Source of the DNA: an uncultured bacterium
GTDB lineage: Bacteria; Hydrothermota; UBA3072
DNA length: 64,000 bases
Assembly (NCBI GenBank): GCA_964418485.1
Contig: CAYQMH010000002.1
Coordinates: forward strand, 5,687-69,686
Direction of reading: 5' to 3'
Position numbers and translations under genes: made by a program. Numbering within the stretch: the first letter of the stretch is position 1; each line of letters begins with the position of its first letter. Below, piece by piece: positions 1 through 64,000 of this stretch. The notes beneath the pieces are model-generated. The model was not told where the DNA came from and did no database searches. It was given only the letters and a program-made list of their open reading frames with translations.

Positions 1-73
1 AACCCATCTCACTACCCAAAAACTATTAAACCACAGAGAGTGCAGAGATTTTTTTCTTCTATTTAACAATGAT

Positions 74-478
74 TTAAAAATAATGTTTTAAAAAATCAGC
101 CGGGTTTAAAATTTTTATTTTTCGGAATTCGGTAATATCCAGTAGGTGAGTATCCCCAGAGATAATAAAATCAGCGTCTGCCGCAACCGCGCATTCGAGG
201 AATTTGTTATCCTCAAGATCTTTCTTGATTATATTATATTTCATTTCAGGACTTACAAAATTCGCTATCGAATCGAGAGAAGAAACTATATAATGCAAAG
301 TCTCATCGGGAATACCGAATTTTTCACGTTTTAAAACGCCCTCAAATTCGCTGATAATTTCTTTGGTGATATATAATTCTATTTTACCTTCGATTACAAG
401 TTCGAGGCATTTTCTGGGATGACCACCAAATAAGATGGCGGAGATTAAAACATTAGTGTCAAAAACAACGTTGAACAA
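74..478 (-). CDS. PIN-domain toxin (VapC-like) of a type II toxin-antitoxin pair
   Basis: N-terminal 'FDTNVLISA' acidic start and 'ISGDTHLL' motif are typical of the PIN_3 family. It sits immediately downstream of a small RHH gene. Confidence 0.6.
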   Translation of the reverse strand: MFNVVFDTNVLISAILFGGHPRKCLELVIEGKIELYITKEIISEFEGVLKREKFGIPDETLHYIVSSLDSIANFVSPEMKYNIIKKDLEDNKFLECAVAADADFIISGDTHLLDITEFRKIKILNPADFLKHYF

Positions 479-482
479 ATTA

Positions 483-740
483 CTACTCTTTTTTGAGGTT
501 ACTCTTTCTATAGGCTTCTATTTCTTTCTTTAAATCCTCTTCGGAGAAACCCTTCTCTACTTTTAGAATATCTCCGTAAGAAAAGATATTCCTCCATCGC
601 TCCTTTCTCTCGATGTAAATTCTCGCCGCTTCACGTACCAGTTCGGAACGGGAACGAGATTCCTCTTTAGCTATGTCATCAATTCTCTTCAGTAAATCCT
701 TTTTAAATGAAATATTTACAGCTTGACTCTTCAATTTCAC
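483..740 (-). CDS. ribbon-helix-helix (CopG-like) antitoxin
   Basis: 85 aa. The 'RSELVREAARIYI' RHH-like segment and its position directly upstream of the PIN gene, separated by 4 nt, support the call. Confidence 0.5.
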   Translation of the reverse strand: MKLKSQAVNISFKKDLLKRIDDIAKEESRSRSELVREAARIYIERKERWRNIFSYGDILKVEKGFSEEDLKKEIEAYRKSNLKKE

Positions 741-872
741 CTCCTATATACATTTTATGTATTAATATTATATATAATATTTGTATGATGTCAAGGGTTG
801 ATTGGCTGCTAAGATACGAAGACGCAAAGACTTTTTTGCTTTTTCGGAGGTGGTCAGAGTCTATATTTTCTT

Positions 873-1214
873 TTAAAGATCGAGAAGGATTTTTAGTCGA
901 TCTTCTACTTTACTTAGTGTATTATTAAAGACTTCTCCGATTGGTTTCTCTAACCTTATTTTTGATATAGAACGGATGTCTTCGCACTTTATGTAACTTT
1001 CATTATTGAGATTTCCCTCAGGTGGATTTACTCTGACGTGAAAGGGTATTCCTCTATATTTGCTTGTAATGGGTAAAACTACGACAAGATCAGCTGGTCC
1101 ATGATTGAAGGCATCTACTGAAATAACCAGAGCGGGTCTTATCCCCGCCTGTTCATGTCCCCTTGTGGGATTTAAATTGACAAGCCAAATTTCTCCTCTT
1201 GATGGACTCTTCAC
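873..1214 (-). CDS. mazF: MazF/PemK family endoribonuclease toxin
   Basis: 'GEIWLVNLNPTRGHEQAGIRPALVIS' is the classic PemK/MazF N-terminus. Length is 113 aa. Confidence 0.75.
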   Translation of the reverse strand: MKSPSRGEIWLVNLNPTRGHEQAGIRPALVISVDAFNHGPADLVVVLPITSKYRGIPFHVRVNPPEGNLNNESYIKCEDIRSISKIRLEKPIGEVFNNTLSKVEDRLKILLDL

Positions 1215-1216
1215 AG

Positions 1217-1462
1217 CTATTTCTCCAATCCGTCAGAGAGAGTATTATCCCATAGCTTCCTTTCCTCAAGTTCATCCTTCCACTCATCAGGTTTTTCCTT
1301 TAGACGAGCATAGGCTTTGTTTGTTTCTGATAGCAACACTTCTTTCCTGTATTTCTCTACTGCCCTGTTTAAAACCTCAGTCATACTGACTCCTAATTTT
1401 TCGGATAGACCTTTCACTACTTTTCTTTCTTCTTCACTTATTCTTACTGTTACGCTCTTCAT
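1217..1462 (-). CDS. MazE-like antitoxin (RHH)
   Basis: 81 aa. 'VTVRISEEE...' RHH-like start. It lies 2 nt upstream of mazF in the same orientation. Confidence 0.5.
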   Translation of the reverse strand: MKSVTVRISEEERKVVKGLSEKLGVSMTEVLNRAVEKYRKEVLLSETNKAYARLKEKPDEWKDELEERKLWDNTLSDGLEK

Positions 1463-1664
1463 GATAACCTCCTATACATATTTATATACAAAAATATATA
1501 CAATATTGTGTATAAGTCAAGTGCCGGTTTAGCTACGAATCAAATTCTCGCACAAAGCACACAAAGTTTTTTCTTTATTCTAACTTCCAACTTCCAACTC
1601 CTAACTTCCTTATTAGCTACAAATAGCACGAATAATTTATTATGTGTTCTTGTTAGGAGGAATA

Positions 1665-1868
1665 ATGAAAACTCTGGCCGAGAAATTTTTAATAGATGAA
1701 AAAGGAAAAAAAGTAGGTGTATTACTTAGCTTTACCGAGTATAAGAAACTTCTCGATGAACTGGAAGAGCTTGAATCGCTTTATGCCTATGATAGGGCGA
1801 AAGCTTCGAAAGAAGAAGTAATTCCTTTCGAACAAGCTATAAAGGAAATAGAAGAAAACAGGGAATGA
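1665..1868 (+). CDS. Phd/YefM-like antitoxin, apparently orphan
   Basis: 'KVGVLLSFTEYKKLLDELEELESLYAYDRAK' matches the short Phd/YefM antitoxin architecture. AGGAGG lies 6 nt upstream of the ATG at 1665. The stop overlaps ATGA with an 11-codon ORF where a toxin would be expected. Confidence 0.5.
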   Translation: MKTLAEKFLIDEKGKKVGVLLSFTEYKKLLDELEELESLYAYDRAKASKEEVIPFEQAIKEIEENRE

Positions 1869-2133
1869 ATTATTCCCTCCTGAGAATTATTTTCACATAA
1901 AGCACGCAAAGGACTTAAAGTTACACCGCGTAATTTTTTATTTTGTTTATTTCCCCCCGTTCAAATTACACAGATTTGTCCCGGATGAAAATAGGGCGGA
2001 ATATAGGCTTTTTCACATGTAGAAAAAATAGGTTTTATGATGTCGTTATTACGATTTTTAGGCTTGACTTTTTAAATATTTTTATTACTATTGTACTAAA
2101 TCAATATAGTAAATTGAAAGTTGAGGTTTCAAT

Positions 2134-3315
2134 ATGCAAGGTAAATATTTAGATAGAAAATTGCATAAAGATATTGTAGATTATTTAGGAGCTTTTCCTG
2201 TTGTGGCGATTCTTGGGGCGAGGCAGGTAGGAAAATCTACTCTCGCGAAGATGATTTCGTTAGAGTTTAACAATTATCTTTATCTTGATTTAGAAAAGCC
2301 TTCGGATTTTAGGAAGCTTTCCGAGCCGGAGATTTTTTTTGAAGCTCACAGTGATAAACTTATTTGTCTTGATGAGATTCAACGAATTCCTGATCTTTTT
2401 TCTGTTTTGAGGGGTGTGGTTGACCGGAATGACCGGAACGGGCAATTTTTAATTCTTGGTTCGGCTTCGCGCGATTTGATAAGGCAAAGTTCCGAAACGC
2501 TCGCGGGCAGAATAATTTATTTGGAACTTACTCCGTTTCTTTTTTCGGAAGTCGAGAGCGTTGATGGTAAAAAGGGAGAGTTGCTTCGTAAATACTGGCT
2601 AAGAGGTGGTTTTCCCAGAAGTTTTCTTGCTGAAGATGAGAAATTTTCTTTTGTGTGGAGAGAGAATTTTATTAGTACATTTCTTGAAAGAGATATCCCT
2701 CAGCTCAATTTTAGTATACCTGCGGAAACTCTCCATAGATTGTGGAAAATGTGCGCTCATAATCATGGGCAGCTTTTAAATTCTTCTAAATTAGGAGAGG
2801 CAATCGGCGTGAGTCATACGACGATCAGGTCATATATAGATATTCTATCGCAAACTTTTATGCTCAGGGTTTTGTTTCCGCTGGAAGCTAATGTGAAAAA
2901 ACGACTTATTAAGTCGCCTAAAGTATATATAAGGGATTGCGGAATTCTTCATGCTTTGCTTGAAATAGAAACTTTTGATGATTTGTTGGGGCATCCGGTT
3001 TATGGTTTATCGTGGGAAGGTATGGCGATGGAGAATATTATAACCGAGTTATCGGATTGGAATTTCGCGTTTTATAGGACATCAGCCGGGGCTGAAATGG
3101 ATCTTGTAATGATGAAAGGGAGAAAGTGGGTTGGAGTAGAGTTTAAGGCTTCGGTTTCTCCTCAGGTTTCCAGAGGATTTTGGAACGCGATTGACGATCT
3201 TAAATTAGGAGAAGTATGGATAATTTCTCCGGTTGAAGAACAGTATGCGATAAAAGAGGGAGTAAAGGTATCTCCGTTAGGTCATTTTATTTCCGCGATA
3301 AAGAAAAGGGTGTAG
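2134..3315 (+). CDS. AAA+ ATPase, DUF4143 family
   Basis: Walker A 'GARQVGKST', a Walker B-like 'LCLDEIQ', and a C-terminal DUF4143-like region. Confidence 0.7.
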   Translation: MQGKYLDRKLHKDIVDYLGAFPVVAILGARQVGKSTLAKMISLEFNNYLYLDLEKPSDFRKLSEPEIFFEAHSDKLICLDEIQRIPDLFSVLRGVVDRNDRNGQFLILGSASRDLIRQSSETLAGRIIYLELTPFLFSEVESVDGKKGELLRKYWLRGGFPRSFLAEDEKFSFVWRENFISTFLERDIPQLNFSIPAETLHRLWKMCAHNHGQLLNSSKLGEAIGVSHTTIRSYIDILSQTFMLRVLFPLEANVKKRLIKSPKVYIRDCGILHALLEIETFDDLLGHPVYGLSWEGMAMENIITELSDWNFAFYRTSAGAEMDLVMMKGRKWVGVEFKASVSPQVSRGFWNAIDDLKLGEVWIISPVEEQYAIKEGVKVSPLGHFISAIKKRV

Positions 3316-3338
3316 GACGAAAACTCCCAAATTAATTT

Positions 3339-3513
3339 CACGCAGAAACACAGACGACACGGAAAAAATGTTTTATTTAACCACGAAATATACGAAAAAC
3401 ACTAAACTTTTTATTACATTTTTTATAAAACCCAACTCATCCCAAAGATAGGAACAACAAATAACACGAATAGCACAAATGAATTGGGACGTAGATAAAC
3501 GCAGATATGCAGG
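3339..3513 (-). repeat. dispersed mosaic intergenic repeat, copy X1
   Basis: Roughly 85% identical in reverse complement to 7855-8010. Sub-modules recur at 53455-53580, 8993-9046, 54286-54412 and 62486-62550. Confidence 0.8.
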
Positions 3514-3584
3514 ATTTTTTGATTGTCGTTTTTCGTAAAGCCTTATGCCGAAGACCGAAATTGTAATCTTGCCCGAAAGTAAAC

Positions 3585-3623
3585 CGGCTCAGAATCCTAA
3601 AAAGGAATCCTGAGCCGATTTTT
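3585..3623 (+). terminator. putative rho-independent terminator
   Basis: 8-bp stem cggctcag/ctgagccg followed by ATTTTT. Confidence 0.4.
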
Positions 3624-3659
3624 AACTGCTAATTACCTTCTCTTTTTTTTGTTTTTTTT

Positions 3660-3914
3660 GACTCAGGACTCGCGGGCGTGTTGCCCAAAACCAATAGAAT
3701 AAAATAACACAGTTCACATTGTCATTGCGAACTCTTCTTCACGCCTTTCCACCGTGACGCAATCTCCACGTATAGCTTGCAATTAAGCCCTTTAATTTTA
3801 TCACAAGAGATTACTTCGCGAAAGTCGAGCAAGAGGACAAATTCGCAAAGACATTACTTTGGATAGCGAAAAGCCTTTCGGCAACACGCCCTCGCGACTC
3901 ACGACTCCTGACTC
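3660..3914. other. GC-richer ~190-nt segment bounded by a 12-bp perfect inverted repeat plus GACTC heptamer words
   Basis: gggcgtgttgcc (3674-3685) and ggcaacacgccc (3880-3891) form the inverted repeat. Flanking words are gactcaggactc and gactcacgactcctgactc. No ORF of 60 aa or more lies inside. Confidence 0.4.
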
Positions 3915-3917
3915 TTT

Positions 3918-6050
3918 TCATTTAAGTAATATCATCTTACGTTTTTTCTCAAAATCACCTGCTTTGAAAGTGTAGAAGTATATTCCCCGGGGAGCTTGTG
4001 TTCCCACGCTTGTTTTGCCATCCCAGCTAACCTGTTTATATCCTGCGGATTGTTTGGCATTAACCAGTGTTTGTATTCTCTGCCCGATTAAGTTATAAAT
4101 ATCGAGTTGTACAGCTACATCTTTCGGTAATCCGTATTTGATTATTGTGCTTGTCGCAAAGGGGTTGGGATAGTTCTGGGAACAGCTGAATACTTTCGGG
4201 ATACTGTCCGTTGGTTCATCTTTTTTAGGAGTTTTTATTTTTTTTGGTTTAGATCTTTTCATTGAACTCATACCCCCACCTCCGCCTCCATATAGTGGAT
4301 TAGTCGCCGCATAAAAATATCCGCCTTCTTCGACTCTAAATCCAGGTTTTAGACTGATTTTATTTCCTGCTTCCATTGCGACTTTACCTCCGTTTGAACC
4401 ATTGCCTTTTATCCTGAAATCATTTGCTGATATGGAATCCATTGCCTGGTAGGTTTTAGTTTCGTTTGTGTCGATCATTGTCATTGGTATGATTTGGTTA
4501 CCAGGTTTTAGTATGTGATTTTGTATTGTGTAGTAAGCGGGATAAGGATCATCATTGGGGTCTATCACTGAGGTGACATCAGGTAGACGCGATCTCAAGT
4601 ATTCGGGAGGTTTGTAAACTGTATATTCTATATTACCGAATCTTATTATTGGTGGATAGTATCTTTTATGTATGGTATTATCAGCGCAGAAAAAGAACAC
4701 TTTGAGATTATTTAAGAAATCCGGGGTATTTATGACACTATCTAATAGTCCCTCGTATCTTGTAGCCTGACTATCTGGGTTATGTGCTCGTCCTATTTCT
4801 TCAGCCCAGCAGTCGAATACTGTTAAGGTATCGTCAATCGCTAAAGCTGTAACTGTGTCTTTATACATAAGAGGTCCGCCGTTGTATATTATTATATCAT
4901 GCGCATTCTGCTTTCTATTATAAAGAACTACTGTATCTTCAATTTTTAAAAAAGTATCGATTCTTATTATATCTGGCTCCTTCCAAGCCCACATTGCCCA
5001 AACAGTATCCCAAAAAACTTCTCCACTATCACAGGAGTAAGTAACGCAACTTGTATTAGTCTTAATATAATCTTTTCTGCCTCTTTCTGCTCTGACAGGA
5101 TCGGCATTCTGAATGCCGGTCTCAGTAATCCATATAGGTTTGCCTTTTCCGCCGGTATTTGCTTTTAATATTGAATCTAATTCTCTTGTGTATTTCATAA
5201 AATTAGGTGTATTATTGTATATATGATGAGAGACAACATCTATACTGTCTAAACCAATGGATTCGATAAGATCTTTTACGGCCTCTTCCCAGTTAACATA
5301 TTCTTTTGTATCAAATTTACCCTTAAATTCAAGTATAGTATCACCAACTGGCTCCTCGTAATTTGTTGTATCGTAGTACTTCCACTCAAAAGTTCCTTCA
5401 TCACTTGTCATACATAGACCAACAATTTTGGCTGTGGAATCCGCAGATTTTAATGCCGTCCATGTATAATCATACATTTCGACATACTGATCGGGAGTAC
5501 CCAGGAAATAGCCTCCATAAGGTTCATTTGAGAATTGCCAGTATTTTATTGGTGTAAGATTTTCTAAGCCTGGCATATCATTTATCCCATCTCCATCATA
5601 TCTTTCGACAAGTGTGTCTACATAATCTTGATAATCGTCCCAATGATCAGGATCAGGAGGATAACGATATCTATTTTCCCAGCTTAAAGGCTCCGCTTCG
5701 GGATGACTGGCCCAGCCTGCTGTGTAACCTATTGAAGGAAGTAAATGTAAGCCCCTCTCTCCACACCATTTTACAAGGGAATCTTCAGTCTCAAAATCCC
5801 ATTTATCTTCATCCCAGTTATCTGGTTGAACATTACACCATCTGAAAGCGTATTGCGCTCTCCACCATTTTATCCCGGCCTGAGCGCACAAATTCATCGT
5901 TGTTTTGTACTTTTGTTGATATTCTCCATTTTTAGTGAGAGTGTCGTGGTATTCGTAGACAGTACGATTCATTCCAAAAGGAAATAGTTCATCGCCACTG
6001 AAAAGCGAAAGACTAAAAGAAAAGATTATAAGTATAATAAAATTTTTCAT
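3918..6050 (-). CDS. secreted clan GH-A glycoside hydrolase with T9SS C-terminal sorting domain
   Basis: Signal peptide, 'WQFSNEPYG' (NEP acid/base) and 'IWITETG' (nucleophile) motifs, a poly-Gly/Lys-rich linker, and a C-terminal about 80 aa typical of the Por secretion tail. Confidence 0.6.
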   Translation of the reverse strand: MKNFIILIIFSFSLSLFSGDELFPFGMNRTVYEYHDTLTKNGEYQQKYKTTMNLCAQAGIKWWRAQYAFRWCNVQPDNWDEDKWDFETEDSLVKWCGERGLHLLPSIGYTAGWASHPEAEPLSWENRYRYPPDPDHWDDYQDYVDTLVERYDGDGINDMPGLENLTPIKYWQFSNEPYGGYFLGTPDQYVEMYDYTWTALKSADSTAKIVGLCMTSDEGTFEWKYYDTTNYEEPVGDTILEFKGKFDTKEYVNWEEAVKDLIESIGLDSIDVVSHHIYNNTPNFMKYTRELDSILKANTGGKGKPIWITETGIQNADPVRAERGRKDYIKTNTSCVTYSCDSGEVFWDTVWAMWAWKEPDIIRIDTFLKIEDTVVLYNRKQNAHDIIIYNGGPLMYKDTVTALAIDDTLTVFDCWAEEIGRAHNPDSQATRYEGLLDSVINTPDFLNNLKVFFFCADNTIHKRYYPPIIRFGNIEYTVYKPPEYLRSRLPDVTSVIDPNDDPYPAYYTIQNHILKPGNQIIPMTMIDTNETKTYQAMDSISANDFRIKGNGSNGGKVAMEAGNKISLKPGFRVEEGGYFYAATNPLYGGGGGGMSSMKRSKPKKIKTPKKDEPTDSIPKVFSCSQNYPNPFATSTIIKYGLPKDVAVQLDIYNLIGQRIQTLVNAKQSAGYKQVSWDGKTSVGTQAPRGIYFYTFKAGDFEKKRKMILLK

Positions 6051-6085
6051 AATTCCTCACTTGGATATATAAAGATTACCATCTT

Positions 6086-7381
6086 TTAATTTTCTAACGC
6101 GGATATCCTTTTTTCCAAACTTCCATTAGCTTTCCTTAGCTCCTCGTTTTCTTTCTTTAAACCAATAACATAGAGTGTCAATTCTTCAATCTTTTCCAGA
6201 AGTTTTGCCTGCATTTCACCAACTTTTATCCCGCTTTTGAGTACTACTTCTTCTTTTGGGATACCCGGCAGACTTTTGTTGCTTTTGATATGTTTTTCGA
6301 GTTTATCAAGAGGCATTAATTTATAATTGTCCGCGAATACAAAATCAGACCAGTTACTTTCTACGGTTATTTCCTTTGTTCTTATGTGACCGTTAACGGC
6401 AAGTTTGTAATTACCGGGATTAATCGTCCCGATGCCAACATTGCCAGAAATCTTTTGGACAAATAAACCCTTTTCTCCGTCGTTATCATTCCCTCGAATC
6501 AAAACTCCTTGTGCTCCAGCAATAATTCCATACTTATTATCTGTGTTCCTTAAATAAAGTTTCGGATAACAATCTGAGTCTTCAGTATTAATAATTAAAC
6601 GTGCATCGGCATCTGTTCGGTAAATTTGTACATCTCCGCCTTCTACTTCTAATTTTTCATCAGGATCATCCGTTCCGATTCCGACATTGCCTGTTATTAC
6701 AGAATTTCCTTGGACGTGTAATTGTTCCGTAGGATCATCCGTCCCGATACCGACACGACCTGACGGGTCCACAGTAATGGCAAGTCGGTCGAATCCTCCT
6801 CCAATCCCATAAAATTTTAGACCACCATAACCAGCCTGATATCCTTGTATTGATGCGCTTCCAAAGTACATTCTATTATTAAGAGGAATTTTTATATCGC
6901 CGTTCACTTCCAGTTTCTTTTCGGGATCCGTCGTCCCGATGCCGACTTTGCCTGTTATTATAGAATTTCCCGCAACGTGTAATTGTTCCGTAGGATCATC
7001 CGTTCCGATACCTACATTGCCGGAAAAATAACCTTTTCCAACGAAATAACCACCATATCCATTTGAATTTTCACTTTTTCCAAAAAGAGCCATGCCGTTA
7101 CTTGTTTTTACTCTTCCATATACGCCAATTGAATTATCTTCATAGTAAGAATCGGTTTTAGTGTTATAACCGTAAATGGCAGATCGATTCTCCTCCTCCG
7201 TTGGTCCAGCTGCGCTCCATTGTACATGCAATTTGCTGTTTGGATTCGTTACTCCGACACCGACCTTATCCGAACTTGTTGTTAATCTTACTTTAGAACC
7301 ATCGTCAGTCCAGCCGTTCTCTCCATAACTGACCATACTAACCAACAACAATACGAGTACTACAACACTTAATTTTTTCAT
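6086..7381 (-). CDS. secreted tail-fibre-like repeat protein with C-terminal S74 intramolecular-chaperone-like domain
   Basis: Signal peptide, duplicated 'GIGTDDPTEQLHV.GNS.ITG.VGIGT.DP..KLEV' units, and a C-terminal coiled-coil 'GIKVGEMQAKLLEKIEEL...' resembling the endosialidase chaperone domain. Confidence 0.5.
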   Translation of the reverse strand: MKKLSVVVLVLLLVSMVSYGENGWTDDGSKVRLTTSSDKVGVGVTNPNSKLHVQWSAAGPTEEENRSAIYGYNTKTDSYYEDNSIGVYGRVKTSNGMALFGKSENSNGYGGYFVGKGYFSGNVGIGTDDPTEQLHVAGNSIITGKVGIGTTDPEKKLEVNGDIKIPLNNRMYFGSASIQGYQAGYGGLKFYGIGGGFDRLAITVDPSGRVGIGTDDPTEQLHVQGNSVITGNVGIGTDDPDEKLEVEGGDVQIYRTDADARLIINTEDSDCYPKLYLRNTDNKYGIIAGAQGVLIRGNDNDGEKGLFVQKISGNVGIGTINPGNYKLAVNGHIRTKEITVESNWSDFVFADNYKLMPLDKLEKHIKSNKSLPGIPKEEVVLKSGIKVGEMQAKLLEKIEELTLYVIGLKKENEELRKANGSLEKRISALEN

Positions 7382-7555
7382 ACTTTTCCTCCTTTTTTGT
7401 TTTGAGTATTAATTTAACCTAACAACAATAGTCTTTTTTTAGTATAAGAAAAATAGAGTATAATGTCAATATAAAAATTTTTGTTATATAAAAAGCCGAT
7501 ATTTGTGGATGGTAGTTTACTCAAGGTTGTGAATAATTTAGTCATAAGTCATTGG

Positions 7556-7663
7556 AGGCTGTGCCAAAACCCTCTTTTTCGCAATTTGCAGAAAACTAAG
7601 TTCTTGTTTTTCAAAGGCTTATTTTTTAGAAATCCGTTAAATTTGGACTTTTGGCACAGCCTC
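7556..7663 (+). repeat. ~109-bp long-hairpin element, copy A (MITE-like or sRNA)
   Basis: Terminal inverted repeats GAGGCTGTGCCAAAA...TTTTGGCACAGCCTC. About 85% identical to 9054-9162. Confidence 0.75.
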
Positions 7664-7854
7664 ATTGGTCGCTAGTCACTGGTCAAAAACAACAAAAGAA
7701 TCCGTGTTTATCCGTGTAAATCCATGGCAATATAATAGATTCTTCGAATCCAAGTTGAATTGTTGAATAGGAAAATAGTTGAATTATTTCCCATTTCCCA
7801 TTTTTCAATTTTTCTAATTCGTTTGTGGGGGTGGGTTTTAAACAGTAAAAATAT

Positions 7855-8010
7855 CCTGTTAATCTGTGTTCATCTGCGTCCCAATTCATTTGTGCTATTC
7901 GTGAGATTTGTTGTTCCTATCTTTGGGATGGGTTGGGTTTTTAAAAAACATAATAAAAAGTTTAGTGTATTTAGTGGTTAAATAGATTGGTTTTTTCGCT
8001 CTGTGGTTAA
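7855..8010 (+). repeat. dispersed mosaic intergenic repeat, copy X2
   Basis: Reverse complement of 3339-3513 at about 85% identity. Confidence 0.8.
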
Positions 8011-8039
8011 ACAATGGTAGTAGTTTGAATATAGTATTC

Positions 8040-8067
8040 TTGACATTGTAATATATTTAGTTATTTT
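8040..8067 (+). promoter_or_regulatory. putative sigma-70 promoter giving a near-leaderless MNT mRNA
   Basis: TTGACA, 16 nt, TATTTT, with the ATG 8 nt downstream. Confidence 0.35.
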
Positions 8068-8075
8068 GTAATTAA

Positions 8076-8417
8076 ATGGATAAACATTTAGATTACTTAA
8101 ATAAAAAGGAAAAAGAAACAGTAAACTCTTTCATTGAAGATTTGAGGAGAGAATTAGGAGATTATATAATTAAAGTGCGGCTTTTTGGGTCTAAAGTCCG
8201 GGGTGATTTTGAGGAGTATTCGGATATAGATATATTTATCCTCGTCAAAGACAAAAAAGATATACGGGATAAAATAAGTGATATAGCTGCTGAATATTTC
8301 TTTAGATACGAGATTCCTATCTCGCCTGTGGTTTATAGTTTATCAGAATATCAGAAGAATAAGGAATTGGGTTCGTTTTTCTTTGAAGAGATAGAAAAAG
8401 AAGGAATTCTTTTGTGA
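8076..8417 (+). CDS. minimal nucleotidyltransferase (MNT) antitoxin
   Basis: 'LFGSKVRGDFEEYSDIDIFILV' is the GS...D.D nucleotidyltransferase motif. It overlaps the downstream HEPN gene by 4 nt. Confidence 0.7.
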   Translation: MDKHLDYLNKKEKETVNSFIEDLRRELGDYIIKVRLFGSKVRGDFEEYSDIDIFILVKDKKDIRDKISDIAAEYFFRYEIPISPVVYSLSEYQKNKELGSFFFEEIEKEGILL

Positions 8418-8818
8418 GTCGAAAAGCCTTAGCTGATTATAGAATCGAAAGAGCGAAGGAAATATTGGTAGAAGCAAAAGATACTCTTAAACAGAAGCAC
8501 TATAAACTTTCTGTTAACAGAAGTTACTACGCAATGTTTACTGCAGCAAAAGCTTTACTTGCATTAAAAGAAAAAGATTCCTCAAAACGTTCCGGGGTCA
8601 TTTCTTTATTTAGCAGGTATATCATTAAAAACGATTTATTTCCTAAAAAACTTAGTAAATATTTGCCAAAAGCCAAAGATTTAAGAGAAGACGCTGATTA
8701 CGTTGATTTTATAAATATTACTAAAGATGACGCGATTTTGCAGTTGGAAAGAGCTGCAGAATTTATTGAAGAAGCTGAAAGAACTCTTTCGAAAATGATT
8801 AATAAGCCGGAAAAGTAA
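8414..8818 (+). CDS. HEPN-domain protein, partner of the MNT
   Basis: Position and size match the HEPN partner of MNT pairs, with 'LREDADY' in the expected place for the R-x4-6-H-like motif. Confidence 0.6.
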   Translation: MSRKALADYRIERAKEILVEAKDTLKQKHYKLSVNRSYYAMFTAAKALLALKEKDSSKRSGVISLFSRYIIKNDLFPKKLSKYLPKAKDLREDADYVDFINITKDDAILQLERAAEFIEEAERTLSKMINKPEK

Positions 8819-9053
8819 AGTAATAGGTCGGTCGAAGGATCGCCGATGGCTTAAGGCAGGCAAAAAAGAAAAAATTCGTGCTATTCGTGTAATTCCATTT
8901 GAAGTAAATAAAATATCAAAAAGTAAAAAGCAAAATGACAGATAAAAATTTAAAATAATACCTTGCCCTACCGCACATAACTAAAAAATATTTGTGTGAT
9001 TTGTGCTATTTGTTGTTCCTGTCTTTGAGATGGGTTGGGTTTAGCGGAAAGCG

Positions 9054-9162
9054 GAGGCTGTGCCAAAACCCCCTTTTTTGCAAATCGCAGAAAATTAAGT
9101 TATTGCTTTTCAAAAACTTATTTTTTGCAAATTCGTTAATTTTGGACTTTTGTCACAGCCTC
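9054..9162 (+). repeat. ~109-bp long-hairpin element, copy B
   Basis: Same terminal inverted repeats as copy A, with one mismatch, and in the same orientation. Confidence 0.75.
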
Positions 9163-9209
9163 AGCGGTCAGCGGATAGCCGATTATCTTTGTGTTTTTTG
9201 TTTGGGGTG

Positions 9210-9926
9210 TTAGTAAACCTTCCCAATCCGTTTCCAACGGACTTTTCTGAAGAATGAAATTATAGGAACTTCGGATTTCCATGACCAGTAAATTAATAGA
9301 GGAGTTCCGGATATGTTGTCGATTGATACCGGTCCCCAGAATCTCGAATCATCGGATTCATCTCTGTTATCGCCCATAGCGAAAATATATCCCTCTGGGA
9401 CGACTATGGGCCCAAAATTATCCCTTACATAGGGATAATTCATTAATTTTCTTTCTTCCCATAAATTTTGAAGTTGTGCATTTTCTATAGTAAGAGGGGG
9501 ATATTCTTTTGGATCCCTGTGAGAGATATAATCCGCGTTTATGTCTTCGCCGTTTATGAAAAGAGTTTTGTGTTCTATGTAAACCGTATCTCCTTCTACG
9601 GCGGCACATCTTTTTACGAAATTCGTGTTTTTAAATATGCCGTCACCGCCCAGGGGATAGCGGAATACAATAATTTCGCCTTTTTTTGGGTTATTTATTC
9701 TGAGTAAATATTTGTCTGTAAAGGGTAGTTTTATACCGTACTTGAGTCTATTTACGATTAAAAAATCGCCGATAAGAATAGTATCTTTCATCGAGCCGGT
9801 AGGCACATTGAAGGTTTGAACCACAAAACCGCGTAGAAAAAGAATTATGCCTATTGCTATAATCCAGGATTTAACTTCTTTCCATATTTTTTGTTTGTCT
9901 GTCATTTTAGCCACTTCCCGTGACAT
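9210..9926 (-). CDS. lepB: signal peptidase I
   Basis: N-terminal TM segment, 'SMKDTIL.GD' Ser box, and the 'GDNRDESDDSRFWG' box. Confidence 0.8.
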   Translation of the reverse strand: MSREVAKMTDKQKIWKEVKSWIIAIGIILFLRGFVVQTFNVPTGSMKDTILIGDFLIVNRLKYGIKLPFTDKYLLRINNPKKGEIIVFRYPLGGDGIFKNTNFVKRCAAVEGDTVYIEHKTLFINGEDINADYISHRDPKEYPPLTIENAQLQNLWEERKLMNYPYVRDNFGPIVVPEGYIFAMGDNRDESDDSRFWGPVSIDNISGTPLLIYWSWKSEVPIISFFRKVRWKRIGKVY

Positions 9927-12900
9927 TTTTTAAACTTCTTTCCGCTTCCGCATGGGCATTTGTCATTTCTTCCTATATCTTTTATATTTTTACCCTCTTT
10001 TTGCAATTTGGCAACCTCCTCCCTGAATTTTTTATCCAGTTTAGGTTTTCCTATTGTCGGTATTTCTATTTTCGGCGTTATGATTTTCTTATTTTCAGTT
10101 TGTTTTGGTGCCTGTTCTACACCTTTAAATTGTTCTTTCACTTCTTCTCCCCGGATTTCTTCGGGTGCCTTTACGGCTTCCGGAATGAAACGATAGAGCA
10201 ATCTGACAGCATTCTTTCCGATATTATAAAGAAGTTCTTCAAACATACCATAAGATTCTCTTTTGTATTCTACAAGCGGGTCTTTTTGAGCGAAACTTCT
10301 TAAGTTGATGCCTTCTCTAAGGGCGTCTAACTCGTATAAGTGATTTCGCCATTCGTCATCTATTATTCTTAATATTATCATTCTCTCGAACTGTCTCATG
10401 TTTTCTTGCCCGACAATTTCTTCTTTTGATTCGTATCTCGATTTTGCTATTTTTCTTATATTTTCCTCAAATTCGTTTCTTTTAATTTCCTCTATTTTGC
10501 TTTTTTCTTTATCGAGATCTATAAGGAAAAATTCGATTAAATCAGACCGGAGTCCATCGATATCCCATTCCTCGGAATACCTGCCGATAAGATAGGAATC
10601 AAATATTACATCGAGCGTATCGTCGGTCCAATCCATAACTCTGTCTTTTAAGTTCTCTCCGTCTAAAATACTATTTCTGATGTCGTAAATAACTTCCCTT
10701 TGTTTGTTCATTACGTCGTCGTATTCCAGCAGTCTTTTTCGAATGTCAAAGTTCATTCGTTCGACCCGTCTCTGAGCATTTTCTATGGCTCGCGAGATTA
10801 AAGGATGCTTAACGGAATCTCCGTCCTCGATACCCATCCTGTCCATCGCGCCGGCTATTCTTTCCGTTGCGAAAACCCTCATCAAATCATCTTCCAGTGA
10901 TATATAAAAGCGGGATGCGCCGGGATCTCCCTGACGTCCCGATCTTCCTCTTAGCTGGTTATCTATTCTTCTTGCTTCGTGCCTCGCCGTTCCTATAACC
11001 TGAAATCCGCAGGGTACATCATCTTTGCATTTTTCAATATCTGTTTTTTCGCATTCTTTCTGATTTTTGTCTTTTATTATACAACATTCTTTACACTTAA
11101 TTATTTCTCTTGCCGGTTTTATGTCTGTACCTCTACCGGCCATGTTGGTTGCGATTGTAACTTGCCCTTTTTCTCCTGCATGGGATATGATTTTTGATTC
11201 CTTTTCGTGCTGTTTCGCGTTTAGAACCTGGTGAGGGATACCTTCGCTGTTAAGCATTCTGGATATCAGTTCGGATATATCGACGGAGACTGTACCCACG
11301 AGAACGGGTAAGCCATTGTTATGCAGTTCCTTAATTCTTTTAATTATCGCGTTGTATTTTTCTCTTTTTGTTCTGTATATTAAATCGTCATAGTCGATTC
11401 TTCTCACCGGTTTATTGGTTGGTATCTGAATGACATCTAAGTCATATATTTGAGCGAATTCTTCCGCTTCTGTGGCGGCTGTTCCTGTCATTCCGGCAAG
11501 TTTATCGTACATTTTAAAATAATTTTGAAGGGTTATTGTCGCGAAAGTCTGGGTCTCTCTTTCGACTTCCACATCTTCTTTTGCTTCTAATGCCTGATGC
11601 AGACCGTCTGAATATCTTCTTCCGGGCATCAGGCGTCCGGTAAATTCATCCACTATCACAACCCTGCCCTGCCTTACTATATATTCGACATCTTTCTCAA
11701 AAAGTGTGTAAGCTTTTATAAGTTGATTCGCCGCGTGTATTCTTTCTGACTTTTCCGCGTAGTCTCTTTCAATTGCTTCTTTTTGCACCATTTTTTCTCT
11801 GCTCGATAGAGAGTTGTCTTTTTCGATTTTATCCAGAGCGATTGAGAGATCGGGAAGCTGGAAGAAATTTGCGGATTCTCTCTTTATAATTATTTCCTGT
11901 CCCATTTCGGAAATATTTGTTGAATTTTCTCTTTCATCTATCGCAAAATATAGCTTTTCGTCTATTTCATGCAGTTTTTTTTCTTTCATGAAGCGGGATT
12001 CTGTTTCCTGCAGGAGATACTCTACTTCTCCGCTTTGCAGTAATTTCAACAGCTGTTTGTTTTTTGGGTTTCCTCTTTTGGCTATGAGTAGTTTTTCTCC
12101 AGCCTCTTCTCTTTTGCCCTCGTCCAGTAAATTTTTTCCTTCTGCAACGGTTCTATTTACCAGAAGAGTCTGTTTATTTACCAAATTTTGCACGGCGGGT
12201 TTAAGCTCACCGTACTGTTTTGTGACTGAATGTTGAACCGGTCCGGATATGATGAGAGGGGTTCGCGCTTCGTCTATAAGCACGGAATCTACTTCGTCTA
12301 CTATAGCATAATTATGTCCTCTCTGAACCCTGTGTTCGGGGATAACCGCCATGTTGTCGCGTAGATAATCGAATCCGAATTCGTTGTTTGTCCCGTAAGT
12401 TATATCACAGTTGTATTCTTTTATTCGTTCCTCCGGATTCATATCTGATATTATTACACCTACTGAAAGACCGAGACTTTCGTATATCGGTCCCATCCAT
12501 TCTTTATCTCTTCTAGCGAGGTAGTCATTTACCGTAACAAGATGGGCTCCTTTTCCGGAAAGGGCGTTGAGATATAAAGGCATTGTAGCTACGAGAGTTT
12601 TTCCTTCACCCGTTTTCATTTCGGCAATATTTCCCTGATGCATAGCGATGGCGCCTACTATTTGTACATCGTAAGGCACCATTTCCCATTCCCATTCCAG
12701 GTCGGTTACGCTCCATCTTTTACCCAATAGAAGTTCGCATGTCCTTTTTACCAGGGCAAAACTTTCCACCATTAAATCGTCGAGAATTTCGCCTTCTTTC
12801 AACCTTGCTTTGAATTCTTCGGTAATTTTTGGCAGGTCGTTCTCCTGGATTTTCTGGTACTCTTTGAATTTGCTGTTTATTTCATCTATGAGAGGATGAA

Positions 12901-12958
12901 GCCTATTCAAAACTCTTTCATTATGAGATGGGATAATTTTTTTCAAGACTCTAAACAC
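9902..12958 (-). CDS. secA: preprotein translocase ATPase SecA
   Basis: Full-length SecA motifs, including a C-terminal zinc-binding '[14 protein letters not shown]'. Confidence 0.95.
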   Translation of the reverse strand: [1018 protein letters not shown]

Positions 12959-14165
12959 GAATTAAGTCACCTCTTTCTCTGCCTGTTGATATATAACCTA
13001 TCTTTACTTCCAGAGAATCCTCAATAAACTTTATAAAGCTTTTTGTTTCTTCGGGTAAAGAATTATAATCTTTGGCTAATTTCGTATTGCTCCAGCCCGG
13101 AAAGCTTTTGTAAATTGGTTTAGCTTTCTCTAATTTCCAAACTTCAGATGGAAACCATTCAAGTTTTTCTCCATCGATTTCGTATGCGGTTGCGATCTTG
13201 ACCTCGGGTAGGTTATCTAATACGTCGATTTTGGTAATAGCTATTTCGGTTGTTCCTGTTATCCAACAGGCGAATTTTGATGCGACAAGGTCCAACCAGC
13301 CGCAGTTTCTCGGTCTTCCCGTGGTTGCCCCAAATTCTTGACCGTCTTTTCGAATAAGTTCTTCTGTTTCTTTTTTCATCCTGCTGGGAAAGGGGCCTTT
13401 ACCCACCCTTGTGGTATATGCTTTTGTAACCCCGATGATATTGGAAATCAAGTTTGGAGGTATACCGCTTCCTGTTAGGATTCCTCCGGGTGTGGGGTTG
13501 GAGGAGGTAACGTAAGGGTAGGTTCCGAAGTCGATATCTAAAAGTACTCCCTGTGCACCTTCGAATAGTATTTTTCTATTATCTTTTAGGAGTTTACGAA
13601 GAAGTTCTACCGTATCAGTTATTATTTCTCCGTAATTTTTCCTGAAGGATTCTAAAGTTCTGAGGTATTCAGGCGGTAGATTGAATTTAGATAAATAATC
13701 CGGAGAGAAAATATCTCCCATCCTGATTCCTTTCCTTAGTATTTTATTGGCATAAGCCGGTCCTATCGCTCTTCCAGTCGTACCGATCACTTCTTTCATT
13801 TCTTTTTCTTCTTCGAAATAAGAGGGAAGTATTAAATGACATCTTTTGCTTATTTTTAGATTGTTTTTTAATTCTATTCCCCTCCGTTTTAATTCTTCAA
13901 TTTCTTTCATTAATTGAACAATATCAATTACCACTCCGTTTCCTATTATTGATATTTTGTCCTGATGAAAGATACCTGATGGGATAAGATGCAGAGATAA
14001 TTTTTCATCTTTGTAGAACACTGTATGTCCGGCATTCGCGCCGCCTTGATATCGGCAAACCGCATCGAACGAACCGCAGAGGTTGTCAATTAGTTTTCCT
14101 TTCCCTTCGTCACCCCATTGAAGCCCTATCAGGGCAGCATTTCCGTATTTGATCTTACCCGCCAT
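12951..14165 (-). CDS. purA: adenylosuccinate synthetase
   Basis: 'GDEGKGK' P-loop and conservation across the full length. Confidence 0.95.
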   Translation of the reverse strand: MAGKIKYGNAALIGLQWGDEGKGKLIDNLCGSFDAVCRYQGGANAGHTVFYKDEKLSLHLIPSGIFHQDKISIIGNGVVIDIVQLMKEIEELKRRGIELKNNLKISKRCHLILPSYFEEEKEMKEVIGTTGRAIGPAYANKILRKGIRMGDIFSPDYLSKFNLPPEYLRTLESFRKNYGEIITDTVELLRKLLKDNRKILFEGAQGVLLDIDFGTYPYVTSSNPTPGGILTGSGIPPNLISNIIGVTKAYTTRVGKGPFPSRMKKETEELIRKDGQEFGATTGRPRNCGWLDLVASKFACWITGTTEIAITKIDVLDNLPEVKIATAYEIDGEKLEWFPSEVWKLEKAKPIYKSFPGWSNTKLAKDYNSLPEETKSFIKFIEDSLEVKIGYISTGRERGDLIRV

Positions 14166-14794
14166 CAGAAACTTTCCCTGTATAATATCTGGATTTGTCT
14201 TCCAACATCTCCTGAAAAGAGGTTCTTTAGATCGAATTGAATACCCAGGTTTCCGGATTGTAGTTTGTAGGCAAGATTGAATCGGTTTTTATCCTCGTCG
14301 TTAACCCCCATTATGTATTCTAAGTGAAATGTGTTGGCTTCGTCTACATTTATAAACGCATTTCCAAAAAGATCTGCGCCTTGATCTTCTTCATAGTTAT
14401 AATTAACTCCTCCGGAGACCATTAAACCGGGCAATAGTCGAGTTCCTATGGTTGCAAACATGTATTTTTTAGCGTAATTCTCGATAGGTTCGTCGTTGTA
14501 TCCAAAAACGCTTTCTATCATGCCGTTGCTGAATAGCCGTATTCGCAGATCTATAGCAGGTCTACTCTCCCACTCCGTATCTCCATATCCCACAATATTT
14601 GTTCCTCCAAAGCTTGTGCCCAAAATAATGCCGTTCCATATTCCGACACAAATTTTGGCTCTCAATTTATCGATAGGTTCTTCTTTTATATGGATAATAA
14701 CTTCTCCGTGATAAAGAAGAACGGGTAATGGATTATCAATTCCTGTTATCGGTTCTTGATAAGTAGAGATGACAGATAAAATCAAAAGAATCAT
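14165..14794 (-). CDS. hypothetical outer-membrane beta-barrel-like protein
   Basis: Alternating hydrophobic pattern and a C-terminal Phe. The stop overlaps the purA start. Confidence 0.3.
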   Translation of the reverse strand: MILLILSVISTYQEPITGIDNPLPVLLYHGEVIIHIKEEPIDKLRAKICVGIWNGIILGTSFGGTNIVGYGDTEWESRPAIDLRIRLFSNGMIESVFGYNDEPIENYAKKYMFATIGTRLLPGLMVSGGVNYNYEEDQGADLFGNAFINVDEANTFHLEYIMGVNDEDKNRFNLAYKLQSGNLGIQFDLKNLFSGDVGRQIQILYRESF

Positions 14795-14804
14795 TTAACC
14801 TCCT

Positions 14805-17800
14805 TTATATAGTAAAACGAATGCTCCCTTCACCGATTATATTGTTAATTTTTTGTATCATCTGCTCATCCGGTTTTATTCTTATATCCTTAGACCTTAG
14901 ACGTATTTCTTCATAGTCGTTTCTGCATAGTATCGTAAGAGGTATCTTTCCCGAATGTTCGTTGAAGACTTTTTTCACACCGGTTATGTCTTCTTCGCTT
15001 AACCCCGCAAGGTCCAGGATAAGATACGCGCTCTTGAGATGATTTTCTATTTTATCTAAAGGCATTATTTTTTCCGCGCTCACTTGAACCTGATTACTGA
15101 TTGAATCACCCTTAATCCTTCCTTTTATTACTACTGAGCCGAGAGAATCTAATTTGCTTCCAAATTCTTCGAATAGTTTAGGGAACACCAGTACTTGGAA
15201 TGAACCGTTTTCGTCTTCTACATTTAATTTCGCCCATCTGCGATTCTTTTTTGATGTTCTTTTATCGACCTTGGTTATAGTTCCTCCGGTAATGATTAAC
15301 TTATTAACAGGTAAATCTTTTAATTTTTGAGACGGAGTGAATAGTGCTTCAGAAAGTTTTTCATATTGAGATAAAGGATGACTGGAGAAAAAGAAGCCGT
15401 AAGCTTCCTGTTCGTATCTCAATTTTTCCTCTTCGTCGAATGGTGTTGTCGGAATTAATTCTTTCTTCCTCTCACCAAACAGTGTTTCCATTTTTCTTTT
15501 TCCCTTTGTCTTTGCGTAATCAATTGCGTTTTGCAAAGAAGATAGCAATGAATGTCTGTTTATCTCAAGAGAGTCAAGTGCTCCTGCTTTAATAAGATTT
15601 TCCATGACTTTTTTATTGACTAATCTTCCCCCTGCTCTTTCTACAAAGTCAAAGAAATCTTTAAATTTTTTCTTTTCCCTTTCTTTTATAATTTCCAGTA
15701 CAGCGTTTTTACCCACGTTTTTTATACCTCCAAGACCATAACGGATTGTGTTCTTCTCAGGAGTAAATTTATAATCAGAAATATTTATGTCCGGAGGTTT
15801 TATTTCTATTCCATGTTTTCTGGCATCTTTTATAAATTTTCTTATATCTTCTACTTCTGCACCTATGTTGCTTGTAAGAGAAGCTGCATAAAACTCGGTA
15901 GGGTAGTGGGCTTTTAGATATGCGGTTTGATAGGCTATTTCAGCATAGGATACCGAGTGTGCCTTGTTAAAGCCGTACTTTGCGAAGGAGCTCATTCTCT
16001 CAAATATATCTTCTGCCTGGTTTTTCGGGATTTTATTTTTAACACAACCTTCGATAAACTTTTCTCCCATTGATTGCATTACATCCATTTTTTTCTTGCC
16101 CATTGCTTTTCTTAGGATATCCGCTTCTCCCAGGGAAAACCCTGCGAGTATATTTGCTATTTTCATTACTTGTTCCTGATAGAGCATTATTCCGTAAGTT
16201 TCCTCTAACACGCCCTTTAACTTTGGATGTGGGTACTCAGGATCTATTTTTCCTTTTTTTCTTAGTGCAAATTCATCCTGATCGATGTTTTGAAGAGGTC
16301 CCGGTCTATATAATGCGACCGACGCGACCAGATCAGAGAAGTCACTTGGCTCTATTTTCCTGAGCATTTTTTGCATGCCTTCCGATTCAAGCTGAAATAC
16401 TCCGGTTGTATCTCCTCTTCTTATAAGTTCATAAGTTTTTTTATCGTTTTTATCCAAATCATAAATGTCCAGTTTATGTTGAATATTCTTAAGGGTTTCC
16501 TGTATAACAGTAAGAGTCTTAAGTCCCAGAATGTCTACTTTTAAGAGTCCCAGTTTTTCTAATGTTTCCATGGCGAATTGTGTAGTTATGATTTTTTCTT
16601 CCCCTGTTGTACTTACAAAGAGAGGTACAAAATCGGTAATATCACCGGGAGCGATTACCACTCCTGCTGCATGGGTGGATGTTTGCCTTATCAATCCTTC
16701 GAGTTTTTTAGCAAGTTCTATAAGTTCTTTTAAATCCGCTCTACTTTGAATTTTTGCTTTTAATTCGCTGGAAGCGTTTATTGCTTCTTCGACAGATTGT
16801 TCTCTTTCTATTTCTTTGGCTATTTCATCGCAGTCGGCATAAGGAATTTCGAGTACTCTCCCTACGTCTCTTACTACGGATCTAGCTTTTAAAATACTGA
16901 AAGTGACGATTTGAGCAACATTTCTCTCTCCGTATTTTTTCTTAATATGTTGAACGACTTCGTCACGTCTTACATCTGAAAAGTCTATATCAACGTCCGC
17001 CATCGAGACTCTTTGCGGGTTTAAAAAGCGTTCAAAAATAAGGCCGTGCTTTAATGGATTTACGTTAGTTATTCCTAAACTATAGAGAACGAGGCTACTT
17101 GTGGCTGAGCCTCTTCCCGGTCCCACAGGTATTCCTTTTTCTTTGGCGAAGTCCACGATGTCCTTAATTATTAGAAAATATCCCGCCAGTCCCAGTTCCT
17201 TGATTACTGAGAGTTCGTATTTAAGGCGGTCTTCTTCGCCCGGAGTAACTCTTTTTAATCTTTTTTCCAGACCTTCTCTCGCGAGGTGTTCCAGATATTC
17301 CCCTAGCCCTTTAAAACCTTTAGGTATTTCTATCGAAGGTAATAGTGTTTTGTCTGTTTCGAATGGAACGGGTATACATTTTTCTGAGAAAACTTGTGTG
17401 TTTTCAATCGCTTCTGGTATATCTTTGAACAATTCTTTCATTTCTTCAGGTGACCGGAGATAAAAATTATCCGTGGGCAATTTTAAAGCATTTTCTTCGC
17501 TAATTGTTTTCTTTGTTTGAAGTAAAAGCAGAATTTCATGGCTTTTGGCGTCTTCTTTCTTTAAGTAATGGACATCGTTAGTCGCTATAATCGGTATATC
17601 GAATTTTTTGGAAAACTCTATTAGTTTTTCGTTTACTTCGACTTCCCTTTCAAGACCGACGCGCATTATTTCGATATAAAAATCTTCTTTAAACTCTTTT
17701 TTAAAGAAACTTAATAGTTCTTCTGCTTCTTCTAATTTACCCTCGGCGACAAATGCCGGTATAATTCCGTTTCTGCAAGCGCTTCCAACTATTATTCCTT

Positions 17801-18170
17801 CTTTATACTTTAATAGGATTTCCTTATCCAGTCTTGGTTTTCTGTAAAAGCCTTCCATGAATGCCAAAGAGGATAGTTTTATCAGGTTACGGTATCCTTT
17901 GGAGTTTTTCGCCCACATAGTTATATGATAGTTTTCGGATTTCTTTTTTCTATCTTCCGTTGAAAAGTATCCTTCTATTCCGATAATTGGTTTTATTTGG
18001 TTTTTTACCGCTTCCTGGTAAAATTCGAATGCTCCGAAAAGATTACCGTGATCGGTAAGCGCAATTGAATTCATCCCTAAATTTTTTACCTGTGATATTA
18101 AATCCGGAATTTTTATTCCACCGTCTAATATCGAGTAATGACTATGAACATGAAGATGTGTAAAACTCAT
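14805..18170 (-). CDS. dnaE: DNA polymerase III alpha subunit
   Basis: PHP domain 'HLHVHSHYSILDG', polymerase core and OB domain across 1121 aa. Confidence 0.95.
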   Translation of the reverse strand: MSFTHLHVHSHYSILDGGIKIPDLISQVKNLGMNSIALTDHGNLFGAFEFYQEAVKNQIKPIIGIEGYFSTEDRKKKSENYHITMWAKNSKGYRNLIKLSSLAFMEGFYRKPRLDKEILLKYKEGIIVGSACRNGIIPAFVAEGKLEEAEELLSFFKKEFKEDFYIEIMRVGLEREVEVNEKLIEFSKKFDIPIIATNDVHYLKKEDAKSHEILLLLQTKKTISEENALKLPTDNFYLRSPEEMKELFKDIPEAIENTQVFSEKCIPVPFETDKTLLPSIEIPKGFKGLGEYLEHLAREGLEKRLKRVTPGEEDRLKYELSVIKELGLAGYFLIIKDIVDFAKEKGIPVGPGRGSATSSLVLYSLGITNVNPLKHGLIFERFLNPQRVSMADVDIDFSDVRRDEVVQHIKKKYGERNVAQIVTFSILKARSVVRDVGRVLEIPYADCDEIAKEIEREQSVEEAINASSELKAKIQSRADLKELIELAKKLEGLIRQTSTHAAGVVIAPGDITDFVPLFVSTTGEEKIITTQFAMETLEKLGLLKVDILGLKTLTVIQETLKNIQHKLDIYDLDKNDKKTYELIRRGDTTGVFQLESEGMQKMLRKIEPSDFSDLVASVALYRPGPLQNIDQDEFALRKKGKIDPEYPHPKLKGVLEETYGIMLYQEQVMKIANILAGFSLGEADILRKAMGKKKMDVMQSMGEKFIEGCVKNKIPKNQAEDIFERMSSFAKYGFNKAHSVSYAEIAYQTAYLKAHYPTEFYAASLTSNIGAEVEDIRKFIKDARKHGIEIKPPDINISDYKFTPEKNTIRYGLGGIKNVGKNAVLEIIKEREKKKFKDFFDFVERAGGRLVNKKVMENLIKAGALDSLEINRHSLLSSLQNAIDYAKTKGKRKMETLFGERKKELIPTTPFDEEEKLRYEQEAYGFFFSSHPLSQYEKLSEALFTPSQKLKDLPVNKLIITGGTITKVDKRTSKKNRRWAKLNVEDENGSFQVLVFPKLFEEFGSKLDSLGSVVIKGRIKGDSISNQVQVSAEKIMPLDKIENHLKSAYLILDLAGLSEEDITGVKKVFNEHSGKIPLTILCRNDYEEIRLRSKDIRIKPDEQMIQKINNIIGEGSIRFTI

Positions 18171-18946
18171 GCTTTTTGTACCTTAACTTTGCTAATTCTT
18201 TGTCTGGTTGCTTTAAGTATGGTGAATTTTAGATGTCCGATAACCACAGATTCGTTTTCTTCCGGGATACGTTTTAGGTTTGCGAAAATAAGTCCTCCCA
18301 CTGTTCTTATATCTGAATCCGCATATTCTCCCGGTAAGATTTCTTCAAGCTGATCAAGCTCGAATATTCCTGGTACAATCACTGAACCATCCTCTAATTT
18401 TTTATAATTTGTTTTTTCTTTATCTAATTCATCTTGTAATTCACCCACTATTTCTTCGATTAGATCCTCAGTGGTAAGCAAACCCGCGACTCCGCCAAAT
18501 TCATCCATAACAATTGCAATAGAGATATGTTTTTTTTGAAACTCTCTAAGTGTGGAGAGTACATTTTTTGTGTATGGTATGAAATAGGGCAATCGCATTA
18601 AGTCTCCCGCCAGCATTCTTTTATCCTCTCCCCATAACTTCAGTACTTCAGTCATATAAATGATTCCGACTATGTTGTCTCGAGAACCATCATATACCGG
18701 TATTTTGGCATGTCTTTTTCTCCTGTAATGATCTATCAGGGTTTCAATATTTTTGTCTATAGATATACATTCAATATCGGTTCGGGGAACCATTACGTCT
18801 TCTGCAACCGTTGTATCCAGTCTGAATATTGCGGTTACTAATTCTTCTTCGTCTTCGGTGATCACTCCTTCGTCTTCGACCTCGGCGATCAATTCTTTTA
18901 ATTTTTTTTCACTTCTAATCGGAGATTTTTTAAACCACTTAAGCAC
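18167..18946 (-). CDS. CBS-pair plus CorC/HlyC transporter-associated domain protein
   Basis: CBS pair followed by a CorC_HlyC C-terminus. There is no DUF21 membrane domain. Confidence 0.7.
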   Translation of the reverse strand: MLKWFKKSPIRSEKKLKELIAEVEDEGVITEDEEELVTAIFRLDTTVAEDVMVPRTDIECISIDKNIETLIDHYRRKRHAKIPVYDGSRDNIVGIIYMTEVLKLWGEDKRMLAGDLMRLPYFIPYTKNVLSTLREFQKKHISIAIVMDEFGGVAGLLTTEDLIEEIVGELQDELDKEKTNYKKLEDGSVIVPGIFELDQLEEILPGEYADSDIRTVGGLIFANLKRIPEENESVVIGHLKFTILKATRQRISKVKVQKA

Positions 18947-19554
18947 TAGTATTTTCTCGTTTTTGGGAGTATGACTCCTCCTGATGTTATTATTTTAAAA
19001 CCATCCTGGATTGAAATTTTTGTTTCGATAATTTCAGATGCAGGGTAAATTAGATAGTATCCTGAAGTGGGGTTGGGAGATGTGGGCAGAAATACGTTAA
19101 AATAATCTTTCCCGTCTATCTCCCATTTATTTTCGTTTGTCAGAAAACCAAGAGTGTATGTATTCTCCCATGGATATTTTATAATGACTACTTTACTGAA
19201 TGCCGAATGGTCTATCATTATAGCATTTACAAGCTGTCTGATAGCATTATAAAGACCTTTTACGAAGGGCAGTTTTGTCATTATTTTATCGAATGTATTT
19301 AAAAACCATCTTCCAATAAAACCTGAGGTTAGAAATCCTATTATATAAATACCGATTATTACGGCAATAAAGCCCAGCAATGAGGATAGTGGTTTAGATA
19401 TATTCGAAAATAACGAAATCCGGATGAAATATTTACCGAAGAAACCGCCTATTTTTTCTATTAGAAACCATAGAACTGCCACGGTTAAAGCTATTGGGAG
19501 AATAGCAACCAGTCCGGTTATAAAATGTCTTTTAATTTTATTTTTGAAAGCCAT
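18946..19554 (-). CDS. DUF502 family membrane protein
   Basis: N-terminal TM helices and DUF502-like conservation. The stop overlaps the downstream start. Confidence 0.55.
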   Translation of the reverse strand: MAFKNKIKRHFITGLVAILPIALTVAVLWFLIEKIGGFFGKYFIRISLFSNISKPLSSLLGFIAVIIGIYIIGFLTSGFIGRWFLNTFDKIMTKLPFVKGLYNAIRQLVNAIMIDHSAFSKVVIIKYPWENTYTLGFLTNENKWEIDGKDYFNVFLPTSPNPTSGYYLIYPASEIIETKISIQDGFKIITSGGVILPKTRKY

Positions 19555-19617
19555 ATTCGTTTATTAGAATAATAAAAGTTTTATTTCAATAGTCAAGTAT
19601 TTAATGGGGATTAATAA

Positions 19618-22155
19618 TTATTTTGTAAGAACACTGAAAGCAGCAACAGCCAGTCCCACTTTGTATAGAACATCGACTGTAAATGCTAAACCTTCCCAGC
19701 CGGATCTTCCGATTCTGACTTTTTCCGGAACGATAATTGTATCGCCGGGTTTTATTTTAACCGAGCCTCCCATTTTACCTGAAGCACTTCTGATATTGCT
19801 TTTTTCGATTTTACCTGAAGCTCTTCTGATATATATTTCCTTTATATTTGCTGTTGGTTTTGGTCCTCCTGCAATTTCCAGATAATCATTTAAGTGTAAT
19901 CCTTCTTCGTAAGCTATTCCTGTTGCATTGTAAACTTCTCCTATTATTTGAACGGTTCCTGTTGATCTGGGTACCTCTAATATGTCTCCACTCTCAAGAG
20001 TTATATTTAGTTGGTTTGGATCATGTAGGTTTATTATAACCCTGCCTGAATCCTGAATCTTTTTTAGGCTTTCTAACTGTTGTTCCTGCATGCTGATATA
20101 CTGCATCTGCGCGAGTTTGTTTTCTTCGGATGAGATGCCTCCCATAACTGCTCTTTGTTCACTGATAAGTCGGAGACGTGTTTCTCTTATTAAATTCTCC
20201 AGAGCTTCTGTCTCTAGTTTTGCAACTGATTTCTTTGTGAATATAGCTCCTTCAAGATAAGCATTCTCTGTGAGGCCGCTGGCTCTATCAATTATTTCCT
20301 TGAGGGTTGTTCCAATTTGGATTGGATATGTCCCAGGATATTTAAATTCTCCCTTCAGAATAACATGTCCTAATTCACTATAGTAAGGTTTTCTTTTTAC
20401 TGATATATAGTCGAGAGGTTCGAGTTTAGTCTGTAAGTCGCCTGGATCGGCGAGATTTATTTTTTCTAAGAAAATTCCTTTCTCGGGATTGAGTCTGAAG
20501 AGCTCTGCTTCATTTCTGGCGGAAACTCGTTTTCGTGCGGTGAATACCAGGTCTCCTACTGTCATTTTAGGATAAAGAATATATTGACCGGGTTTTTCCA
20601 CTTCACCGTAAATAGTAACATAAAATTTTTCTTCAATTTCCTTTTCTGTGAAAACTCTTAATTTATCCCATTCTTCAAGTTTAATATTTTCTGTAAGGTT
20701 ACCTTCAAGTAATTTCTCTAAATTAAATTCAATTATTTCTGGGAATTCTGTACCGCTAAAACGCAGGATCTCTGCTCTCTCCATGTAAGTTCCTTTTCTC
20801 ACTCCTCCGGCTTCTTCTAAGAGATCGAGTACGGTCATGCCGTCTTTTAGCTGATAAGTTCCCTCGTTATTCACGTTCCCTTTTATTTCAACATAATTAT
20901 AGAGATAGGGGGATATTTCGGTTGCAGTAACAAGGTCTCCGTTTTCAATTTTTGTGTTTTTAGAAAGTCTGTTAAAGGTGTTCTGATCCTCAAATTCTAT
21001 ATTCTCAATAATTTTTTTGTTTTCCGGAGATATTCTTTCGATCCGAATTCTCCTTTTCTCGGCGGTAGGAAGAAATCCGCCTGCCATTTCTATTAATTCT
21101 GAAAGTCGTTCCGTACTGTCCAGTTCATATATGCCGGGTCTGTTTACTGCTCCGTTTATTCCTACTACTTTTCCAATTGGCGGTACTAGTATCATGTCAC
21201 CGGGAGAAAATTGAATGATTGGTAAAGGTTTTGTTTTGATAAAGAGTTTATATAAATCGATGGTTTTTGTAGTTCCGTTACTGGAAATATATTCTATTTT
21301 TCTAAGACTTCCGGATTTTTTTATGCCATTTGATTCGAAGAAAGCTGCTACGGGATTGGAGAGAACTGTAAAATTATAAACCCCGGGACTTGTAACTTCA
21401 CCCAAGACAAATATGTTAACACTTTTTAAGTAGCCTAAACTTACAGTAACCTCTATATTGGAGAACTCTTTTTGAAATGCTTCACTGATTGTTTTTTTGC
21501 TTTCTTTGTATGTCTTTCCCCAGAGTTTTATACTTCCTATATATGGGAGAACTATTGAACCATCACGGTTTATATTTAATGTCCATGCGTTATTTATTTC
21601 TCCGGAAATGTCTATATATAGTTCATCTCCCGGTCCTAAGATATAATCATCTGCTATCGGAGCGAAAATTTGTGCCCTTTTTAATTGAGTTTGGAACATG
21701 TCATATCCGAATTGTTTTAATGTTACGGAAAGAGAATCAAGGTGTTTATTTACCTGTGATAATTTCTTTCTTAACTTGAAAAATGTTGTATCTGCCGCTA
21801 TCAGATATTGATCCTGCAGGTTTTTATCTTTTAAGTATTGACTCCTCAATTCAATTTTCAAAGATTCTGCCTTCATCTGTTCTACGAGAGAGTCTTTTAA
21901 GATTTCAAGTTTCATCCTCCGGGGGGTAATCATATATTTTTTATTGAACATTTTCTCTATTGTTGAAAGCGATTCGGCAACCTCTATAGTTTGTCCTTCT
22001 GCAGTGGTATCTAATAACTCCGATGGTAAAACTTGGGGTGCTGTTCTGCTGCCTTCCCGTATTTGCCACAGTATGCCTCTGTCTATTTCTTCACTGAGAC
22101 AGGTAAAAGATAAAACTATTAAAATAAATACCAATATTATTCTTTCTTTCAGCAT
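19618..22155 (-). CDS. polysaccharide export protein (Wza-like) with multiple SLBB domains
   Basis: Signal peptide, 'YILGPGDELYIDISG' Poly_export motif, and repeated SLBB-like units. Confidence 0.65.
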   Translation of the reverse strand: MLKERIILVFILIVLSFTCLSEEIDRGILWQIREGSRTAPQVLPSELLDTTAEGQTIEVAESLSTIEKMFNKKYMITPRRMKLEILKDSLVEQMKAESLKIELRSQYLKDKNLQDQYLIAADTTFFKLRKKLSQVNKHLDSLSVTLKQFGYDMFQTQLKRAQIFAPIADDYILGPGDELYIDISGEINNAWTLNINRDGSIVLPYIGSIKLWGKTYKESKKTISEAFQKEFSNIEVTVSLGYLKSVNIFVLGEVTSPGVYNFTVLSNPVAAFFESNGIKKSGSLRKIEYISSNGTTKTIDLYKLFIKTKPLPIIQFSPGDMILVPPIGKVVGINGAVNRPGIYELDSTERLSELIEMAGGFLPTAEKRRIRIERISPENKKIIENIEFEDQNTFNRLSKNTKIENGDLVTATEISPYLYNYVEIKGNVNNEGTYQLKDGMTVLDLLEEAGGVRKGTYMERAEILRFSGTEFPEIIEFNLEKLLEGNLTENIKLEEWDKLRVFTEKEIEEKFYVTIYGEVEKPGQYILYPKMTVGDLVFTARKRVSARNEAELFRLNPEKGIFLEKINLADPGDLQTKLEPLDYISVKRKPYYSELGHVILKGEFKYPGTYPIQIGTTLKEIIDRASGLTENAYLEGAIFTKKSVAKLETEALENLIRETRLRLISEQRAVMGGISSEENKLAQMQYISMQEQQLESLKKIQDSGRVIINLHDPNQLNITLESGDILEVPRSTGTVQIIGEVYNATGIAYEEGLHLNDYLEIAGGPKPTANIKEIYIRRASGKIEKSNIRSASGKMGGSVKIKPGDTIIVPEKVRIGRSGWEGLAFTVDVLYKVGLAVAAFSVLTK

Positions 22156-22330
22156 ATTTTCTCCATTTTTTGATATTTTGATACTACGAAGAGTTTTAGA
22201 TTTGTCAAGGGCTGATAGGTAGTATGTATTTGGTATTTATGAGTTTTAGATTTTCCTAAGTTCTGTGTTGCTGAGTGCCGATACCATTGGAAATCAAATA
22301 TTAAAATTTAAAAAGCAAAATGACGAGAAA

Positions 22331-22410
22331 ATCTGTTGGTCTGTGGGTCGGTTAGTCCGTTGGTCCGTTTAAAAAACACACCAACACACCCACGCACTAA
22401 CACACTAACA
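22331..22410 (+). repeat. dispersed heptamer-word repeat Z1
   Basis: Contains GTTGGTC and CACTAAC words. About 85% identical to 52247-52349. Confidence 0.7.
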
Positions 22411-22449
22411 AAATTTAATATTTTTATATTTTAGCGGCTTTGCCGCGCA

Positions 22450-22477
22450 TTGACATATTTTATATTCTCATTATAAT
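22450..22477 (+). promoter_or_regulatory. sigma-70 promoter giving a leaderless mRNA for the aminotransferase-like gene
   Basis: TTGACA (22450-22455), 16 nt, TATAAT (22472-22477), with the ATG at 22484. Confidence 0.5.
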
Positions 22478-22483
22478 ACAATT

Positions 22484-23620
22484 ATGAATTCTATTCTGGG
22501 GAAAATCGAAGATTCTATCATATCCAGAGTTATGAAAGCGGCGGAAGAAAGTAAAGCAATTAATTTTGCCGAAAATCCTATTGAACTCTTTACTCCTGAG
22601 TTTATTATCGAAAGTGCTAAAGAAGCTATAGACGGTGGATTTAACGGATATATAACCAGTGCAGGAAGAAAGCCTTTAAGGAAATTGACTTCTGAAATTA
22701 TATCCAGAGAAACCGGTGTAACTTTCGACCCCGAGGAAGAAATTACAATAACTTCAGGGGCTAGTGAGGCTTTTGTATCCTCCATGTTGAGTCTTGTCGA
22801 GGGCGAGAATGGAGTTGTTATACCAGAGCCTTTTTATGAAAATTATTTACCGATAACTGAGTTGAGTCGGGGTAAGCCTATTTTTTTATCTCTCGCGGAG
22901 CCCGATTATTCTTTTCATTTTACCGATTTTAAGAAATTGCCTACTTTTAAGGTTTTTATTCTTAATAATCCACATAACCCTACAGGAAAAGTCTTTAATT
23001 CAGAAGAAATTAAAGCTATTGGAAACACTGTTCTCGAAAGGGAAGGATATTTGATTGTGGATGAAACTTATAAGCATCTTTTGTATGAAGGTGAATATAT
23101 ATCGCCATTACAGATTGGAGGCCTTATAGATCGTACAATTATTATTGGTAGTTTTTCGACTATTTTTTCCGTGCGGGGTTGGAGATTGGGTTATGTTGCT
23201 GCAAAAGCTCCAATTATGAAAGAAATAAGAAAAGTTCACTATTATAGTTCTATTTCTGCGCCGGTACCTTTTCAGTGGGCATTTGAAAATTTCGATATTC
23301 AATCGAATTTTATAGAAAACATGAAGGAAAAATATAAGGAAAAGAGAGATTTTTTGTGTAGGGCACTCGAAAAAGCAGGATTTAGTTTCTATAACCCTGA
23401 AGGAGGATGTTACGTATTTGTTAATTTTGAGGATGTTTGGGACGGCAATGATTGGGGTTTTTATAAATATTTGCTGAAAAATAAAAATATTGCAATTGTT
23501 CCGGGATCGGCTTTTTATTCCGGTAAAAGTAAAGGAAAGAAGAAAGTAAGATTTACTTTTTCTCAGTCAGATTTCAATCTTAAGGAACTCGCCTCGATAC
23601 TTTCGGCAGGAATTACCTGA
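22484..23620 (+). CDS. class I/II aminotransferase-fold protein with the PLP-lysine replaced by Thr
   Basis: 'NNPHNPTG' and 'VDETY' motifs and the 'GW.LGY' motif are conserved, but 'SFSK' reads 'SFST'. Confidence 0.7.
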   Translation: MNSILGKIEDSIISRVMKAAEESKAINFAENPIELFTPEFIIESAKEAIDGGFNGYITSAGRKPLRKLTSEIISRETGVTFDPEEEITITSGASEAFVSSMLSLVEGENGVVIPEPFYENYLPITELSRGKPIFLSLAEPDYSFHFTDFKKLPTFKVFILNNPHNPTGKVFNSEEIKAIGNTVLEREGYLIVDETYKHLLYEGEYISPLQIGGLIDRTIIIGSFSTIFSVRGWRLGYVAAKAPIMKEIRKVHYYSSISAPVPFQWAFENFDIQSNFIENMKEKYKEKRDFLCRALEKAGFSFYNPEGGCYVFVNFEDVWDGNDWGFYKYLLKNKNIAIVPGSAFYSGKSKGKKKVRFTFSQSDFNLKELASILSAGIT

Positions 23621-23656
23621 CATTAGGTTTTAGTTAAAAGAACAATAAATAAAAAA

Positions 23657-23872
23657 CTTTGTGTCCTTTGTGAGCTTTGTGTGAATGATTTAGTCATTAG
23701 TCATCGGTCACTAGTCACAGGTCAAAAAAAATTATTTGTGCTATTCGTGCAATTTGTTGTTTCTCTTTGTTTTTGTGAGGGGTAGGGTATAAACAATAAA
23801 AATTCTTTGTTGTTTCTCTGTGATCTCTGTGTGTTTTTTTGTTTCTCTGTGTGCTCTGTGGTTAGAATCGTT
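23657..23872 (+). repeat. dispersed mosaic intergenic repeat Y1
   Basis: Reverse complement of 45789-45916 at about 85% identity. Built from CTTTGTG, TAGTCA and CTCTGTG words. Confidence 0.8.
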
Positions 23873-23875
23873 TTT

Positions 23876-25468
23876 TTACGATTCGTATTCCCACATGGAA
23901 TAGAAGGATTTTAATCTTCTCCTGTTGGGGCTTTTTCGTAATTTGTTCAGTGCGTTTTCTTCAATTTGCCTTATTCTTTCTCTTGTTACTTTAAACATCA
24001 GTCCTATCTCTTCCAGAGTTTTAGTTTCGCCGTCCAACAGTCCGTAACGAAGCTCCAGCACTTTTTTTTCTCTGGGAGATAAAGAACTATCCAGAACTTC
24101 TAAAAGACTTTCGCTTAACAGTTTTAACATAGCCTGTTTTGCCGGAGATGGTGTTTTTTCTTTGGCAATGATATCTCCATAAAGTAAATCTCCTTCATCG
24201 GCAACAGGTTCGTCCAGTGATCTTGTCGAATCGCCTAATGTTTGGGCAAATCTTATTCGTTCTTTTGAGATCCCTATGTATTGGGCTATTTCCTCAAGAG
24301 TTGGTTTAGTACCATTTCTCTGAAGTAAATCTCTTTTTGATTTCGTTATTTTATTAATAAGTGTCAATGTATGAGTAGGAATTGAAAACGAATCGGACTG
24401 TTCTGCGAGAGTCTTTATTATAGCCTGTTTGATCCACCATATCCCATATGTTGAGAATTTGTAACCTTTTGTATGGTCAAATTTTTCGACAGCTTTTATT
24501 AATCCGGCGTTGCCTTCCTGGACAATATCCATAAAACTCACACCGCTTCTTTTAAATTTTTTAGCAATAGAAAAGACCAGCCTAATATTTCCCTCAATTA
24601 GTTCTCTTTTCGCCTGGCAGAAGAAATTTTCCCATTTTCGGATATTCCTGTAAATATGGTTTACTTCTTTCCAGTCAGAATGAATTTTAAGCTGGAAATT
24701 CTTGATTTCCTTAATTATTTCTTTTAACTGCCTTTTTAAATTTTTTCTTTCTTTTGTAGAGCTTGCATTTTCAAATTCTTCTCTTAAACTTCTTGCATAA
24801 GCTACTTTCTTTTTGAATTCGTCGTGAATTTCTTCCTGTAATTGCATGAGTTTTTTGAGGTAAGGAGTCTGTATTCTGAGTTTTAATATAGATTTTATTA
24901 TATTTTTTTCGTGTCGTTTGTACTTAAATTCATAGATTCTTTTTCCCTTTTTAAGATAAGCGTTCTTATAGTGCATTAGTTTAGATTTCCATTTTTCTAT
25001 ACGTTTCATTAATTTAAATAAGTTTTTTTTATCTTTATGACCTTTATAACCCTCATCCCATTTGTGTGTATCTAAGTATAAAAACTGCTTTATGAGAAAA
25101 GGCGATCTTTCTATTTCATCTTTATAAGATAGAAACTTATCTATTATGGGTAGAGATCTAAATAAGTATCTCGAAATCATGGTACGACCTTTTTCTAATT
25201 TCTTACCTATTTCGAATTCTTCTTCTTTTGTGAGCAAGGAAGTGCCGTCGATATCGCGAAGATAAAGTTTTATGGGTTGATCTAATGCGGCAGGTGATAT
25301 TTTAACCGAACTTATATTGTAATCTATATATTTTTCTTCATTATCGTCTTCTTCAAATGTTTCTTCAAGATTTCCTCCTATTTCGGATAAAATTTCATTT
25401 AATTTCTCCTCTGATATATCTAACTTTTCTTTTAGTTCATCGAGATAGATGTTTCCGTCTTTATCCAT
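23876..25468 (-). CDS. rpoD: RNA polymerase sigma-70 factor
   Basis: Regions 1.2, 2, 3 and 4 and a long non-conserved region. The ATG at 25468 is preferred over the GTG at 25582, which lacks an RBS and overlaps dnaG by 83 nt. Confidence 0.9.
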   Translation of the reverse strand: MDKDGNIYLDELKEKLDISEEKLNEILSEIGGNLEETFEEDDNEEKYIDYNISSVKISPAALDQPIKLYLRDIDGTSLLTKEEEFEIGKKLEKGRTMISRYLFRSLPIIDKFLSYKDEIERSPFLIKQFLYLDTHKWDEGYKGHKDKKNLFKLMKRIEKWKSKLMHYKNAYLKKGKRIYEFKYKRHEKNIIKSILKLRIQTPYLKKLMQLQEEIHDEFKKKVAYARSLREEFENASSTKERKNLKRQLKEIIKEIKNFQLKIHSDWKEVNHIYRNIRKWENFFCQAKRELIEGNIRLVFSIAKKFKRSGVSFMDIVQEGNAGLIKAVEKFDHTKGYKFSTYGIWWIKQAIIKTLAEQSDSFSIPTHTLTLINKITKSKRDLLQRNGTKPTLEEIAQYIGISKERIRFAQTLGDSTRSLDEPVADEGDLLYGDIIAKEKTPSPAKQAMLKLLSESLLEVLDSSLSPREKKVLELRYGLLDGETKTLEEIGLMFKVTRERIRQIEENALNKLRKSPNRRRLKSFYSMWEYES

Positions 25469-25499
25469 GAGATTAAGGATTTCCGACCAGACGAGAGCT

Positions 25500-27197
25500 T
25501 TATCTTCCAATGACTTCTCCTTTTTTGAGGCGTTTTCGTTCTTCTTTAAGTTCGTCGATCTCTTTACATAATAATGTATCACTTTTTTCTTTTTCTTTAC
25601 CAGCGTCGATTTTTTGTAATTCTATCACTTTTTCTTCTATTAATTGATTTAAATGATAAATTTTTAAACTTATTGCTCTTCCAACTGCCGAATTTGGAGG
25701 GGTTTCGCTTTTTTTAATCAGATAATCTACGAAAGGTGGAGGGAGAGAGTTTATTATGTCTTTAATTTTCAAGTCCGACCCTTCTTTTAGCAATCTAAAA
25801 TATTTTTTAAGATGAGGATTTTTGACATAATTTTCATCCAGCACGGAGAAAACAATATCTTTTTCTTCCGGATGTTTTAATATTGCATATATAAATGATA
25901 ATTCATGTTCTTCTCTTTCCTCAATGTTTGTTTTTTTCTGAGAAATTATCGTTGTTTTTTTTGTCTCGGATCTTTCCAGCGATTTTCTGCTTATTGCAAG
26001 TTTTTTTGCTATGAAGTCTTCGTATATTTCTCTTTTTGAAGGTTCGTTTATTGCTCCAAGTACTGAAGTAATTTCGTCGACAGCTTTTGTAAGTTCCATA
26101 GGCGAGGAAAGTTTATATTTGTTCCGTATTCTGTCGAGTAGCCAATCGATAAAATCACTTGATTCTTTTAGTAATCTCTCAAAATTTTCTTTGCCTTCTT
26201 TGGATATTATCTCATCGGGATCTTTCCCTTTTCCGCTTTCTGCAATCTTTACGTTGATTTGTTTATCGAGAAGCATGCCTAAGGATCTGAGTGTTGCCGC
26301 CTGTCCAGCAGTATCTTTATCGAAGAAGAGAGTGACTTCTTTGGCATATCGTGAGATTAATTCCGATTGGTCCAGCGTTAAAGAGGTGCCAAGACAAGCT
26401 ACAACGTTCTTTAGTCCCGTTTGATAAAGAGATAAGAAATCAAAATATCCCTCTACAAGTATAACTTTCTCTAATTTTCTTATTTCTTCTTTGGTATGCC
26501 ATAAACTGTAGAAATTCTTCCCTTTCTTATGTATCGGTGTATCCGGTGAATTCAGATATTTTGGTCCTTTTTTACTTAATCTTCTTCCTCCAAAACCAAT
26601 AATCCTGCCCGAAGGAGAAAATAGAGGAAATAAAAGACGGAGGAAGAATGTGTCTTTTAAACTTCCGTTACTTTTTTTTATCAGGCCGCTTTTTATTAAA
26701 TCCTGGATTTTAAATTCTTTCTTCGCGCTGGGGAGAAAATTGCTTCTATACGGCGCGAAACCTAACTTGAATTCTTCTATGGTATCTTCCTTAAGAGCTC
26801 TTTTTTTTAAATAGTCGAGTACTTTGGGTGATTTCAGAAGTTCCTTATGGTAAAAATCTACGGCAAAATCGTGTATTGAATATAGGATTTCATTTTCCCC
26901 TTCAAATTTACCAATTTGTATGCCGGCTCTTTCGGCTAAGATACGGACAGCTTCCGTAAAAGGAACTTTCTCGAATTCCATAACAAAGGTAATCACATCA
27001 CCACTTTTGCCGCAACCGAAACAATGAAATATATTTAAAGCCGGGGAAACATGAAATGAAGGAGTGTTATCTTTATGAAAAGGACAATTGGTTACGTAGT
27101 TTTTACCTGCTTTCTTCAAAGGAAGATAATCTCCAATGAGGTGAGCTATTTCTATTTTTTCCTTGATTTGGTTTATAACCCCATCAGAAACAAGCAT
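25500..27197 (-). CDS. dnaG: DNA primase
   Basis: Zinc finger 'CPFHKDNTPSF...CFGCG' and a TOPRIM domain. The ATG start at 27197 (MLVSDGVINQ...) is preferred over the TTG at 27233. Confidence 0.9.
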   Translation of the reverse strand: MLVSDGVINQIKEKIEIAHLIGDYLPLKKAGKNYVTNCPFHKDNTPSFHVSPALNIFHCFGCGKSGDVITFVMEFEKVPFTEAVRILAERAGIQIGKFEGENEILYSIHDFAVDFYHKELLKSPKVLDYLKKRALKEDTIEEFKLGFAPYRSNFLPSAKKEFKIQDLIKSGLIKKSNGSLKDTFFLRLLFPLFSPSGRIIGFGGRRLSKKGPKYLNSPDTPIHKKGKNFYSLWHTKEEIRKLEKVILVEGYFDFLSLYQTGLKNVVACLGTSLTLDQSELISRYAKEVTLFFDKDTAGQAATLRSLGMLLDKQINVKIAESGKGKDPDEIISKEGKENFERLLKESSDFIDWLLDRIRNKYKLSSPMELTKAVDEITSVLGAINEPSKREIYEDFIAKKLAISRKSLERSETKKTTIISQKKTNIEEREEHELSFIYAILKHPEEKDIVFSVLDENYVKNPHLKKYFRLLKEGSDLKIKDIINSLPPPFVDYLIKKSETPPNSAVGRAISLKIYHLNQLIEEKVIELQKIDAGKEKEKSDTLLCKEIDELKEERKRLKKGEVIGR

Positions 27198-27578
27198 AAC
27201 TATAAATTCTAAGTTTTTTTTCGACTTTCGCAAGCCCCATTATAGCGAAAAAACCGCTAAAGTGAAAAAATAAAAAATCAAAATGCAAAGTTAAAAATCA
27301 AAGTTTGAAAATAAAGTAAAAACAAAAATAAAAATCTTTGTGTTATTTTGGTAAATTTGTGTTTAGATCTAGGAATTTCGCTATTTTAGCGCATTTCACG
27401 TTTATTATTTTAATATGGTGGGGAATTAGCCCTATTTTTAAATTTCTAAGTTAACATCTTTTTTAAAAAAAATAAAATAACTGTATTTAAGTTTACCGCT
27501 TCTTAAACTTTTGATCTGTTATATCTTACAAAAGAGCATGTCAAGGAGTTTTTAAAGCAAAAAAACCTATTTAACCCC

Positions 27579-27606
27579 TTGACAAAATCTACAATTTGAT
27601 TATAAT
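27579..27606 (+). promoter_or_regulatory. dcw-cluster sigma-70 promoter
   Basis: TTGACA (27579-27584), 16 nt, TATAAT (27601-27606). Confidence 0.6.
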
Positions 27607-27607
27607 T

Positions 27608-27632
27608 GTGGGTAACAGTGGTGGAAAGTGGG
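27608..27632 (+). promoter_or_regulatory. putative MraZ operator
   Basis: Three direct repeats GTGGG-taaca-GTGGT-ggaaa-GTGGG with 10-bp periodicity between the -10 box and the mraZ RBS, as for E. coli MraZ boxes. Confidence 0.55.
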
Positions 27633-27662
27633 GAATTGGATTTTAAGGTTAAGGAGGAAAGA

Positions 27663-28097
27663 ATGTATTTTATAGGAAATGACATATACTCTGTTGATCA
27701 CAAAGGCAGGGTGTTTATTCCTGCGAAGTTCAGAGCGGTTTTGACAGAGAAGGATGAGGGAAGTTTCTATATAGCCAGAGGATTTGAAACTTCTCTTTTG
27801 CTTTTTCCTCTTTCGGGGTGGAATGAATTTGTTGGTGAGCTTTCAGGTCAAAGATATTCCCAGAAGAGCATAAGAGATGCAATAAGGGCTTTTTCCTATG
27901 CTACGGAACGTCTTTCTATGGATTCCCAGGGTCGTGTTGTTATTCCCAAGGAGCTTCGTGCCTATTCGAGAATCGAGGATGAGATTTTCTTTCTTGGGGC
28001 TATTAATAAAATTGAATTATGGTCTCCTTCGGTTTATGAAGAATACTCTAAGGGGAGTAAGAGTATAGATGAATTGTATTCAAAGCTTGGTATGTGA
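27663..28097 (+). CDS. mraZ: transcriptional regulator MraZ
   Basis: Duplicated 'DHKGRV.IP' and 'DSQGRVVIP' motifs. AAGGAGG RBS. Confidence 0.85.
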   Translation: MYFIGNDIYSVDHKGRVFIPAKFRAVLTEKDEGSFYIARGFETSLLLFPLSGWNEFVGELSGQRYSQKSIRDAIRAFSYATERLSMDSQGRVVIPKELRAYSRIEDEIFFLGAINKIELWSPSVYEEYSKGSKSIDELYSKLGM

Positions 28098-28107
28098 TGA
28101 GCTTATA

Positions 28108-28947
28108 ATGCCAGATTCGACGATTCATCTTCCCGTAATGGTAGATAAAGTGATTGATTATCTTATATGTAATAAAAAAGGCGTTTATATCGATGCTACC
28201 CTTGGGTGCGGTGGTCATTCTCTTGCGGTCCTTTCGAATTCGGATGCTTTTGTAATCGCCTTTGATCTTGACGGAAAGCAAATTGAGATTGCCAGTCAGA
28301 GATTGTACGAGTTCGGAGAGCGTTCTGTGCTGATACGCGGCAATTATAAAGATATGGGGAAATTTTTTGATGGTAAAGTTGACGGAGTTCTTTTTGATTT
28401 TGGTTTATCGTCCTATCAATTGGATGATCCTGAAAGAGGTTTTTCTTATAGGAGGAAAGGTCCTCTTGATATGAGGTTTGGAGAAAAAGGTATTACCGTG
28501 GCAGATATGTTAAGGAAAAACAGTGAAGAGGAAATTGCTGATATTCTTTATTATTACGGAGGGGAGAGGGCTTCGAGAAGAATTGCAAAAAAAATTAAAA
28601 AAGAAAAACCCGAGACTACAGAAGAACTTGCTCTTTTGGTAAGAAAAACTGTTCCCAGAAACAAAGCTCACAAGCACCTCGGTAAAGTTTTCCAGGCGTT
28701 AAGGATAGCTGTTAATAAAGAGTTTCAAAATATTGAAGAAGGAATATCGGCTGCTTCAAGGGTTTTGAAGGAAAAGGGCAGGTTGGTGTTGATAACTTAT
28801 CATAAAGATGAAGAGAGATTGGTTTGTAAGAAAGCAAGAGAAGAGGGCCTGAAAGCACTTCTAAAGAAACCGGTTAAGCCTACCAGAGATGAATTCGAGC
28901 GGAATCCCCGGTGTAGAAGTGCACATTTAAGGGTGTTTGAAAAGTGA
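28108..28947 (+). CDS. rsmH: 16S rRNA m4C1402 methyltransferase
   Basis: 'DATLGCGGHS' and 'FDFGLSSYQLD' motifs. Confidence 0.85.
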   Translation: MPDSTIHLPVMVDKVIDYLICNKKGVYIDATLGCGGHSLAVLSNSDAFVIAFDLDGKQIEIASQRLYEFGERSVLIRGNYKDMGKFFDGKVDGVLFDFGLSSYQLDDPERGFSYRRKGPLDMRFGEKGITVADMLRKNSEEEIADILYYYGGERASRRIAKKIKKEKPETTEELALLVRKTVPRNKAHKHLGKVFQALRIAVNKEFQNIEEGISAASRVLKEKGRLVLITYHKDEERLVCKKAREEGLKALLKKPVKPTRDEFERNPRCRSAHLRVFEK

Positions 28948-29222
28948 GAACCGTTAAAATATTATTAATGATTTTTCTCTTTATTTCTCCTTTTATTTTA
29001 CACGTTTGGAAAAAAAATATGGTCAATGCACTTAATATAAAAATATCAAATTTGACTACCGAAGTTCAAAATCTCGAGAGAAATGTATCGATACTTTTTT
29101 CTAAATGGAGAAGAGAAACGAGTTACGGTATTATCGAGGAGAAAGCCGGAAAAATTCTTAACATGAGATATCCAAATAAAAACGAGATGTTTAAAATAGA
29201 AGATTTTAATTTTTTAAGGTAA
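28944..29222 (+). CDS. ftsL: FtsL-like cell division protein
   Basis: Small bitopic protein located between rsmH and ftsI. Confidence 0.5.
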   Translation: MRTVKILLMIFLFISPFILHVWKKNMVNALNIKISNLTTEVQNLERNVSILFSKWRRETSYGIIEEKAGKILNMRYPNKNEMFKIEDFNFLR

Positions 29223-29227
29223 AATTA

Positions 29228-30886
29228 ATGAAGAATAAATTCTTTAAAGGTAAGGCAAGATTATTAATTCTTCTATTCGTTTGTCTCTGGTTTTTAGTGT
29301 TTTGCAGGCTTTTTTATCTTCAAGTTATTAAATCCGAAGAAATAAGTAAACAAACTAAAGAAGAGCAGCTACGTTTACTTCCTATTGAATTGAGAAGAGG
29401 GAATATTTTTGATAGGGAAGGTAGAGTTCTTGCTACGGATTTAAAAATGTTTACACTTTATGCTAAAAAGAGTCAAATTAAAGATCCTAAAATTATTGCA
29501 AGGAAGCTTTCGGATTGTAATCTGGGAAGCGAAGAGAGGTTGTTGAAACTGCTTTCCGATGATGCTGAATTTATAAAAATCGCAAGGGGAATTTCGGATT
29601 CTATAGTTAGTGAAATAAACATTCCCGGCGTTTATGCTGTAAAGGAATGGTTCAGGTATTATCCCTCGGATCTTTTGGGTAGAACTCTTTTAGGTTCTCT
29701 TGACTGGAGAAGAAAGGGTATATTAGGCGTTGAGAGACAATACGATGAGATCCTTAAGGGGCAAGATGGATGGGCATACTTCCTGGAAGTACCTCGGCGT
29801 TCGGGTATCAACCTTCTTAAGAGATCTGAAAACGATTATAAAGACGCCTCCGAAGGATGTGATGTTTATTTGACGATCGACTTCGATATCCAATCGATTA
29901 TAAATGACGAGTTAAAGATTTTAAGGGAGAGGACGGGAGCTGCTCAAGTTATGGGTATTTGTGTTTCCGTTAAGACAGGAGAAGTTCTGGCGATGGTTAA
30001 TTATCCGGAATTTGATCCAAACATGGGTTGGAGACTTAATGCTTGCACCTCCTGGGAATTTGAACCTGGTTCTATTTTCAAATTAATTCCTGCTTTTGCT
30101 TATATAAAAGAAGGTTTTTCTATTTCTGATACACTGGTAGATTCTACAACCATTGAATTTGGTGGAAAATTGTTCAGAGATGTACATGCTCATTCGGCAT
30201 ATACTTTTAGAGAATCTATGATTAATTCCTCGAATGTTGGGTTTATCGCAGTTGGTGAAAAAATCGGGAAAAAAGAATTTTATAAGGCAGCCAGGCTTTT
30301 TGGTATCGGTTGCGAGAGTGGCATCGATTTACCGGGTGAGTATTCAGGGAAGTTGCCCCATCTTCCCCGAGCAAGAGATATAAGGCTTGCTACTGTTTCT
30401 TTTGGACAGGGAGTTTCTGTAACTCCATTGCAAATGCTGATGGCTTATCAGGTTGTTGCAAACGACGGGATTCTTCTTAGGCCAAGGGTGATGAAAAGTG
30501 TTGTCAGAAATGGTAGGATTGTAAGGGAAAGTAGGAGAGAAGTCATCCGTAGAATAGGAAATCCGGAAATTTGTGACATTTTACTTGATATTTTAAATGA
30601 CGTAACAAAGGAGGGTACAGCTGTTTCCGCTTCTTTTCCTTTTATTTCTATAGCGGGAAAGACCGGAACCGCATGGAAAATTAAGGATGGCAGTTATGTT
30701 AAGGGTAGGTACGTTGCCTCTTTCATAGGTCTTTTCCCGTATCCCAACCCTGAGTTTGTTTTAGGTATTTTTGTCGATGATGTTGGTTGGCCTTATTATT
30801 ATGCATCGGAAACGGCCTGTCCGGCTTTCAGGAAAATAGTGAGTAGAATTGTAACCCATAGAGGTTATAGAAGTAAGTTTTTATAA
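29228..30886 (+). CDS. ftsI: peptidoglycan D,D-transpeptidase (PBP3)
   Basis: SxxK 'GSIFK', SxN 'SSN', and 'KTGTA' motifs. Confidence 0.85.
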   Translation: MKNKFFKGKARLLILLFVCLWFLVFCRLFYLQVIKSEEISKQTKEEQLRLLPIELRRGNIFDREGRVLATDLKMFTLYAKKSQIKDPKIIARKLSDCNLGSEERLLKLLSDDAEFIKIARGISDSIVSEINIPGVYAVKEWFRYYPSDLLGRTLLGSLDWRRKGILGVERQYDEILKGQDGWAYFLEVPRRSGINLLKRSENDYKDASEGCDVYLTIDFDIQSIINDELKILRERTGAAQVMGICVSVKTGEVLAMVNYPEFDPNMGWRLNACTSWEFEPGSIFKLIPAFAYIKEGFSISDTLVDSTTIEFGGKLFRDVHAHSAYTFRESMINSSNVGFIAVGEKIGKKEFYKAARLFGIGCESGIDLPGEYSGKLPHLPRARDIRLATVSFGQGVSVTPLQMLMAYQVVANDGILLRPRVMKSVVRNGRIVRESRREVIRRIGNPEICDILLDILNDVTKEGTAVSASFPFISIAGKTGTAWKIKDGSYVKGRYVASFIGLFPYPNPEFVLGIFVDDVGWPYYYASETACPAFRKIVSRIVTHRGYRSKFL

Positions 30887-30889
30887 ATT

Positions 30890-32326
30890 ATGAAAATTGA
30901 TGAATTGTTAGAAGGCGTTGAAATAACAAAAAGAACAGATACCGTAAATGAAATTACCGGTATCACTGATGATTCTCGTGAAGTTAAAAAAGGTTATCTT
31001 TTTGCCGCAGAGAGAGGTGAGGTTTTTGACGGGCACGATTTTTGTAAAGAAGCTCTGGATAAAGGAGCTTCGGTTCTTTTGACAGAAAAGGAATTATCAG
31101 ATGATATTCCTTATATTCTTGTACCCAATACCAGGAAGGCTTTTTCAAGGATTGCTTCAAATTATTATGAAAATCCATCCGGTAAGCTAAGAGTTATAGG
31201 TGTTACCGGAACTAATGGCAAAACTACCACTTCTTACCTCCTTTCTTCCCTTTTCCCGAATTCTGTTTGTTTTAGTACAGTTAAGTATATGGGCCTTAGC
31301 AGAAATATTAAAGCCATAAACACGACTCCTTCCCCTATTTTACTCCATAGGGAATTTGCCGGAGCCTATAAAAGAGGCTTGGATACCGCTATCCTTGAAG
31401 TCTCTTCTATAGGACTCGATCAGAATAGAGTTTCAGATATCGATTTTGATTATGCTGTGTTTACGAATATTACAAGAGATCATTTAGACTACCATAAGAA
31501 TTTTGAAAATTATATGGAAGCTAAAGCGAAATTTTTTGAAAACTTAGGGGAGGATAAAATAGCGGTAATAAACGCTGACAATTCGAATGCTCCATACTTT
31601 ATTAAAAGGGCAAATTCGAGAGTTGTGACTTTTGGCTTTAAAAGGGGAAATATCATAGGTGATATACTGCAGAATTCGGGAAAAGGTTTTATTTTAAAAA
31701 TTGAAGGGATGGGCAGGAACTTGGAAGTTTTTAGTCCGCTTGTTGGTAGTTTTAACGCATGGAATGTTCTTGCCGCTGTAGCTGTCGGCATACTTGAGAA
31801 TTTAAGTGATTCCGAGATCAAAGAGCGTATAAAAACCGCGATACTCCCGCCGGGAAGATTGGAGAAAATTGAGTCTCCGGAAGGAATTTCGGTTTTTGTC
31901 GATTACGCCCACACTCCCGATGCTTTATTTGCTGTTATTTCTTCACTTAAAGAATATAATCCTGCCAGAGTAATCACCGTTTTCGGGGCGGGAGGGCACA
32001 GGGATAAAGGCAAGAGAGGAATGATGGGTTCTGTAGTCTCGGCGCTTTCGGACATAGTTATTGTTACTTCGGATAATCCCAGAGACGAAGACCCCGATGA
32101 TATAATAGACGATATATTCGAAGGTATCTCGGATAAAAAAGCAATTAGATTAAAAGATAGAAAGAAAGCAATTTTTAAAGCTCTTTCGATTGCAGGGGAA
32201 GGAGATTTTGTCTTGATTGCCGGTAAGGGACACGAAGATTACCAGGAAATAAAAGGTAAAAGAATTCCTTTTTCTGATAAGAAATGCGTAAAGGAGTTTT
32301 ATAGCTATGAAAGAAATAGAGCTTGA
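30890..32326 (+). CDS. murE: UDP-MurNAc-tripeptide synthetase
   Basis: Mur ligase 'GVTGTNGKTTT'. Confidence 0.9.
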   Translation: MKIDELLEGVEITKRTDTVNEITGITDDSREVKKGYLFAAERGEVFDGHDFCKEALDKGASVLLTEKELSDDIPYILVPNTRKAFSRIASNYYENPSGKLRVIGVTGTNGKTTTSYLLSSLFPNSVCFSTVKYMGLSRNIKAINTTPSPILLHREFAGAYKRGLDTAILEVSSIGLDQNRVSDIDFDYAVFTNITRDHLDYHKNFENYMEAKAKFFENLGEDKIAVINADNSNAPYFIKRANSRVVTFGFKRGNIIGDILQNSGKGFILKIEGMGRNLEVFSPLVGSFNAWNVLAAVAVGILENLSDSEIKERIKTAILPPGRLEKIESPEGISVFVDYAHTPDALFAVISSLKEYNPARVITVFGAGGHRDKGKRGMMGSVVSALSDIVIVTSDNPRDEDPDDIIDDIFEGISDKKAIRLKDRKKAIFKALSIAGEGDFVLIAGKGHEDYQEIKGKRIPFSDKKCVKEFYSYERNRA

Positions 32327-33641
32327 AAAGATTGTTGAAGTATTACATGGCAAATATTTAGGTAGCAAAGAGTTAATAGGTAAAACTTTAAGCGGGGTGT
32401 CGGTGGATACAAGGACTATTCAAGAAAATGAGTTATTTTTTGCGCTTGAAGGAGAAAATTTTGATGGCCATGATTTTGTAGATGAAGCTATTTTTAAATC
32501 TGGTTTGCCTGTTGTTGTCTCTCGGAAGGTAAAGAATGGTGAGGTTATCTTAATTGAAGATACTCTTAGGGGGTTGGGAGATTTGGCTTCCTATTATAAG
32601 AAGGCAACGAATGTTTTTGCTATTGCTGTTACAGGTTCATACGGAAAAACCACGACGAAAAATTTTATCGGATCTATTTTTAGTGCAAGTTATCCTACCT
32701 TGGTGAGCTTTAAAAATTATAATAATCTTATCGGTGTTCCTCTAAATTTGTTTAAATTAGGGAATGAGAAAATCGCGGTTCTGGAATTTGGGACCAATCA
32801 ATTTGGGGAAATAAAGAGGTTGTCGGAAATTGTGGAACCTGATATTGGTTTGATTACTGGCATCGGGGAGGCTCACCTGCAAGCTTTTAAGGATAAAGAG
32901 GGGGTATTAAGGGAAAAAACCGATATTATGGTAGGGCTTAAAGGTCCTTTGTTTGTTAACGGCGATGACCCTCTGCTTCGTAATATAAAAAAAGGTAAAA
33001 CTATTAGAGTGGGATTTTTGGATGATAACGATTTTACTTTTAAAATATTACAGGAATCAGTCGATGGTACTGTTTTTTCCACAAAGGGGATGAGTTTTTG
33101 GATAAGATTGCCGACTGTTGGAATGTTGCGGTGTGCTATGCTTGCTGTTTCTGTTGCTCTTCATTACGGAATTTCACGTGAGGATATCCAGAAAGGTCTC
33201 AAGAGAATTGGAAAAGCTTCTCACAGGATGGAATTTAAGAGAACGCATAAGCTTAATATTGTGGATGATACTTATAATAGCAATCCGGATTCTCTTTTGA
33301 ATGCTGTTTCTTTTCTTTCTCTTATGCCTGGGAGAAAGGTTGTTGTTCTGGGTCCTATGTTGGAATTAGGAGAAAATAGTTATTCGATTCATAAAGAGAC
33401 CGGTAAAAAACTTAAATACAGAATTAATGAGTTGATTGCCATTGGCGAAGAAGCTAAAGGTTTTGTTGATGGTTTTAGTGGGGGTTATTTAGTTTCTAAT
33501 AAAAAAGAAGCTCTTACGAAGCTTCACGAAATACTTGAGAAGGGAGATACAATATTGTTTAAATCTTCGAGAGCGTTAAAGCTTGAGACTCTTATTGAGA
33601 AATTACAGGAGGAGAATTGTTTTATTTACTCTACCCCCTAA
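32307..33641 (+). CDS. murF: UDP-MurNAc-pentapeptide synthetase
   Basis: Mur ligase 'VTGSYGKTTTK'. Confidence 0.9.
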   Translation: MKEIELEKIVEVLHGKYLGSKELIGKTLSGVSVDTRTIQENELFFALEGENFDGHDFVDEAIFKSGLPVVVSRKVKNGEVILIEDTLRGLGDLASYYKKATNVFAIAVTGSYGKTTTKNFIGSIFSASYPTLVSFKNYNNLIGVPLNLFKLGNEKIAVLEFGTNQFGEIKRLSEIVEPDIGLITGIGEAHLQAFKDKEGVLREKTDIMVGLKGPLFVNGDDPLLRNIKKGKTIRVGFLDDNDFTFKILQESVDGTVFSTKGMSFWIRLPTVGMLRCAMLAVSVALHYGISREDIQKGLKRIGKASHRMEFKRTHKLNIVDDTYNSNPDSLLNAVSFLSLMPGRKVVVLGPMLELGENSYSIHKETGKKLKYRINELIAIGEEAKGFVDGFSGGYLVSNKKEALTKLHEILEKGDTILFKSSRALKLETLIEKLQEENCFIYSTP

Positions 33642-34693
33642 AAGAAAATTTTATTATTTTTAATTTATTGCGCTATATAACATTTCGTTCTGCTTATGCT
33701 GCAATTACTTCTCTTTTGATTTCATTGATATTGGGAAGAAGGTTTATCCTTTTCCTTAAGAGTAGAAATCTTACCGAATCTATTTCTAAATGGATAAAGG
33801 ATACCCACGGAAAAAAAGGTGGTACTCCTACTATGGGAGGATTTTTGATTATAGTTTCTCTCCTTGTCTCTGTTTTGCTCTGGGCTGACATAAGAAATCC
33901 TTTTATTCTTTATCTAATTGGAATTACTGTATGGATGGGGATTTTTGGAGTATTCGATGATTACATAAAGGGTAAAAGAGGAGACGGGTTTAATGTTTTA
34001 ACTAAAATTTTAATACAAATTATTCCTGCTGTCTTTATAGGTATTATGATTGTGCTCTTTCCTCTTAAGAGCGGTTATGAGACGTTGACAATAGCTCCCT
34101 TTTTTAAAAATGTATTCATTAATCTGGGTTATTTTTACATACCTTTCATTATTTTAGTAATAATAGGATCTACTAATGCAGTTAATATTACAGATGGTAT
34201 GGATGGTCTTGCGATTGGACTCGCCGGTATTATAAGTGTGGCTTTTGCTGTTATTGCTTACGTTACAGGTAATATAAAATTTGCGGAATATCTTAATCTG
34301 CTTTACATCCCCGGAAGTGGGGAGGTAACGGTCTTCTGTGCCGCATTTGTTGGGTCATCCATAGGTTTCTTATGGTTTAATTCACACCCGGCTGAGATTT
34401 TCATGGGTGATACAGGATCGCTTGCTATTGGCGGAATATTGGGTTTAATCGCGATTCTCCTAAAGCATGAGTTTTTATTATTGGTAATTGGAGGTGTCTT
34501 TGTTATGGAAACATTGTCCGTAATTCTTCAAGTTGCTTCGTTTAAATGTACGGGCAGGCGAATTTTTAAGATGGCTCCTATACACCATCATTTTCAGCTC
34601 GTGGGTTGGCAGGAATCGAAGGTTGTAATTCGATTCTGGATTTGGGGTATAATGTTTGCTTTGCTTGGACTCAGCACGCTTAAAATAAGGTAG
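33617..34693 (+). CDS. mraY: phospho-N-acetylmuramoyl-pentapeptide transferase
   Basis: Polytopic membrane protein with 'DGMDGLA' and 'MGDTGS' motifs. Confidence 0.9.
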   Translation: MFYLLYPLKENFIIFNLLRYITFRSAYAAITSLLISLILGRRFILFLKSRNLTESISKWIKDTHGKKGGTPTMGGFLIIVSLLVSVLLWADIRNPFILYLIGITVWMGIFGVFDDYIKGKRGDGFNVLTKILIQIIPAVFIGIMIVLFPLKSGYETLTIAPFFKNVFINLGYFYIPFIILVIIGSTNAVNITDGMDGLAIGLAGIISVAFAVIAYVTGNIKFAEYLNLLYIPGSGEVTVFCAAFVGSSIGFLWFNSHPAEIFMGDTGSLAIGGILGLIAILLKHEFLLLVIGGVFVMETLSVILQVASFKCTGRRIFKMAPIHHHFQLVGWQESKVVIRFWIWGIMFALLGLSTLKIR

Positions 34694-34704
34694 AGGGATA
34701 ATAG

Positions 34705-35997
34705 ATGATTGGAGTTATTGGGTTTGGACGAAGCGGAAAGGCAGTTTCGAAATTAATCGAGAGTTTAGGCGAGAAGCCTTTTGTGAGTGATTTAAGTCAG
34801 AATAGTACTACTATACCGTATGCATGCGAATCGGGAAAACATTCAGAAAAATTGCTCGAAATGGATCTGTTGGTTGTTTCTCCCGGTGTACCATTGGATA
34901 TTCCTGTGCTTCTGAAAGCAAGAGAAAAAGGAATCCCTGTTATAGGGGAAGTAGAATTTGCTTCAAGATATATAAAGGGTAAAATTGTTGCGATTACGGG
35001 TACTAATGGTAAAACTACCACGGCTGCGATGACTCATCATATACTTAAAGGGTCTTTAGGTGAGAAGGTTCTTCTCGGAGGAAATATTTATCCGGGAACA
35101 CCCTTGAGCAGTCTTGTCGCGGAAAGCAAAGATGATTTTATAACAGTTATAGAAGTTTCTTCATATCAGTTAGAAAGAATCCAAAACTTCCATCCCTGGA
35201 TTTCCGCAATTGTTAACATTTCTCCTGATCATCTGGATAGACATGCAGATTTTAAAGAATATTTAAGTGCCAAATTGAATATTTTAAAAAACCAGGATTC
35301 TCATGATTATTCAATACTCAACAGAGATGATCCCAATCTGTCTTCTCTTAATTTATCTTCAAAAAGTTTATATTTTTCTCTTAAGAATAAAAGTGATATC
35401 TATTTCAATGGTTCTGTTTTTGTTAAAGATATAAAGGACAGGGAAATTTTCAGTAAAGATGATTTATTCATGCCGGGAGAAGCATTTATAGAGGATGGAA
35501 TGATTGCAGCTCTTATTGCTAGTATAATAGGTATGGACCGGGAAAGTATTCGTGAAAGAATTCGCTTGTTTCCCGGAGTCGAACACAGGATGGAAACGGT
35601 CTTAAAGAGAAGCGATATGTGGATTATTAATAATTCGATGTGTACAAATCCTATTGCTTTTTTAAAGTCTCTTGAATGTTTTTCCGATTCTTGTGTGATT
35701 GTCGGCGGACGTATGAAAGTTGAAAATTTTGATCCTATAGTTGACGCGGTCAAAAAGTTTTCCAGGTTTGCTGTTCTTATTGGGGAGTCAAGTGAGCCGA
35801 TTGCCGATAGTTTAAAGAAGATCGGATTTAGGGATTGGGTGTTTGCTTTTTCGATGGAGGATGCAGTTAAAAAAGCTTTAAGTTCGAAATGTAATAGAAT
35901 AATTCTTTCTCCGGGAGCCTCCAGTTTTGACTGGTATAGAGATTTTAGAGAAAGAGGAGATATTTTTAAAAAAGTGGTGAGTGAAATTTATGGTTAA
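34705..35997 (+). CDS. murD: UDP-MurNAc-L-Ala--D-Glu ligase
   Basis: 'ITGTNGKTTT'. Confidence 0.9.
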   Translation: MIGVIGFGRSGKAVSKLIESLGEKPFVSDLSQNSTTIPYACESGKHSEKLLEMDLLVVSPGVPLDIPVLLKAREKGIPVIGEVEFASRYIKGKIVAITGTNGKTTTAAMTHHILKGSLGEKVLLGGNIYPGTPLSSLVAESKDDFITVIEVSSYQLERIQNFHPWISAIVNISPDHLDRHADFKEYLSAKLNILKNQDSHDYSILNRDDPNLSSLNLSSKSLYFSLKNKSDIYFNGSVFVKDIKDREIFSKDDLFMPGEAFIEDGMIAALIASIIGMDRESIRERIRLFPGVEHRMETVLKRSDMWIINNSMCTNPIAFLKSLECFSDSCVIVGGRMKVENFDPIVDAVKKFSRFAVLIGESSEPIADSLKKIGFRDWVFAFSMEDAVKKALSSKCNRIILSPGASSFDWYRDFRERGDIFKKVVSEIYG

Positions 35998-37096
35998 ACA
36001 GAAGAGAATAAGAATAGGATTGGTAGAGGTCATTCCTCTGTTGCTTGGGGCTTTTGGGATCGTAATGGTTTTTTCGGCGAGTTCTGGTATCTCTGTTTAC
36101 AAAACCGTCGTGCCGATTTCTTTTGTTAAGCAGTTGGTTCTATTTGTCTTAGGTGTTGGTATATTTTTTCTAACTTCGAAAATAAAGGTAAAATTTTGGG
36201 AAGAATTTAATTTGTTTTTTATTATATTAGCGGGTCTTCTACTTGTATTTACATATTTTTATGGTCTGGAAATCAACGGGGCAAGAAGATGGTTGGCTCT
36301 TAGGATATTTAATATGAGATTTTCTTTTCAGCCCTCTATTTTTGCCCAGGTTGCCCTTGTTGTTTTCTTTGCGAAAAAGAGAGATTTCGGAATTTCAATT
36401 TTTGTTATTTCCGTTATTATGGGATTGATTATTATTCAGCCCGATATTTCAATGGCATTTCTTACTTTGGTTATCGGTACAATAATGATGTTTTTGAATA
36501 GCACTGATAATGGTAAAGTGGCAGTTTTCTTTGTAATAATGCTTCTCTTCGGGGTGCTTTTTATATCGCGTGAGGGGTACGCAATTAGTAGGATCAATAA
36601 TCACATTAATAGTGAGTCTGTTAATGTTACTGTTCAGGCGATTTCCCACGGTGGTTTTTCAGGTCTGGGCCTCGGTAGCGGAATGGAGAAGTTTTTTTAT
36701 ATACCTTTACCAGATTCGGATTTTATCTTTTCAATAATTGGTGAGGAATTGGGGTTCACGGGATGTCTTCTGATTGTTGGCTTGTTTGTTATTTATTTGA
36801 TAAGCGCTATAAAGTCGAGTCTAAGAGCCCCTAATGAATATTCTTCCCTGTTAGGATTGGGTTTGGTTTCGTTTATAGGAGTTTACGCTTTGTTGCATAT
36901 TTACGTATCCCTGGGAATTGTGCCGGTTACCGGAGTACCGTTGCCATTTATATCCAGTGGGGGTACTGCTTTAATGATGGCTTACATGGCAGGAGGTGTT
37001 ATTGTCTCAATCGAAAAAAAGCATAATAGTATCGGGCGGGGGAACAGGAGGACACATTTATCCGGCGCTCGCAGTCGCTCTCGAAATAGAAAGTAG
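35981..37096 (+). CDS. ftsW: FtsW/RodA family lipid II flippase/polymerase
   Basis: SEDS family membrane protein. Its 3' end overlaps murG by about 100 nt. Confidence 0.8.
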   Translation: MKFMVKQKRIRIGLVEVIPLLLGAFGIVMVFSASSGISVYKTVVPISFVKQLVLFVLGVGIFFLTSKIKVKFWEEFNLFFIILAGLLLVFTYFYGLEINGARRWLALRIFNMRFSFQPSIFAQVALVVFFAKKRDFGISIFVISVIMGLIIIQPDISMAFLTLVIGTIMMFLNSTDNGKVAVFFVIMLLFGVLFISREGYAISRINNHINSESVNVTVQAISHGGFSGLGLGSGMEKFFYIPLPDSDFIFSIIGEELGFTGCLLIVGLFVIYLISAIKSSLRAPNEYSSLLGLGLVSFIGVYALLHIYVSLGIVPVTGVPLPFISSGGTALMMAYMAGGVIVSIEKKHNSIGRGNRRTHLSGARSRSRNRK

Positions 37097-38045
37097 AGGA
37101 TTCGGGGTGATTTATATAGGAAGCAGTTCCGGACTAGAGAAAGAGTTCGTTAAAATGAAAAATATGTTTCTTTTACCAACAGTGGGATGGGTAGGTAAAA
37201 ATTTAAAAGATAAAATTATTTTTATTTTCCGTTTTATTCCCGGCTTTTTCTTTTCGGCTTGGTTGATAATCAGGAGAAAAGTTTGCGCCGTTTTTCATAC
37301 GGGTGCTTTTGCATCACTACCTGTTGGTCTGGCAGCTGTTCTTTTAAGAGTGCCTGTTTTTACTCTTGTTCTTGACTCAAAGCCCGGCAAGGCTGTTAAT
37401 TTTCTTTCCCGATTTTCGAAGGAAGTATTTTTGCCCTACGAGGAAACTTTTCCCTCTTTGAAGGGAAAGAAAAAAGTTGTAACAGGTATTCCCGTAAGAA
37501 AAAATATCACGCGGGAAAAATATGGAGAAGCTGTCAATTATTTTTCTCTGATGCCCGGGAGGAAGACTTTACTTGTAATAGGGGGAAGCCGGGGAGCAAA
37601 GTTTCTAGCCGACCTTTCAGAAAAATTAATTCCATTGATGGGAAAAGACTGGCAGTTTATTATTCAGAGAGGAGCTTTTGAAATAGTCGCGAAAAACCAG
37701 TGGGTTAGACAGTTTTCATTTATAGATAGAATGGATCTCGCTTATTCCTTAAGCGATGTAATTATTTCACGAGCGGGAGCGCTAGCCACTGCAGAGATTG
37801 AAAATCTAGGTATTCCGGCGATTTTGATTCCTTATCCATACGCTTTTAAAGATCATCAATTTTTTAACGCAAAAAGACTTGCGCTTAAGAGAAATAATAT
37901 AATAATAAAGAGAGAAAAAGAAATAGAAGTGGAAAATTTTCCGAAATTAATTGAGGCGCTTTACGGTGAAAAAATAAGCGTTGATGAAAATACCTCGGCA
38001 GGGAAGATAAGTGAGAGGATTTTAAGATATGTTCGGAAAGTTTAA
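36996..38045 (+). CDS. murG: UDP-GlcNAc:lipid I GlcNAc transferase
   Basis: 'GGTGGHIYPALA' N-terminus. Confidence 0.85.
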   Translation: MLLSQSKKSIIVSGGGTGGHIYPALAVALEIESRGFGVIYIGSSSGLEKEFVKMKNMFLLPTVGWVGKNLKDKIIFIFRFIPGFFFSAWLIIRRKVCAVFHTGAFASLPVGLAAVLLRVPVFTLVLDSKPGKAVNFLSRFSKEVFLPYEETFPSLKGKKKVVTGIPVRKNITREKYGEAVNYFSLMPGRKTLLVIGGSRGAKFLADLSEKLIPLMGKDWQFIIQRGAFEIVAKNQWVRQFSFIDRMDLAYSLSDVIISRAGALATAEIENLGIPAILIPYPYAFKDHQFFNAKRLALKRNNIIIKREKEIEVENFPKLIEALYGEKISVDENTSAGKISERILRYVRKV

Positions 38046-39405
38046 AAAAGTGCATTTCGTCGGTATAGGTGGTATCGGTATGAGTGGTATTGCCGAGCTG
38101 CTCTGGAATATGGGTTTTGAAGTTACGGGTAGTGATATCAAAGAATCTGAAAATACCAGTAGACTTAAAAAATTAGGAATAAAGATCGGAGTACCGCATA
38201 GTAAAGATAATGTTGGTGATGCGGATGTTGTGGTCTATACCTCGGCTTTATCTAAGGATAATGTGGAATTACAATATGCTAGGAAAGCAAATATCCCGAT
38301 AAGCAGAAGGGCTGAGATGTTGGCTGAATTAATGAGGATTAAGTTTTCCATAGCGGTTGCGGGAACTCACGGTAAGTCTACGACTACTTCTCTTGTAGCA
38401 TCGATTTTAAGAGAGAAGAAGCTTGATCCTACTATAATTGTTGGTGGAATACTCAGGAGTACCGGGAATAATTCCAGATTGGGGGAAAGTGAATACCTTG
38501 TGGCTGAAGCGGATGAGAGTGATCGTTCTTTTCTGAAACTTTTTCCTACAGTGGCAGTTATTACAAATATAGATCTCGAACACCTTGATGTGTATAAAGA
38601 CCTCGATGATATAAAAGATACTTTTAAAAGATTTGCGAATTCTGTTCCATTTTATGGGGCCGTTCATCTTTCCATGGACGATTCTGTTTCTCTTTCTATT
38701 CTTGCAGAAATCGAGAGAAAAGTAATAACTTTTGGTCTTTCTCCTAATGCGGATGTGAAGGGGATGAATATAAAAAGAAAGGGTTTTACCCATAGTTTTG
38801 ATCTTGTTTCAAATGGAGTTAATATAAAAAATATTAAAGTAAACCTTCCCGGTAGACATAATGTGATTAATGCTATAGCAGCTTGTTCTGTTGCTTTGGA
38901 ATTAGGCGTCGATTCGGAGAGTATTAAACAAGGGGTGGGCAAATGTACGGGTATTGCCAGAAGATTTGAAAAAAGAGGGTTTGAAAAAGGAATTCTTGTT
39001 GTAGATGATTACGCTCATCATCCGAGAGAAATCCAGTCCACTCTTGCCGGAGCGAGAGCAGGTTGGGATGGAAGAATAGTGGCAGTATTTCAACCGCATT
39101 TGTATTCAAGAACTATATTGCTTAAAAAAGAATTTGGGAAGGCTTTTTTTCAGGCGGATAAGGTTATTGTTACGGATATTTATCCGTCGCGAGAAGAACC
39201 GATACCTGGAATTACGGGTGAAATTATTAAAGACCAATGCATAAATTTTGGTCACAAAGATGTGGAATACATAGAGGAAAAAGAAGAAATCCCGAAGTTC
39301 TTGGTTCCGCAGCTTTCAAAGGGTGATATGGTAATTTTGCTCGGCGCGGGGAATATATACAATATCGCAGAGGATATAATCGATGGAATTAGAAATCAAA
39401 GATGA
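38029..39405 (+). CDS. murC: UDP-MurNAc--L-Ala ligase
   Basis: 'HFVGIGGIGMSG' and 'GTHGKSTTT' motifs. Confidence 0.9.
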   Translation: MFGKFKKVHFVGIGGIGMSGIAELLWNMGFEVTGSDIKESENTSRLKKLGIKIGVPHSKDNVGDADVVVYTSALSKDNVELQYARKANIPISRRAEMLAELMRIKFSIAVAGTHGKSTTTSLVASILREKKLDPTIIVGGILRSTGNNSRLGESEYLVAEADESDRSFLKLFPTVAVITNIDLEHLDVYKDLDDIKDTFKRFANSVPFYGAVHLSMDDSVSLSILAEIERKVITFGLSPNADVKGMNIKRKGFTHSFDLVSNGVNIKNIKVNLPGRHNVINAIAACSVALELGVDSESIKQGVGKCTGIARRFEKRGFEKGILVVDDYAHHPREIQSTLAGARAGWDGRIVAVFQPHLYSRTILLKKEFGKAFFQADKVIVTDIYPSREEPIPGITGEIIKDQCINFGHKDVEYIEEKEEIPKFLVPQLSKGDMVILLGAGNIYNIAEDIIDGIRNQR

Positions 39406-40273
39406 TATATTATTAGATGAACCTCTTTCTTCGCATACTACATTGCATCTTGGAGGTAGGGCAAAATATTTTATGATGGCAGCAAATACGAGGGATATTT
39501 CCAGAGCTATTTCTTTCTCAAAAGAAAAGGAGCTTCCCAGTTGTATAATGGGTAGAGGCTCGAACATGCTTTTTTTAGATGAAGGTTTTTCCGGAGTGGT
39601 AATAAGTACAAAAGGGATGGATGAAATCAATATTAGTAATACTAAAGTATTTGCAAAATCGGGAGCTAATTTGTCGGCTGTTATAAATGTTGCAAAAGAA
39701 TCTTCTTTATCCGGTTTTGAATCTCTGGTTGGTATTCCCGGGAGTGTAGGGGGGGCTTCTGTTATGAATGCGGGGGCTTTTGACTGTGAGATAGGTGATT
39801 ATATAGAAGCAGTTAAAGTTTTGAGGGACGGGGAGGAGGTTAGAATCGAAGATATACGGTTTGATTATAGGCAGTCCAGTCTTTCAGATGAAATCGTTGT
39901 CGAGGTTGAATTTTTGTTGACCGAGAAAGAAAAGAAAGAAATTGAAAATAAAATTAAAGATATAACTGATCTCAGAAAGAAGAGGCAACCTGATTTTCCT
40001 AAGGGTACGGGAACCTGCGGGTCGATTTTTAAGAATCCCAAGGGTCTTACCGCGGGAGAATTGATTGAAAAAGCGGGTCTTAAAGGAACAAGAATCGGGG
40101 GAGTGTGGGTTTCCCGGAAACATTGCAATTATTTTCTCACCAACCCTCAGGCTACTTCCTGGGATTTTATCGAGTTAATAAAAGTTGTTAGAGATAAAGT
40201 TGAAAAAGATTCAGGAGTTACCTTAGAATTGGAGGTAAAAGTAATTGGCGAAGAAAAAGAAATCCAGATTTAG
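39383..40273 (+). CDS. murB: UDP-N-acetylenolpyruvoylglucosamine reductase
   Basis: FAD-binding 'GRGSNMLF' and C-terminal MurB domain. Confidence 0.85.
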   Translation: MELEIKDDILLDEPLSSHTTLHLGGRAKYFMMAANTRDISRAISFSKEKELPSCIMGRGSNMLFLDEGFSGVVISTKGMDEINISNTKVFAKSGANLSAVINVAKESSLSGFESLVGIPGSVGGASVMNAGAFDCEIGDYIEAVKVLRDGEEVRIEDIRFDYRQSSLSDEIVVEVEFLLTEKEKKEIENKIKDITDLRKKRQPDFPKGTGTCGSIFKNPKGLTAGELIEKAGLKGTRIGGVWVSRKHCNYFLTNPQATSWDFIELIKVVRDKVEKDSGVTLELEVKVIGEEKEIQI

Positions 40274-40892
40274 AATACGCTATTTATTGATATTACTGAT
40301 AATGTATTTCTTATACAAAATACTTATCGTTTCTCTTCCTATAGGGAAAGCTCATGTGAGTTATTCTAAGGGAGTTACGGAGAAGAGGAAGGAAGAAATC
40401 GGAAAAATAGTTAAGCGAACCGGACTCGATGATTTAAATGAGTTAAAGGATTCAATTGAATCTCTTCCCTGGGTGAGTTCGGTTCATTTAGGCAGGAATA
40501 TTTTAGGCAGATTAAGAATTGTTGTTTCTCCGAGAGTACCGAGGGTTCGAATTGCTGGATCTAAGGATAAGGTTATAGATAAAGAAGGTTTTATTTTTAA
40601 TTATGATATAACTGATTCGCTGCCTATGGTTGAACTGAGCAAAGGTGTTCAGAGCGAAGACATAGCAAAGGCGCTTGGTATTTTTGGAATTCTGACTGAA
40701 TTTAATATCGATAAGGTGCAGATCGATCGTGGTAAGGTAAAAACAAAGAGTTCTAACTGTGAAGTTATCTGGGGTAACGATGGATTCGTGAGGAAATATG
40801 AAATACTTAAACGTATATTAGGAGATAATATAAGTGAGTTTAAGGGAACACTTGACTTTAGGTTTAAAAATATGGTGGTTTTAAGGAGGTAA
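40245..40892 (+). CDS. ftsQ: cell division protein FtsQ-like (POTRA)
   Basis: Bitopic protein located between murB and ftsA. Confidence 0.55.
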   Translation: MAKKKKSRFRIRYLLILLIMYFLYKILIVSLPIGKAHVSYSKGVTEKRKEEIGKIVKRTGLDDLNELKDSIESLPWVSSVHLGRNILGRLRIVVSPRVPRVRIAGSKDKVIDKEGFIFNYDITDSLPMVELSKGVQSEDIAKALGIFGILTEFNIDKVQIDRGKVKTKSSNCEVIWGNDGFVRKYEILKRILGDNISEFKGTLDFRFKNMVVLRR

Positions 40893-40895
40893 GCA

Positions 40896-42134
40896 TTGGG
40901 TGAAGGAAATGAAGTTGTAGTAGGGTTGGATCTTGGTACAACAAAAATCGCTTCTGTTATTGCCGAAGTTGAAGAAGGAAAGGTTAATATTATAGGGGTA
41001 GGTAAATATACTTCTGAGGGCCTTCGTAAGGGGATCGTTATAAACATAGATAAGACAGTCCAGTCGATACTTAAAGCAATGAGAGAAGCAGAAATGATGG
41101 CAGGAAAAGAAGCTGCCGGAGTATTTACCGGAATTGCGGGAGATCATATAAGGAATATTCAGGGAAAAGGAGTCGTGGCGGTAGCAGGACCGGATAATGA
41201 AATTACCAAGGAAGATGTAGCTAGAGTCCTGGAAGGGGCAAAATCTATGGCTTTGCCGGTTGACAGGGAGGTAATTCATATTATACCGACCGATTTTGTG
41301 TTAGATGGGCAGGGGGGGATAGACGACCCAATAGGGATGTTTGCTCAAAGATTAGAAGCTAGTGTGGTGATTGTAACCGGAGCTGTTACTTCTGCTAAAA
41401 ATATATGTAAATGCGTTAATAAAGCGGGTTATGAAGTTAACGATATTATACTTCAACCGCTTGCGTCTTCGTACGCGGTCCTGTCCGGTGAAGAAAAAGA
41501 AGCAGGAGCTGTTCTTATGGATATAGGAGGAGGTACTACCGATATAGCAGTTTTTTACAACGGCAGTTTAAGAAAAACTTCTGTGATCGGCTTGGGCGGA
41601 GAGAATATTACTAATGATATTGGAATAGGACTAAGGTGTTCATATGCGGAAGGGGAAAGAGTGAAAATAGAATTCGGGACAGTTAAGGAGCTTCCCGAAG
41701 ATAGGAGAAAGGAAATGATTTCGGTGAAAGGTATATCGGGTTCGAGAGATAAGCAGGTAACACTAGATTTATTGCAGCAAATTTTAAAACCTCGAGTGGA
41801 AGAAATATTGACGTTGGCTCACCGGGTAATTAGCGGTGACCCTCTATACGAGATGCTATCAGCAGGTGTGGTTTTAACCGGTGGTACCGCTAAATTAGAT
41901 GGTATTACAGAGTTGGCAGAGGATATTTTTGGTTTACCGGTAAGGGTAGGAATGCCGTCTGAAGATGTTGTTGGTCTTCGTGACGCAGTTTCCGATCCAT
42001 CCTTTGCGACATCGGTTGGACTTATAAAATATGGAGCGTATAGTTCCGGCGAGAAGTTAAGAAAAATCCAGGGCAAGAGTATGTTCGATTCCGTTTTAAA
42101 AAGAATGAATCAGTGGTTTGAAGAGTTTTTTTAA
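40896..42134 (+). CDS. ftsA: cell division protein FtsA
   Basis: Actin-fold 'GLDLGTTKI' and 'DIGGGTTD' motifs. Confidence 0.9.
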   Translation: MGEGNEVVVGLDLGTTKIASVIAEVEEGKVNIIGVGKYTSEGLRKGIVINIDKTVQSILKAMREAEMMAGKEAAGVFTGIAGDHIRNIQGKGVVAVAGPDNEITKEDVARVLEGAKSMALPVDREVIHIIPTDFVLDGQGGIDDPIGMFAQRLEASVVIVTGAVTSAKNICKCVNKAGYEVNDIILQPLASSYAVLSGEEKEAGAVLMDIGGGTTDIAVFYNGSLRKTSVIGLGGENITNDIGIGLRCSYAEGERVKIEFGTVKELPEDRRKEMISVKGISGSRDKQVTLDLLQQILKPRVEEILTLAHRVISGDPLYEMLSAGVVLTGGTAKLDGITELAEDIFGLPVRVGMPSEDVVGLRDAVSDPSFATSVGLIKYGAYSSGEKLRKIQGKSMFDSVLKRMNQWFEEFF

Positions 42135-42146
42135 AAAGGAGGCGTA

Positions 42147-43295
42147 ATGTTTAAATCTAAAGGTAAAACTAATAGTCCGGCTAAGATTAGAGTTGTGGGA
42201 GTTGGAGGTTGTGGCGGAAATGCAGTAACTACGATGGTAGAGTCGGGGATGTCTGGTGTTGATTTCTGGGCGATAAATACTGATGTGCAGGACATAAGTC
42301 TGGTTCCCACCAACGATAAGATTCAAATCGGTAAAGAATTAACCAGAGGTAGAGGTACAGGTGGAGATCCTGAACTCGGGAGACAAGCGGCCGAGGAGAG
42401 TATTGATGATCTGCGAGTCCTGACCGAAGATGTTGATATGTTATTTATTACCGCCGGAATGGGAGGAGGAACAGGTACAGGAGCCTCTCCTGTTATTGCT
42501 TCTCTTGCCAAAGAGAAAGGAGTTTTGACTGTTGGAGTGGTTACGACACCTTTCTATTATGAATCAAGCAGAATAAAAAAGGCTAAGAAGGGAATAAAAG
42601 CTCTTTCACCGGTTGTTGACACTTTGCTTGTGGTTCCCAACGATAGATTAATGAGTATGGGAAATATGTCTCTTGCTAAAGCTTTAAGTGAAGTTTCAAT
42701 GGATGTTTTAATGAAGGCAGTTAAAAGCATCAGCGGATTATTGCTTAAAGATGCTTACTGGAGTCTGGATTTTGCGGATGTTAAGACAGTAATGTCTAAG
42801 AGAGGTAAAGCCCTGATGGGAATGGGAAGAGCATCCGGCGAGAACAAGGCTTTGGAGGCTGCTCAGGGAGCTATCAATTCACCTTTGCTTGAGGATACGG
42901 ATATATCTCAGTCAAAAGCGGCTCTCGTTAATTTTACAGTCGATAAAGAAGATTTCACTTTGAAAGAAATGAAAGAGGCTATGGAAGTTATAAGGGAAGC
43001 TGTTGGAGCAGAGGATGATGAGGATAGTGATATATTTATGGGAGTCGTTTTTGAGGAAAAACGTACTGAGGCTGAAATTACTTTGATTGCAACAGGTATA
43101 GGAGAGCCGGAAAAAGACGAAATCGATAAAATCGATTTCAGAGGAATTTCAAGTGCAAGAGATTTTGATGGTATAAGTGAATTAAATAAACTAAAGGAAA
43201 ATCTGGAGATTTTTGATACCCCTGCTTTTATTAGAGATAAGAAGTTGATCGAAGATCTTGATGTTCCCACGTTTTTAAGAAAGCAGATGGATTAA
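42147..43295 (+). CDS. ftsZ: cell division GTPase FtsZ
   Basis: 'GVGGCGGNAV' and 'GMGGGTGTGA' tubulin signatures. Confidence 0.95.
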   Translation: MFKSKGKTNSPAKIRVVGVGGCGGNAVTTMVESGMSGVDFWAINTDVQDISLVPTNDKIQIGKELTRGRGTGGDPELGRQAAEESIDDLRVLTEDVDMLFITAGMGGGTGTGASPVIASLAKEKGVLTVGVVTTPFYYESSRIKKAKKGIKALSPVVDTLLVVPNDRLMSMGNMSLAKALSEVSMDVLMKAVKSISGLLLKDAYWSLDFADVKTVMSKRGKALMGMGRASGENKALEAAQGAINSPLLEDTDISQSKAALVNFTVDKEDFTLKEMKEAMEVIREAVGAEDDEDSDIFMGVVFEEKRTEAEITLIATGIGEPEKDEIDKIDFRGISSARDFDGISELNKLKENLEIFDTPAFIRDKKLIEDLDVPTFLRKQMD

Positions 43296-43372
43296 TACCT
43301 TACTTCGAGCAGATAAATTGGATTATTAGCTATTGGCTTTTTGCCTTTTGCTTTTTGCTTTAATTTTTTAAA

Positions 43373-43732
43373 ATGAGAAATTTTAGAAACCTTAATGTAT
43401 GGAAAGAAGGAATTAGGCTTGCAGAAGAGGTCTACAAATTATCGGGATTGTTACCTGGTACTGAGAAAGATGGATTAAAGAGTCAGGTATGTAGATCATC
43501 TATATCAATTCCTTCAAATATTGCTGAAGGATGCAGTAGAGACAGTGAAGTATATTTTAAAAGATTTTTGGAAATCGCTTTAGTTTCTTCATTCGAATTG
43601 GAAACTCAATTTTTAATAGTTAAGGAGCTCGATTTGATTCCAAAGGACAAGTTAAATAAAGTATTGGATTTATTAGACAAAGAGCAAAGAATGCTTAATA
43701 TTTTTGTTGAAAAGCTGGAAGCTGACGGCTAA
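43373..43732 (+). CDS. four-helix-bundle protein (Avd-like, TIGR02436 family)
   Basis: Characteristic 'IPSNIAEGCSR' motif. Length is 119 aa. Confidence 0.6.
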   Translation: MRNFRNLNVWKEGIRLAEEVYKLSGLLPGTEKDGLKSQVCRSSISIPSNIAEGCSRDSEVYFKRFLEIALVSSFELETQFLIVKELDLIPKDKLNKVLDLLDKEQRMLNIFVEKLEADG

Positions 43733-43739
43733 AGTCTAA

Positions 43740-45788
<2,049 letters not shown>

Positions 45789-45916
45789 CCACAGAGTGCA
45801 CAGAGGAAGAAAAAACGCACAGAGAACACAAAGGAACAACAAAGAATTTTTATTGTTTGTACCCCACCCCTCACAAAAACAAAGAGTAACGACAAATAGC
45901 ACAAATAACACAAATC
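45789..45916 (-). repeat. dispersed mosaic intergenic repeat Y2
   Basis: Reverse complement of 23657-23872. Confidence 0.8.
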
Positions 45917-46047
45917 TTTTTTGTTTTTACTATTTGACCATTTTTTAATTTAACTACTCAACTAATCCGAAGGATTGATTATTGGGATGCAGATTAACGC
46001 AGATTTAAAGGGATTTTTTTTGTTGTAAGAAGTGCTGAACCTGTTCC

Positions 46048-46482
46048 TCATTGAATTATATCTTTAAATATTTCTTCCTTTATTTTTGTCTTTTTTCCCC
46101 ATAAATCTTTTCGCATAGCAACAACAGCTTTTGTATAAGAATTATAATCTCTATTCTTTATAAAATTGGTAATAGTGTATATTACTTCATCGTTGGCAAA
46201 TATAATTCCATGTAATAATTCAGATTTAATTTCATCAATAAAATCTTCAAGAGTATTTAAATCTGGGCGGTGGTCTTTTACAAATCTAGTACCATGCTTT
46301 TCGAATTGTAATACAGTAAGCATTTGTATTATAATAGCTGCATATCTTTTTCGTTTCCATTCGTATTCTTCATTTTTTAAATCCTTCTTATATTGGAACC
46401 TATATTGGAAATATGCGCCTAAAATACTACCGAGGCCAATAGCAGTTAAGAATGATAAAAATAATTCAATAGAAATATTCAT
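46048..46482 (-). CDS. hypothetical N-terminally membrane-anchored protein
   Basis: One N-terminal TM helix and a charged soluble domain. Preceded by promoter-module copy 1. Confidence 0.35.
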   Translation of the reverse strand: MNISIELFLSFLTAIGLGSILGAYFQYRFQYKKDLKNEEYEWKRKRYAAIIIQMLTVLQFEKHGTRFVKDHRPDLNTLEDFIDEIKSELLHGIIFANDEVIYTITNFIKNRDYNSYTKAVVAMRKDLWGKKTKIKEEIFKDIIQ

Positions 46483-46566
46483 TATTTACTCTTAGGTAGT
46501 ACGACATTTCATACAGCTTGCCCATAGTCAAACTTGTTCGTTTATGCTCCTGTTTAATACTAGTTG

Positions 46567-46612
46567 TTGAATTCATGATAATTATTATAGTCATTTTACT
46601 TTAACTGTTAAG
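46567..46612 (-). promoter_or_regulatory. repeated consensus promoter module, copy 1 (-35 degenerate, TTAACA)
   Basis: Minus strand reads cttaacagttaaagtaaaatgacTATAATaattatcatgaattcaa. Five copies occur in the window. Confidence 0.6.
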
Positions 46613-46726
46613 CTTCAGCTACATAATGTTCCGCCTGTCCGCGTCTGGGGTGGATAGGGTAAAGGACATTAGCCCACAACGTATATGCTGTGTTAGGCGA
46701 TGCTCTGGTGGCCTTGTATTTGGACC

Positions 46727-47008
46727 TTATTGTTTCTTGGTATTTTCCTCAATCTTAACCTGACAAAGGGCTGTCTGAGCCTGTAATTTAAGCGAGAAGG
46801 CTTTCTCTCTGCCAATGTAAAAACCAATCGCTCCGAAGATTACTAAACCAAGAAGTGCTACACCTGCTCCCTTTACTGCGTATCCGACGATACCACCGAT
46901 TAAAGCACCTACAATTGTGCATTTCGCAATGATCGTATTTGCCTTTCTGTGCAGACGGTCGGCGAACTCGTATATAACTTTTGGGTCATATTGGACCATA
47001 TAAATCAC
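46727..47008 (-). CDS. small glycine-zipper membrane protein
   Basis: 'GALIGGIVGYAVKGAGVALLGLVIFGAIGFYIG'. GGAGGTG RBS. Confidence 0.4.
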   Translation of the reverse strand: MIYMVQYDPKVIYEFADRLHRKANTIIAKCTIVGALIGGIVGYAVKGAGVALLGLVIFGAIGFYIGREKAFSLKLQAQTALCQVKIEENTKKQ

Positions 47009-47193
47009 CTCCTTCTTGTGTTTTTTCGCTTAACATATTCATAAATGCATTGCAGATATCCTCCCAATTTTGCAGTGTAGATGCAATGCGGATATACCGT
47101 TTTTAGGAGAATTGCCAGAATATCCTTCTAAATATTTTTGCTGTATATCACTTTCTTTTTTAAAATTTAGATTGTCCATTTGAATACTAACTA

Positions 47194-47239
47194 TTGAATT
47201 CATGATAATTATTATAATCATTTTACTTAGACTGTCAAG
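47194..47239 (-). promoter_or_regulatory. repeated consensus promoter module, copy 2
   Basis: Minus strand reads CTTGACAgtctaagtaaaatgatTATAATaattatcatgaattcaa. Confidence 0.65.
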
Positions 47240-47344
47240 CATAAGAACAGCAAATGCCGTCAGCTGTCAGTTTTATCTCGAAACCCGTAACCACAACTTT
47301 AATCAACTACAAAGGACACATTTTTATATGTTCATCTTTATTTA

Positions 47345-47602
47345 TTATTTAATGATACTCTTAATTCTTTCTGCATATTTTCGAGATTCTTTTAAATCCA
47401 GGTTTAAGTTAAATGCCTCATTTAAAACTTGAGTCAATAACTTGTTAATCCTCTCAATCGAGCTATTTTCATCAATAAAAAAGAGAATATCTGTTGCTTC
47501 GATTTCGTAATTTTCTAAATCAGGAATTAGTTTGGCTCGCTCTCCTAAAGGATTCCATTCGGTTAATACTTGTTTGACTTTATTTATGTGTTCTTCATTC
47601 AT
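47345..47602 (-). CDS. hypothetical small protein downstream of the methyltransferase
   Basis: 85-aa ORF in the same orientation, 100 nt after the methyltransferase stop. Confidence 0.3.
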   Translation of the reverse strand: MNEEHINKVKQVLTEWNPLGERAKLIPDLENYEIEATDILFFIDENSSIERINKLLTQVLNEAFNLNLDLKESRKYAERIKSIIK

Positions 47603-47704
47603 TTTTGCCTTAGTGAAATATTTGCCGAATCATTATTCTTAAAGATTAATAATAAGTTCCAGCATAAAAGAAGTTTTTGTAAAGCAAAAAAAGGCATTAA
47701 CTTT

Positions 47705-48601
47705 TTATGCTGTGTTATACGGCATTTCAGTCGTATTTACACGTGCCTCACTAATAAACTTCTCCATTTTTTCAAACTTTATCTCTATTTCATTATATAA
47801 AGTTCGTCCTTCTTGTTGAAATCTTTTCGTTGCCTTCTCACAATATTCTGGATCGATCTCAACGCCAATACTATTTCTGTTAGTCTTCATCGCTGCGAGC
47901 ATTGTTGTCCCTGTTCCAGAGAAGGGATCGAGGACCGTGTCTCCCCAGAATGAAAACATTCTGACTAATCTATATGCCAACTCAAATGGGAACGGCGCTG
48001 GATGGTTTTTTGTTGATGTTCCATGAATATTCCAAATTTGACGAAACCATTCCTTATATTCTTTCTTATTAATCTTACTTAACTGACGTTGTTCAATTGT
48101 TGGTTTACGGTAGCCACCAGGTTTTCGTTGCATGAGGATAAATTCGATATCATTTTTAATGATAGCATTAGGTTCGTAAGGTTTACCGAAAAATTTAGTG
48201 CCATTATTAACCTCGTAAGTAGCTTTAGCAATCTTATACCAAATAATTGGATTTAAGTTGTCAAAACCTATTTTCCGGCATGATACTGCTATATCTGCAT
48301 GGAGTGGAACTACAACATGCCTGCCAAAATTTCTTCGTGATAAACACACATCTCCGACTACACAAATTAACCTTCCTCCAGGAACTAAAATACGGTAGCA
48401 ATGTTGCCAAACTTTCGATAGTTCTTCTATAAATTTCTCGTAGTCTTCAATGTGTCCCATCTGATTAGGATGTTCGCGATATCTTTTGAGTGTCCAGTAT
48501 GGAGGTGAAGTAATGACCAAATGAATACTCTCATCTGGTATGAATGATAGATTCCGGGCATCACCTTGAATTAAACGATGCGTTGTTTTTTTGTTGGACA
48601 T
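47705..48601 (-). CDS. beta-class DNA methyltransferase (N4-cytosine or N6-adenine; the SPPY motif favours N4C)
   Basis: Motif IV 'ITSPPYW' near the N-terminus and motif I 'DPFSGTGTT' near the C-terminus. This permuted order defines the beta class. Confidence 0.8.
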   Translation of the reverse strand: MSNKKTTHRLIQGDARNLSFIPDESIHLVITSPPYWTLKRYREHPNQMGHIEDYEKFIEELSKVWQHCYRILVPGGRLICVVGDVCLSRRNFGRHVVVPLHADIAVSCRKIGFDNLNPIIWYKIAKATYEVNNGTKFFGKPYEPNAIIKNDIEFILMQRKPGGYRKPTIEQRQLSKINKKEYKEWFRQIWNIHGTSTKNHPAPFPFELAYRLVRMFSFWGDTVLDPFSGTGTTMLAAMKTNRNSIGVEIDPEYCEKATKRFQQEGRTLYNEIEIKFEKMEKFISEARVNTTEMPYNTA

Positions 48602-49420
48602 TTATTTTGACACCCCGAGAGTTGAAAGGAGCATTCTGATTGCATTTTCGATAGATTCTTTTGCCTCGGACGCAAAAATAATACTGTCAATGTCCTTCGA
48701 ACGGAGGCGATTCTGAATATTGATATGTTCTTCGATAAACGGATAATAAACAACAGTCCCAAACTTACTGTTCGGAAAAGCTGACTTTAGCTTGGCAGCT
48801 TTATTAACGATTTCATCGCAGCGTTTATGAATATCCCTTCTGGCCTCAATTCTCTTTATATCTATTCCAACTTTAATATCACCCGACTTAGGGTTTGCAG
48901 CATCTAACTCAAACTGCTCTCCCTCAACTACGAACATTCGCTTATGAAACAGTAAAACACCAAATCGATTTAGACTTCCGAGGATTAGTTTCTCCCAGCG
49001 CCCCTTTCTCTTTCTAATTTCCTTATCGATAAAAGCCACTCTATCAATCTGGCTGAGTGATGGAATCTCCAGATAGGATGGTAAAAATGGTTTAATGTAT
49101 CCGGCAATCACTTTGGCTTGGTCGTTGTTCCATCGAGGACTATATGTATCTACGTTCTTGATAGAGATGTCCCTTTCGAGTGCTCTTGCTGCGACGTTAC
49201 AAGCAGCTAAAAGTGGTTTAAGAATAAGAGGATGCCTAACTATAGCTTTTGCAAGATCAAAAGCACTCATACTCGCAAAGACAATGACTTCTACCTCTCG
49301 CTTTTCTATAAAATTAGAGAACGCTTCTCGTAGTGTTTTTTCTATATCTTTTTGCCGTAGGTTTGCGTCATCCTTAACCCATTCCATGTAGTCCACATGA
49401 CTTCCATATTTATCTGGCAT
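48602..49420 (-). CDS. putative type II restriction endonuclease, cognate to the methyltransferase
   Basis: 272-aa ORF whose stop abuts the methyltransferase start (TAAATG) in the same orientation. It has no recognisable family, and type II REases are hypervariable. Confidence 0.4.
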   Translation of the reverse strand: MPDKYGSHVDYMEWVKDDANLRQKDIEKTLREAFSNFIEKREVEVIVFASMSAFDLAKAIVRHPLILKPLLAACNVAARALERDISIKNVDTYSPRWNNDQAKVIAGYIKPFLPSYLEIPSLSQIDRVAFIDKEIRKRKGRWEKLILGSLNRFGVLLFHKRMFVVEGEQFELDAANPKSGDIKVGIDIKRIEARRDIHKRCDEIVNKAAKLKSAFPNSKFGTVVYYPFIEEHINIQNRLRSKDIDSIIFASEAKESIENAIRMLLSTLGVSK

Positions 49421-49587
49421 TATATATCCTCCACATTGTCGGCCAAAATTTCACCTACCTTATTCATAGACAAAGTATCTCAATTTCTTTCTTTGACACG
49501 GTGTCGCAATAGAGATAGCTTTTTGCCGTTTTATAACTGTTTTTCTTGATAGGTGTTCTCTGTAAAAGTCTTCAAGATACATTGTTA

Positions 49588-49633
49588 TTGAGTTCATGAT
49601 AATTATTATAGTTATTTTACTTAGGCTGTCAAG
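49588..49633 (-). promoter_or_regulatory. repeated consensus promoter module, copy 3
   Basis: Minus strand reads CTTGACAgcctaagtaaaataacTATAATaattatcatgaactcaa. Confidence 0.65.
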
Positions 49634-49655
49634 TTTAGGAAAAACAAAATATTAT

Positions 49656-50486
49656 TTATTTTGGAATAGGTAATTTTATTATTCCGTCCTCAACAGAAAC
49701 ATATAGACTTTTTTCGTCAAATCCTTTACCTCCGAGGGCTACACCGATTGAAGTCTTTAGCGGTTTCTGAGAGAGATATATAAGTTTCCCGCTGATATCG
49801 ATTTTTATCGCGTTGTCGATTGTGCTTGCATATATATTGTTATTATTATCCCTGCACAAGTAAAACATTTTGGTATTATTGATAATTACCTTAGGTTTTG
49901 CGGAAATACTATCTGAATTTAATTTGAATTTGATTATTCTGTTTCCTTCTCTTGCATACAAATTTTCATTATTGCTGTCAATAACTATACTCGTAAGAAC
50001 AAACGGACCGGTGGTATCGCTTTTGAAAAAGATATCCTTTTTGCCTTCCGGAGTGATTTTATAAATGATACCTTTTAAATCATCTGCAACATAAATATTT
50101 CCATTGTTGTCCATCTTCACATCGAAACATAATGAAAATCCATCTGCGATTGTTTCGATATTACCGTCCGGAGAGACTTTTAGTAGTTTATTTCCTACTG
50201 TTATAAATATGCCATTGTTATCGTCGATATAAATTCCGGGACCGATAAAACTTCCTTCAAGTACGGCTGTATTAGTAATTTTTCCATCCGGTGTAACTTT
50301 GGATAATGTTCCATTACCCGTTTCCGGGGCGTTTATCATATACATTAAGCCATTATTATCAAAAGCAATACCATATGGTCTATTACCAGAAGTTTTTAGA
50401 AAATAATCCGGTTCATCCGAATTGGCAGATGCGCAACTCAATATCAATAAAATAGAAAAGATAAAGAAGTTTTTTAGTGACTTCAT
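49656..50486 (-). CDS. NHL-repeat/beta-propeller lipoprotein
   Basis: Lipobox 'ILSCAS'. Repeated 'NGNIYV.D...IYKITPEGK' blades. Confidence 0.5.
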   Translation of the reverse strand: MKSLKNFFIFSILLILSCASANSDEPDYFLKTSGNRPYGIAFDNNGLMYMINAPETGNGTLSKVTPDGKITNTAVLEGSFIGPGIYIDDNNGIFITVGNKLLKVSPDGNIETIADGFSLCFDVKMDNNGNIYVADDLKGIIYKITPEGKKDIFFKSDTTGPFVLTSIVIDSNNENLYAREGNRIIKFKLNSDSISAKPKVIINNTKMFYLCRDNNNNIYASTIDNAIKIDISGKLIYLSQKPLKTSIGVALGGKGFDEKSLYVSVEDGIIKLPIPK

Positions 50487-50503
50487 CCGGAGCCTCCTTA
50501 AAA

Positions 50504-50533
50504 TTATTATAATTGTTTTACTTAGGCTGTCAA
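50504..50533 (-). promoter_or_regulatory. repeated consensus promoter module, copy 4, fused directly to the RBS
   Basis: Minus strand reads TTGACAgcctaagtaaaacaatTATAATaattttAAGGAGGctccggATG. Confidence 0.7.
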
Positions 50534-50572
50534 AAATAGGAACAATATAATGATACGAAGAGCACGAATAAT

Positions 50573-50920
50573 TTATGTTTTTGCTTCTAAATCCTTTAAT
50601 ATCTTCTTAATCAAAGGTTTAATTTTTGGTATCTCTTTTTTTATCGTCTCCCAAACAAGTTCGTATTTTATTCCGAAATAAAAATGAATTAACCTATCTC
50701 TCATCCCAGCCATATCTTTCCAGGGAATAGCGGAATATTTCTGTTTAATCTCTTCCGCTATGCTTTTTGTTGCTTCTCCAATGATTTCAAATTTCCTTAT
50801 CACAGCGCTGGATACTATATCGTTATTTTTAAAAGATTCAACATCCAACCCTTTTACAAATTGCTCTATGGCATCCATTGCTGTTAGAATGTCTTTTAGA
50901 TACAGTTTTGGGTCTCTCAT
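50573..50920 (-). CDS. hepT: HepT-like (DUF86) HEPN toxin
   Basis: 'RDRLIHFY' R-x4-H-x-Y motif. Overlaps the upstream MNT gene by 4 nt. Confidence 0.7.
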   Translation of the reverse strand: MRDPKLYLKDILTAMDAIEQFVKGLDVESFKNNDIVSSAVIRKFEIIGEATKSIAEEIKQKYSAIPWKDMAGMRDRLIHFYFGIKYELVWETIKKEIPKIKPLIKKILKDLEAKT

Positions 50921-51225
50921 AGGTAAACAGCTTCCTTTAAAATGGTGTTTTTAATTTCTTCTCTGATTGTATCAACTGGGACAATATCTACTTTTAAGTT
51001 GAGTTCACTCTCTACATAATCTGCCAGTCCAACAAAATCAAAGAGCGTTGCACCCTCAGAAAATTCTACAAGAATATCGACGTCGCTATTTTCTTTTTGC
51101 TCTCCTCTCACATAAGAGCCAAAAATTCCTTTAATTTCAGCTTTATACTTTCGTTTTATTTCATCTTTTAGTTCTTGCAAAGACTTTATAATTTCCTGTT
51201 TAGTCATATTTATTCCTTCAGGCAC
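50917..51225 (-). CDS. mntA: MNT nucleotidyltransferase antitoxin
   Basis: 'GSYVRGEQKENSDVDILV'. Confidence 0.75.
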   Translation of the reverse strand: MPEGINMTKQEIIKSLQELKDEIKRKYKAEIKGIFGSYVRGEQKENSDVDILVEFSEGATLFDFVGLADYVESELNLKVDIVPVDTIREEIKNTILKEAVYL

Positions 51226-51362
51226 TGTTATGTTAAACTATAAACAAAATTTGCTGGAAAGTCAAGAGATGATGGAGAGATAGACGAAGTAATTTGTTTG
51301 TATCACGATACTAGCTAAATCACCGTAGTGCTTTTTGAGTTCATAAAATTTATTATAATTAT

Positions 51363-51578
51363 CTATTGTTGCTGTACTTTGTCATGCGCAGGGTGCTTTT
51401 CTATTACTATATTAAACTTCTCTTTTAATTCTTTTATTCCTTCTTCTGTGATGTAATGCTGGCTTTTGCGGCCTACTTTTTCTTCAATCATCCAGCCTTG
51501 TTTAACACAATAACTCAGGAAACTTCCGCCAACGTAAAATGGATTGATTTTATAAAGTTTCTTTTCTTTACTATCCAT
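51363..51578 (-). CDS. hypothetical small protein, possibly winged-helix DNA-binding
   Basis: 'LSYCVKQGWMIEEKVGRKSQHYITEEG' resembles a wHTH recognition helix plus wing. GGAGG RBS. Confidence 0.3.
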   Translation of the reverse strand: MDSKEKKLYKINPFYVGGSFLSYCVKQGWMIEEKVGRKSQHYITEEGIKELKEKFNIVIEKHPAHDKVQQQ

Positions 51579-51602
51579 TTTATAAATTTCCTCCTATTAA
51601 AA

Positions 51603-51643
51603 TCATGATAATTATTATTAGTTATTTTACTTAGGCTGTCAAG
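51603..51643 (-). promoter_or_regulatory. repeated consensus promoter module, copy 5
   Basis: Minus strand reads CTTGACAgcctaagtaaaataactaATAATAATtatcatga, followed by the RBS. Confidence 0.6.
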
Positions 51644-51739
51644 TTTAGAAGCAACAAATCACACGAATTGCACGAATAACACAAATTTTTTAAAGCTAAG
51701 AGCCAAAGGCGAAGGTTGAGGGCGAAAAGCTTTGTTTAA

Positions 51740-51774
51740 CAAAAAAACCACAAAAACGGGATGTTTTTGTGGTT
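51740..51774 (-). terminator. putative bidirectional rho-independent terminator
   Basis: 12-bp stem aaccacaaaaac/gtttttgtggtt flanked by A7 on one side and T5 on the other. Confidence 0.5.
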
Positions 51775-51809
51775 TTTGTAGATTCGAATGAATCTAAAGT
51801 GGAATTATA

Positions 51810-52169
51810 CTATCCAGTGTATTTGGCACCGCCGAAGCCAAGTATAGGGTAAAATATTATGGGAAGAAGTATCAAACCTGCTGTGAAACCACCACCCTGT
51901 CCGAATTTCTTCGCGAGTTCGATATTGACGATAATATATATTACTACGTTAACAAACGGTATGAGCCAGAGGATGAACCACCATAACGGTTTATCCACTA
52001 CTTCCAGTAAAACTATTATGTTGTAAATAGGTATTATAGCTGCCCAGCCTGGTTTTCCAGCTTTGGTGAAAATTTTCCACATACCGATAATGTACAAAAG
52101 AATGATTGCTAAATAGACAATAACTATACCTGCAGACATTCCTGCAGATGGATAATCTCCGTAATCCAT
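51810..52169 (-). CDS. small polytopic membrane protein (DUF5684-like)
   Basis: 'AGKPGWAAIIPIYN' and 'KFGQGGGFTAGLILLP' motifs. Confidence 0.4.
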   Translation of the reverse strand: MDYGDYPSAGMSAGIVIVYLAIILLYIIGMWKIFTKAGKPGWAAIIPIYNIIVLLEVVDKPLWWFILWLIPFVNVVIYIIVNIELAKKFGQGGGFTAGLILLPIIFYPILGFGGAKYTG

Positions 52170-52246
52170 AAATACACCTCCTTTTTTAATTGTTTAATAT
52201 CTTTATAAGAGATTTTCACTATAATGTCAATATGAAAAATTTTTTT

Positions 52247-52349
52247 GCCACGAAGACACTAAGACACAAAGTCCTTGGATCGTTGGTCTGTTGGTCGGTT
52301 AGTCCGTAAAAATAACGCACCAACACACCCACGCACTAACCCACTAACT
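52247..52349 (+). repeat. dispersed heptamer-word repeat Z2
   Basis: Matches 22331-22410. Also shares module 'gccacgaagacactaagacacaaag' with 53455-53480. Confidence 0.7.
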
Positions 52350-52430
52350 TTATTTAACGCTTGACAGCGAGTGTATTATTCCTTATTCTTTCGAGGGAAT
52401 TAATATTATTATGAGATTGGGGTTTATTGG

Positions 52431-53453
52431 ATGGATATAAGGGATGTGATTATTTGCGGAGCGGGACCCGCAGGGTCTTCTCTCGCTTATTTTTTATCGA
52501 GAGAAGGATTCGACGTTCTTCTTCTTGATAAGATGAAATTTCCGAGAGCAAAACCTTGTGCCGGTGCTTTTCAGATCTCTTTAGCTGATTTTTTTCCTTT
52601 TTCACTTGAACCGGTTGCGGAAGATAAAGCGATAGGGCTTTCTTTTGTAAAGAATGATAGATATTGCAGGGTTGAGCTGGGTAGTCCCATAGCCTATACA
52701 GTCGATAGGAAGAAATTTGATGATTTTTTATTGAGGAAAGCTATTGATAGTGGTACGAACTTTATTGAGGAGTGTAGGGTTCTTAAAGTTGATGGGGAAA
52801 ACGTTTATTCCAATCTGGGTAAATTTTCAGGTAGGATTATAGTGGGCGCTGAAGGAGTAGCTAGTGTAGTTAGAAGATTTGGTAGATACAGGAGAATGAA
52901 AAGTATGCTGAGGACGATAAGCGCCGATATTCCTTTTAGTTTCAAAAAAGAATTGGTTTTTGATCTTTCTTACACAAAAGGAGGATATGCATGGATATTT
53001 CCTAAAGGGAAAAAGACACATGTTGGGTTTGGAACTTCTCCTCGTACTTTTAGAGACAGTGATGTTATATTGTCTAAGATTTTAGATGATTATGGATTTC
53101 CGGAACCTGAAAATATTTACAAATGGACTTATCCTTTATTTTCATCTCCTGAATTGCTGGTCTGGAAGAATACACTTTTAATCGGCGATGCAGCTTCTCT
53201 TGTAAATCCGGCGACCGGCGGAGGGATATATAACGCAGTTCAGTCAGCTTATCTTGCTTCTAAAGCTATCAATTTTAATTTAAGAGAGGGGAGATCCCTT
53301 AAGGTTTATCAGGATATGATAAAAAAACATATGTATCCAATATTCTATTCCTCTAAAGTTTTTAATCAAATATTGGAAAAATTTCCTTTCCCAATTCAAT
53401 TTCTGCGATCGATAAAACCGCTTCTTACTTTTTTGGCAAAAAATTTATCGTAA
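52431..53453 (+). CDS. FAD-dependent oxidoreductase (geranylgeranyl reductase family)
   Basis: 'VIICGAGPAGSSLAYFL' dinucleotide-binding motif. Confidence 0.7.
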   Translation: MDIRDVIICGAGPAGSSLAYFLSREGFDVLLLDKMKFPRAKPCAGAFQISLADFFPFSLEPVAEDKAIGLSFVKNDRYCRVELGSPIAYTVDRKKFDDFLLRKAIDSGTNFIEECRVLKVDGENVYSNLGKFSGRIIVGAEGVASVVRRFGRYRRMKSMLRTISADIPFSFKKELVFDLSYTKGGYAWIFPKGKKTHVGFGTSPRTFRDSDVILSKILDDYGFPEPENIYKWTYPLFSSPELLVWKNTLLIGDAASLVNPATGGGIYNAVQSAYLASKAINFNLREGRSLKVYQDMIKKHMYPIFYSSKVFNQILEKFPFPIQFLRSIKPLLTFLAKNLS

Positions 53454-53454
53454 T

Positions 53455-53580
53455 AGCCACAAAGACACTAAGGCACAAAGAAAAAATTTTTTTAACCACG
53501 AAATACACTAAATTTTTTATTGTAATTTTAAAACCCAATTCCCCAAAAAGGTTAACAACAAATCACACAAATAGCACGAT
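53455..53580 (-). repeat. dispersed mosaic intergenic repeat X3
   Basis: Same orientation as X1, sharing 'aaccacgaaata.ac...aaacactaaa' and 'gaacaacaaata.cac.aatagcac' modules. Confidence 0.7.
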
Positions 53581-53649
53581 TTTTTTTTATGTTTTAATAT
53601 AGGTCTTGACATGGATAATTGATTATCTAAATTATATCAGGAGGTTAAA

Positions 53650-54187
53650 ATGAAAGATATGACAAAACGAGATGTTGCGGATATTGTACTTGCTATAGTT
53701 GGGTTTTATTTTCTTTTTTATTTTTTTTCAATCAATTGTACATATCGGAGGTATTTTATCGGTCCCTGACGATGACTATAACAGGTTCCTAATGCTTCAA
53801 CTTTTTTTAATAAACCTTCTAGCCTTATTCATCGTTTCTTACGTGCTTCTTTTTAAAAGAGACAAAATTATTAATTTACTTTTTCCCCTAGCAGACAAGA
53901 TTAAACTTACTTTGGGTAAAGAATTTGTTGATTTTTCCAGTTATGTTTTCTGGATCAGACTTGTGGGCATAATTGAATTCTTGCTTGCCGGTACAAAATT
54001 TGTAGCTTATTTAGTATCATCCCTCCCCATCAAGGGCGAATTTGTAATGGGCTTTTACTGGTGGCATAAAAGCGGACCGGAACTTATTGCTGCGGTTTTA
54101 GCAATTGTCGTGATATGGAAAGCAGAATGGATTGCCAAATTTATCGAAGAAATAAGTCTCCCAGGGAAGCCAAAAAGAACAAAGTAA
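53650..54187 (+). CDS. hypothetical membrane protein, apparently frameshifted in a T8 run (39-codon frame from 53650, then 53699-54187)
   Basis: TTGACA/TAAATT promoter and GGAGG RBS serve the ATG at 53650, which encodes a TM-like N-terminus. Skipping 1 nt in the T-run 53712-53728 joins it to the long ORF. Confidence 0.45.
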
Positions 54188-54285
54188 CATTAAAATATTC
54201 GCTTTAATTGTATAGGTATAAGATATTTGTTAACAAATACTTATATTAATTTAACTTAAGTTGTTTTTGTTGATCTTGGTCCAGT

Positions 54286-54412
54286 TTATTTGTGATATTT
54301 GTGCAATTTGTTGTTGCTAATTTTTTTGTGGTTGGGGTTGTTTTTAAAGCAGCAAAAAAATTGGGTGTGGAGTGGTGGTGTATCTGAGTTGATCTGCGTT
54401 CATCTGGGTCCT
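54286..54412 (+). repeat. dispersed mosaic intergenic repeat X5
   Basis: 'tttgtgatatttgtgcaatttgttgttgc' and 'gatctgcgttcatctgggtcc' modules are shared with X2. Confidence 0.6.
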
Positions 54413-54415
54413 ATT

Positions 54416-55543
54416 TTACAATTTCGGTGGGTTACCGAGTTCTTTATCGAGTTCCTCGAGTAAATCTTTTGCCTTTTTTGATACTTTGTTCGGGGTCCAG
54501 ATGTATGCTTCTGCCAAGAGATCTCCCTTTCCTATTCCGTAGAGATTTCCCATTCCCTGGCTTTTTAATACGAATATTCTTCCGGATTTTGTTCCGGGAG
54601 GTATAGTCAATTTTACTCTTCCGTTTAGTGTCGGGATTGTGACTTTTCCACCTTCTATAGCCATTTGATAACTTATTGGTACTTTGATCTTAAGATTGTT
54701 TCCCTCTCTTTTGAATCTGAAGTCTGATTTTACTATTATCTCTACGATTATGTTCCCCTTGGGACCGCCTCTTATGCCTGTATTTCCTTCTCCTCTTAAG
54801 GGAATATAATTACCTGTTTCAACCCCTGCCGGGATTCTGACCGAAATTTGTTTTTCTTTTTTTACCCTTCCTTCTCCGTGGCAGTCGGAACAGGCATCTT
54901 TTACGATTTCTCCGATTCCTCCGCAGAGCGGGCAGGTGGAAACGGATACCATCTGTCCGAAAAAACTGGAGCGGCTTACCTGGACTTCGCCGTTTCCGTT
55001 GCATCGTGAACATGTCGTTGTTTTTCCGCCTTTTCCGTTGCATTTTCCGCATTTCTCAAACAGACGGATTTTTATCTTTTTTGAGGTTCCTTCCGATGCT
55101 TCTTTTAGAGTTATTTCAAGAGGAATACGGACATCTTCTCCGGTTGGTTTATATACTTTTCTGCTTCCTCGTGTTCTTGTCGTTTGTCCGAATAAATCTC
55201 CGAAGATACTCCCGCTTCCGCCAAAACCGAAACTACTGAAGAGATCTCCGAATATATCCCGAAGGTCATCCTGGTGGGTAAAATCCTGCCAGGTGAAGTT
55301 TCTGCCCTGGAAATGAACGCCTTCTTTACCAAATCTATCGTAGTTGCCCCTTTTTTCCGGGTCCGCAAGCACTTCGTAGGCTTCAGAAATTTCTTTGAAC
55401 TTTTTTTCGGCTTCTTTCTTGTTTTCTTTATTTACGTCCGGATGGTACTTTCTTGCAAGTTTTTTGTAAGCACTTTTTATTTCTTTGGTACTCGCGTCCT
55501 TGCTGACCCCCAGTGTTTCATAGTAGTCATTATTTTTCGGCAT
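54416..55543 (-). CDS. dnaJ: chaperone DnaJ
   Basis: J-domain HPD motif, G/F region, and four CxxCxGxG zinc-finger repeats. Confidence 0.95.
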
Positions 55544-55563
55544 ATCTGATAGTCTTTATACTA

Positions 55564-57516
55564 TTAATTTTCCTCCTCTTCGTTCTCCTCTTCTTTGTCG
55601 TCGATTACTTCGAAATCTGCCTCAACCTCCCCTTCTCCTTTATCTTCTTCTTTCGGTTTTTCTTCTTGGGATTCCTGTTCGGATGCATCAGCTGTAGCTT
55701 TTTGAGCTGATTCTTTTTCAGCTTTCTTGTACATTTTTTCGGAGATTGAATAGGAAGCTTTTTGAAGAATTTCTATTTTATGTTTCATATCGCCAATATC
55801 TTCAGTTTTCAAAGATTCTTTTAAGTCTGATATTGCATTTTCAATCTTACCGCGTTCTTCGTTTGAAACCAAATCGCCATGTTCTTTAAGCGTTTTTTCC
55901 GTGGAATATATTAGAGCGTCGGCTTGATTTCTTATATTAATTAATTCTTCTTTCTTTTTATCTTCTTCTGTGTGAGTTTCTGCGTCGGATCTCATCCTTG
56001 CGATTTCTTCTTCGGTGAGACCAGAAGATGATTCGATTTTAATGGATTGTTCTTTATTGGTTCCAAGGTCTTTTGCGGAGACATTTAATATACCGTTAGC
56101 ATCGATATCGAAACTAACTTCTATTTGAGGGACGCCCCTGGGTGCTGCAGGTATACCGGTTAATTCGAATCGTCCCAGCGTTCTATTGTCTGCTGCCGAA
56201 GTTCTTTCTCCCTGAAGGACGTGTATTGAAACAGCAGGCTGGTTATCTTCTGCGGTCGTAAAAACTTTGCTTTTTTCGGCAGGAATTGTGGTGTTTCTGG
56301 GTATTATTGTGGTCATCATTCCGCCTAAGGTTTCTATTCCAAGAGATAGCGGTGTAACATCGAGGAGTAGAACGTCTTTTACGTCCCCTGAGAGCACTCC
56401 TCCCTGAATAGCTGCACCGACAGCAACGACTTCGTCCGGATTAACACCCTTATGGGGTTCCTTTCCGAAAAGTTCTTTGACCTTTTCCTGGACAGAAGGC
56501 ATTCTTGTCATACCTCCAACCAGGAGTACTTCGTCGATATCGTTTACGGCTAGTCCCGCATCCTTAAACGCGTTTTTTACGGGTTCCTCGACTCTTTTAA
56601 GAAGACTCTCGCATAAGGTTTCAAGTTTTGCTCTTGTCAGTTTTTTTTCAAGGTGTTTTGCGCCTGTTTTATCTCCCGCTAAATATGGCAGATTTATCGT
56701 AGTTTCTTTCATTGTTGAGAGTTCGCATTTCGCTTTTTCTGCCGCATCCCTTACTCTTTGTACAGCGCTTCTATCATCCGAAATATCGATGCCCGTCTCT
56801 TTTTTGAATTCTTCTATTAACCATTCCATTATAGTATGATCAAAATCGTCTCCTCCAAGGTGCGTATCTCCGTTTGTTGAAAGGACTTCAAAGACTCCTT
56901 CGCTTATTTCAAGGATAGATATATCGAAGGTTCCTCCTCCAAGGTCGAAAACGGCGATTTTTTCTTCCTTTTTTTCTCCGAGTCCGTAGGCGAGTGAAGC
57001 TGCTGTAGGTTCATTTATAATTCGAAGAACTTCCAACCCGGCTATCTCTCCCGCATCCTTTGTAGCTTTTCTCTGAGAATCATTGAAATAAGCAGGAACA
57101 GTTATAACCGCTTTTTTTACTTCTCTGCCGATGTGTGCTTCTGCTGCTTTCTTTAAATATTGCAAGACTTTTGCGGAAATTTCCGGTGGAGAATAGACTT
57201 TATCTTCCACTTTTATCCGTGCGTCATCGTGAGGCCCTTTTATAACATCAAAAGGAACTTTTTTCTTTTCGTCCTTTACTTCGGAGAATCTTCTGCCCAT
57301 AAACCTTTTAACGGAATAGACAGTATTCTGAGGATTGGTGAGTTGTTGTCTTTTTGCCTGCAATCCAACTAACTCTTCGCCTTCTTTAAACCCGATTACC
57401 GAAGGCGTAGTCCTTTGTCCTTCCGGATTCGAGATTACTTCAGGTTCCGATTGCTCGACAACGGCTACCACCGAGTTGGTGGTACCCAGATCGATTCCTA
57501 TTACAGGTTCTTTCAT
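55564..57516 (-). CDS. dnaK: chaperone DnaK (Hsp70)
   Basis: '[10 protein letters not shown]', 'DLGGGTFD' and '[11 protein letters not shown]' motifs. Acidic C-terminal tail. Confidence 0.97.
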
Positions 57517-58148
57517 TCTGCTTCTCCTCCTTCATTTTTATTTCCTTCATTGTTTTTGTCTTTATTTTCTTCAACTTTTTTTGCTACAATTACCTTTGCA
57601 GGTCGCAAGACTTTATCTTTGATTTTGTAGCCACTTTGTGTTTCTTCCAATATTTTACCTTCTTCTTCATCATTTTGTTCGATTACGTGGATCGCGTCAT
57701 GTTTTGATGGGTCGAATTTTTCTCCTAAAGATATAAATGGTTCTATATTATATATTTTTAGCAAATTTTCAAAGTTAGAGCGCACAAGGCGAATCCCTTC
57801 GTAGAAAGATTTGTAATCATCTTTATGTTTTTCGCTGTCGTTAAAGGATTCGAAAGCCCTTTTGAAATCATCGAGTATAGGAAGAATTTTTCTGAAAACC
57901 TCTTCCAGGGTAAAGTTGTAGGTTTTTTCTTTTTCCTGTAAAGCTCTTTTCCTGAGGTTTTCATAATTAGCCAAGGCTCGAAGGTATTTGTCCTTAAACT
58001 CTTCTTTTTCTTCCTGTATTGCATTAATCAAAGCTTCCATGCTTTCAAATTCCTTTTCTTCTTTATTTATTTCTTCTTCACTTTTCTTTTCTTCTTTTAC
58101 TTCTTCTTCTATTTTCTCTATATCCTCAACCTGATCGCCTTCCGGCAT
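57513..58148 (-). CDS. grpE: nucleotide exchange factor GrpE
   Basis: 'YENLRKR' and a C-terminal '[16 protein letters not shown]' motif. Confidence 0.85.
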
Positions 58149-58394
58149 CTTCCCTCCTATCTTATTTTCCTTTGCTTATTAATGTAATTTACTAGGATGC
58201 CTTTTAATGTCAACCCCCAAAAACTGTAAATCTTGTAAATAATCTTAATGAAAAGTTCCTTTTTGTCAAGGTGTAGAGCTGTTTTGTTTCAATTATTTTA
58301 GTAAAGAATTGCTTAAAATTAATCGGATTGTCGCAAGTAGTATTAGAGTGAGAAACGTGAGCACTTTTTAATTAAATTATTGTCGTTGTATTGC

Positions 58395-58790
58395 TCAGGG
58401 TTTGTCTACGTCGAGCCAGGTCTTAGCTATCTCCAGGGTGTTAAAGACTATAACTTTTTGTTTTGCCTCAGGTATTGTTTTTTCGTAGTATTTAGCTTTG
58501 TCGAAGGATTCCCGTTTGCACGCAACTATAGCAAGCTTATTTCTGAATATTCTCTTTTTATCAGTAATGACTTCTTTGATAATTTCCGCGAAACTCTCGA
58601 TTGTTACTTTGGATTTAGTGATAAATCTAACATCAAAGAGTTCTTTATACCCTTCTTTTATTTTGGAATTTACTTTGATTTTGTGCACATAATCAATTAT
58701 ATCCTCAGGTGTCAATGTCCCTGTCGCTTTCGCATAAACATATTTACCGTTATCGTGAACTTGATATTTAACTGGCATTTTTTGTTGCAA
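58395..58790 (-). CDS. STAS/SpoIIAA-like (DUF3478-like) protein
   Basis: 'GTLTPEDIIDY...ELFDVR...AKTWL' pattern. Confidence 0.4.
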   Translation of the reverse strand: MQQKMPVKYQVHDNGKYVYAKATGTLTPEDIIDYVHKIKVNSKIKEGYKELFDVRFITKSKVTIESFAEIIKEVITDKKRIFRNKLAIVACKRESFDKAKYYEKTIPEAKQKVIVFNTLEIAKTWLDVDKP

Positions 58791-58943
58791 TGAAAGTTAA
58801 TATTAAATGTTTTCGTGTCAAGAGAAGGTTTTCCCCTAATTGATGACTTATGGTTTAATAAACTTGAAATATCGTTAAATGCAAATGCGAATCGCTATTA
58901 ATTTACTACAAAAGCAGTAAGACGCAAAGCCCTACACCAAAGT

Positions 58944-59933
58944 TTATTTTATTTTTTTAAAAACCTTGGTATATACTCCAAAAATAAAGTCACTTTGATT
59001 ATTGTTCTCTATAAAAGTATCTTCTGCTTTGAACAGAAAATTCAGTATTTTATTTATATCATTTTTATTTTCTATAAAATTATGTGAAATGTCTTTAAAA
59101 ATCAAGTGCAATAAATTGCCGCCGTATGGCTTTTCTTCAAGTTTTTTAAATTTCTTTCTTATTTGCGGTAAAATTTCTTCGGAATTAACCGCTTCAGATG
59201 GGTCTGACAAGATCATTCTTAATAAACCAGGCCTGTATATCTTCTTTTTTATACTATTTGATTGCCAGAGTTTTCTATATTGCGATGGGATCATCTTTAA
59301 ATAGTTGTTAGCTTCTTTAAGCTGTTTATTTGTCCATTGTAATCTATTCGGGCCTATATATTCATTGAGTATCAATAAGCCGCCCAATTTCATTGCCTTA
59401 TAGATTTTTTCTATAATAGTCTTAAGATTGTTAAAATGATGGAGACTTGAATGGAATAATATTACATCATATTGGTTAATCCCAAAATCGTGCTTATACA
59501 AATCTCCAACAAAGTAAAATAAATTACCGTAACCTAAATTTTTGGCATTCATATTGGCAATATTAATTCGACTGGGAGATAAATCGAAACCTTCAACACT
59601 AGAAAAATTATTATATTTTGCAAATTTAAGTTCTATATGACCACTTCCGCAACCTGGTGAAATTAGCTTTAAATTTCGTTTGCTTTTTAAATATTTATTA
59701 ACGACATAATCGGGGAATTCTATATTTGGATTCCCTGTAATGATTTTATTCCATCTTTTAGTAACCCTGGGAATTGACCACCAGTGAATAGGTGGGTTTT
59801 CTTTTTTATCCCATATATTTCTTATTCTGGATGTTTTAGAAAAATTAAGCCTATTTAATAAAAGTTCGGTCCCTTTCAAAGAGAACTTATGATATATATC
59901 GATAAAATCGCCAATAGATATAATTGTTTTCAA
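58944..59933 (-). CDS. class I SAM-dependent methyltransferase
   Basis: 'LISPGCGSGH' motif I and 'LKLGGLLIL' post-I region. Confidence 0.55.
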   Translation of the reverse strand: MKTIISIGDFIDIYHKFSLKGTELLLNRLNFSKTSRIRNIWDKKENPPIHWWSIPRVTKRWNKIITGNPNIEFPDYVVNKYLKSKRNLKLISPGCGSGHIELKFAKYNNFSSVEGFDLSPSRINIANMNAKNLGYGNLFYFVGDLYKHDFGINQYDVILFHSSLHHFNNLKTIIEKIYKAMKLGGLLILNEYIGPNRLQWTNKQLKEANNYLKMIPSQYRKLWQSNSIKKKIYRPGLLRMILSDPSEAVNSEEILPQIRKKFKKLEEKPYGGNLLHLIFKDISHNFIENKNDINKILNFLFKAEDTFIENNNQSDFIFGVYTKVFKKIK

Positions 59934-60253
59934 TTGTAATTGTTAAATAGTTTTTGTTTTGTCATTATTGTTGGCTTATTTTTGAGTTTAGCTTTTCGCT
60001 CGGTAGTGAACTCCCACCATGGTTTTGATGGATTGCCGTTACAGAATGATACCGCAGAGATAAAAACATCAAGGAGACAGGGGTCGTGGCGTTTACTGGT
60101 TAATTCACAGAGTTTTCTATACATAATGTAAGGGTCGGCTCCTGTTAGGTCTGAAGGTTTTTTATAACCAAGAATACGTAATTTTGCAGCAATAGCCACT
60201 CCGACATTTGGTATGGATTCTAATTTATCAAGACCTGTTTGTTTTTTTATCAT
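59930..60253 (-). CDS. TfoX C-terminal-domain-like HhH protein
   Basis: 'LESIPNVGVAIAAKLRILG' helix-hairpin-helix. Confidence 0.4.
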   Translation of the reverse strand: MIKKQTGLDKLESIPNVGVAIAAKLRILGYKKPSDLTGADPYIMYRKLCELTSKRHDPCLLDVFISAVSFCNGNPSKPWWEFTTERKAKLKNKPTIMTKQKLFNNYN

Positions 60254-60390
60254 TTTTTTATCCCAGTAATTTTTCTCCGATTATTCCCACGAGAAAGCCT
60301 ATTGATGCTCCTATCGCCGGAATCCAACAAGAAATGAGTATATTATTATTTCTAAAATTTCTTTCATTTTTTAGGTATTATTATAATTCG

Positions 60391-61353
60391 TTAATTCTTA
60401 TTGTCCAGAGAATAATTTGGTTTATTATTTGTAGAAATGGAATCAACTTCTTCATTCTGATGGCCTGCATATATCGAATATTTAATTCCATTCTTGCCTC
60501 GATTTTTAACCGAGTACATTAACGAATCAACTGATTCCATGATTTTATTTATACTAGGCGGATTAGTATTGCAGGTTAAAACACCAATACTTAATGTTAT
60601 AGAATAATCTTTAAGGTTTTTATTTTGGTTAACTGATTTTTTAATTTTTTCTATAGCTTGTTTAGCAGCTTTGTTGTCCGTTTCCGGTAAAAAGACTACA
60701 AGTTCGTCTCCGCCGAGTCTGGCGACTATATCGGTTTTTCTGAGATTGCTTTTCATGGTATCTGCGAAGATTCGTAGTACGTTATCGCCGTCAAGATGAC
60801 CAAATTTATCGTTTATTTTTTTGAAGTTGTCCATATCGATATATGCTATTGTAAAAGGATGCCCATATCTCTTAGACCGTTCTATCTCTATATCCATGAA
60901 TTCGTAGAAGGAGCGTGGGTTCATTACTCCGGTGAGGTAATCGATGCGTGACAATACTCGCTCATAGTTTAGATTTGTTTTGAGACGATCCAGCAATATT
61001 GTTACGATTAGAAAAAAGCCTAACATGCTGATTGTATTCCAGAAATGGATAACTAAATGTGAATAAAATCGTCCTGCAGTGATTTCGGCAATTGTCCAGG
61101 TGGTTGCGCTAATAATTGAAATAAAAACAGCAAAGGGTTTTCTCGTAAACCACGTACTTGTCATAACTGGAATTAAGTAGACAAGTGAAAATGCGACTTC
61201 CGGACCGGTAAAATAATCAAGTAATCCTGCAAATGCTATCATAATAATGGAAATTATAACCCATTTCAATTTTACTTGTTTGTTAAATTGTATGTATTTT
61301 ATATTAAGTTCTCTTTCTGATTTTTGGAAGTTCTTTTCTTTTTTTCTAAACAT
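60391..61353 (-). CDS. membrane-anchored GGDEF-domain protein (signature reads GGDEL)
   Basis: Four N-terminal TM helices. The GGDEF domain has 'RLGGDELVV' and the 'YIDMDNFKKIND' motif. Confidence 0.75.
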   Translation of the reverse strand: MFRKKEKNFQKSERELNIKYIQFNKQVKLKWVIISIIMIAFAGLLDYFTGPEVAFSLVYLIPVMTSTWFTRKPFAVFISIISATTWTIAEITAGRFYSHLVIHFWNTISMLGFFLIVTILLDRLKTNLNYERVLSRIDYLTGVMNPRSFYEFMDIEIERSKRYGHPFTIAYIDMDNFKKINDKFGHLDGDNVLRIFADTMKSNLRKTDIVARLGGDELVVFLPETDNKAAKQAIEKIKKSVNQNKNLKDYSITLSIGVLTCNTNPPSINKIMESVDSLMYSVKNRGKNGIKYSIYAGHQNEEVDSISTNNKPNYSLDNKN

Positions 61354-61519
61354 GATTTCTTAGCATTAGTTATTCTTTACCTCTTATCATATTAGGCATG
61401 TTCTTGTGCCAGTAAGGTTTTTTTATTTTAAAGTCTAAGTAAATATTCGTTTATAACCTACCATATAGATTTTAACCGGACATGTTTAGTGTCTGTCATA
61501 AATCAATTTAATTTCTCTC

Positions 61520-62314
61520 TTATTCGTATTCCCAGTATTCTTTTAATACAAAATTTTGCTGAGATGATTTTTCCAGTTCATTCCGCAGATAATATCGGTG
61601 TTCAAATCCGGTTGTCACTATAATTCTCTTACCCTGAAATTCCGTTGCATAGTTGATAATGTTTTTTGTCATAGTTTTATTTCGTTTATCCCAGTATTCT
61701 TGCTTTGAGATTATAAATTCTTTAAATTGCTTCAACTCCGGAACGGTCTCTGTGTATTTTAGGAAATTGGTATGAAAAATTCTGTGTTTCATGGCACATA
61801 TGGAGTCGGCTGCCGCCGAATTTATTGCTCTTGGACAATCTAGAAAGTCGCAGAGTTTGTCGAAATTAATCAGCATAGAAATCTGTTCTTTGAAAAGCGA
61901 AAGGGAATCGTTTAATTCGCTTTTATTAAATAAATCTTCTAATTTTTTGTTAAACGCTTCTTCTTGTTCGAAATACCGGGTTTCTATATAATATTTATTT
62001 CGGTTTTCGATGTCATAATATTTAAGAATGAGAGAAGGATTCCTATCCAGGTACTTTTTTACCATTATTGTCTCAAAAGTCGGGTTTTTGATTTTTGTTA
62101 CGAATTCAGAAAATTCTTCGGCATCCCAGGAAATTGGGTGCTCGAACAAAATCACATCGGGTTTAACCTGTTCTAATATCTTAAGCATATCTTCTTCATC
62201 AAAATTGCCCCTCGCTTCGTGAACGGTTCCGAAGATAATAACTTCAGTTTTAGAGGAGGTTTTTGATGAAAGTAAAAAAGGTAATAGTAATAAAATTGTG
62301 AACCAATTTTTCAT
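61520..62314 (-). CDS. TraB/GumN family secreted protein
   Basis: Signal peptide and 'IIFGTVHE' family motif. Confidence 0.5.
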   Translation of the reverse strand: MKNWFTILLLLPFLLSSKTSSKTEVIIFGTVHEARGNFDEEDMLKILEQVKPDVILFEHPISWDAEEFSEFVTKIKNPTFETIMVKKYLDRNPSLILKYYDIENRNKYYIETRYFEQEEAFNKKLEDLFNKSELNDSLSLFKEQISMLINFDKLCDFLDCPRAINSAAADSICAMKHRIFHTNFLKYTETVPELKQFKEFIISKQEYWDKRNKTMTKNIINYATEFQGKRIIVTTGFEHRYYLRNELEKSSQQNFVLKEYWEYE

Positions 62315-62485
62315 TTGTTTTTCCCTCCATTCGTTACGCTTTTTTATCCCAGTCGTACTTTCCTTTTTGGTGTTCGGCGAATTGTTGGTGCTGTATGGGT
62401 TTCAATATACAATTTACAAGGTTTATCTGTCTGTGTCAAGAACTTTATTCCTTGTTATCTATATGTCCTACATGTGAATATTTTA

Positions 62486-62550
62486 GGTGTTGGGTTGGGT
62501 TTTAAACAACACAGATATTTTTTTCTTTGTGCCCTTTGTGTCTTTGTGTG
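62486..62550 (-). repeat. dispersed mosaic intergenic repeat X6
   Basis: 'gttgggttgggttttaaa' plus 'ctttgtgccctttgtgtctttgtgtg', which is the reverse complement of module f at 53455. Confidence 0.6.
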
Positions 62551-62671
62551 AGAATCTTTTTCGGAGTGGGGTGGGGTTGTTGACATTTACGTGGGAAACT
62601 CATATCATGTATAGTAAATGAAAGTTCGAAAAAGATTGTATGAGCGATTTCTTTTTGAAGTTTCGCCAGTT

Positions 62672-64000
62672 ATGGGGTATATAGGCGTTATTTTAATATA
62701 TGTTTCTTTTCTTTTTTTAGTACCTTTAATCATAGATTATTTATATTTAAGAGAGTTTGTTAATTTGAAAGCTTTTTTAATACCGGCCTTAATCTCTTTT
62801 ACCTTAGGCTTTGCATTAAAAGGTAGAAGACCTTTAGACAGGATTGATCACAAACAGGGTATGATGATAGCTGCTCTATCATGGATTATTGTTTCTTTGA
62901 TAGGTTCTCTTCCTTATCTGCTTGGGCTTCATGCGAGTTTTATAGATTCGTTTTTCGAAACGGTTTCAGGTTTTACAACTACGGGAATAACGATGCTCTC
63001 GGGACTTGATACCAAGATACGTGCTATACTTTTTTATAGGGCTTTAACTCAGTGGGTGGGAGGTCTTGGCATCTTAAGTTTTGCTTTATTGATTATTTAC
63101 CAAGGGGGTATTGCTTCTCAGCTTTTTGAGGGAGAAAGTCATAAGATTAGGACAAAAAGGATAACTCCTGGATTATTTAATACGGTAAGGATTTTATGGG
63201 TAATATATGGATGTTTAACTTTAATTCTTATTTTCCTTCTGAAAACAGAAGGGGTGAACATTTTTGACGCAGTTACTCACTCTTTTACCACACTTTCGAG
63301 TGGAGGATTTTCAACGCACGATTTGAGCATTGGGTATTATTCCGCCATGAATTATCCTTTATCAAATATTATTGAGTGGACTGTAATTGTATTTATGTTG
63401 TTTGCCGGAATGAATTTTCTTTTTCATTACAGAGTTTTCCAGGGAGACTTTAAAGCTCTGTGGGATTCCTATGAGATTAAGTTATTCTGGTTGTTTATAT
63501 GTTCGGCTTCTGGTATTATTATTTTTAAGCAGTTCGCATCCGGTCAGTTTTTTTCTCCCGACTTAGTCAGAACTTCCATTTTTCAGGTGGTTTCGATTAT
63601 GACTACAACGGGGTTTGCGACTCGGGATATTGCATCGACTATTTATGGAGGTGTAGCCAAGCAGATTTTCCTTTTTTTAATGGTGATAGGTGGCTGTGTA
63701 GGTTCTACTTCCGGTGGATTAAAAATTTTGCGTATAGGGATTTTATTTAAGCTTATTAAATTTAAAATTTTATCGATTGTTTATCCTCTTCATACAGTGC
63801 GTTTTGTTATGGTTGATGGAAGTAAATTGGATTTTGCTGAAGTGAGAAGAGTTACCTCTTTGTTTGCTGCCTGGATTTTTTTGCTCGCATTAGGTGGAGT
63901 GATAACAGCTTTTTTTAGTAATCTCGGGGCTCTGGAGTCTTTTTCCGGTATGGCTTCTGCTCTTGGTAATGTCGGACCTTGCTATATTTCGGCTTCTGAC
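62672..64000 (+). CDS. trkH: TrkH/KtrB family potassium transporter (3' partial, runs off the window)
   Basis: Manual translation from the ATG at 62672: MGYIGVILIYVSFLFLVPLIIDYL...GFTTTGITML. No stop is reached before 64000. Confidence 0.75.
   Translation, partial: MGYIGVILIYVSFLFLVPLIIDYLYLREFVNLKAFLIPALISFTLGFALKGRRPLDRIDHKQGMMIAALSWIIVSLIGSLPYLLGLHASFIDSFFETVSGFTTTGITMLSGLDTKIRAILFYRALTQWVGGLGILSFALLIIYQGGIASQLFEGESHKIRTKRITPGLFNTVRILWVIYGCLTLILIFLLKTEGVNIFDAVTHSFTTLSSGGFSTHDLSIGYYSAMNYPLSNIIEWTVIVFMLFAGMNFLFHYRVFQGDFKALWDSYEIKLFWLFICSASGIIIFKQFASGQFFSPDLVRTSIFQVVSIMTTTGFATRDIASTIYGGVAKQIFLFLMVIGGCVGSTSGGLKILRIGILFKLIKFKILSIVYPLHTVRFVMVDGSKLDFAEVRRVTSLFAAWIFLLALGGVITAFFSNLGALESFSGMASALGNVGPCYISASD

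Follow-up and report, generated by a model that had tools for sequence, protein, structure and literature searches.

The DNA between the genes of this bacterium, whose contig belongs to candidate division WOR-3, is largely made up of short arrays of 7–10-base words, mostly of the form CAC-N-R-A-K. The arrays are built into longer modules that have been copied among intergenic sites in either orientation, their word positions staying constant while the spacer positions drift, and they are landing sites for still smaller palindromic insertion elements (Table 1).

Word arrays are concentrated between genes

In the window (the whole stretch analysed, 64,000 nucleotides), TRF arrays of period 7–10 occur at 3.3 per kb in intergenic and 0.33 per kb in coding DNA, a ~10-fold difference, and the 23 intergenic arrays observed compare with 2.9 ± 1.5 after Markov resampling (~8-fold). 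Self-matches of 4-mers peak at lags 7, 8, and 9. Counting words in ~7 kb of intergenic DNA, in dinucleotide shuffles, and in CDS scaled to equal length gave values far above both backgrounds for CACAAAG (14 vs 1.1 in shuffles and 0.6 in CDS), CACGAAT (9 vs 0.6 and 0.5), CACAGAG (9 vs 0.3 and 0.5), and CACAAAT (13 vs 2.1 and 0.9); the CAC-N-A-R-N total is 69 vs 26 ± 5 and 14. The period is set by the word: 8 for CACnAAG, 9 for CACRAAT, 10 for CnCAGAT/CACnGAT, and 7 for TTAGTCA. Anchored on CAC, the weight matrix leaves position 4 free and has R at position 5 (76%) and A at position 6 (78%).

These counts confirm the intergenic word arrays and the periodicity that a preliminary description of this DNA had proposed, with the words well above background frequency. 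Its word list holds for CACAAAG, CACGAAT, and CACAGAG; AACTTCC (3 vs 1.0 in shuffles and 1.8 in CDS), GACTCAG, TAGTCAC, GTTGGTC, and CACTAAC (intergenic counts 1, 2, 4, and 4) are not significant singly. The strict heptamer label is inexact, since the period varies by word type, and the suggested consensus CAC-N-A-R gives way to CAC-N-R-A-K. Arrays said to lie in nearly every larger intergenic region are present in ~17 of 27 intergenic stretches and scarce in the accessory island at 46.4–51.4 kb, and the core genes named as neighbours are correct: rpoD (23876–25582, minus strand), ligA (43755–45788, plus), and dnaJ (54416–55543, minus). Three pairs of long copies had also been reported, and all three stand, except that the left part of Y1 (23657–23723) is without a Y2 counterpart.

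Table 1 Word arrays, composites, and nested elements in the window
Position	Strand	Feature	Setting
1–60	+	Module end: C-rich box, then CCACAGAG / TGCAGAG array, then T-run	
805–829	+	Degenerate three-word AAG-type array (GCTAAG / TACGAAG / CGCAAAG)	Between mazF 3' end and next promoter
1551–1640	+	Three arrays: CACAAAG x2; AACTTCC x4 (period 7); ACAAAT-AG-CACGAAT	Divergent promoter region
3339–3530	+	X1: in order, CAC-word arrays, T-runs, C-rich box, AACAACAAAT-NN-CACGAAT-NN-CACAAAT, CG(T/C)AGAT module	After DUF4143 ATPase gene stop; before intrinsic-terminator-like hairpin 3581–3621
3659–3916	.	Inverted-repeat-bounded element (arms 3671–3689 / 3876–3894); no ORF within it	Inside GACTCAG-type heptamer array
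7540–7690	+	TTAGTCA/TTGGTCA-type heptamer array split by 117-nt palindromic MITE-like element (7554–7670)	Element flanks CATTGG / CATTGG
7699–7723	-	ATCCGTGT(N) word array, period 10	
7822–8012	-	X2: reverse complement of X1, 87%	Divergent region upstream of MNT/HEPN pair
8866–8900	-	ATTCGTG word array, period 9	
8983–9046	-	Core composite copy: CACAAAT words and C-rich box	
9053–9209	-	Second 117-nt palindromic element copy (9053–9169)	Within AGCGGNN heptamer array; CACAAAG word after element adjoins lepB stop
22331–22412	+	Z1: GTTGGTC-type array (period 8), then CACACC/CACTAAC array (period 8)	
23640–23872	-	Y1: 135-nt Y-type composite, TTAGTCA heptamer array, CACAAAG x3 at far end	Composite begins 14 nt past rpoD stop, sense
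27334–27365	-	Weak two-word remnant (CTTTGTG ... ATTTGTG)	
45786–46030	+	Y2: Y-type composite; GGATGCAGATTAACGCAGAT module, period 10, at ~45985–46025	From ligA stop codon (TAA-CCACAGAG)
50554–50572	+	Two-word array TACGAAG-AG-CACGAAT	Adjoins hepT stop, antisense
51654–51690	+	Four-word CACRAAT array, period 9	Directly upstream of portable promoter module
52244–52350	+	Z2: GCCACGAAG-A-CACTAAG-A-CACAAAG, then GTTGGTC array, then CACACC/CACTAAC array	Between divergent promoters of DUF5684 and FAD-protein genes
53454–53590	+	Composite C: C-rich box and CACAAAT array	From FAD-protein gene stop (TAG-CCACAAAG...)
54286–54415	-	Composite F	Adjoins dnaJ stop, sense
58905–58929	+	Degenerate AAG-type array	
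62486–62590	-	C-rich box, CACAAAG x3, second G/C box by trkH promoter	Divergent region

Composites are copied, rearranged, and invaded

The two X copies align over 107 nt (3420–3526 with the reverse complement of 7842–7948, 87%), with more collinear pieces out to 3360 and 7998, and the two Y copies over 116 nt (23724–23839 with the reverse complement of 45810–45925, 88%), with an extra piece pairing 23835–23864 with the reverse complement of 45786–45815. Z1 and Z2 are more diverged (22336–22418 and 52275–52357, 81%), and the two arrays of Z1 are partly complementary to each other. Near-identical large copies are absent from the contig; the best pair reaches 88%, so nothing points to the large modules having transposed recently. 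The CAGAT-type module (period 10) lies on opposite sides of the core in composite F and in X1, indicating a mosaic order.

Within these copies the words are fixed. Across 11 aligned core copies, AACAACAAAT and the two following CACRAAT words do not change, whereas the NN spacers do, and none of 12 WOR-3 CACRAAT arrays has identical spacers, compared with 76% of control tandem repeats. Fixed word positions with variable 1–3-base spacers speak for recognition of the sequence and are difficult to reconcile with simple slippage.

Two palindromic elements nested in the arrays are demonstrably mobile. The 117-nt element has three copies, the third just upstream of the window, each within a heptamer array; a 31-nt palindrome, its copies identical, is inserted exactly at CAC^AGA(T/G).

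Arrays persist in relatives while their modules turn over

Five relatives carry an array at the orthologous intergenic sites in the same orientation, with a different word type and different following modules; module content at orthologous sites is swapped wholesale between species. The triple GCCAC(G/A)AAG-R-CACTAAG-R-CACAAAG is found again at several sites and in several species. The Y module is 85–90% identical both among paralogous copies and in the relative L123 (LigA 83% identical), and paralogous large copies, at 81–88% identity, are no closer to each other than to copies in another species.

These CAC-words are also found in Bacteroidota, Planctomycetota, Chloroflexota, Acidobacteriota, and other phyla, as well as in phage contigs, and are rare in Proteobacteria; their presence across such distant phyla suggests that they are probably recognised by something. 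In public collections, a reversed-word control yielded 79 viral matches where the real pattern yielded at least 120, so raw match counts do not prove word specificity. Outside WOR-3, CACnAAG x2, CACnGAT x2, and CACAGAG x2 gave 13, 24, and 6 matches, and eight control trinucleotides 0–2, so the effect is specific to CAC and the word dialects co-occur there too. About half of the arrays in other phyla (51%) have an inverted partner with CCAC outward, a fixed polarity (downstream partner in 75, upstream in 7). Mismatches between the arms fall mostly in the spacers (9.0 per position vs 2.4 in words), indicating that the inverted pairs conserve words rather than pairing, and the pairs show no G.U excess (22/25/69). 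Their symmetry reaches a variable 3–10 nt past the words, with no fixed terminus. Single arrays in these phyla are random with respect to transcription (20 sense, 16 antisense), and among the neighbours of arrays we found neither an enriched gene family nor a transposase.

A proposed DNA-level model of recognised words and its alternatives

Our leading explanation, offered tentatively, is that these are a lineage-wide WOR-3 family of interspersed mosaic repeats, similar to STRR (short tandemly repeated repetitive) sequences, acting and evolving as DNA, with the words as putative protein recognition sites. The basic unit is a short direct array of 2–4 units, predominantly CAC-N-R-A-K plus 1–3 free bases, the first usually following a C, hence (A/G)CCAC, and a T-run. 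Joined to A/T runs, to a C-rich box (AAACCC-N-CCCC), and to further 7–10-nt arrays, such arrays form modules of ~25–135 nt, such as the 135-nt Y type or the ~80-nt core ...TTTTTATTGTTT-C box-AACAACAAAT-NN-CACRAAT-NN-CACRAAT. The words may be bound by a DNA-binding protein that acts in trans and is sequence-specific, with several copies side by side on each array; candidates are a host protein of nucleoid or boundary type and an enzyme resembling a recombinase or transposase, and word recognition would account for word conservation and word spread alike. The repeats may separate transcription units as an insulator or roadblock, may serve as a site upstream of promoters, or may have no role, as in a selfish element. 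Unit periods of 7, 8, 9, and 10 sit uneasily with cooperative binding of double-stranded DNA by a single protein.

The preliminary description had offered a word-recognising factor or a replication- or recombination-generated repeat class, and its interpretation is borne out in part. Fixed words with free spacers, arm mismatches confined largely to spacers, and CAC specificity favour the former, although no binding protein was identified in the ~86 kb of contig examined, which also contain no transposase and no RAYT-like gene of the kind it had suggested seeking. Wholesale module replacement between relatives and the nested mini-elements favour the latter.

Alternatively, the modules may be non-autonomous selfish micro-elements whose word arrays are multi-site ends for a recombinase or transposase with its gene elsewhere; inverted pairs would then be complete elements and single arrays solo ends, accumulating through harmless intergenic insertion. 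Composites scattered in both orientations, replaced wholesale, and hosting mobile palindromes are as expected under this reading, as is the outward CCAC polarity of the inverted doublets, and words in phage contigs and many phyla would fit horizontal spread. We nevertheless consider it unlikely, because the arrays themselves lack target-site duplications, the inverted-pair symmetry ends variably, paralogous copies resemble each other no more than those of another species, and array neighbourhoods show neither transposases nor an enriched gene family. It overlaps our DNA-level model but denies a host role.

A transcript-level role, in which the composites would be A/C-rich elements without structure in the 3' flanks of housekeeping operons, serving as rut-like Rho-loading regions for termination or as a platform for an RNA-binding protein, appears improbable. 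Composites do adjoin the stops of ligA, rpoD, lptD, dnaJ, lepB, FAD-protein, and Orn/DAP decarboxylase genes with the C/A-rich strand as sense, a CAC array adjoins the ligA stop in five of six relatives, the predicted RNA is unstructured, and the terminator-like hairpin after X1 implies that X1 would be transcribed. The four Y-type copies, all sense and starting 0–14 nt past a stop codon, and the excess of C over G in composites (22% vs 14%) fit this reading better than a DNA-level one. However, most post-stop cases are convergent pairs in which the element fills the gap, making orientation uninformative; co-directional gaps hold two sense and three antisense arrays (805, 50554, 51654); G depletion is mild; and the words contain few YC dinucleotides. 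Arrays between divergent promoters (X2, Z1, Z2, 62486, 1551), random orientation in other phyla, the lack of an Rfam match, and the near absence of a Y consensus structure argue against action at the RNA level.

Neutral slippage-born simple-sequence repeats, tolerated solely outside genes, unrecognised, and alike through low-complexity convergence, were already disfavoured and are very unlikely. Short tandem 7–10-mers are common generally, as the 79 viral loci of the reversed-word control illustrate, copy number drops steeply here as in controls, and heptamers are the most frequent class of long bacterial simple-sequence repeats according to the summary of Mrazek 2007 given in PMC4679880. Slippage, however, leaves the retention of words amid differing spacers, the recurrence of a heterogeneous three-word array across sites and species, the 85–90% identity of 107–135 nt composites between unlinked sites and between species, the CAC-specific effect, and the strongly skewed taxonomic distribution to be accounted for. 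That the modules encode small non-coding RNAs with a structure of their own is barely credible: Z1/Z2 and the 117-nt element do surpass shuffles in folding (z -3.4 to -5.2), but equally on either strand, like DNA palindromes, an Rfam search gave no match, and the Y family has next to no consensus structure (-1.8 kcal/mol) and shows no covariation.

Comparison with known repeat systems

REP, BIME, and REPIN repeats are abundant, intergenic, and, as BIMEs, mosaic; they are recognised by trans-acting RAYT transposases and have been co-opted for various roles. CAC arrays in other phyla resemble REPINs in forming inverted doublets with a variable spacer. The difference from REP/BIME asserted in the preliminary description holds for palindromy, the CAC unit being a direct array rather than an imperfect palindrome, and its outward end reading 5'-CCAC instead of 5'-GT(A/G)G, but precedents exist among cyanobacterial STRR and other heptamer arrays. 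Unlike in REP/RAYT systems, CAC-pair stems are not conserved as pairs, and the ~86 kb examined hold no RAYT gene. Pneumococcal BOX and neisserial NIME elements consist of a few modules that vary in number, order, and orientation between genes; the window repeats likewise draw on a small module set in variable order and orientation, whereas BOX/NIME modules are 20–150 nt of unique sequence without 7–10-nt words and restricted to a single genus.

Elhai et al. 2008 reportedly described very small dispersed repeats (SDR) and MITEs nested in cyanobacterial repeats, with palindromes of 20–30 nt at precise positions. The 31-nt element at CAC^AGA and the 117-nt element in heptamer arrays are likewise insertions within other repeats, but their sequences are unrelated, the hosts differ, and the target here is the word of a tandem array.

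Operators of short tandem units recognised by ribbon-helix-helix or AbrB-type proteins (omega repressor heptads WATCACW, 8-bp MetJ met-boxes, MraZ boxes) offer a mechanistic analogue, binding one protein dimer per 7–10-bp unit, the units being direct or inverted; within the window, the mraZ operator is an example, with three GTGG boxes at 10-bp spacing (27607–27636). Such operators serve single promoters or small numbers of them, whereas CAC arrays are genome-wide, and the ~86 kb of contig examined yielded no such protein linked to the arrays.

TAACTGA and other intergenic heptamer direct repeats occur in Beggiatoaceae, Cyanobacteria, and Bacteroidetes, some Bacteroidetes intergenic regions holding bigger groupings of such heptamers, and a binding factor has been proposed for TAACTGA but none found (MacGregor 2015, PMC4679880). 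Both systems are intergenic and share a short word among distant phyla, TAACTGA in sets of 2–6 copies. The words differ, however, and most TAACTGA sets are in forward orientation, a few bases upstream of a start codon, which is not so for the CAC arrays.

Mazel et al. 1990 reportedly described TT(G/T)GTCA and CCCCA(A/G)T as cyanobacterial STRR units. We take the window's TTAGTCA/TTGGTC arrays and the GATCCCC arrays of Herpetosiphon to resemble these units. STRR are tandem arrays of ~7-nt units dispersed intergenically, with several unit types per genome and at times hairpin-forming pairs (PMC2670836). The WOR-3 repeats share the short tandem arrays, the intergenic dispersal, the several unit types, and the occasional hairpin-forming pairs, and differ in host phylum, in the dominance of CAC-words with period 8–10 and free spacer bases, and in being very short (2–4 units) and built into conserved composites of 80–135 nt. 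The array family is not unprecedented but a close relative in kind of cyanobacterial STRR and other heptamer arrays.

Arrays of short intergenic words in the window

The repeats noted in the preliminary description are real: their words are enriched, their arrays are periodic, and the three long pairs that it reported (X1/X2, Y1/Y2 and Z1/Z2) are recovered by a repeat search with identities of 87%, 88% and 81%. The main words do not occur at background frequency but are 10-30 times commoner in intergenic DNA than in dinucleotide shuffles and in coding DNA (for CACAAAG, 14 intergenic occurrences vs 1.1 in the dinucleotide shuffle and 0.6 in coding DNA); among the other words listed at the time, AACTTCC, GACTCAG and TAGTCAC are individually not significant. 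Tandem arrays with a period of 7-10 nt occur at 3.3/kb between genes vs 0.33/kb within genes, and 23 are observed in 7 kb of intergenic DNA vs 2.9 ± 1.5 in resampled intergenic DNA. Self-similarity is maximal at lags of 7, 8 and 9 nt. Since the period varies with the type of word, the label "heptamer" is too narrow, and the CAC-N-A-R consensus first proposed is better given as CAC-N-R-A-K for the CAC-anchored words. Arrays switch orientation repeatedly along the 64 kb, and GC skew simply tracks the coding strand; the suggested comparison of orientation with replication is therefore uninformative.

Arrays of at least eight unit types are present in 17 of the 27 intergenic stretches of the window. 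They consist of 2-4 units, the first mostly (A/G)CCAC with a T-run before it, and between them lie A/T runs, a C-rich box and arrays of further types (GTTGGTC, CACACC, TTAGTCA, AACTTCC, CGCAGAT and AGCGGTC); GCCACGAAGACACTAAGACACAAAG and AACAACAAATAGCACGAATAGCACAAAT are oligonucleotide-sized examples. A core composite of about 80 nt, TTTTTATTGTTT - C-rich box - AACAACAAAT-NN-CACRAAT-NN-CACRAAT, is present seven times in the window, with further copies in L123 (a contig of a related WOR-3 genome) and in the comparison loci L049 and L092. The CAGAT module follows this core on the 3' side in X1 and precedes it on the 5' side in the dnaJ copy; because the order of sub-modules varies among copies, the family is truly mosaic. 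The 135-nt Y type has four copies on the contig, which start 0-14 nt past the stop codons of ligA, rpoD, lptD and an Orn/DAP decarboxylase gene and have their C/A-rich strand as the sense strand.

Coordinates of repeat pairs, genes, nested elements and regulatory features. Positions refer to the window unless a contig is named; L123, L124, L125, L334 and L335 are contigs of related WOR-3 genomes, and L336 is the stretch reaching upstream of window position 1.
Feature	Position	Strand	Remarks
Long repeat pair X1 / X2	3339-3530 / 7822-8012
Long repeat pair Y1 / Y2	23640-23872 / 45786-46030
Long repeat pair Z1 / Z2	22331-22412 / 52244-52350
rpoD	23876-25582	-	then dnaG, also in the gene map
ligA	43755-45788	+	preceded by the PF05635 gene
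PF05635 gene	43373-43732; L124 9628-9978; L334 ~5047		23S rRNA intervening-sequence protein
TTTGCTT / TTAGCTA array	43325-43361		precedes the PF05635 gene
117-nt palindromic MITE-like element	7554-7670; 9053-9169; L336 7747-7863		at least 86% identity; L336 copy just upstream of window position 1
ORF-less element	3659-3916		19-nt inverted repeats 3671-3689 / 3876-3894
31-nt palindromic mini-element CCTGGTACGGTCGTTCCTCCCTACAGGGCAG	L335 1454-1484, 3581-3611; L334 9943-9973, 9264-9294, 7758-7870
Promoter-leader module	46548-46629, 47175-47256, 49569-49650, 50495-50551, 51604-51660	-
Promoter-leader module in relatives	L123 ~14400-14450, ~14990-15020; L124 ~15170-15215; L125 ~13640-13690
mraZ promoter and GTGG boxes	27578-27636		promoter TTGACA-N17-TATAAT
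A6-8 T5-7 tract, e.g. CAAAAAAATTTTTCATATTGACATTATAG	52200-52246, 7441-7485		same promoter in L123, L125, L334, L335
Hairpin AAAAAACCACAAAAACGGGATGTTTTTGTGGTTTTTG	51745-51785; L123 ~15030-15070; L124 ~19336-19375; L125 ~17703-17740; L335 ~1638-1665		downstream of DUF5684
431-aa ORF	6086-7381	-	internal coding repeats at 6415-7021

Arrays in related genomes

The window forms part of the JGI metagenome contig Ga0315545_1000065 (100,926 bp), a window position being 86545 minus the record position. Proteins labelled "candidate division WOR-3 bacterium" share 83% identity with the LigA of the window, and GC content is about 36%. Besides rpoD and ligA, the gene map includes lepB, secA, purA, dnaE, mraZ with the dcw cluster up to ftsZ, DUF5684, an FAD-protein gene, grpE-dnaK-dnaJ, toxin-antitoxin pairs (PIN, MazF, MNT/HEPN and HepT) and an accessory island with a restriction-modification system. 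The remaining assemblies of the same strain are 100% identical to the window, and we compared it with five related WOR-3 contigs of conserved synteny; a scan of metagenomes with a ligA 3'-end pattern yielded two relatives only. All orthologous intergenic regions of the five relatives are again made up of such arrays, with orientation kept and modules and lengths changed, one relative carrying about 800 nt of unbroken modules downstream of ligA. A CAC array adjoins the ligA stop codon in five of the six genomes, the type of word varying. The divergent promoters of DUF5684 and the FAD-protein gene are kept among relatives, and the filler between them alone differs. On the DUF5684 side, the distances between the array end and the -35 box are 17, 27, 25, 17, 28 and 39 nt, values that weakly hint at helical phasing, a pattern noticed post hoc.

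Mobile elements nested in the arrays

MITEs are defined by terminal inverted repeats, a target-site duplication, several similar copies and the lack of an ORF. By its terminal stem, three copies and flanking duplicates, the 117-nt element, which ends in GAGGCTGTGCCAAAA / TTTTGGCACAGCCTC and is fully palindromic with a terminal stem of 15-18 bp, qualifies as one. Every copy lies within a heptamer array and is flanked by short duplications (CATTGG / (A)AGCGG). The CAC-word modules themselves show neither terminal inverted repeats nor target-site duplications in the window and do not classify as MITEs. Two 117-nt copies in direct orientation bracket the MNT/HEPN toxin-antitoxin pair together with X2. 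The ORF-less element has direct GACTCAG-type heptamers on both sides and finds elsewhere only a weak partial match, in L049.

In the relatives, the 31-nt palindrome interrupts a word precisely between CAC/CGC and AGAT/AGAG, some copies being identical, and L334 carries longer variants with additional nested insertions. The window lacks this element and contains intact "empty" modules.

Occurrence in other phyla

The query ACRAAT-NN-CACRAAT-NN-CACRAAT has eight matches in the window and none in shuffles, and it matched at least 118 species genomes, with groups assigned by record title. Among the matches listed are 40 genomes of Bacteroidota, 21 of Planctomycetota, 17 of Chloroflexota (including three Herpetosiphon isolates), 15 of Acidobacteriota, seven of Desulfobacterota type, six of Verrucomicrobiota / Kiritimatiellota, four of Proteobacteria and one Firmicutes-labelled bin. 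Match numbers in public collections do not by themselves prove the words special, as controls match too (79 viral loci with reversed words vs at least 120 with the real pattern). What survives the controls is the CCAC header, spacer variability, the polarity of inverted partners, the comparison with control trinucleotides and the skewed taxonomic distribution.

In other phyla, a C stands in front of 83% of the arrays (CCAC). An inverted partner with outward CCAC accompanies 51%, the opposite arrangement occurring in only 5%, and spacers are often unlike within one array. Mismatches between the arms of inverted pairs fall within spacers or on the initial C of inner words, which leaves ACGAAT as the effective word; they show no enrichment of wobble pairs. 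The same loci also hold other CAC-word dialects, while eight control trinucleotides yield 0-2 matches, and the intergenic regions of Herpetosiphon follow the same grammar as the window. Array orientation relative to transcription is random (20 to 16), and the neighbours are ordinary housekeeping genes with no family enriched (150 neighbouring ORFs, 172 families, none with more than two members). A BLAST search against plasmids and phages returned one unannotated Persicobacter match and no phage match. A link to the PF05635 protein or to GxxExxY genes, suspected from two loci, was dropped, as array-bearing loci totalling 812 kb contain only three PF05635-like ORFs.

Contigs of phages and giant viruses (L130, L139, L142, L173, L181, L258, L293, L301 and others) commonly carry perfect 9-mer tandem arrays of up to 12 units, with real and control words alike. 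These long viral arrays are a phenomenon distinct from the three-word arrays and call for caution with arguments from pattern counts.

Constraint on the words and alternative explanations

The Y type may have a role at the transcript level, as a 3' flank or in Rho loading. A rut region is expected to offer at least about 70 nt of unstructured RNA, rich in C and poor in G, in sense orientation downstream of a gene. Here the RNA is unstructured, C (22%) exceeds G (14%), and the four Y copies lie in sense orientation past stop codons; many arrays, however, are antisense or within untranscribed gaps. Neutral slippage, as at a contingency locus, should produce units that are identical but for random point changes. 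Instead, unit differences within arrays gather at the spacer positions and position 4, and in aligned cores the words are invariant while two spacer bases vary. Identical spacers occur in 0 of 12 CACRAAT arrays in WOR-3 vs 76% of the tandem repeats used as controls. One heterogeneous triple, CAC(G/A)AAG-CACTAAG-CACAAAG, is found again at many sites and in several species, and the similarity of Y modules between species equals that between paralogues. Taken together, the invariant words, variable spacers, recurring triple and Y similarity speak for constrained words rather than neutral slippage.

Nor do the arrays behave as a curated structured RNA family, because Y RNA has no covarying pair and essentially no consensus structure, palindromic parts fold equally well on either strand, and Rfam, run on the window and on 15 loci of other phyla, yields no match at gathering score (a single match, at chance level, had E 0.54); a tRNA search likewise gave no real match. 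An RNA-hairpin function of the inverted array pairs is rejected because their mismatches sit in spacers without wobble enrichment.

Promoters, terminators and other features

A portable promoter-leader module of 57-71 nt on the minus strand, CTTGACAGCCTAAGTAAAAT-N-ACTATAATAATTATCATGA, provides a -35 box, a -10 box and then the start codon. Within one 5-kb island it heads five accessory genes, all different, and in the relatives it heads other genes; it looks like a cassette-type expression signal. Directly after the mraZ promoter come three GTGG boxes spaced 10 bp apart (TGTGGGTAAC, AGTGGTGGAA and AGTGGGGAAT), as expected of a MraZ operator, and the gene probably starts at ATG 27664 rather than at TTG 27606 of the ORF prediction. 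An A6-8 T5-7 tract reminiscent of an UP element is conserved immediately 5' of TTGACA. The string CTTGACA has 13 intergenic occurrences and none within coding DNA.

The hairpin downstream of DUF5684 is kept in all relatives and has the appearance of an intrinsic terminator acting in both directions; classical terminators thus do occur in this lineage. In the window, L124 and L334 the PF05635 gene separates ftsZ from ligA; L123 and L125 lack it. The heptamer array preceding the gene in the window is its own and distinct. The 431-aa ORF, which has no Pfam match and lies upstream of a T9SS-sorted 710-aa protein, contains 119-nt units of 82% identity and five copies of a 31-nt motif.

Interpretation and comparison with known systems

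Our best-supported reading, offered tentatively, is that these are DNA-level, STRR-like interspersed mosaic repeats whose words are putative sites for a sequence-specific protein. Modules would spread and be exchanged through recombination or insertion, and the arrays may serve the host, as a boundary, roadblock or promoter-upstream site, or be selfish. We regard as rather unlikely the broader proposal that the CAC words form an intergenic "code" shared among WOR-3, Bacteroidota, Planctomycetota, Chloroflexota, Acidobacteriota, Verrucomicrobiota and Desulfobacterota, with a single conserved, putative protein family as its reader. Such a code would take the form (C)CAC-N-R-A-K repeated at 8-10 bp, often in outward-facing inverted pairs. 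If true, it would have a scope like that of REP-RAYT while being unrelated to it, and could account for the long-unexplained STRR arrays of cyanobacteria.

More than 30 years after STRR and heptamer-type arrays of short intergenic words became known, they are, to our knowledge, still without a mechanism. The locus adds three testable facts, namely constrained words with free spacers, the same words in a defined set of distant phyla, and tiny mobile elements at a fixed position within a word, which together make a concrete search for a word-reading protein possible. Such a factor, if it exists, would define a widespread, unrecognised layer of genome organisation or mobile DNA. On the practical side, the arrays break up metagenome assemblies and can mislead intergenic annotation.

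Among known systems, REP and BIME (REPIN) elements are built on an imperfect palindrome of 20-40 nt with a conserved 5' GT(A/G)G, whereas the CAC units form direct arrays with an outward 5'-CCAC end (83%), single arrays being without self-pairing; no gene for a RAYT, the IS200-like Y1 transposase linked with REP elements, was found in the approximately 86 kb of contig read. DnaA and MraZ boxes, KOPS, Chi, V(D)J-like heptamers/nonamers, integron attC sites and Tn7/Mu-type ends, compared by eye, share at most 1-2 bases with the words, and a literature search for the word strings found no description. STRR sequences are known from heterocystous cyanobacteria and have the units CCCCA(A/G)T, TT(G/T)GTCA or CAACAGT. 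Like them, the window contains dispersed tandem arrays of units of about 7 nt in several unit types; its host, however, is a WOR-3 bacterium, and the TTAGTCA/TTGGTC arrays alone resemble an STRR unit. The closest precedents are STRR (PMC2670836), TAACTGA heptamers (PMC4679880) and the GACAGAT heptamers carried by the Coxiella IVS (PMC4990558).

Follow-up and report, generated by a model that had tools for sequence, protein, structure and literature searches.

Correia/NEMIS elements of Neisseria, RUP of Streptococcus pneumoniae and ERIC of Enterobacteriaceae are non-coding repeats of about 100-150 nt that carry terminal inverted repeats (TIRs), form an imperfect palindrome over their whole length and fall into a few near-identical subfamilies. 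Short intergenic repeats can also be the target of mobile DNA: the autonomous IS3-family elements IS1397 and ISKpn1 insert specifically into REP/BIME palindromes. BIMEs are hairpin-forming intergenic repeats found in mosaic repeat regions, and the STRR heptanucleotide repeats of cyanobacteria, tandem 7-nt intergenic units, are likewise part of mosaic repeats. Elements of the IS5 family reportedly have GAG/GGC termini and generate duplications of 2-4 bp.

MITEs have been described as elements of less than 500 bp that have TIRs and direct repeats, are AT-rich and intergenic, and form a stable stem-loop (PMC10969869). The DNA analyzed here, a stretch of 64,000 nucleotides termed the window, belongs to candidate division WOR-3, which is known solely through metagenomes. 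A preliminary description of the window reported two similar hairpin elements on either side of an MNT-HEPN gene pair and considered them either a mobile element with toxin-antitoxin (TA) cargo or a family of structured sRNAs or terminators. The present analysis indicates that the repeats are, with high probability, MITE copies that inserted independently, presumably by means of a trans-acting transposase, into short tandem arrays on either side of an older MNT-HEPN pair. The finding is real but ordinary, as the element is of a known kind.

The two repeats and the gene pair between them

7555-7663, + strand: MITE copy A (subfamily A), 109 nt; TIRs at 7555-7569 and 7649-7663, complementary at 15/15 positions
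9054-9162, + strand: MITE copy B (subfamily B), 109 nt; TIRs at 9054-9068 and 9148-9162, complementary at 14/15 positions
8076-8417, + strand: MNT-type nucleotidyltransferase gene (PF01909, E = 2.4e-10), resident, outside the mobile element
8414-8818, + strand: HEPN-domain gene (PF05168, E = 9.6e-20), resident, outside the mobile element

The two same-orientation elements, previously put at about 85% identity, are real: each is exactly 109 nt long, and they agree at 95/109 positions (87.2%; 86% over 117 nt; blastn E = 6e-36 within the window), with copy A starting at 7555 rather than 7556. The 15-bp inverted repeat noticed at their ends reads GAGGCTGTGCCAAAA / TTTTGGCACAGCCTC, with TTTTGTCACAGCCTC in copy B. 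TIRs are kept in all copies of the 109-nt family, the termini being GAGGCTG...CAGCCTC, and the conserved terminal G and C are part of the element, not of the flanking duplication. On both strands, each copy is predicted to fold into a long hairpin of -36 to -43 kcal/mol, with z scores of -4.2 to -5.2 against shuffles. The open reading frames (ORFs) at 7481-7675 and 8992-9213, already suspected of being spurious, read through the elements and have no Pfam match; annotation of the window gains from their removal and from no longer treating the TA pair as mobile cargo. Between the copies there is indeed no transposase-like element, and nowhere in the window is an ORF enclosed by matching TIRs spaced 700-3000 nt. 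The mosaic repeats reported between the copies are present.

The MNT and HEPN genes recognized earlier are borne out by their profile matches and overlap by 4 nt. Their adjacency and domains mark them as a probable MNT-HEPN TA module with a putative toxin, and a promoter-like TTGACA-16-TATTTT lies at 8040-8067, 8 nt upstream of the MNT ATG. Five to six relatives (L060-L065; loci of the survey carry L numbers) have an orthologous TA pair of about 89% nucleotide identity (90% amino acid identity for HEPN). There, the pair adjoins lepB-secA without an element on either side, and no TIR-like sequence was found in L060-L065 even with 3 mismatches allowed. At about 89% identity, the intergenic DNA of these relatives cannot be aligned base for base and offers no base-exact orthologous empty site. 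These loci, which lack both elements, and a paralogous empty array within the window, described below, bear on the empty-site check proposed earlier.

A dispersed family with few variants

A metagenome scan recovered 53 stretches with paired TIRs, 33 of which are full 109-nt homologues (93.6-100% identity). Including the two in the window, the scan yielded 35 copies at 30 distinct sites, which settles the earlier question of whether only the window's two copies existed. The element is exactly 109 nt long at all 30 sites and has only 9 sequence variants, with no indels; variants A, B and A' occupy 8, 11 and 5 sites, respectively. Copy A has exact-sequence twins at 7 other sites (L005, L009, L034, L041, L043, L044 and L046) and copy B at 10. 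So few near-identical variants would point to recent bursts of transposition. Both orientations relative to the arrays occur.

All contigs that host copies have 34-40% GC, and in tetranucleotide composition most of them correlate with the window at 0.95-0.99; two loci of less than 2 kb reach 0.81-0.93. One further copy, L001, resides in a GTDB representative MAG and was the sole locus from a strict TIR-pair scan of the GTDB representative genomes, among which the window's own genome is absent. Because copies were drawn from metagenome assemblies, the copy number per genome is a lower bound. A locus reached by homology search, L059, is identical to the window over 8405 nt.

Target-site duplications

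7551-7554, no strand: left target-site duplication of copy A, ATTG
7664-7667, no strand: right target-site duplication of copy A, ATTG
9050-9053, no strand: left target-site duplication of copy B, AGCG
9163-9166, no strand: right target-site duplication of copy B, AGCG

The direct repeats seen at the element edges are real, but their length is 4 bp (ATTG, AGCG) and not the 5-6 bp of CATTGG/AGCGG, because the terminal G and C belong to the element and the earlier boundary lay one base too far in. The 4-nt flanks are identical at 18/30 sites, compared with a mean of 3.1 and a maximum of 9 in 2000 shuffled flank pairings, and registers other than the 4-bp one give lower flank-identity scores. The other 12 of the 30 sites have imperfect duplications (8 at 3/4, 3 at 2/4 and 1 at 0/4); at least one of these, L043, can be traced to an assembly, recombinant or chimeric, in which the flanks of two other sites are fused. 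Duplication sequences, mostly RGCK, vary by site and include ATTG, AGCG, GGCG, GGCT, CGCT, TGCT, ATGA and TCTA, among others. The duplication is therefore of fixed length and site-specific sequence, as in a MITE.

Periodicity across the junctions bears on the same point. After removal of 4 nt, period-7 identity over the junction was 123/203, compared with 34-64 at any other offset; 7-nt periodicity is 0.53 within the flanks and 0.28 in the background. A 7-bp duplication (TCATTGG), entertained since the flanks are 7-periodic, was ruled out by the register and offset tests.

Insertion into heptamer arrays

7540-7687, + strand: host heptamer array split by copy A, AGTCATA AGTCATT / GGTCGCT AGTCACT GGTCAAA
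9043-9183, + strand: host heptamer array split by copy B, AGCGGAA AGCG/GTC AGCGGAT AGCCGAT
23692-23726, + strand: unoccupied paralogous heptamer array, AGTCATT AGTCATC GGTCACT AGTCACA GGTCAAA

The mosaic intergenic repeats of the host genome include, as one module, heptamer arrays with units of the AGCGGnn and AGTCAnn types. The unoccupied array matches both flanks of copy A contiguously (89% and 87%); where copy A has its duplicated ATTG, this array has ATCG (23703-23706). Without the element and a single ATTG, the array of copy A counts as many units as this paralogue. Across the family, 28/30 sites lie in heptamer arrays as judged by eye, and 11/30 reconstructed sites passed a strict period-7 test, compared with only 0.32% of background windows. 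Moreover, a 14-nt target, TACCGCTTAC/GGCT, is occupied at three sites by different subfamilies. The 4-bp duplications together with the restored heptamer register require an insertion mechanism. The preference for arrays appears to reflect targeting rather than selection; it could partly mirror the places where insertions are tolerated rather than a choice at insertion. A literature search on heptamer arrays returned nothing relevant.

Taken together, the 30 sites, the identical copies within subfamilies, the supported duplication, the empty paralogous array and the absence of elements at the relatives' loci bear out the MITE alternative of the preliminary description. Dispersed copies at occupied sites with empty counterparts, a 109-nt length, 15-bp TIRs and crossing ORFs devoid of Pfam matches are what a MITE presents. 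The element fits the published MITE description and, within it, type II, in which only the termini are common with an IS (PMC10969869).

Alternative explanations

Copies A and B and the DNA between them could instead form a composite MITE-bounded transposon of the TIME-COMP or MITE-flanked integron type, with MNT-HEPN as cargo. Pairs of MITEs are known to mobilize intervening genes (PMC13367494; PMC10969869), and here a self-contained TA pair with its own promoter-like site sits between two copies that are 1.5 kb apart and point the same way. Such a unit would share one outer duplication, and it would occur at more than one locus or its cargo would be missing in relatives; neither was found. 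Copies A and B are each flanked by a perfect duplication of their own, and the outer flanks are unlike: ATTG precedes A and AGCG follows B. The copies come from different subfamilies and are only 87% identical to each other, yet each has 7-10 exact twins elsewhere. At the 28 other sites no further TIR-bearing copy lies within 4 kb, the 424 kb of MITE-bearing loci contain no homologue of MNT or HEPN, and L060-L065 hold the orthologous TA pair at the same locus without elements. On these grounds the earlier idea of a mobilized TA cargo finds no support, and a composite transposon, largely refuted, is most improbable. The bracketing also recalls an integron-type cassette array in which the repeats would be attC-like sites and the TA pair a cassette, given that attC sites are imperfect palindromes of similar length in direct orientation around cassettes and that TA pairs are common cassettes. 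However, the 28 other sites are solitary copies in ordinary intergenic DNA rather than arrays, a target duplication accompanies each copy, both orientations occur, the GAGGCTG...CAGCCTC termini are unlike the RYYYAAC/GTTRRRY core sites, and the TA pair has a promoter-like site of its own. This reading has practically no chance of being correct.

The hairpins invite two further explanations. The elements might be primarily a family of structured RNAs or terminators/attenuators, kept for the hairpin and spread by means other than transposition. Their folds are strong on both strands (z about -5), copy B is placed where HEPN and lepB converge at their 3ʹ ends, a position at which a hairpin could work in both directions, and MITE transcripts co-opted as sRNAs or terminators are known (PMC10969869). 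However, no Rfam family matched in the window, and none of 35 predicted pairs showed compensatory changes among 8 variants, a weak test with so few variants. The variable TIR position 10/100 changes without compensation, no T-tract follows the stem, and a terminator scan left the elements unflagged. Orientation relative to neighboring arrays is variable, and the 4-bp duplications and restored register again call for insertion. The sRNA/terminator alternative of the preliminary description, lacking an Rfam match, compensatory changes and a T-tract, is thus very unlikely, whereas a secondary RNA-level effect of the hairpins is possible. As hairpin-forming intergenic repeats within mosaic repeat regions, the elements also resemble BIMEs, and they might belong with REP/BIME-like palindromes, or with elements that are associated with palindromes and mobilized by a tyrosine (RAYT) or HUH (IS200/IS605) transposase. 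Yet REP/BIME and RAYT/HUH elements insert without target duplication and lack long TIRs, whereas a 4-bp duplication is demonstrated here; furthermore, 109 nt far exceeds the length of a REP unit. Such an origin is exceedingly improbable.

Related elements and a candidate autonomous partner

3674-3891, + strand: second, related MITE family, 218 nt, TIR GGGCGTGTTGCC / GGCAACACGCCC
3670-3673 and 3892-3895: 4-bp duplication TCGC of the 218-nt MITE, inside a heptamer array

A copy of the 218-nt MITE at L033 is 98.6% identical and has a different duplication, TTGC. A longer element, present at L015 (11342-11465) and L005 (1-104), has its terminal 24 nt in common with the MITE, followed by unrelated sequence. 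It contains GGAGG plus an ATG at nt 113, where an ORF begins MGRY..., and it occupies two different sites in the same kind of array. These features make it a candidate autonomous partner of the MITE. Every assembly breaks inside this element: contigs of the neighboring gene stop within or at it in 4/4 assemblies, and a single-TIR scan detected only its left end, at the two sites. Samples with contig ends of the candidate partner are 3300031624 and 3300031551, and the sequence for a full-assembly scan is GAGGCTGTGCCAAAACCCCCCATTATCC. In metagenome assemblies of this lineage, identical 109-nt copies and the candidate parent IS cause breaks or false joins, as illustrated by L043 and by the contigs that end inside the IS.

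When all loci were searched for ORFs between inverted repeats spaced 700-3000 nt, no IS of the MITE family was found, and scans of viral contigs for an autonomous element found nothing. Two soil-family MITEs surround a 479-aa ORF at L037; this candidate was rejected, as the ORF product looks more like an exported protein than a transposase and belongs to an unrelated high-GC organism. The high-GC soil MITE family, which has the same TIR, shows 3-bp TTA/TAA duplications like those of the IS1031 group.

Proposed mechanism

The repeats would be bound by a DDE-type transposase acting in trans, supplied by a related full-length IS elsewhere in the genome. This enzyme would cut the target with a 4-nt stagger, giving rise to the 4-bp duplication. 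Insertions of the family lie almost exclusively, and in fixed register, in short tandem 7-nt arrays (AGCGGnn, AGTCAnn). For copy A the array entered is of the AGTCAnn type and lies 413 nt upstream of MNT; for copy B it is of the AGCGGnn type and lies between HEPN and lepB, at their 3ʹ ends. MNT-HEPN was already at the locus, and its bracketing by the copies is incidental.

A tentative extension, which we consider possible but somewhat doubtful, is that the transposase moving the 109-nt MITEs, the 218-nt family and the candidate parent IS chooses its target by the fixed-register heptamer arrays, so that the mosaic intergenic repeats serve as "safe-harbour" landing pads dedicated to this purpose. 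If true, sequence or structure would direct the choice of target, a mode undescribed for short-duplication DDE elements, in an uncultivated phylum. The strict fixed-register heptamer preference is the one feature of possible interest to transposon specialists. More generally, the analysis documents recently active MITE families in WOR-3; a literature search on MITEs in this division returned nothing relevant.

Comparison with known systems

The start of the TIR and the duplication length resemble features of the IS5 family (IS5 / IS427 / IS1031 groups) and its MITE derivatives, namely GAG/GGC termini and short duplications of 2-4 bp, so that a source in that family is possible. However, IS5 / IS1031 typically use YTAR/TNA targets, unlike the element described here. 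The host arrays, as distinct from the MITE, are similar to cyanobacterial STRR repeats in being tandem 7-nt intergenic units within mosaic repeats, but unit sequences and phylum differ, and no link between STRR and MITE targeting is asserted. Like IS1397 and ISKpn1, the element prefers to insert into short intergenic repeats, and genes are thereby spared. However, those are autonomous IS3-family elements with hairpin-loop targets, whereas here a MITE, and probably also its partner IS, uses fixed-register heptamers.

TIME-COMPs and MITE-flanked integrons likewise have two MITE copies around genes (PMC13367494; PMC10969869), but here the outer duplications mismatch, each copy comes from a different subfamily and the genes between them are older than the insertions. 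With Correia/NEMIS, RUP and ERIC, the family has in common its size class, non-coding nature, TIRs and overall imperfect palindrome, as well as tens of intergenic copies in few near-identical subfamilies, short duplications and presumed mobilization in trans (PMC10969869). It differs from them in having no sequence similarity, in a variable 4-bp duplication that is mostly RGCK and not TA, in its uncultivated WOR-3 host and in the confinement of its insertions to tandem heptamer arrays.

Two copies of one element around the MNT-HEPN pair

As the preliminary description held, two elements of ~109 nt in the same orientation and with inverted-repeat ends enclose an MNT-HEPN toxin-antitoxin (TA) pair. 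The copies, termed A and B, are identical at 95 of 109 positions (or 86% over 117 nt; blastn E = 6e-36), and the two genes between them were found by domain.

Elements and enclosed genes in the window
7555-7663, copy A, 109 nt, same orientation as B
8076-8417, MNT (NTP_transf_2) gene, between A and B
8414-8818, HEPN gene, between A and B, 4-nt overlap with MNT
9054-9162, copy B, 109 nt, same orientation as A

Similarity between A and B begins and ends sharply at the element boundaries, and both copies end in the terminal inverted repeat (TIR) GAGGCTGTGCCAAAA/TTTTGGCACAGCCTC, with no mismatch in A and a single one in B. Each copy folds, from either strand, into a single long imperfect hairpin (z = -4.2 to -5.2 relative to dinucleotide-shuffled sequences). 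A promoter-like TTGACA-16-TATTTT ends 8 nt upstream of the MNT ATG. The two open reading frames over the elements, already regarded as spurious, match no family and are merely translations of the element. Rfam and tRNA scans of the entire window gave no matches.

A multicopy family

The 109-nt element is very probably a bacterial MITE (small non-autonomous transposon) and displays every structural feature by which MITEs are recognized (PMC10969869). This had been one alternative in the preliminary description, and it is borne out by the TIRs, 30 sites, 4-bp duplication and recent bursts. Among GTDB representative MAGs, a strict pattern of paired TIRs matched a single copy (locus L001), a slightly relaxed TIR pattern recovered 53 stretches from JGI metagenomes, and blastn with the element returned 33 full-length homologues (93.6-100% identity). 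Including A and B, the copies number 35 and occupy 30 distinct sites; run as a metagenome scan, the copy count proposed earlier gives at least 30 sites, not two.

Every copy is exactly 109 nt long, and only nine sequence variants occur, with the A sequence at 8 sites, the B sequence at 11 and a third variant at 5. A and B are therefore not duplicates of each other; each belongs to a separate subfamily that was amplified recently, and the element forms a family of many copies that has undergone recent bursts. GC content of the host contigs is 34-40%, and in tetranucleotide usage nearly all loci correlate with the window at 0.95-0.99 (two loci <2 kb at 0.81-0.93); the remaining pattern matches come mostly from unrelated organisms of higher GC. 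JGI contig Ga0315545_1000065 (sample 3300031624) matches the window without a difference over 8405 nt, and copies are also present in eleven further contigs from this sample. The window's SecA shares a 90%-identity cluster with a protein labelled 'candidate division WOR-3 bacterium'.

Target arrays and target-site duplication

Insertions of the element fall preferentially in host heptamer arrays. By eye, 28 of the 30 sites lie within short AGCGGnn-like or AGTCAnn-like arrays, and 11 of the 30 sites, once reconstructed, satisfy a strict test for periodicity, against 0.32% of background windows. Both orientations relative to the arrays are seen, and at three sites different subfamilies inserted independently into one and the same 14-nt target. 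The intergenic arrays of the window, with units AACTTCC, GACTCnn, AGCGGnn, AGTCAnn, TTGCTTT and AAGCTGn, are reminiscent of cyanobacterial STRR repeats.

Intergenic heptamer arrays in the window
1565-1614
3887-3923
9160-9188
23688-23727
43321-43371
43711-43749

An unoccupied paralogue of A's site lies at 23692-23726, where both A flanks align contiguously and the unit count equals that of A's array after subtraction of the element and a single ATTG.

Copies at 29 of the 30 sites share the terminal G and C (the copy at locus L049 begins with A), so both bases are part of the element. Beyond them, 18 of 30 sites have the same 4 nt on either side (e.g., ATTG at A and AGCG at B), compared with 3.1 sites on average and at most 9 for randomly re-paired flanks (2000 trials); shifting the register gave a lower count. 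Since the flanks are tandem 7-nt repeats, such a duplication might be merely the next repeat unit. In an independent test, flanks were joined after removal of 0-8 nt and period-7 identity was scored across the junction; a sharp peak at exactly 4 nt (123/203, versus 34-64 at any other offset) settles this concern. The target-site duplication is 4 bp. Duplications had been correctly recognized in the preliminary description, but their size was put at 5-6 bp (CATTGG, AGCGG) by counting in the element's own terminal bases. Imperfect duplications are found at 12 of the 30 sites (8 with a 3/4 match), within arrays that are fast-evolving. At least one of the 12, locus L043, has the upstream flank of L044 and the downstream flank of L041, which points to homologous recombination between identical copies or to chimeric metagenome assembly.

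TA cargo and RNA-level roles

The TA pair, earlier proposed as cargo mobilized by the elements, is not MITE cargo. Searching for HEPN homologues (90% amino-acid identity) led to orthologous loci in relatives from five other samples (L060 and L061-L065). They keep MNT-HEPN at the corresponding position, immediately upstream of lepB-secA, with TA genes ~89% identical in nucleotide sequence to the window's; in L061, L064 and L065 the 380-430-aa and FlgD_ig genes likewise lie upstream of the pair. When relatives were checked as had been suggested, these loci contained no TIR-like sequence, even with three mismatches allowed, and in L060 the AGTCAnn array upstream of MNT is still intact. Moreover, the outer flanks of the A...B segment are unlike (ATTG vs AGCG), each copy having its own perfect pair, none of the remaining sites has another copy within 4 kb, and 424 kb of other element-bearing loci contain no MNT or HEPN homologues. 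In this repeat-rich spacer, flanking direct repeats are common, as at L065 1322-1621 and 2442-2741 (300 nt, 95% identical). The other alternative, a family of structured sRNAs or terminators, is unsupported: the element has no Rfam match, compensatory changes affect 0 of 35 predicted pairs among 8 variants, and no T-tract follows the stem, the terminator scan flagging neither copy. Hairpin co-option is known for other MITEs (PMC10969869), and this hairpin may have been co-opted at the RNA level, especially in copy B, situated between HEPN and lepB at their convergent 3ʹ ends.

A composite MITE-bounded transposon of the kind in PMC13367494 was rejected, the A...B segment having failed the tests for one. 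The L065 repeat, a mosaic intergenic direct repeat around the orthologous MNT-HEPN, may be a scar of tandem duplication or recombination.

Other repeats in the window

A mosaic intergenic repeat, ATTTGTGCTATTCGTG...CCTATCTTTGGGATGGGTTGGGTTT, occurs in at least 8 spacers (76-87% identity), and its 3ʹ part forms a terminator-like hairpin with a T-run (the scan flagged 7916-7932 and 9018-9034). A ~60-nt intergenic family of four copies (82-89% identity) is unrelated to the MITE. A 119-nt direct repeat (6637-6755 and 6898-7016, 82% identical) reflects internal protein repeats (GIGTDDPTEQLHV motif) of a 431-aa ORF at 6086-7381 (minus strand).

Intergenic repeat copies
3374-3526, mosaic
7842-7984, mosaic
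8983-9043, mosaic
23724-23861, mosaic
45789-45925, mosaic
51646-51691, mosaic
53477-53589, mosaic
54268-54348, mosaic
46553-46615, ~60-nt family
47180-47255, ~60-nt family
49584-49648, ~60-nt family
51594-51659, ~60-nt family

Elements with related termini

At two metagenome loci (L015 11342-11465 and L005 1-104), the terminal 24 nt of the MITE are followed by unrelated sequence; these ends occupy heptamer arrays at two separate sites, and the left end has GGAGG as a Shine-Dalgarno sequence plus an ATG (MGRY...) at nt 113. This longer element is probably a parent or partner insertion sequence (IS). Contigs of the neighbouring gene stop at the same base in both JGI assemblies, 124 nt into the element, and two Logan unitigs stop earlier, ~28 nt in, within the terminal repeat common to the MITEs; assembly breaks of this kind are expected of a multicopy IS. 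No partner transposase was found by searching loci for an ORF enclosed between TIRs or in two viral-contig scans. The termini (GAG...) and short duplication resemble those of the IS5 family, to which the candidate IS may belong. As the candidate IS and the 109-nt element share termini only, the latter would be a type II MITE.

Second MITE family in the window
3674-3891, 218 nt, duplication TCGC at 3670-3673 and 3892-3895

The TIR of the 218-nt family, GGGCGTGTTGCC/GGCAACACGCCC, resembles that of the 109-nt family. The window copy lies inside a GACTCnn array, and a 98.6% identical copy at L033 2921-3139 has the duplication TTGC instead. Further MITE families with the 109-nt family's TIR occur at L002 1667-1785, L006, L010, L014, L017, L018, L021, L025, L030, L037 and L052; one has a similar low-GC host and a 4-bp duplication, TTAC. 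A high-GC soil family with the same TIR has a 95-96 nt core and 3-bp TTA/TAA duplications.

Comparison with known elements

Strict, register-specific insertion into heptamer arrays is the only unusual feature of the 109-nt element and is common to the second MITE family and the candidate IS. The element otherwise behaves like the Correia, RUP and ERIC elements, to which it bears no sequence relationship.

What the first reader, a model, noticed from the sequence alone, without database searches (positions are those of the whole stretch)
22484..23620. Aminotransferase-fold protein lacking the Schiff-base lysine (SFSK to SFST)
Class I aminotransferase landmarks are intact (NNPHNPTG, VDETY, GW.LGY). 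However, the invariant PLP-binding Lys reads Thr (codon ACT at 23159-23161, which would need two substitutions from Lys, so a single-base error is unlikely). Either this is a pseudo-enzyme or regulatory paralog, or it uses unusual chemistry. It is transcribed from a leaderless promoter next to a Z-type repeat.
Basis: partly seen in the sequence, partly recalled or inferred. Interest (0 to 1): 0.55.

Follow-up and report, generated by a model that had tools for sequence, protein, structure and literature searches.

The report
Conserved aminotransferase homolog without catalytic lysine
A whole lineage of uncultured WOR-3/Stahlbacteria bacteria keeps, under strong selection, an aminotransferase-like protein that has lost the lysine every such enzyme needs but still has the residues that hold the vitamin-B6 cofactor, so it must do something other than ordinary transamination.

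Summary
ORF 22484-23620 (+) encodes a 378-aa class I aminotransferase-fold protein (Pfam PF00155, E 1e-54; AF2 pLDDT 93; TM 0.92-0.95 to KAT/YbdL/DapC). Thr226 (ACT, 23159-23161) sits exactly where the Schiff-base Lys should be.

This is not a strain defect. All 28 protein clusters at 57-100% identity, and 17 GTDB species loci, carry T, A, V or I there. They form a clade with 100/100 bootstrap support, nested among Lys-bearing WOR-3 relatives. dN/dS is 0.04-0.17, and the protein is more conserved than neighbouring RpoD and DnaG.

The Lys loss coincides with replacement of otherwise invariant substrate/lid residues (R14, T17, Q30-G31, W60, T231, D253, S343). Cofactor-binding residues (Y56, N165, D193, Y196, S225, R234) and the carboxylate Arg356 are retained. 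No substitute Lys appears.

Every clade member has a conserved TTGACA-N15/16-TATAAT-N6-ATG leaderless promoter and lies next to rpoD. Lys-bearing relatives have neither feature.

Best reading: a protein that binds PLP/PMP non-covalently and cannot run ping-pong transamination, that is a ligand-binding pseudoenzyme. Lysine-independent chemistry is the main rival. Function is not established. I class it as a new variant of a known kind.

The parts
22484..23620 (+). CDS of the Lys-less class I aminotransferase-fold protein (378 aa plus stop)
   Evidence: Identical protein P0001.
23159..23161 (+). Codon ACT = Thr226, in the column of the Schiff-base/catalytic Lys (SxSK motif reads SFST)
   Evidence: The column is T/A/V/I in the clade and lies at the 90th percentile of variability there.
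22450..22477 (+). Sigma-70 promoter: -35 TTGACA (22450-22455), 16-nt spacer, -10 TATAAT (22472-22477). The ATG starts 6 nt after the -10, implying a leaderless mRNA.
   Evidence: 12/12 match; 6 perfect sites in the window against 0.08 expected; the only one placed this close to a start codon; conserved in 20 orthologous loci.
22571..22582 (+). Residues E30-N31-P32-I33, replacing the Q-G-x-P substrate-carboxylate/lid motif of Lys-bearing relatives (QGFP in YbdL)
22976..22978 (+). Asn165 (NPHNPTG), cofactor O3'/substrate carboxylate ligand, retained 28/28
   Evidence: Equivalence to hKAT-1 Asn185 is by motif (PMC4926479).
23060..23071 (+). Asp193-Glu-Thr-Tyr196 (DETY): the pyridine-N1 Asp and O3' Tyr are retained (28/28 and 27/28)
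23156..23158 (+). Ser225, the phosphate-binding Ser of the SxSK motif, retained 28/28
23183..23185 (+). Arg234 (GWRLGY), phosphate-binding Arg, retained 28/28
23240..23242 (+). Tyr253, a clade-specific replacement of an Asp that is invariant in the Lys-bearing outgroup (HD becomes HY). It is Y in 25/28 and H, E or S in the other three.
23549..23551 (+). Arg356, the alpha-carboxylate-binding Arg (equivalent to AspAT Arg386 / hKAT-1 Arg398), retained 27/28
23876..25582 (-). rpoD (context). It is the conserved immediate neighbour of every Lys-less ortholog: convergent here, co-directional just upstream in deeper lineages.

Best explanation
The gene encodes a selectively maintained, neofunctionalised descendant of a KAT/YbdL/MtnE-like class I aminotransferase. 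In the common ancestor of one WOR-3/Stahlbacteria lineage, several changes fall on the same stem branch. The Schiff-base Lys was lost. Substrate-lid and pocket residues were replaced (R14, T17, Q30-G31, W60, T231, D253, S343). The gene acquired its own strong leaderless promoter and a position beside rpoD. These points are shown. Because the residues that hold the pyridine ring, O3' and phosphate, and the alpha-carboxylate Arg, are still conserved, I infer three things. The protein still binds PLP or PMP (or a PLP-amino-acid aldimine) non-covalently. It cannot form an internal aldimine, and it lacks the base for the C-alpha/C4' proton shift. It therefore does not perform normal ping-pong transamination. 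The most likely role is a cofactor- or amino-acid-binding pseudoenzyme, acting as a sensor, regulator or scaffold. The ligand and any partner are unknown.
For: Lys column: T226 aligns to the Lys of three solved enzymes. All 28 clade clusters have T/A/V/I there, against K in the 91 Lys-bearing relatives aligned. The column is among the 10% most variable in the clade, so no residue there has a catalytic role. Selection: dN/dS is 0.04-0.17 in 16 within-clade pairs with unsaturated dS, all ORFs are intact, and 26 of 28 clade cluster representatives are 378 aa. By tblastn identity the AT is 71% and 64% identical between lineages, against 52% and 47% for RpoD and 64% and 61% for DnaG. Single origin: the clade has 100/100 NJ bootstrap support, nested in a Lys-bearing family that is itself 100/100. 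Cofactor residues Y56, G92, Y118, N165, D193, Y196, S225, R234 and R356 are each kept in at least 26/28 sequences, whereas only 49.5% of columns are that conserved. Residues invariant in the outgroup are replaced in exact step with the Lys loss. No substitute Lys exists: K197 is already present in Lys-bearing sisters P0029/30 and is R in two clade members. Fold: pLDDT 93, pTM 0.93, TM 0.92-0.95 to KAT, YbdL and DapC. Lys258Ala AspAT is described as catalytically dead and is rescued only by exogenous amines (PMC12018205). The Lys is regarded as the proton-transfer base (PMC6411801). The conserved dedicated promoter shows the gene is meant to be expressed.
Against: No experiment or expression data exist. 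Cofactor binding is inferred only from residue conservation. Those residues could be kept for folding, or for a partner subunit's site (Y56 acts in trans). Very strong purifying selection, together with a new, conserved set of pocket residues (E30, N31, G55, F155, Y205, Y253, A343), is equally what one would expect of an enzyme with a new substrate and a new acid/base. Conserved adjacency to rpoD may be only inherited gene order. I could not inspect model coordinates, so pocket geometry is untested.
Confidence: 0.5

Rival explanations
1. It is a genuine enzyme with lysine-independent chemistry. The cofactor is held non-covalently. One option is PMP attacking a carbonyl substrate directly, as in ColD/E1/SpnQ. 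The other is PLP forming the external aldimine without transimination. Acid/base steps would be done by newly fixed residues such as Glu30 or Tyr/His253, the latter possibly from the neighbouring subunit, or the reaction would need no C-alpha base.
For: Cofactor and alpha-carboxylate ligands are fully retained. A new, well-conserved residue set lies at positions that line the substrate pocket in homologs: E30 in 26/28, N31 in 27/28, G55 and A343 in 28/28, and Y253 in 25/28. dN/dS of about 0.05 is typical of enzymes. Precedent exists: 3-dehydratases of the aminotransferase fold replace the Lys and use PMP (PMC8987622). The same NCBIfam neighbourhood includes GntC, a non-transaminase cyclodehydratase.
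Against: In ColD/E1 the Lys is replaced by a catalytic His. Here the position is T/A/V/I and variable. No candidate base is strictly invariant: E30 is Q or R, and Y253 is H, E or S, in some members. No class I (PF00155) enzyme lacking the Lys was found in the literature searched. K258A AspAT is dead without added amines. No pathway genes accompany the gene in its neighbourhood.
Confidence: 0.3
2. It is the catalytically silent subunit of a heterodimer with a Lys-bearing class I aminotransferase encoded elsewhere in the genome. This would be analogous to SPT1/LCB1 pairing with SPT2/LCB2. It would contribute trans-acting residues and regulation to the partner's single active site.
For: [quoted passage not shown] The trans-acting Tyr56 is kept in 26/28. 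SPT1 lacks the PLP Lys while SPT2 has it, and both are required (PMC6148460).
Against: No paralog was found in the 64-kb window or beside the gene in any of 20 loci. The GTDB scan found only one family member per WOR-3 genome, though this is weak evidence given MAG incompleteness and the pattern-based search. Full retention of this protein's own cis cofactor ligands (N165, D193, Y196, S225, R234) is not expected for a dead site. Two other Lys-less representatives, P0191 and P0235, lost the phosphate Arg as well.
Confidence: 0.12
3. It is a decaying pseudogene, a strain-specific inactivation, or a sequencing or assembly error.
For: The only support is the absence of the catalytic Lys.
Against: There are intact 378-aa ORFs in 21 loci from independent assemblies. 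dN/dS is 0.04-0.17. The clade is monophyletic at 57-100% identity. The promoter is conserved. The identical protein is found in two samples.
Confidence: 0.02

Closest known systems
KAT / YbdL / MtnE / DapC-type class I (fold type I) aminotransferases, Pfam PF00155
   Same: Same fold and length. Foldseek TM is 0.92-0.95 and the best NCBIfam hit is methionine aminotransferase PRK09082. The same cofactor ligands are present (Asn-Pro-Thr-Gly Asn, DExY Asp/Tyr, SxS Ser, GWR Arg), as are the trans Tyr and the C-terminal carboxylate Arg.
   Different: There is no Schiff-base Lys (T226). The QGxP motif reads ENPI. R14, T17, W60, T231, D253 and S343, which are invariant in the outgroup, are replaced. 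Scores fall below every NCBIfam curated cut-off, for example 250 against 420. The gene has a leaderless promoter and rpoD adjacency, both absent from Lys-bearing sisters.
SPT1/LCB1, the Lys-less subunit of eukaryotic serine palmitoyltransferase
   Same: It is a fold-type I PLP-family protein that lacks the PLP-binding Lys yet is essential and conserved (PMC6148460).
   Different: It belongs to a different subfamily (alpha-oxoamine synthases). It works with a known Lys-bearing partner, and none was found here. From my own knowledge, LCB1 has also lost other PLP ligands, whereas they are retained here.
ColD / E1 / SpnQ PMP-dependent sugar 3-dehydratases
   Same: Aminotransferase-fold proteins in which the catalytic Lys is naturally replaced and the cofactor is bound non-covalently as PMP (PMC8987622).
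   Different: They carry a catalytic His at the Lys position and belong to the sugar-aminotransferase (DegT/PF01041) group. Here the position is T/A/V/I and variable, the family is PF00155, and there is no Fe-S motif or sugar-pathway context.
Engineered AspAT Lys258Ala
   Same: The same kind of substitution (Lys to a small neutral residue) in the same fold. This gives a direct expectation for the biochemistry: no internal aldimine and loss of proton transfer (PMC12018205; PMC6411801).
   Different: That is a laboratory point mutant. Here the change is natural and ancient, is accompanied by about a dozen coordinated pocket changes, and is under purifying selection.

Membership tests
Class I/II aminotransferases (Pfam PF00155, fold type I) | Sequence match above the Pfam gathering score | tested here: met
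   186.3 bits against 19.7, residues 24-371
Class I/II aminotransferases (Pfam PF00155, fold type I) | Two-domain fold-type I architecture | tested here: met
   AF2 pLDDT 93 and pTM 0.93. Foldseek TM 0.92-0.95 to 2o0r, 1u08, 5veh and 1gd9.
Class I/II aminotransferases (Pfam PF00155, fold type I) | Schiff-base (internal aldimine) Lys in the SxSK motif | tested here: not met
   T226. T/A/V/I in all 28 clade clusters, and K in the 91 Lys-bearing relatives aligned.
Class I/II aminotransferases (Pfam PF00155, fold type I) | Asp to pyridine N1, Asn and Tyr to O3', Ser and Arg to phosphate, trans Tyr | tested here: met
   D193, N165, Y196, S225, R234 and Y56 are each conserved in 26-28 of 28. Functional equivalence is by motif alignment, not by structure.
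Class I/II aminotransferases (Pfam PF00155, fold type I) | C-terminal Arg binding the substrate alpha-carboxylate | tested here: met
   R356 in 27/28
Class I/II aminotransferases (Pfam PF00155, fold type I) | PLP-dependent transaminase activity | not testable with these tools
   Needs recombinant protein. Loss is predicted from the K258A precedent.
Methionine/glutamine/kynurenine aminotransferase subfamily (NCBIfam PRK09082 and relatives) | Score above the curated cut-off, and the QGxP substrate motif | tested here: not met
   250 against 420 bits, and all 74 family hits shown are below their cut-offs. QGFP reads ENPI.
PMP-dependent 3-dehydratases (ColD/E1/SpnQ) | Catalytic His in place of the Lys, and membership of the DegT/sugar aminotransferase group | tested here: not met
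   T/A/V/I at the position. Only PF00155 hits the protein.
Dead subunit of a heteromeric fold-type I enzyme (SPT1/LCB1 type) | Co-occurring Lys-bearing paralog that forms the active heterodimer | tested here: inconclusive
   None in the window, in 20 flanks, or among the GTDB hits of the same genomes. Whole genomes could not be inventoried.
MocR/GabR-type regulators (aminotransferase-fold effector domain fused to wHTH) | N-terminal DNA-binding domain | tested here: not met
   The 378-aa protein is entirely covered by the aminotransferase fold and has no other Pfam domain.

The most novel reading that the evidence does not exclude
The protein is a catalytically active class I aminotransferase-fold enzyme that works without any active-site lysine. 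It would bind PLP/PMP non-covalently and use newly fixed residues (Glu30/Asn31 lid, Tyr/His253) for acid/base chemistry on a new substrate. A variant of this reading is that it couples B6 or amino-acid status to the adjacent sigma-70/primase unit. Either would be a mechanism or role not described for PF00155 proteins.
Probability: 0.25. Interest if true: 0.8.

Novelty: new variant of a known kind. Interest (0 to 1): 0.6.

Why it matters
The Schiff-base lysine is the textbook invariant of PLP enzymes, and automatic annotation calls these proteins 'pyridoxal phosphate-dependent aminotransferase'. Here a natural, ancient, strongly constrained lineage lacks it while keeping every other cofactor ligand. 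This gives a clean natural experiment on what an aminotransferase scaffold can do without its lysine. The possibilities are a bacterial pseudoenzyme that senses B6 or amino acids, or lysine-independent PLP/PMP chemistry. It also warns that metabolic reconstructions of WOR-3/Stahlbacteria MAGs count a transaminase that almost certainly is not one. The conserved consensus promoter with the ATG 6 nt after the -10 is a clear comparative case of a leaderless gene in a candidate phylum.

Tried and rejected
1. Realignment to rescue a Lys. Three independent pairwise HMMER alignments and two MAFFT alignments all keep T226 in the Lys column with no gaps nearby.
2. A relocated Lys. The only clade-typical Lys, K197, is already present in Lys-bearing sisters and is Arg in two members. 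K169 and K250 are shared with all relatives.
3. Sequencing error or pseudogene. Rejected.
4. A fused regulatory (HTH) domain. None found.
5. A riboswitch or known RNA in the flanks. There are no Rfam hits at E of 1 or less, and no intrinsic terminator-like sites.
6. A paralog in the window. None found.
7. A named NCBIfam family for the clade, its Lys-bearing sisters, or the three other Lys-less representatives. All scores are below the cut-offs.
8. Literature on Lys-less class I aminotransferases, or on this gene in WOR-3. Nothing was found in the searchable library. This does not prove absence.
9. Absence of an SD as evidence in itself. Neighbouring genes are mixed, some with GGAGG and some without. 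The leaderless call therefore rests on promoter geometry and conservation instead.
10. Pocket geometry from the AF2 model.

Full report
**1. The observation**

The ORF listing and the raw sequence show a 378-aa ORF at 22484..23620 (+). It carries LNNPHNPTG, VDETY, GSFST and GWRLGY. Codon 226 is ACT at 23159-23161.

Pfam PF00155 matches residues 24-371 (E 1.3e-54). HMMER alignments to solved structures place T226 under the Schiff-base Lys of three enzymes, with flanking Ser and Gly-Trp-Arg in register and no nearby gaps. These enzymes are P. horikoshii AroAT (1dju/1gd9), M. tuberculosis DapC (2o0r) and E. coli YbdL (1u08). An AlphaFold2 model is confident (pLDDT 93, pTM 0.93). It superposes on KAT, YbdL, DapC and AspAT structures with TM 0.92-0.95.

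**2. It is a clade, not a strain defect**

A search of 5.8 billion proteins returned the identical protein and a tight family of 37 clusters at 48-100% identity. After these, identity drops to 41% or less. Sources name the organisms candidate division WOR-3. The GTDB loci add Candidatus Stahlbacteria and one TA06-labelled MAG.

The catalytic column reads as follows:
- P0001-P0028 (57-100% identity; 26 of the 28 are 378 aa): T in 15, V in 7, A in 3, I in 3.
- P0031: R.
- P0029, P0030 and P0032-37, and all 83 more distant hits: K.

Of the 149 nearest 50%-identity cluster representatives, 146 have K. Codons at the column are ACT/ACC, GCA/GCT and GTT in the clade, AAG in the Lys-bearing sisters, and AGG in the R variant.

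An NJ tree with 100 bootstraps supports three points:
- The Lys-less group is monophyletic (100/100).
- It is nested in the 37-cluster family (100/100).
- The R variant groups with Lys-bearing P0029/30, so it is an independent loss.

Within the clade, the former Lys column is at the 90th percentile of column entropy. It flipped among T, A, V and I several times.

**3. The gene is under strong purifying selection**

All 21 orthologous loci examined carry intact ORFs; 20 are 378 aa and the Lys-bearing L007 is 375 aa. Nei-Gojobori dN/dS is 0.04-0.17 for 16 within-clade pairs with unsaturated dS.

Between the window lineage and the two deeper lineages, tblastn identities compare as follows:

| Protein | vs L004 | vs L005 |
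|---|---|---|
| Aminotransferase homolog | 71% | 64% |
| RpoD | 52% | 47% |
| DnaG | 64% | 61% |

Pseudogene and error explanations are excluded.

**4. What changed and what did not**

I compared the 28 Lys-less clusters with 8 Lys-bearing sisters and 83 outgroup sequences.

Cofactor-contact residues are each kept in 26-28 of 28, whereas only 49.5% of all columns are that conserved:
- Y56, the trans Tyr
- G92-A-S
- F117-Y118
- N165
- D193
- Y196
- S223/S225
- R234
- R356, the alpha-carboxylate Arg

By contrast, residues that are invariant or nearly so in all Lys-bearing relatives are replaced in exact step with the Lys loss:

| Lys-bearing relatives | Lys-less clade |
|---|---|
| R14 | S/M/W |
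| T17 | M/V |
| Q30-G31 | E-N |
| P33 | I/L |
| Q55 | G |
| W/F60 | A/E/G |
| T155 | F |
| T231 | R/S |
| D253 | Y |
| S343 | A |

The YbdL motif QGFP reads ENPI here.

By established knowledge of AspAT and KAT structures, the Gly of this motif and the N-terminal arm close over the substrate carboxylate. The 253-257 segment contributes to the neighbouring subunit's pocket. hKAT-1 uses Asn185 and Arg398 for the carboxylate, and Tyr63*, Phe278* and His279* in trans (PMC4926479). The mapping of my residues onto these roles is by motif alignment, not by inspection of coordinates.

No new invariant Lys appears. K197 predates the loss and is Arg in two members.

**5. Expression signal and context**

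A perfect TTGACA-16-TATAAT lies at 22450-22477, and the ATG begins 6 nt after the -10. The window holds six perfect consensus promoters against 0.08 expected, so the organism uses this consensus. Only this one abuts a start codon so closely.

There is no SD and no upstream in-frame start. The N-terminus aligns from residue 1 with all orthologs, and from residue 7 with YbdL.

The architecture ATTGACAT-N15/16-TATAAT or TATATT-N6-ATG is conserved in all 20 Lys-less loci. This includes those where the gene follows rpoD co-directionally with only a 37-95 bp gap. The sequence further upstream is unrelated between lineages. The R and K relatives L006, L022 and L023 instead have GGAGA or GGAGG a few nucleotides before the ATG. 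L007 shows no obvious SD there.

Every Lys-less locus with enough flank is adjacent to rpoD-dnaG. None of the K or R loci is. Loss of Lys, pocket remodelling, a leaderless promoter and the rpoD position therefore all map to the same stem branch.

**6. Mechanistic reading**

Shown: the protein cannot form an internal aldimine, and no residue at position 226 can act as a base.

From the literature:
- The Lys is the proton-transfer catalyst of transamination (PMC6411801).
- AspAT K258A is catalytically dead unless exogenous amines are supplied (PMC12018205).

Inferred: the retained ring, phosphate and carboxylate ligands mean the protein still binds PLP/PMP, or a PLP-amino-acid aldimine, non-covalently. 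It functions as a ligand-binding pseudoenzyme. I put this at about 0.5.

Main rival (0.3): a true enzyme using PMP, or another base such as Glu30 or Tyr/His253. ColD/E1/SpnQ show that the aminotransferase fold can dispense with the Lys, but they substitute a catalytic His (PMC8987622). Here the position is neutral and variable.

Second rival (0.12): an SPT1/LCB1-like silent subunit (PMC6148460). No partner gene was seen, and the protein's own cis cofactor ligands have not decayed. This is unlike two other Lys-less representatives, which also lost the phosphate Arg.

**7. Comparison with known families and novelty**

By fold and Pfam score this is a PF00155 family member, but it fails the family's catalytic hallmark. 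It scores below every curated NCBIfam cut-off, and its Lys-bearing sisters score higher on the same models. It is not a ColD-type, MocR-type or demonstrated LCB1-type protein.

I found no description of a Lys-less class I aminotransferase clade in bacteria, or of this gene, in the searchable literature. Databases label it an ordinary PLP-dependent aminotransferase. I class it as a new variant of a known kind.

**8. Limits**

There are no biochemical or expression data. The tree is NJ, not ML. The functional assignment therefore remains a ranked hypothesis.

Noticed in passing
window 22335-22410; also 23657-23873, 45790-45915, 52249-52304, 54287-54311, 62524-62549, 7699-7723, 8873-9013: Intergenic DNA contains short-period (7-9 nt) degenerate GT-rich and AC-rich tandem arrays. 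Upstream of the gene, GTTGGTCC x4.4 and AACACACC x4.5 are mutually complementary and fold into one long hairpin (dG -34.2, z -3.0). It is a window-wide element family, not specific to this gene.
   Followed up: partly
window 22434-22446: A small GC hairpin, GCGGC-TTT-GCCGC, directly abuts the -35 hexamer. The same hairpin is present in orthologous loci L009, L014, L015 and L016, but is replaced by CAAAAACA in others.
   Followed up: no
window 22456-22483 and orthologous loci L008-L017: The promoter spacer and the 6 nt before the ATG are almost invariant among relatives whose synonymous sites are near saturation (dS 0.8-1.5). This suggests constraint beyond the two hexamers, for example an operator or spacer-dependent promoter strength.
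   Followed up: no
proteins P0149, P0191, P0235 (nearest 50%-cluster representatives): Three other representatives of the wider family also lack the Lys: R in P0149, D in P0191 and D in P0235. The two D variants have also lost the phosphate-binding Arg (GWN/GWQ). Lys-less class I aminotransferase homologs therefore arise sporadically, in about 2% of near relatives, with differing degrees of site decay.
   Followed up: partly
L006 10001-11137 (protein P0031): There is an independent Lys-to-Arg (AGG) variant in a sister lineage. It overlaps by 4 nt the end of a T2SSE-type ATPase gene, in an apparent operon with a histidine kinase. It has also lost Tyr196 (N) and other conserved residues.
   Followed up: partly
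protein P0018: An 81%-identical clade member is labelled 'Promethearchaeota archaeon' in NCBI. This is most likely a WOR-3 contig mis-binned into an archaeal MAG.
   Followed up: no
window 767-794(-), 27579-27606(+), 47211-47238(-), 49605-49632(-), 50506-50533(-), 62580(+): There are five further perfect TTGACA-N16-18-TATAAT sites, against 0.08 expected. The one at 27579 ends 14 nt before the mraZ GTG. Three on the minus strand share a near-identical spacer (CCTAAGTAAAA), suggesting a repeated promoter module. A weaker leaderless-like site at 62580 precedes a 461-aa ORF at 62618.
   Followed up: no
window 23876-27233 (-) and about 27621 onward (+): The gene sits between a Wza-like polysaccharide export gene and rpoD-dnaG, about 4 kb from the mraZ-rsmH-ftsL-pbp-murE-murF-mraY cluster. 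One Foldseek hit (9a7o) is B. subtilis DapX modelled in complex with the division protein GpsB, an example of a class I aminotransferase with a protein-interaction role.
   Followed up: no

Follow-up and report, generated by a model that had tools for sequence, protein, structure and literature searches.

Why should a row of unrelated genes in a bacterial chromosome be headed, one after another, by nearly the same promoter-like sequence? The question is raised by a 64,000-nucleotide stretch of DNA (hereafter, the window) from a candidate division WOR-3 bacterium found in salt-marsh metagenomes, which carries the dcw cluster, ftsZ, ligA and dnaK/dnaJ of this organism in its flanks and, between ligA and an oxidoreductase gene, a block of small units with five copies of the repeat. 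The arrangement is identical in assemblies from three separate samples (loci L001, L002 and L003; related loci are numbered in the same way below), which excludes an assembly artefact.

Layout of the block

The features of the block, in window coordinates, are as follows:

45789–46040, no strand: mosaic repeats in the intergenic stretch that separates the last unit from ligA; they form the right-hand edge of the hotspot
46048–46482, minus strand: ORF144, a 144-aa protein without assigned function, cargo of copy A
46483–46629, minus strand: module copy A with short leader (TTAACA 46611, TATAAT ending 46584, ATG 46576, 3' motif at about 46507–46526)
46727–47008, minus strand: ORF93, a 93-aa glycine-zipper-like membrane protein, cargo of copy B
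47009–47256, minus strand: module copy B with long leader (TTGACA 47238, TATAAT ending 47211, ATG 47203, 3' motif at about 47024–47043)
47345–49420, minus strand: restriction-modification (R-M) unit of copy C (putative REase 48602–49420, type II N6/N4 MTase 47705–48601, 85-aa ORF 47345–47602)
49421–49650, minus strand: module copy C and leader (TTGACA 49632, TATAAT ending 49605, ATG 49597, 3' motif GTCTATGAATAAGGTAGGTGAAA at 49449–49471)
49656–50486, minus strand: beta-propeller (NHL-like) lipoprotein, 276 aa, the conserved resident gene of the locus (NHL below)
50498–50551, minus strand: module copy D (TTGACA at 50533, 16-nt spacer, TATAAT ending 50506), leader deleted
50573–51265, minus strand: MNT/HepT toxin-antitoxin pair (MNT 50917–51225, HepT 50573–50920) with its own promoter, TTGACT-17-TATAGT, at 51265–51237
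51329–51385, minus strand: degenerate sixth copy, F' (ATGACA-16-GATAAT, then TATAAT..ATGAACTCAA, also given as TATAAT..ATGAACTCAAAAAG), preceding MNT/HepT
51363–51578, minus strand: small ORF, 71 aa, possibly winged-helix, cargo of copy E
51603–51660, minus strand: module copy E (-35 TTGACA 51642–51637, -10 TAATAAT ending 51614, then ATCATGATTTTAATAGGAGG), heading the small ORF
51810–52246, minus strand: DUF5684 membrane protein, which opens the block and is headed not by the module but by an unrelated promoter (TTGACATTATAGTG...)

The original prediction had described a promoter-tagged defence and cargo island in which every transcription unit carries the module. Most units indeed do, but DUF5684 is served by an unrelated promoter and MNT/HepT also has one of its own; the assignment of units to copies needs a slight correction, in that copy A heads ORF144 alone and copy B heads ORF93. 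The emphasis on defence is not borne out, as only the R-M pair and MNT/HepT are defence-like, and the non-defence cargo comprises the lipoprotein, membrane proteins, a CPBP protease, a beta-lactamase-family protein, an FG-GAP protein, a polysaccharide lyase and others. An all-against-all blastp comparison of the ten island proteins returned no non-self match at E ≤ 0.01.

A consensus promoter sequence with a conserved leader

All five predicted copies were recovered on the minus strand exactly where they had been placed and, together with the degenerate sixth, occupy 46.5–51.7 kb of the window. Each follows the layout TTGACA-16-TATAAT, an ATG 6–7 nt downstream and an AU-rich leader, at whose 3' end a second conserved block, TATGAAYAAGTTATGTGAAA, continues the repeat. 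The repeat is thus real but longer than the ~45 bp first ascribed to it, spanning 57 nt in all five copies and 71–85 nt among A, B and C, with the leader in addition and an overall module length of 57–110 nt. The full 46-mer at up to 3 mismatches matches copies B and C, the remaining copies being matched by shorter cores, with shuffled-sequence expectations of 0.00 for both the full 46-mer and a 29-nt core and of 0.19 for an 18-nt core.

The copies are also the region's five best sigma-70-type matches, scoring 12, 12, 12, 11 and 11 of 12. The "textbook" promoter of the original prediction is confirmed, with the exceptions of TTAACA in copy A and TAATAAT in copy E, whose -10 reads this way owing to one extra spacer base. 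Comparison with housekeeping promoters confirmed that no spacer or flank sequence is shared with them. We regard the module as a putative strong sigma-70-type promoter, its activity being predicted from the consensus, and transcription is predicted to start at or beside the conserved ATG, a geometry of the kind seen in leaderless mRNAs.

Over the 22 distinct copies, conservation reaches 90–100% in the hexamers and in most of the spacer, and the spacer TAAGTAAAAT together with the stretch after the -10 retains 80–100% conservation in lineages with ~80% ligA identity. Such conservation of the spacer and the post-(-10) stretch exceeds what sigma-70 contacts need, and a bound regulator or gene conversion could account for it.

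Two of the window's copies depart from this layout. In copy D the leader is deleted, and the promoter is consequently fused to AAGGAGG-N6-ATG of the lipoprotein gene; the fusion to a ribosome-site-like sequence had been foreseen, with a spacing of N7 rather than N6. The same short form occurs in L004, L011, L014 and L017, and the full ~95-nt leader is retained before NHL in L006 and L016/L022. In F' the small ORF runs with its 3' end into the -35 part; an orthologous full module, the counterpart of F', precedes MNT-HepT in L032, and in L018 the unit of small ORF and F' leads into a polysaccharide lyase gene rather than MNT/HepT.

The module belongs to one gene and one locus

We compared the window with related loci from about a dozen genome variants. 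The 22 distinct copies identified by nhmmer all lie at the ligA/oxidoreductase locus, always upstream of and co-oriented with their cargo, and head 12 unrelated cargo units: NHL, the small ORF, MNT-HepT, the R-M unit, ORF93, ORF144, Rce1/CPBP, a beta-lactamase-family protein, a 269-aa protein, a 213-aa membrane protein, an FG-GAP protein and a polysaccharide lyase. The search suggested at the outset for copies outside the island yielded none in the rest of the 64-kb window (nhmmer, E ≤ 1), and 185,579 species genomes, scanned with a loose pattern, yielded four WOR-3 genomes, matched at this locus only, plus two chance matches in Bacillota. A metagenome scan gave three matches, each adjoining NHL, and a scan of viral contigs gave 0. 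This restriction to one locus holds for the MAG and metagenome contigs compared, and further copies could in principle lie elsewhere in the source genome.

The module precedes NHL in L004, L006, L011, L014, L016, L017 and L022, and in L006 and L016 a single module with full leader stands before this gene, which appears to be the ancestral state. The module is not a free-floating tag: it is the promoter and leader native to the conserved NHL-like lipoprotein gene of this WOR-3 clade, multiplied locally.

By the same comparisons, the intergenic slot between ligA and the FAD oxidoreductase gene is a strain-variable hotspot. The test set by the original prediction gives the answer that it foresaw: related WOR-3 genomes differ in the cargo that they hold between the two core genes and retain the module. 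The R-M unit is missing after NHL in L020 and L022, and apparently in L004 too, where the contig ends inside the leader; the post-NHL modules of these three loci bear B-type leaders, in L020 and L022 with other cargo. The same leader types precede differing cargo in different genomes; indeed, the leader of copy B is homologous over ~190 nt to leaders that head other genes in L005 and L020. In L007, L020 and L032, inserted genes form an operon between the module and NHL, and the module is not duplicated by these insertions.

Breakpoints within the module and probable exchange of cassettes

Homology breaks off inside the module or its leader at four independent points that differ in position, about -17, +10, +14 and +20; as the compared genomes are 9–20% diverged, these are resolved only to about 10–20 nt. 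The orthologous post-NHL module precedes the R-M unit in the window, Rce1 in L022, the beta-lactamase-family gene in L020 and a B-type leader in L004, where the 5' end of the copy resembles C and its 3' end resembles B. The small-ORF unit meets the next module at about -17 (window versus L032) and diverges at about +20 (window versus L018).

One probable exchange concerns the Rce1/CPBP cassette, which is 98.6% identical between L022 and L019 over a stretch that begins at ~+10 of the leader and ends ~130 nt beyond the stop codon, whereas the promoter part just upstream is 79.6%, the oxidoreductase gene 90.7% and ligA 90.1% identical. In L022 the cassette follows NHL; in L019, which is without NHL and without one module, it comes immediately after the oxidoreductase gene. 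NHL and MNT-HepT, in turn, are 88–92% identical where ligA and the oxidoreductase gene are only 75–81% identical, and cassettes are generally less diverged than their flanks. The best reading of these comparisons is that the copies mark the points at which units may have been gained, lost or swapped between lineages. Crossover points at differing positions in the module fit homologous rather than site-specific recombination, and homologous recombination is the mechanism that we infer.

We consider it probable that the module is a portable expression signal that doubles as homology for recombinational shuffling, a chromosomal analogue of the phage elements known as PeSLs. The NHL promoter and leader would have been multiplied within the hotspot, such that each accessory unit received a copy of its own, and newly arrived genes would gain a ready-made strong expression signal. 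As direct repeats of 60–110 bp, the copies could provide homology for RecA-type recombination: recombination between neighboring copies would delete a unit and leave one chimeric module, and the same process in reverse, or a double crossover involving DNA of a related lineage, would insert or swap one. Repeats of this size are short for efficient RecA recombination.

Alternative explanations

A second possibility is that the module is a shared operator, through which one transcription factor binding the spacer or palindrome would co-regulate all units, recombination being incidental. The conservation of the spacer and post-(-10) stretch over the 22 copies is in line with this, as are the near-palindrome ATNATAATTATNAT, which overlaps the -10 and +1, and the small, possibly winged-helix ORF that sits between two module copies in the window and in L018. 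However, an AT-rich palindrome of such size is weak evidence, and the small ORF is missing from most module-bearing loci (L004, L006, L020, L022 and L032) and decayed in L007, and its homologues form only 5 clusters, one of which (L035) stands in an unrelated context without the module. Its AF2 model has a pLDDT of 75, its match to the PaaX winged-helix region is weak, and its winged-helix fold matches (E > 0.2) are not significant. We treat it as a cargo gene; a part in the mechanism is not demonstrable. Since a common operator would also leave the module breakpoints and the 98.6% identical cassette unexplained, we find it unlikely as an account of the locus, even though co-regulation and recombinational shuffling are compatible and need not exclude each other.

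We do not favor dedicated cassette machinery, the reading put forward in the original prediction. On that reading, a recombinase whose gene lies elsewhere would use the module or leader as its attachment site and would insert and excise promoter-tagged cassettes site-specifically. Unit boundaries do coincide with modules, the module stays while the cargo varies, the near-palindrome surrounds the -10/+1, and the 3' leader block also stands without a promoter before a PRTase gene in L018. Yet no integrase or recombinase Pfam family was found in the island or among the genes called in the 10 kb on each side, nor was a recombinase found in the syntenic loci of relatives, and attC-like inverted repeats are lacking at unit boundaries; these results uphold the earlier statement that this is no attC-based integron and, at the same time, speak against a dedicated system. 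The scatter of the junctions (about -17, +1, +10, +14 and +20) does so as well, and the right junction of the Rce1 exchange between L022 and L019 falls in unrelated mosaic repeats. A site-specific system of this type is accordingly quite improbable, and we rate equally low the proposal that the module, perhaps with the 3' block, is the recognition site of a putative recombination system elsewhere in these WOR-3 genomes. Such a system would capture and excise self-expressing cassettes and, if real, would be an integron-like platform lacking intI and attC, with a promoter for each cassette.

Serial tandem duplication of the NHL promoter, each followed by illegitimate insertion of a gene and with no ongoing mobility or exchange of cassettes, would suit a native promoter confined to its locus and the operon-like insertions of L007, L020 and L032. 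It is nonetheless very improbable in view of the Rce1 cassette, which at 98.6% identity against about 90.5% in the flanks occupies different positions in L022 and L019, of the same leader types heading different cargo in different genomes, and of cassettes generally less diverged than their surroundings. Finally, it is scarcely credible that the repeat is a MITE or IS fragment with an outward promoter, that it acts as a structured cis-regulatory RNA or sRNA, or that it arose as an artefact of metagenome assembly. It is indeed a repeated intergenic sequence of 60–110 nt, transcribed if its promoter is active, but it shows no terminal inverted repeats, target duplications or dispersed copies, has no relevant Rfam match, folds no better than shuffles and recurs identically in three independent assemblies. 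More specifically, Rfam gave no gathering-threshold match and, at E ≤ 1, none over module or leader, the three weak sub-threshold matches (E 0.02–0.34) belonging to unrelated families; leader folds are less stable than those of shuffles (z +0.9 to +1.6), and a possible hairpin is seen in the long leader only (three sequences).

Relation to known systems

The recombinational shuffling that we favor has precedent in phage PeSLs (PMC2839356, PMC4122927) and in putative mobile promoters (PMC3488235). PeSLs, or promoter-early stem-loops, are mobile regulatory cassettes of T4-type phages (Arbiol et al. 2010, PMC2839356; Comeau et al. 2014, PMC4122927) and count circular excision products (mini-circles) among their traits. 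In the PeSL model, homologous recombination takes place between motifs, each unit has its own promoter, and a single chimeric repeat is predicted at an empty site (PMC2839356), which matches the pattern seen in the relatives. PeSLs and the module are alike in being repeated intergenic motifs of ~100 bp that contain a consensus sigma-70 promoter and cluster in a hyperplastic region, directly upstream of variable genes mostly without assigned function. In both, the motif delimits the indels and replacements that distinguish relatives, and one chimeric motif is left at the empty site; such motif-bounded changes are seen here in the chimeric copy of L004, in L019 versus L022, and in the window versus L032 and L018. 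Unlike PeSLs, the module resides in a bacterial (WOR-3) chromosome rather than a T4-type phage, at a single locus and as a single sequence family derived from a resident gene's promoter, and its repeat includes a long AU-rich leader with two conserved blocks. The G+C-rich stem-loop terminator component of PeSLs was not found: no G+C-rich hairpin lies in or beside the module, and the sole terminator-like match near a copy is a weak 6-bp stem at 47246–47261.

Putative mobile promoters (Matus-Garcia, Nijveen, van Passel 2012, PMC3488235; PMC3575422) are defined by upstream regions of one genome that precede non-homologous coding sequences and yet share an alignment of 50 nt or longer with an identity of at least 80%. 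By this definition the five window copies link into one family (A–B 62 nt/87%, B–C 63/86%, B–E 67/84%, C–E 56/93%, C–D 50/84%), and both phenomena are left unexplained by IS, MITE or riboswitch. Families of mobile promoters were, however, described as generally dispersed in genomes and without a defined mechanism, whereas the module copies stand in tandem in one hotspot, are conserved between lineages and sit where recombination breakpoints and cassette exchange are seen.

Like integrons, the island lines up small, strain-variable, co-oriented units in tandem at a single place in the chromosome; it differs from them in having no integrase, no attC hairpins and no single Pc, in providing each unit with its own promoter and in crossover points that are not fixed.

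Chromosomal hotspots of horizontal gene transfer, or flexible genomic islands, lie between core genes and are maintained by homologous recombination in their flanks. PMC4033161 treats an example. The island resembles such hotspots in its variable cargo, defence genes included, between the same two core genes (ligA and the oxidoreductase gene) and in its freedom from mobile-element genes. What sets it apart from a plain hotspot is the presence of internal promoter-leader modules, which split it into individually exchangeable and putatively individually transcribed units.

Copy number and distribution of the promoter module

Minus-strand reading of 45.5–52.8 kb of the window, together with pattern searches, recovered all five module copies of the original prediction at the positions it had assigned to them: copies A to E, heading respectively ORF144, ORF93, a putative restriction-modification (R-M) unit, the resident 276-aa NHL-like lipoprotein gene (NHL) and a 71-aa small ORF. 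The full 46-mer matches the second and third copies with ≤3 mismatches and shorter cores recover the remaining ones; shuffled sequence would be expected to yield 0.19 matches with the 18-nt core and 0.00 with either the 29-nt core or the 46-mer. In a repeat search, all five copies group into one 57-nt family and copies A, B and C into a 71-nt family, and the same five are the top sigma-70-type matches of the region (TTGACA-16-TATAAT; 12, 12, 12, 11 and 11 of 12). No further module was detected in the 64-kb window by nhmmer (E≤1) besides a degenerate sixth copy at 51329-51385. The window lies within a 100.9-kb JGI metagenome contig whose best named LigA homologues belong to candidate division WOR-3, and the arrangement is identical in contigs from three different samples.

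Across the window and related loci, nhmmer identifies 22 distinct module copies, every one of them 5' of and co-oriented with the next ORF, which together head 12 unrelated cargo units. A strict pattern has 0 matches in GTDB species genomes, and a loose one, run on 185,579 species genomes, has true matches only in four WOR-3 genomes, each at the ligA/oxidoreductase locus; two further matches, in Bacillota (L012, L013), fall by chance within an unrelated leader. The three module matches of a metagenome pattern scan all adjoin the lipoprotein gene, viral contigs have 0 and thus give no sign of phage origin, and a more distant lipoprotein homologue (L036, 72% identity) carries no module, which argues for confinement to a narrow clade. 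Judged from this distribution, the module is the lipoprotein gene's native promoter and leader in a narrow WOR-3 clade, multiplied locally, rather than a genome-wide element.

Module anatomy and the nature of the leader

Parts of the module, 5' to 3'
5' part, ~15-35 nt: resembles genome-wide mosaic intergenic repeats (..ATTTGTTGYTYCTAWRC)
Promoter: -35 hexamer, strongly conserved 16-nt spacer GTCTAAGTAAAATAAT, TATAAT
After TATAAT: 6-7 nt, then a conserved ATG (ATGAAYTCAAYAATTAGTATTC)
Middle part of the leader: variable or deletable
Second conserved leader block, 3' of the variable middle part: TATGAAYAAGTTATGTGAAA, present in eight leaders
3' end: Shine-Dalgarno sequence and start codon of the cargo

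The TATAAT-N6/7-ATG arrangement is the geometry predicted for a leaderless mRNA, and one housekeeping gene of the window, an aminotransferase gene at 22484, shares it. This gene looks leaderless (22450-22510, plus strand), with TTGACA-16-TATAAT-6-ATG and no Shine-Dalgarno sequence; its first 8 nt, ATGAATTC, are identical to the module's conserved ATG region, and it is the only such case among the 55 long ORFs of the window. A conserved leaderless peptide starting at the module ATG was rejected: the ORFs vary from 10 to 54 codons in length, the frame is broken by a 1-nt indel between the window B leader and that of L005, the ATG has become ATA in the L022 copy preceding an Rce1/CPBP gene, and substitutions show no third-codon-position bias. 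The ORFs may still be translated. In relatives with a full leader, a 30-codon ORF from the module ATG ends in a TGA overlapping the lipoprotein start codon (ATGA; L006 11551-11643, L022 7913-8003), and this overlap hints at a leaderless upstream ORF translationally coupled to the resident lipoprotein gene.

A riboswitch or structured sRNA is rejected from folding, as all five leaders are less stable than shuffled controls (z +0.9 to +1.6); Rfam returned nothing relevant, whether searched with the gathering threshold or with E≤1. For both reasons, we take the leader to be a 5' region that is AU-rich and unstructured. A possible hairpin in the long, B-type leader, ATATCCGCATTGCA...TGCAATGCGGATAT, encloses GGGAGGA (window ~47043-47097, minus strand; L020 ~7220-7280 and ~9170-9240); we do not regard it as established since the alifold prediction draws on three sequences with few compensatory changes.

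Variable cargo behind orthologous modules

DNA pattern scans, together with contigs retrieved via LigA and lipoprotein homologues, supplied the syntenic ligA/oxidoreductase locus for about a dozen lineages.

Architectures from the oxidoreductase/DUF5684 side to ligA (M, module copy)
L006, L016: M with full ~95-nt leader-NHL
L004, L011, L014, L017, window copy D: M fused to the NHL ribosome-binding site
L022-L031: M-NHL, then M-Rce1/CPBP
L019: M-Rce1 alone, without NHL
L020/L021: M-213aa-NHL, then M-beta-lactamase family, then M-269aa
L032: M-MNT-HepT-NHL
L007: M-(decayed small ORF), then MNT, then M-215aa-NHL
L018: M-small ORF, m' (partial module)-polysaccharide lyase, DUF3795, M-FG-GAP, (3' leader block only)-PRTase-NHL

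Directly 3' of the lipoprotein gene, the window, L004, L020 and L022 have an orthologous module with a 5' flank common to all. What follows it differs: the R-M unit in the window, a B-type leader in L004, a beta-lactamase-family gene in L020 and Rce1 in L022. Cargo thus varies between relatives while the module is conserved, as had been anticipated. In L004 the 5' end of this module resembles copy C and its 3' end copy B, the chimera expected if the R-M unit were bounded by a crossover within the module. The small-ORF unit adjoins the next module at about -17 in the window, and an intact module occupies that position in L032; in L018, the same small-ORF and partial-module unit has other cargo behind it, with divergence from about +20.

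Between L022 and L019, the Rce1 cassettes share 98.6% identity over a stretch that begins at about +10 of the leader and ends about 130 nt past the stop codon, whereas the 49 nt of promoter immediately 5' are 79.6% identical and the flanking oxidoreductase and ligA genes 90.7% and 90.1%. In L019, the cassette stands directly beside the oxidoreductase gene, the lipoprotein gene and one module being missing. Lipoprotein and MNT-HepT units are likewise 88-92% identical where flanking core genes are 75-81% identical.

In L007 (GCA_016930175.1, 14521-14960, compared with window 50573-51600), a decayed small ORF is accompanied by a deletion of HepT, the MNT stop being fused to the HepT 3' end, so that MNT is left as an orphan antitoxin-type gene. 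One sediment, sample 3300031624, contains three coexisting lineages whose arrays at this locus all differ: the window contig (Ga0315545_1000065), L004 (Ga0315545_1120282) and L025 (Ga0315545_1004015).

Probable recombination and known precedents

The original prediction of a promoter-tagged, strain-variable array proves right, the copies being confirmed and the cargo differing behind orthologous modules. The dedicated cassette machinery it also envisaged is probably wrong: no recombinase or transposase families are found among island proteins or ≤10 kb on either side, in the window or its relatives, and in an inverted-repeat search the unit boundaries showed neither terminal inverted repeats nor attC-like sites. 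Integrons and MITE/IS elements are poor models, as the module lacks every defining feature of both. Furthermore, the four breakpoints fall at differing module positions and to the right of Rce1 the junction falls in unrelated mosaic repeats, a pattern that fits homologous recombination using any repeats at hand and favors it over site-specific crossover. We therefore consider it probable, from these comparisons, that a predicted strong promoter and leader has been reused in two ways, as an expression signal that is portable and as homology by which units are gained, lost and exchanged through recombination. The resident gene's predicted strong promoter and leader would have been copied before accessory units, each thereby becoming self-expressing, and the copies flanking each unit could serve as portable homology for its turnover.

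The lack of precedent had been overstated. In T4-type phages, promoter-early stem-loops (PeSLs) combine a repeated consensus early promoter with a stem-loop and precede variable ORFs in hyperplastic regions, and recombination between them deletes or inserts ORFs, leaving one chimeric PeSL (PMC2839356; PMC4122927). The WOR-3 module, as read from sequence comparison, appears to behave in the same way; unlike PeSLs, it has no stem-loop, is chromosomal and derives from one resident promoter, long leader included. By the working criteria for putative mobile promoter families (PMC3488235), applied to the window copies, it also qualifies as one. Literature text searches returned no earlier description of such a module in WOR-3.

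The case bears on how horizontally acquired genes are expressed and how hotspots turn over without mobile-element genes, to which it would be one compact answer from a little-known uncultured phylum. It would carry the principle of PeSLs over from T4-type phages to a bacterial chromosome, and 'mobile promoters' would gain a concrete setting in recombination, with one cassette common to lineages about 10% apart. Salt-marsh metagenomes with several coexisting lineages and differing arrays offer a defined, testable system.

Cargo genes of the window island

Pfam and PADLOC confirm DUF5684 and MNT/HepT among the island genes, identify the lipoprotein as a weakly NHL-like beta-propeller and place a type II MTase beside an unassigned 272-aa protein, a putative REase; further genes encode small membrane or uncharacterised proteins. 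Only the MTase and MNT match PADLOC defence models, and the defence content originally ascribed to the island was overstated. The DUF5684 promoter is unrelated to the module, and MNT/HepT has its own promoter (TTGACT-17-TATAGT) besides the degenerate sixth copy.

A role for the 71-aa ORF, which lies between two module copies, as the module's regulator is without support. It is missing from most module-bearing loci, its AF2 model (pLDDT 75) gives no significant fold match and is at best weakly winged-helix-like, and one homologue among only 5 clusters stands in an unrelated, module-free context; for these reasons, we treat it as cargo.

Mosaic repeats and neighboring variable slots

The genome-wide mosaic intergenic repeats consist of degenerate 8-9-nt tandem units (ATTYGTGNN.., GGTCGGTTAGTCCGTTGG.., CACGAAGACACTAAGACACAAAG, CTCTGTGCACTCTGTGG) and are hypervariable between relatives. 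Most modules have one unit type as their 5' flank, and one L022/L019 recombination junction falls within such repeats.

Mosaic repeats
Window: 3457-3485, 7888-7940, 8990-9042, 22328-22426, 23734-23786
Window: 45789-46040, 51660-51740, 52247-52365, 53456-53590, 54288-54340
All related loci as well, e.g. L007 12040-12800

Between ftsZ and ligA, a 23S_rRNA_IVP (four-helix-bundle) gene (window ~43373-43732, plus strand) is also present in L018 and missing from this slot in L007, L009, L010 and L017, marking another small variable insertion point. The adjoining slot, from dnaJ to DUF5684/oxidoreductase, is also strain-variable and holds defence genes in some lineages.

Contents of the dnaJ-side slot
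L022 199-5528: Kiwa KwaA/KwaB and a D12 methyltransferase
L018 20069-21950: AbiJ N-terminal-domain protein
L007 17080-18902: DUF5677
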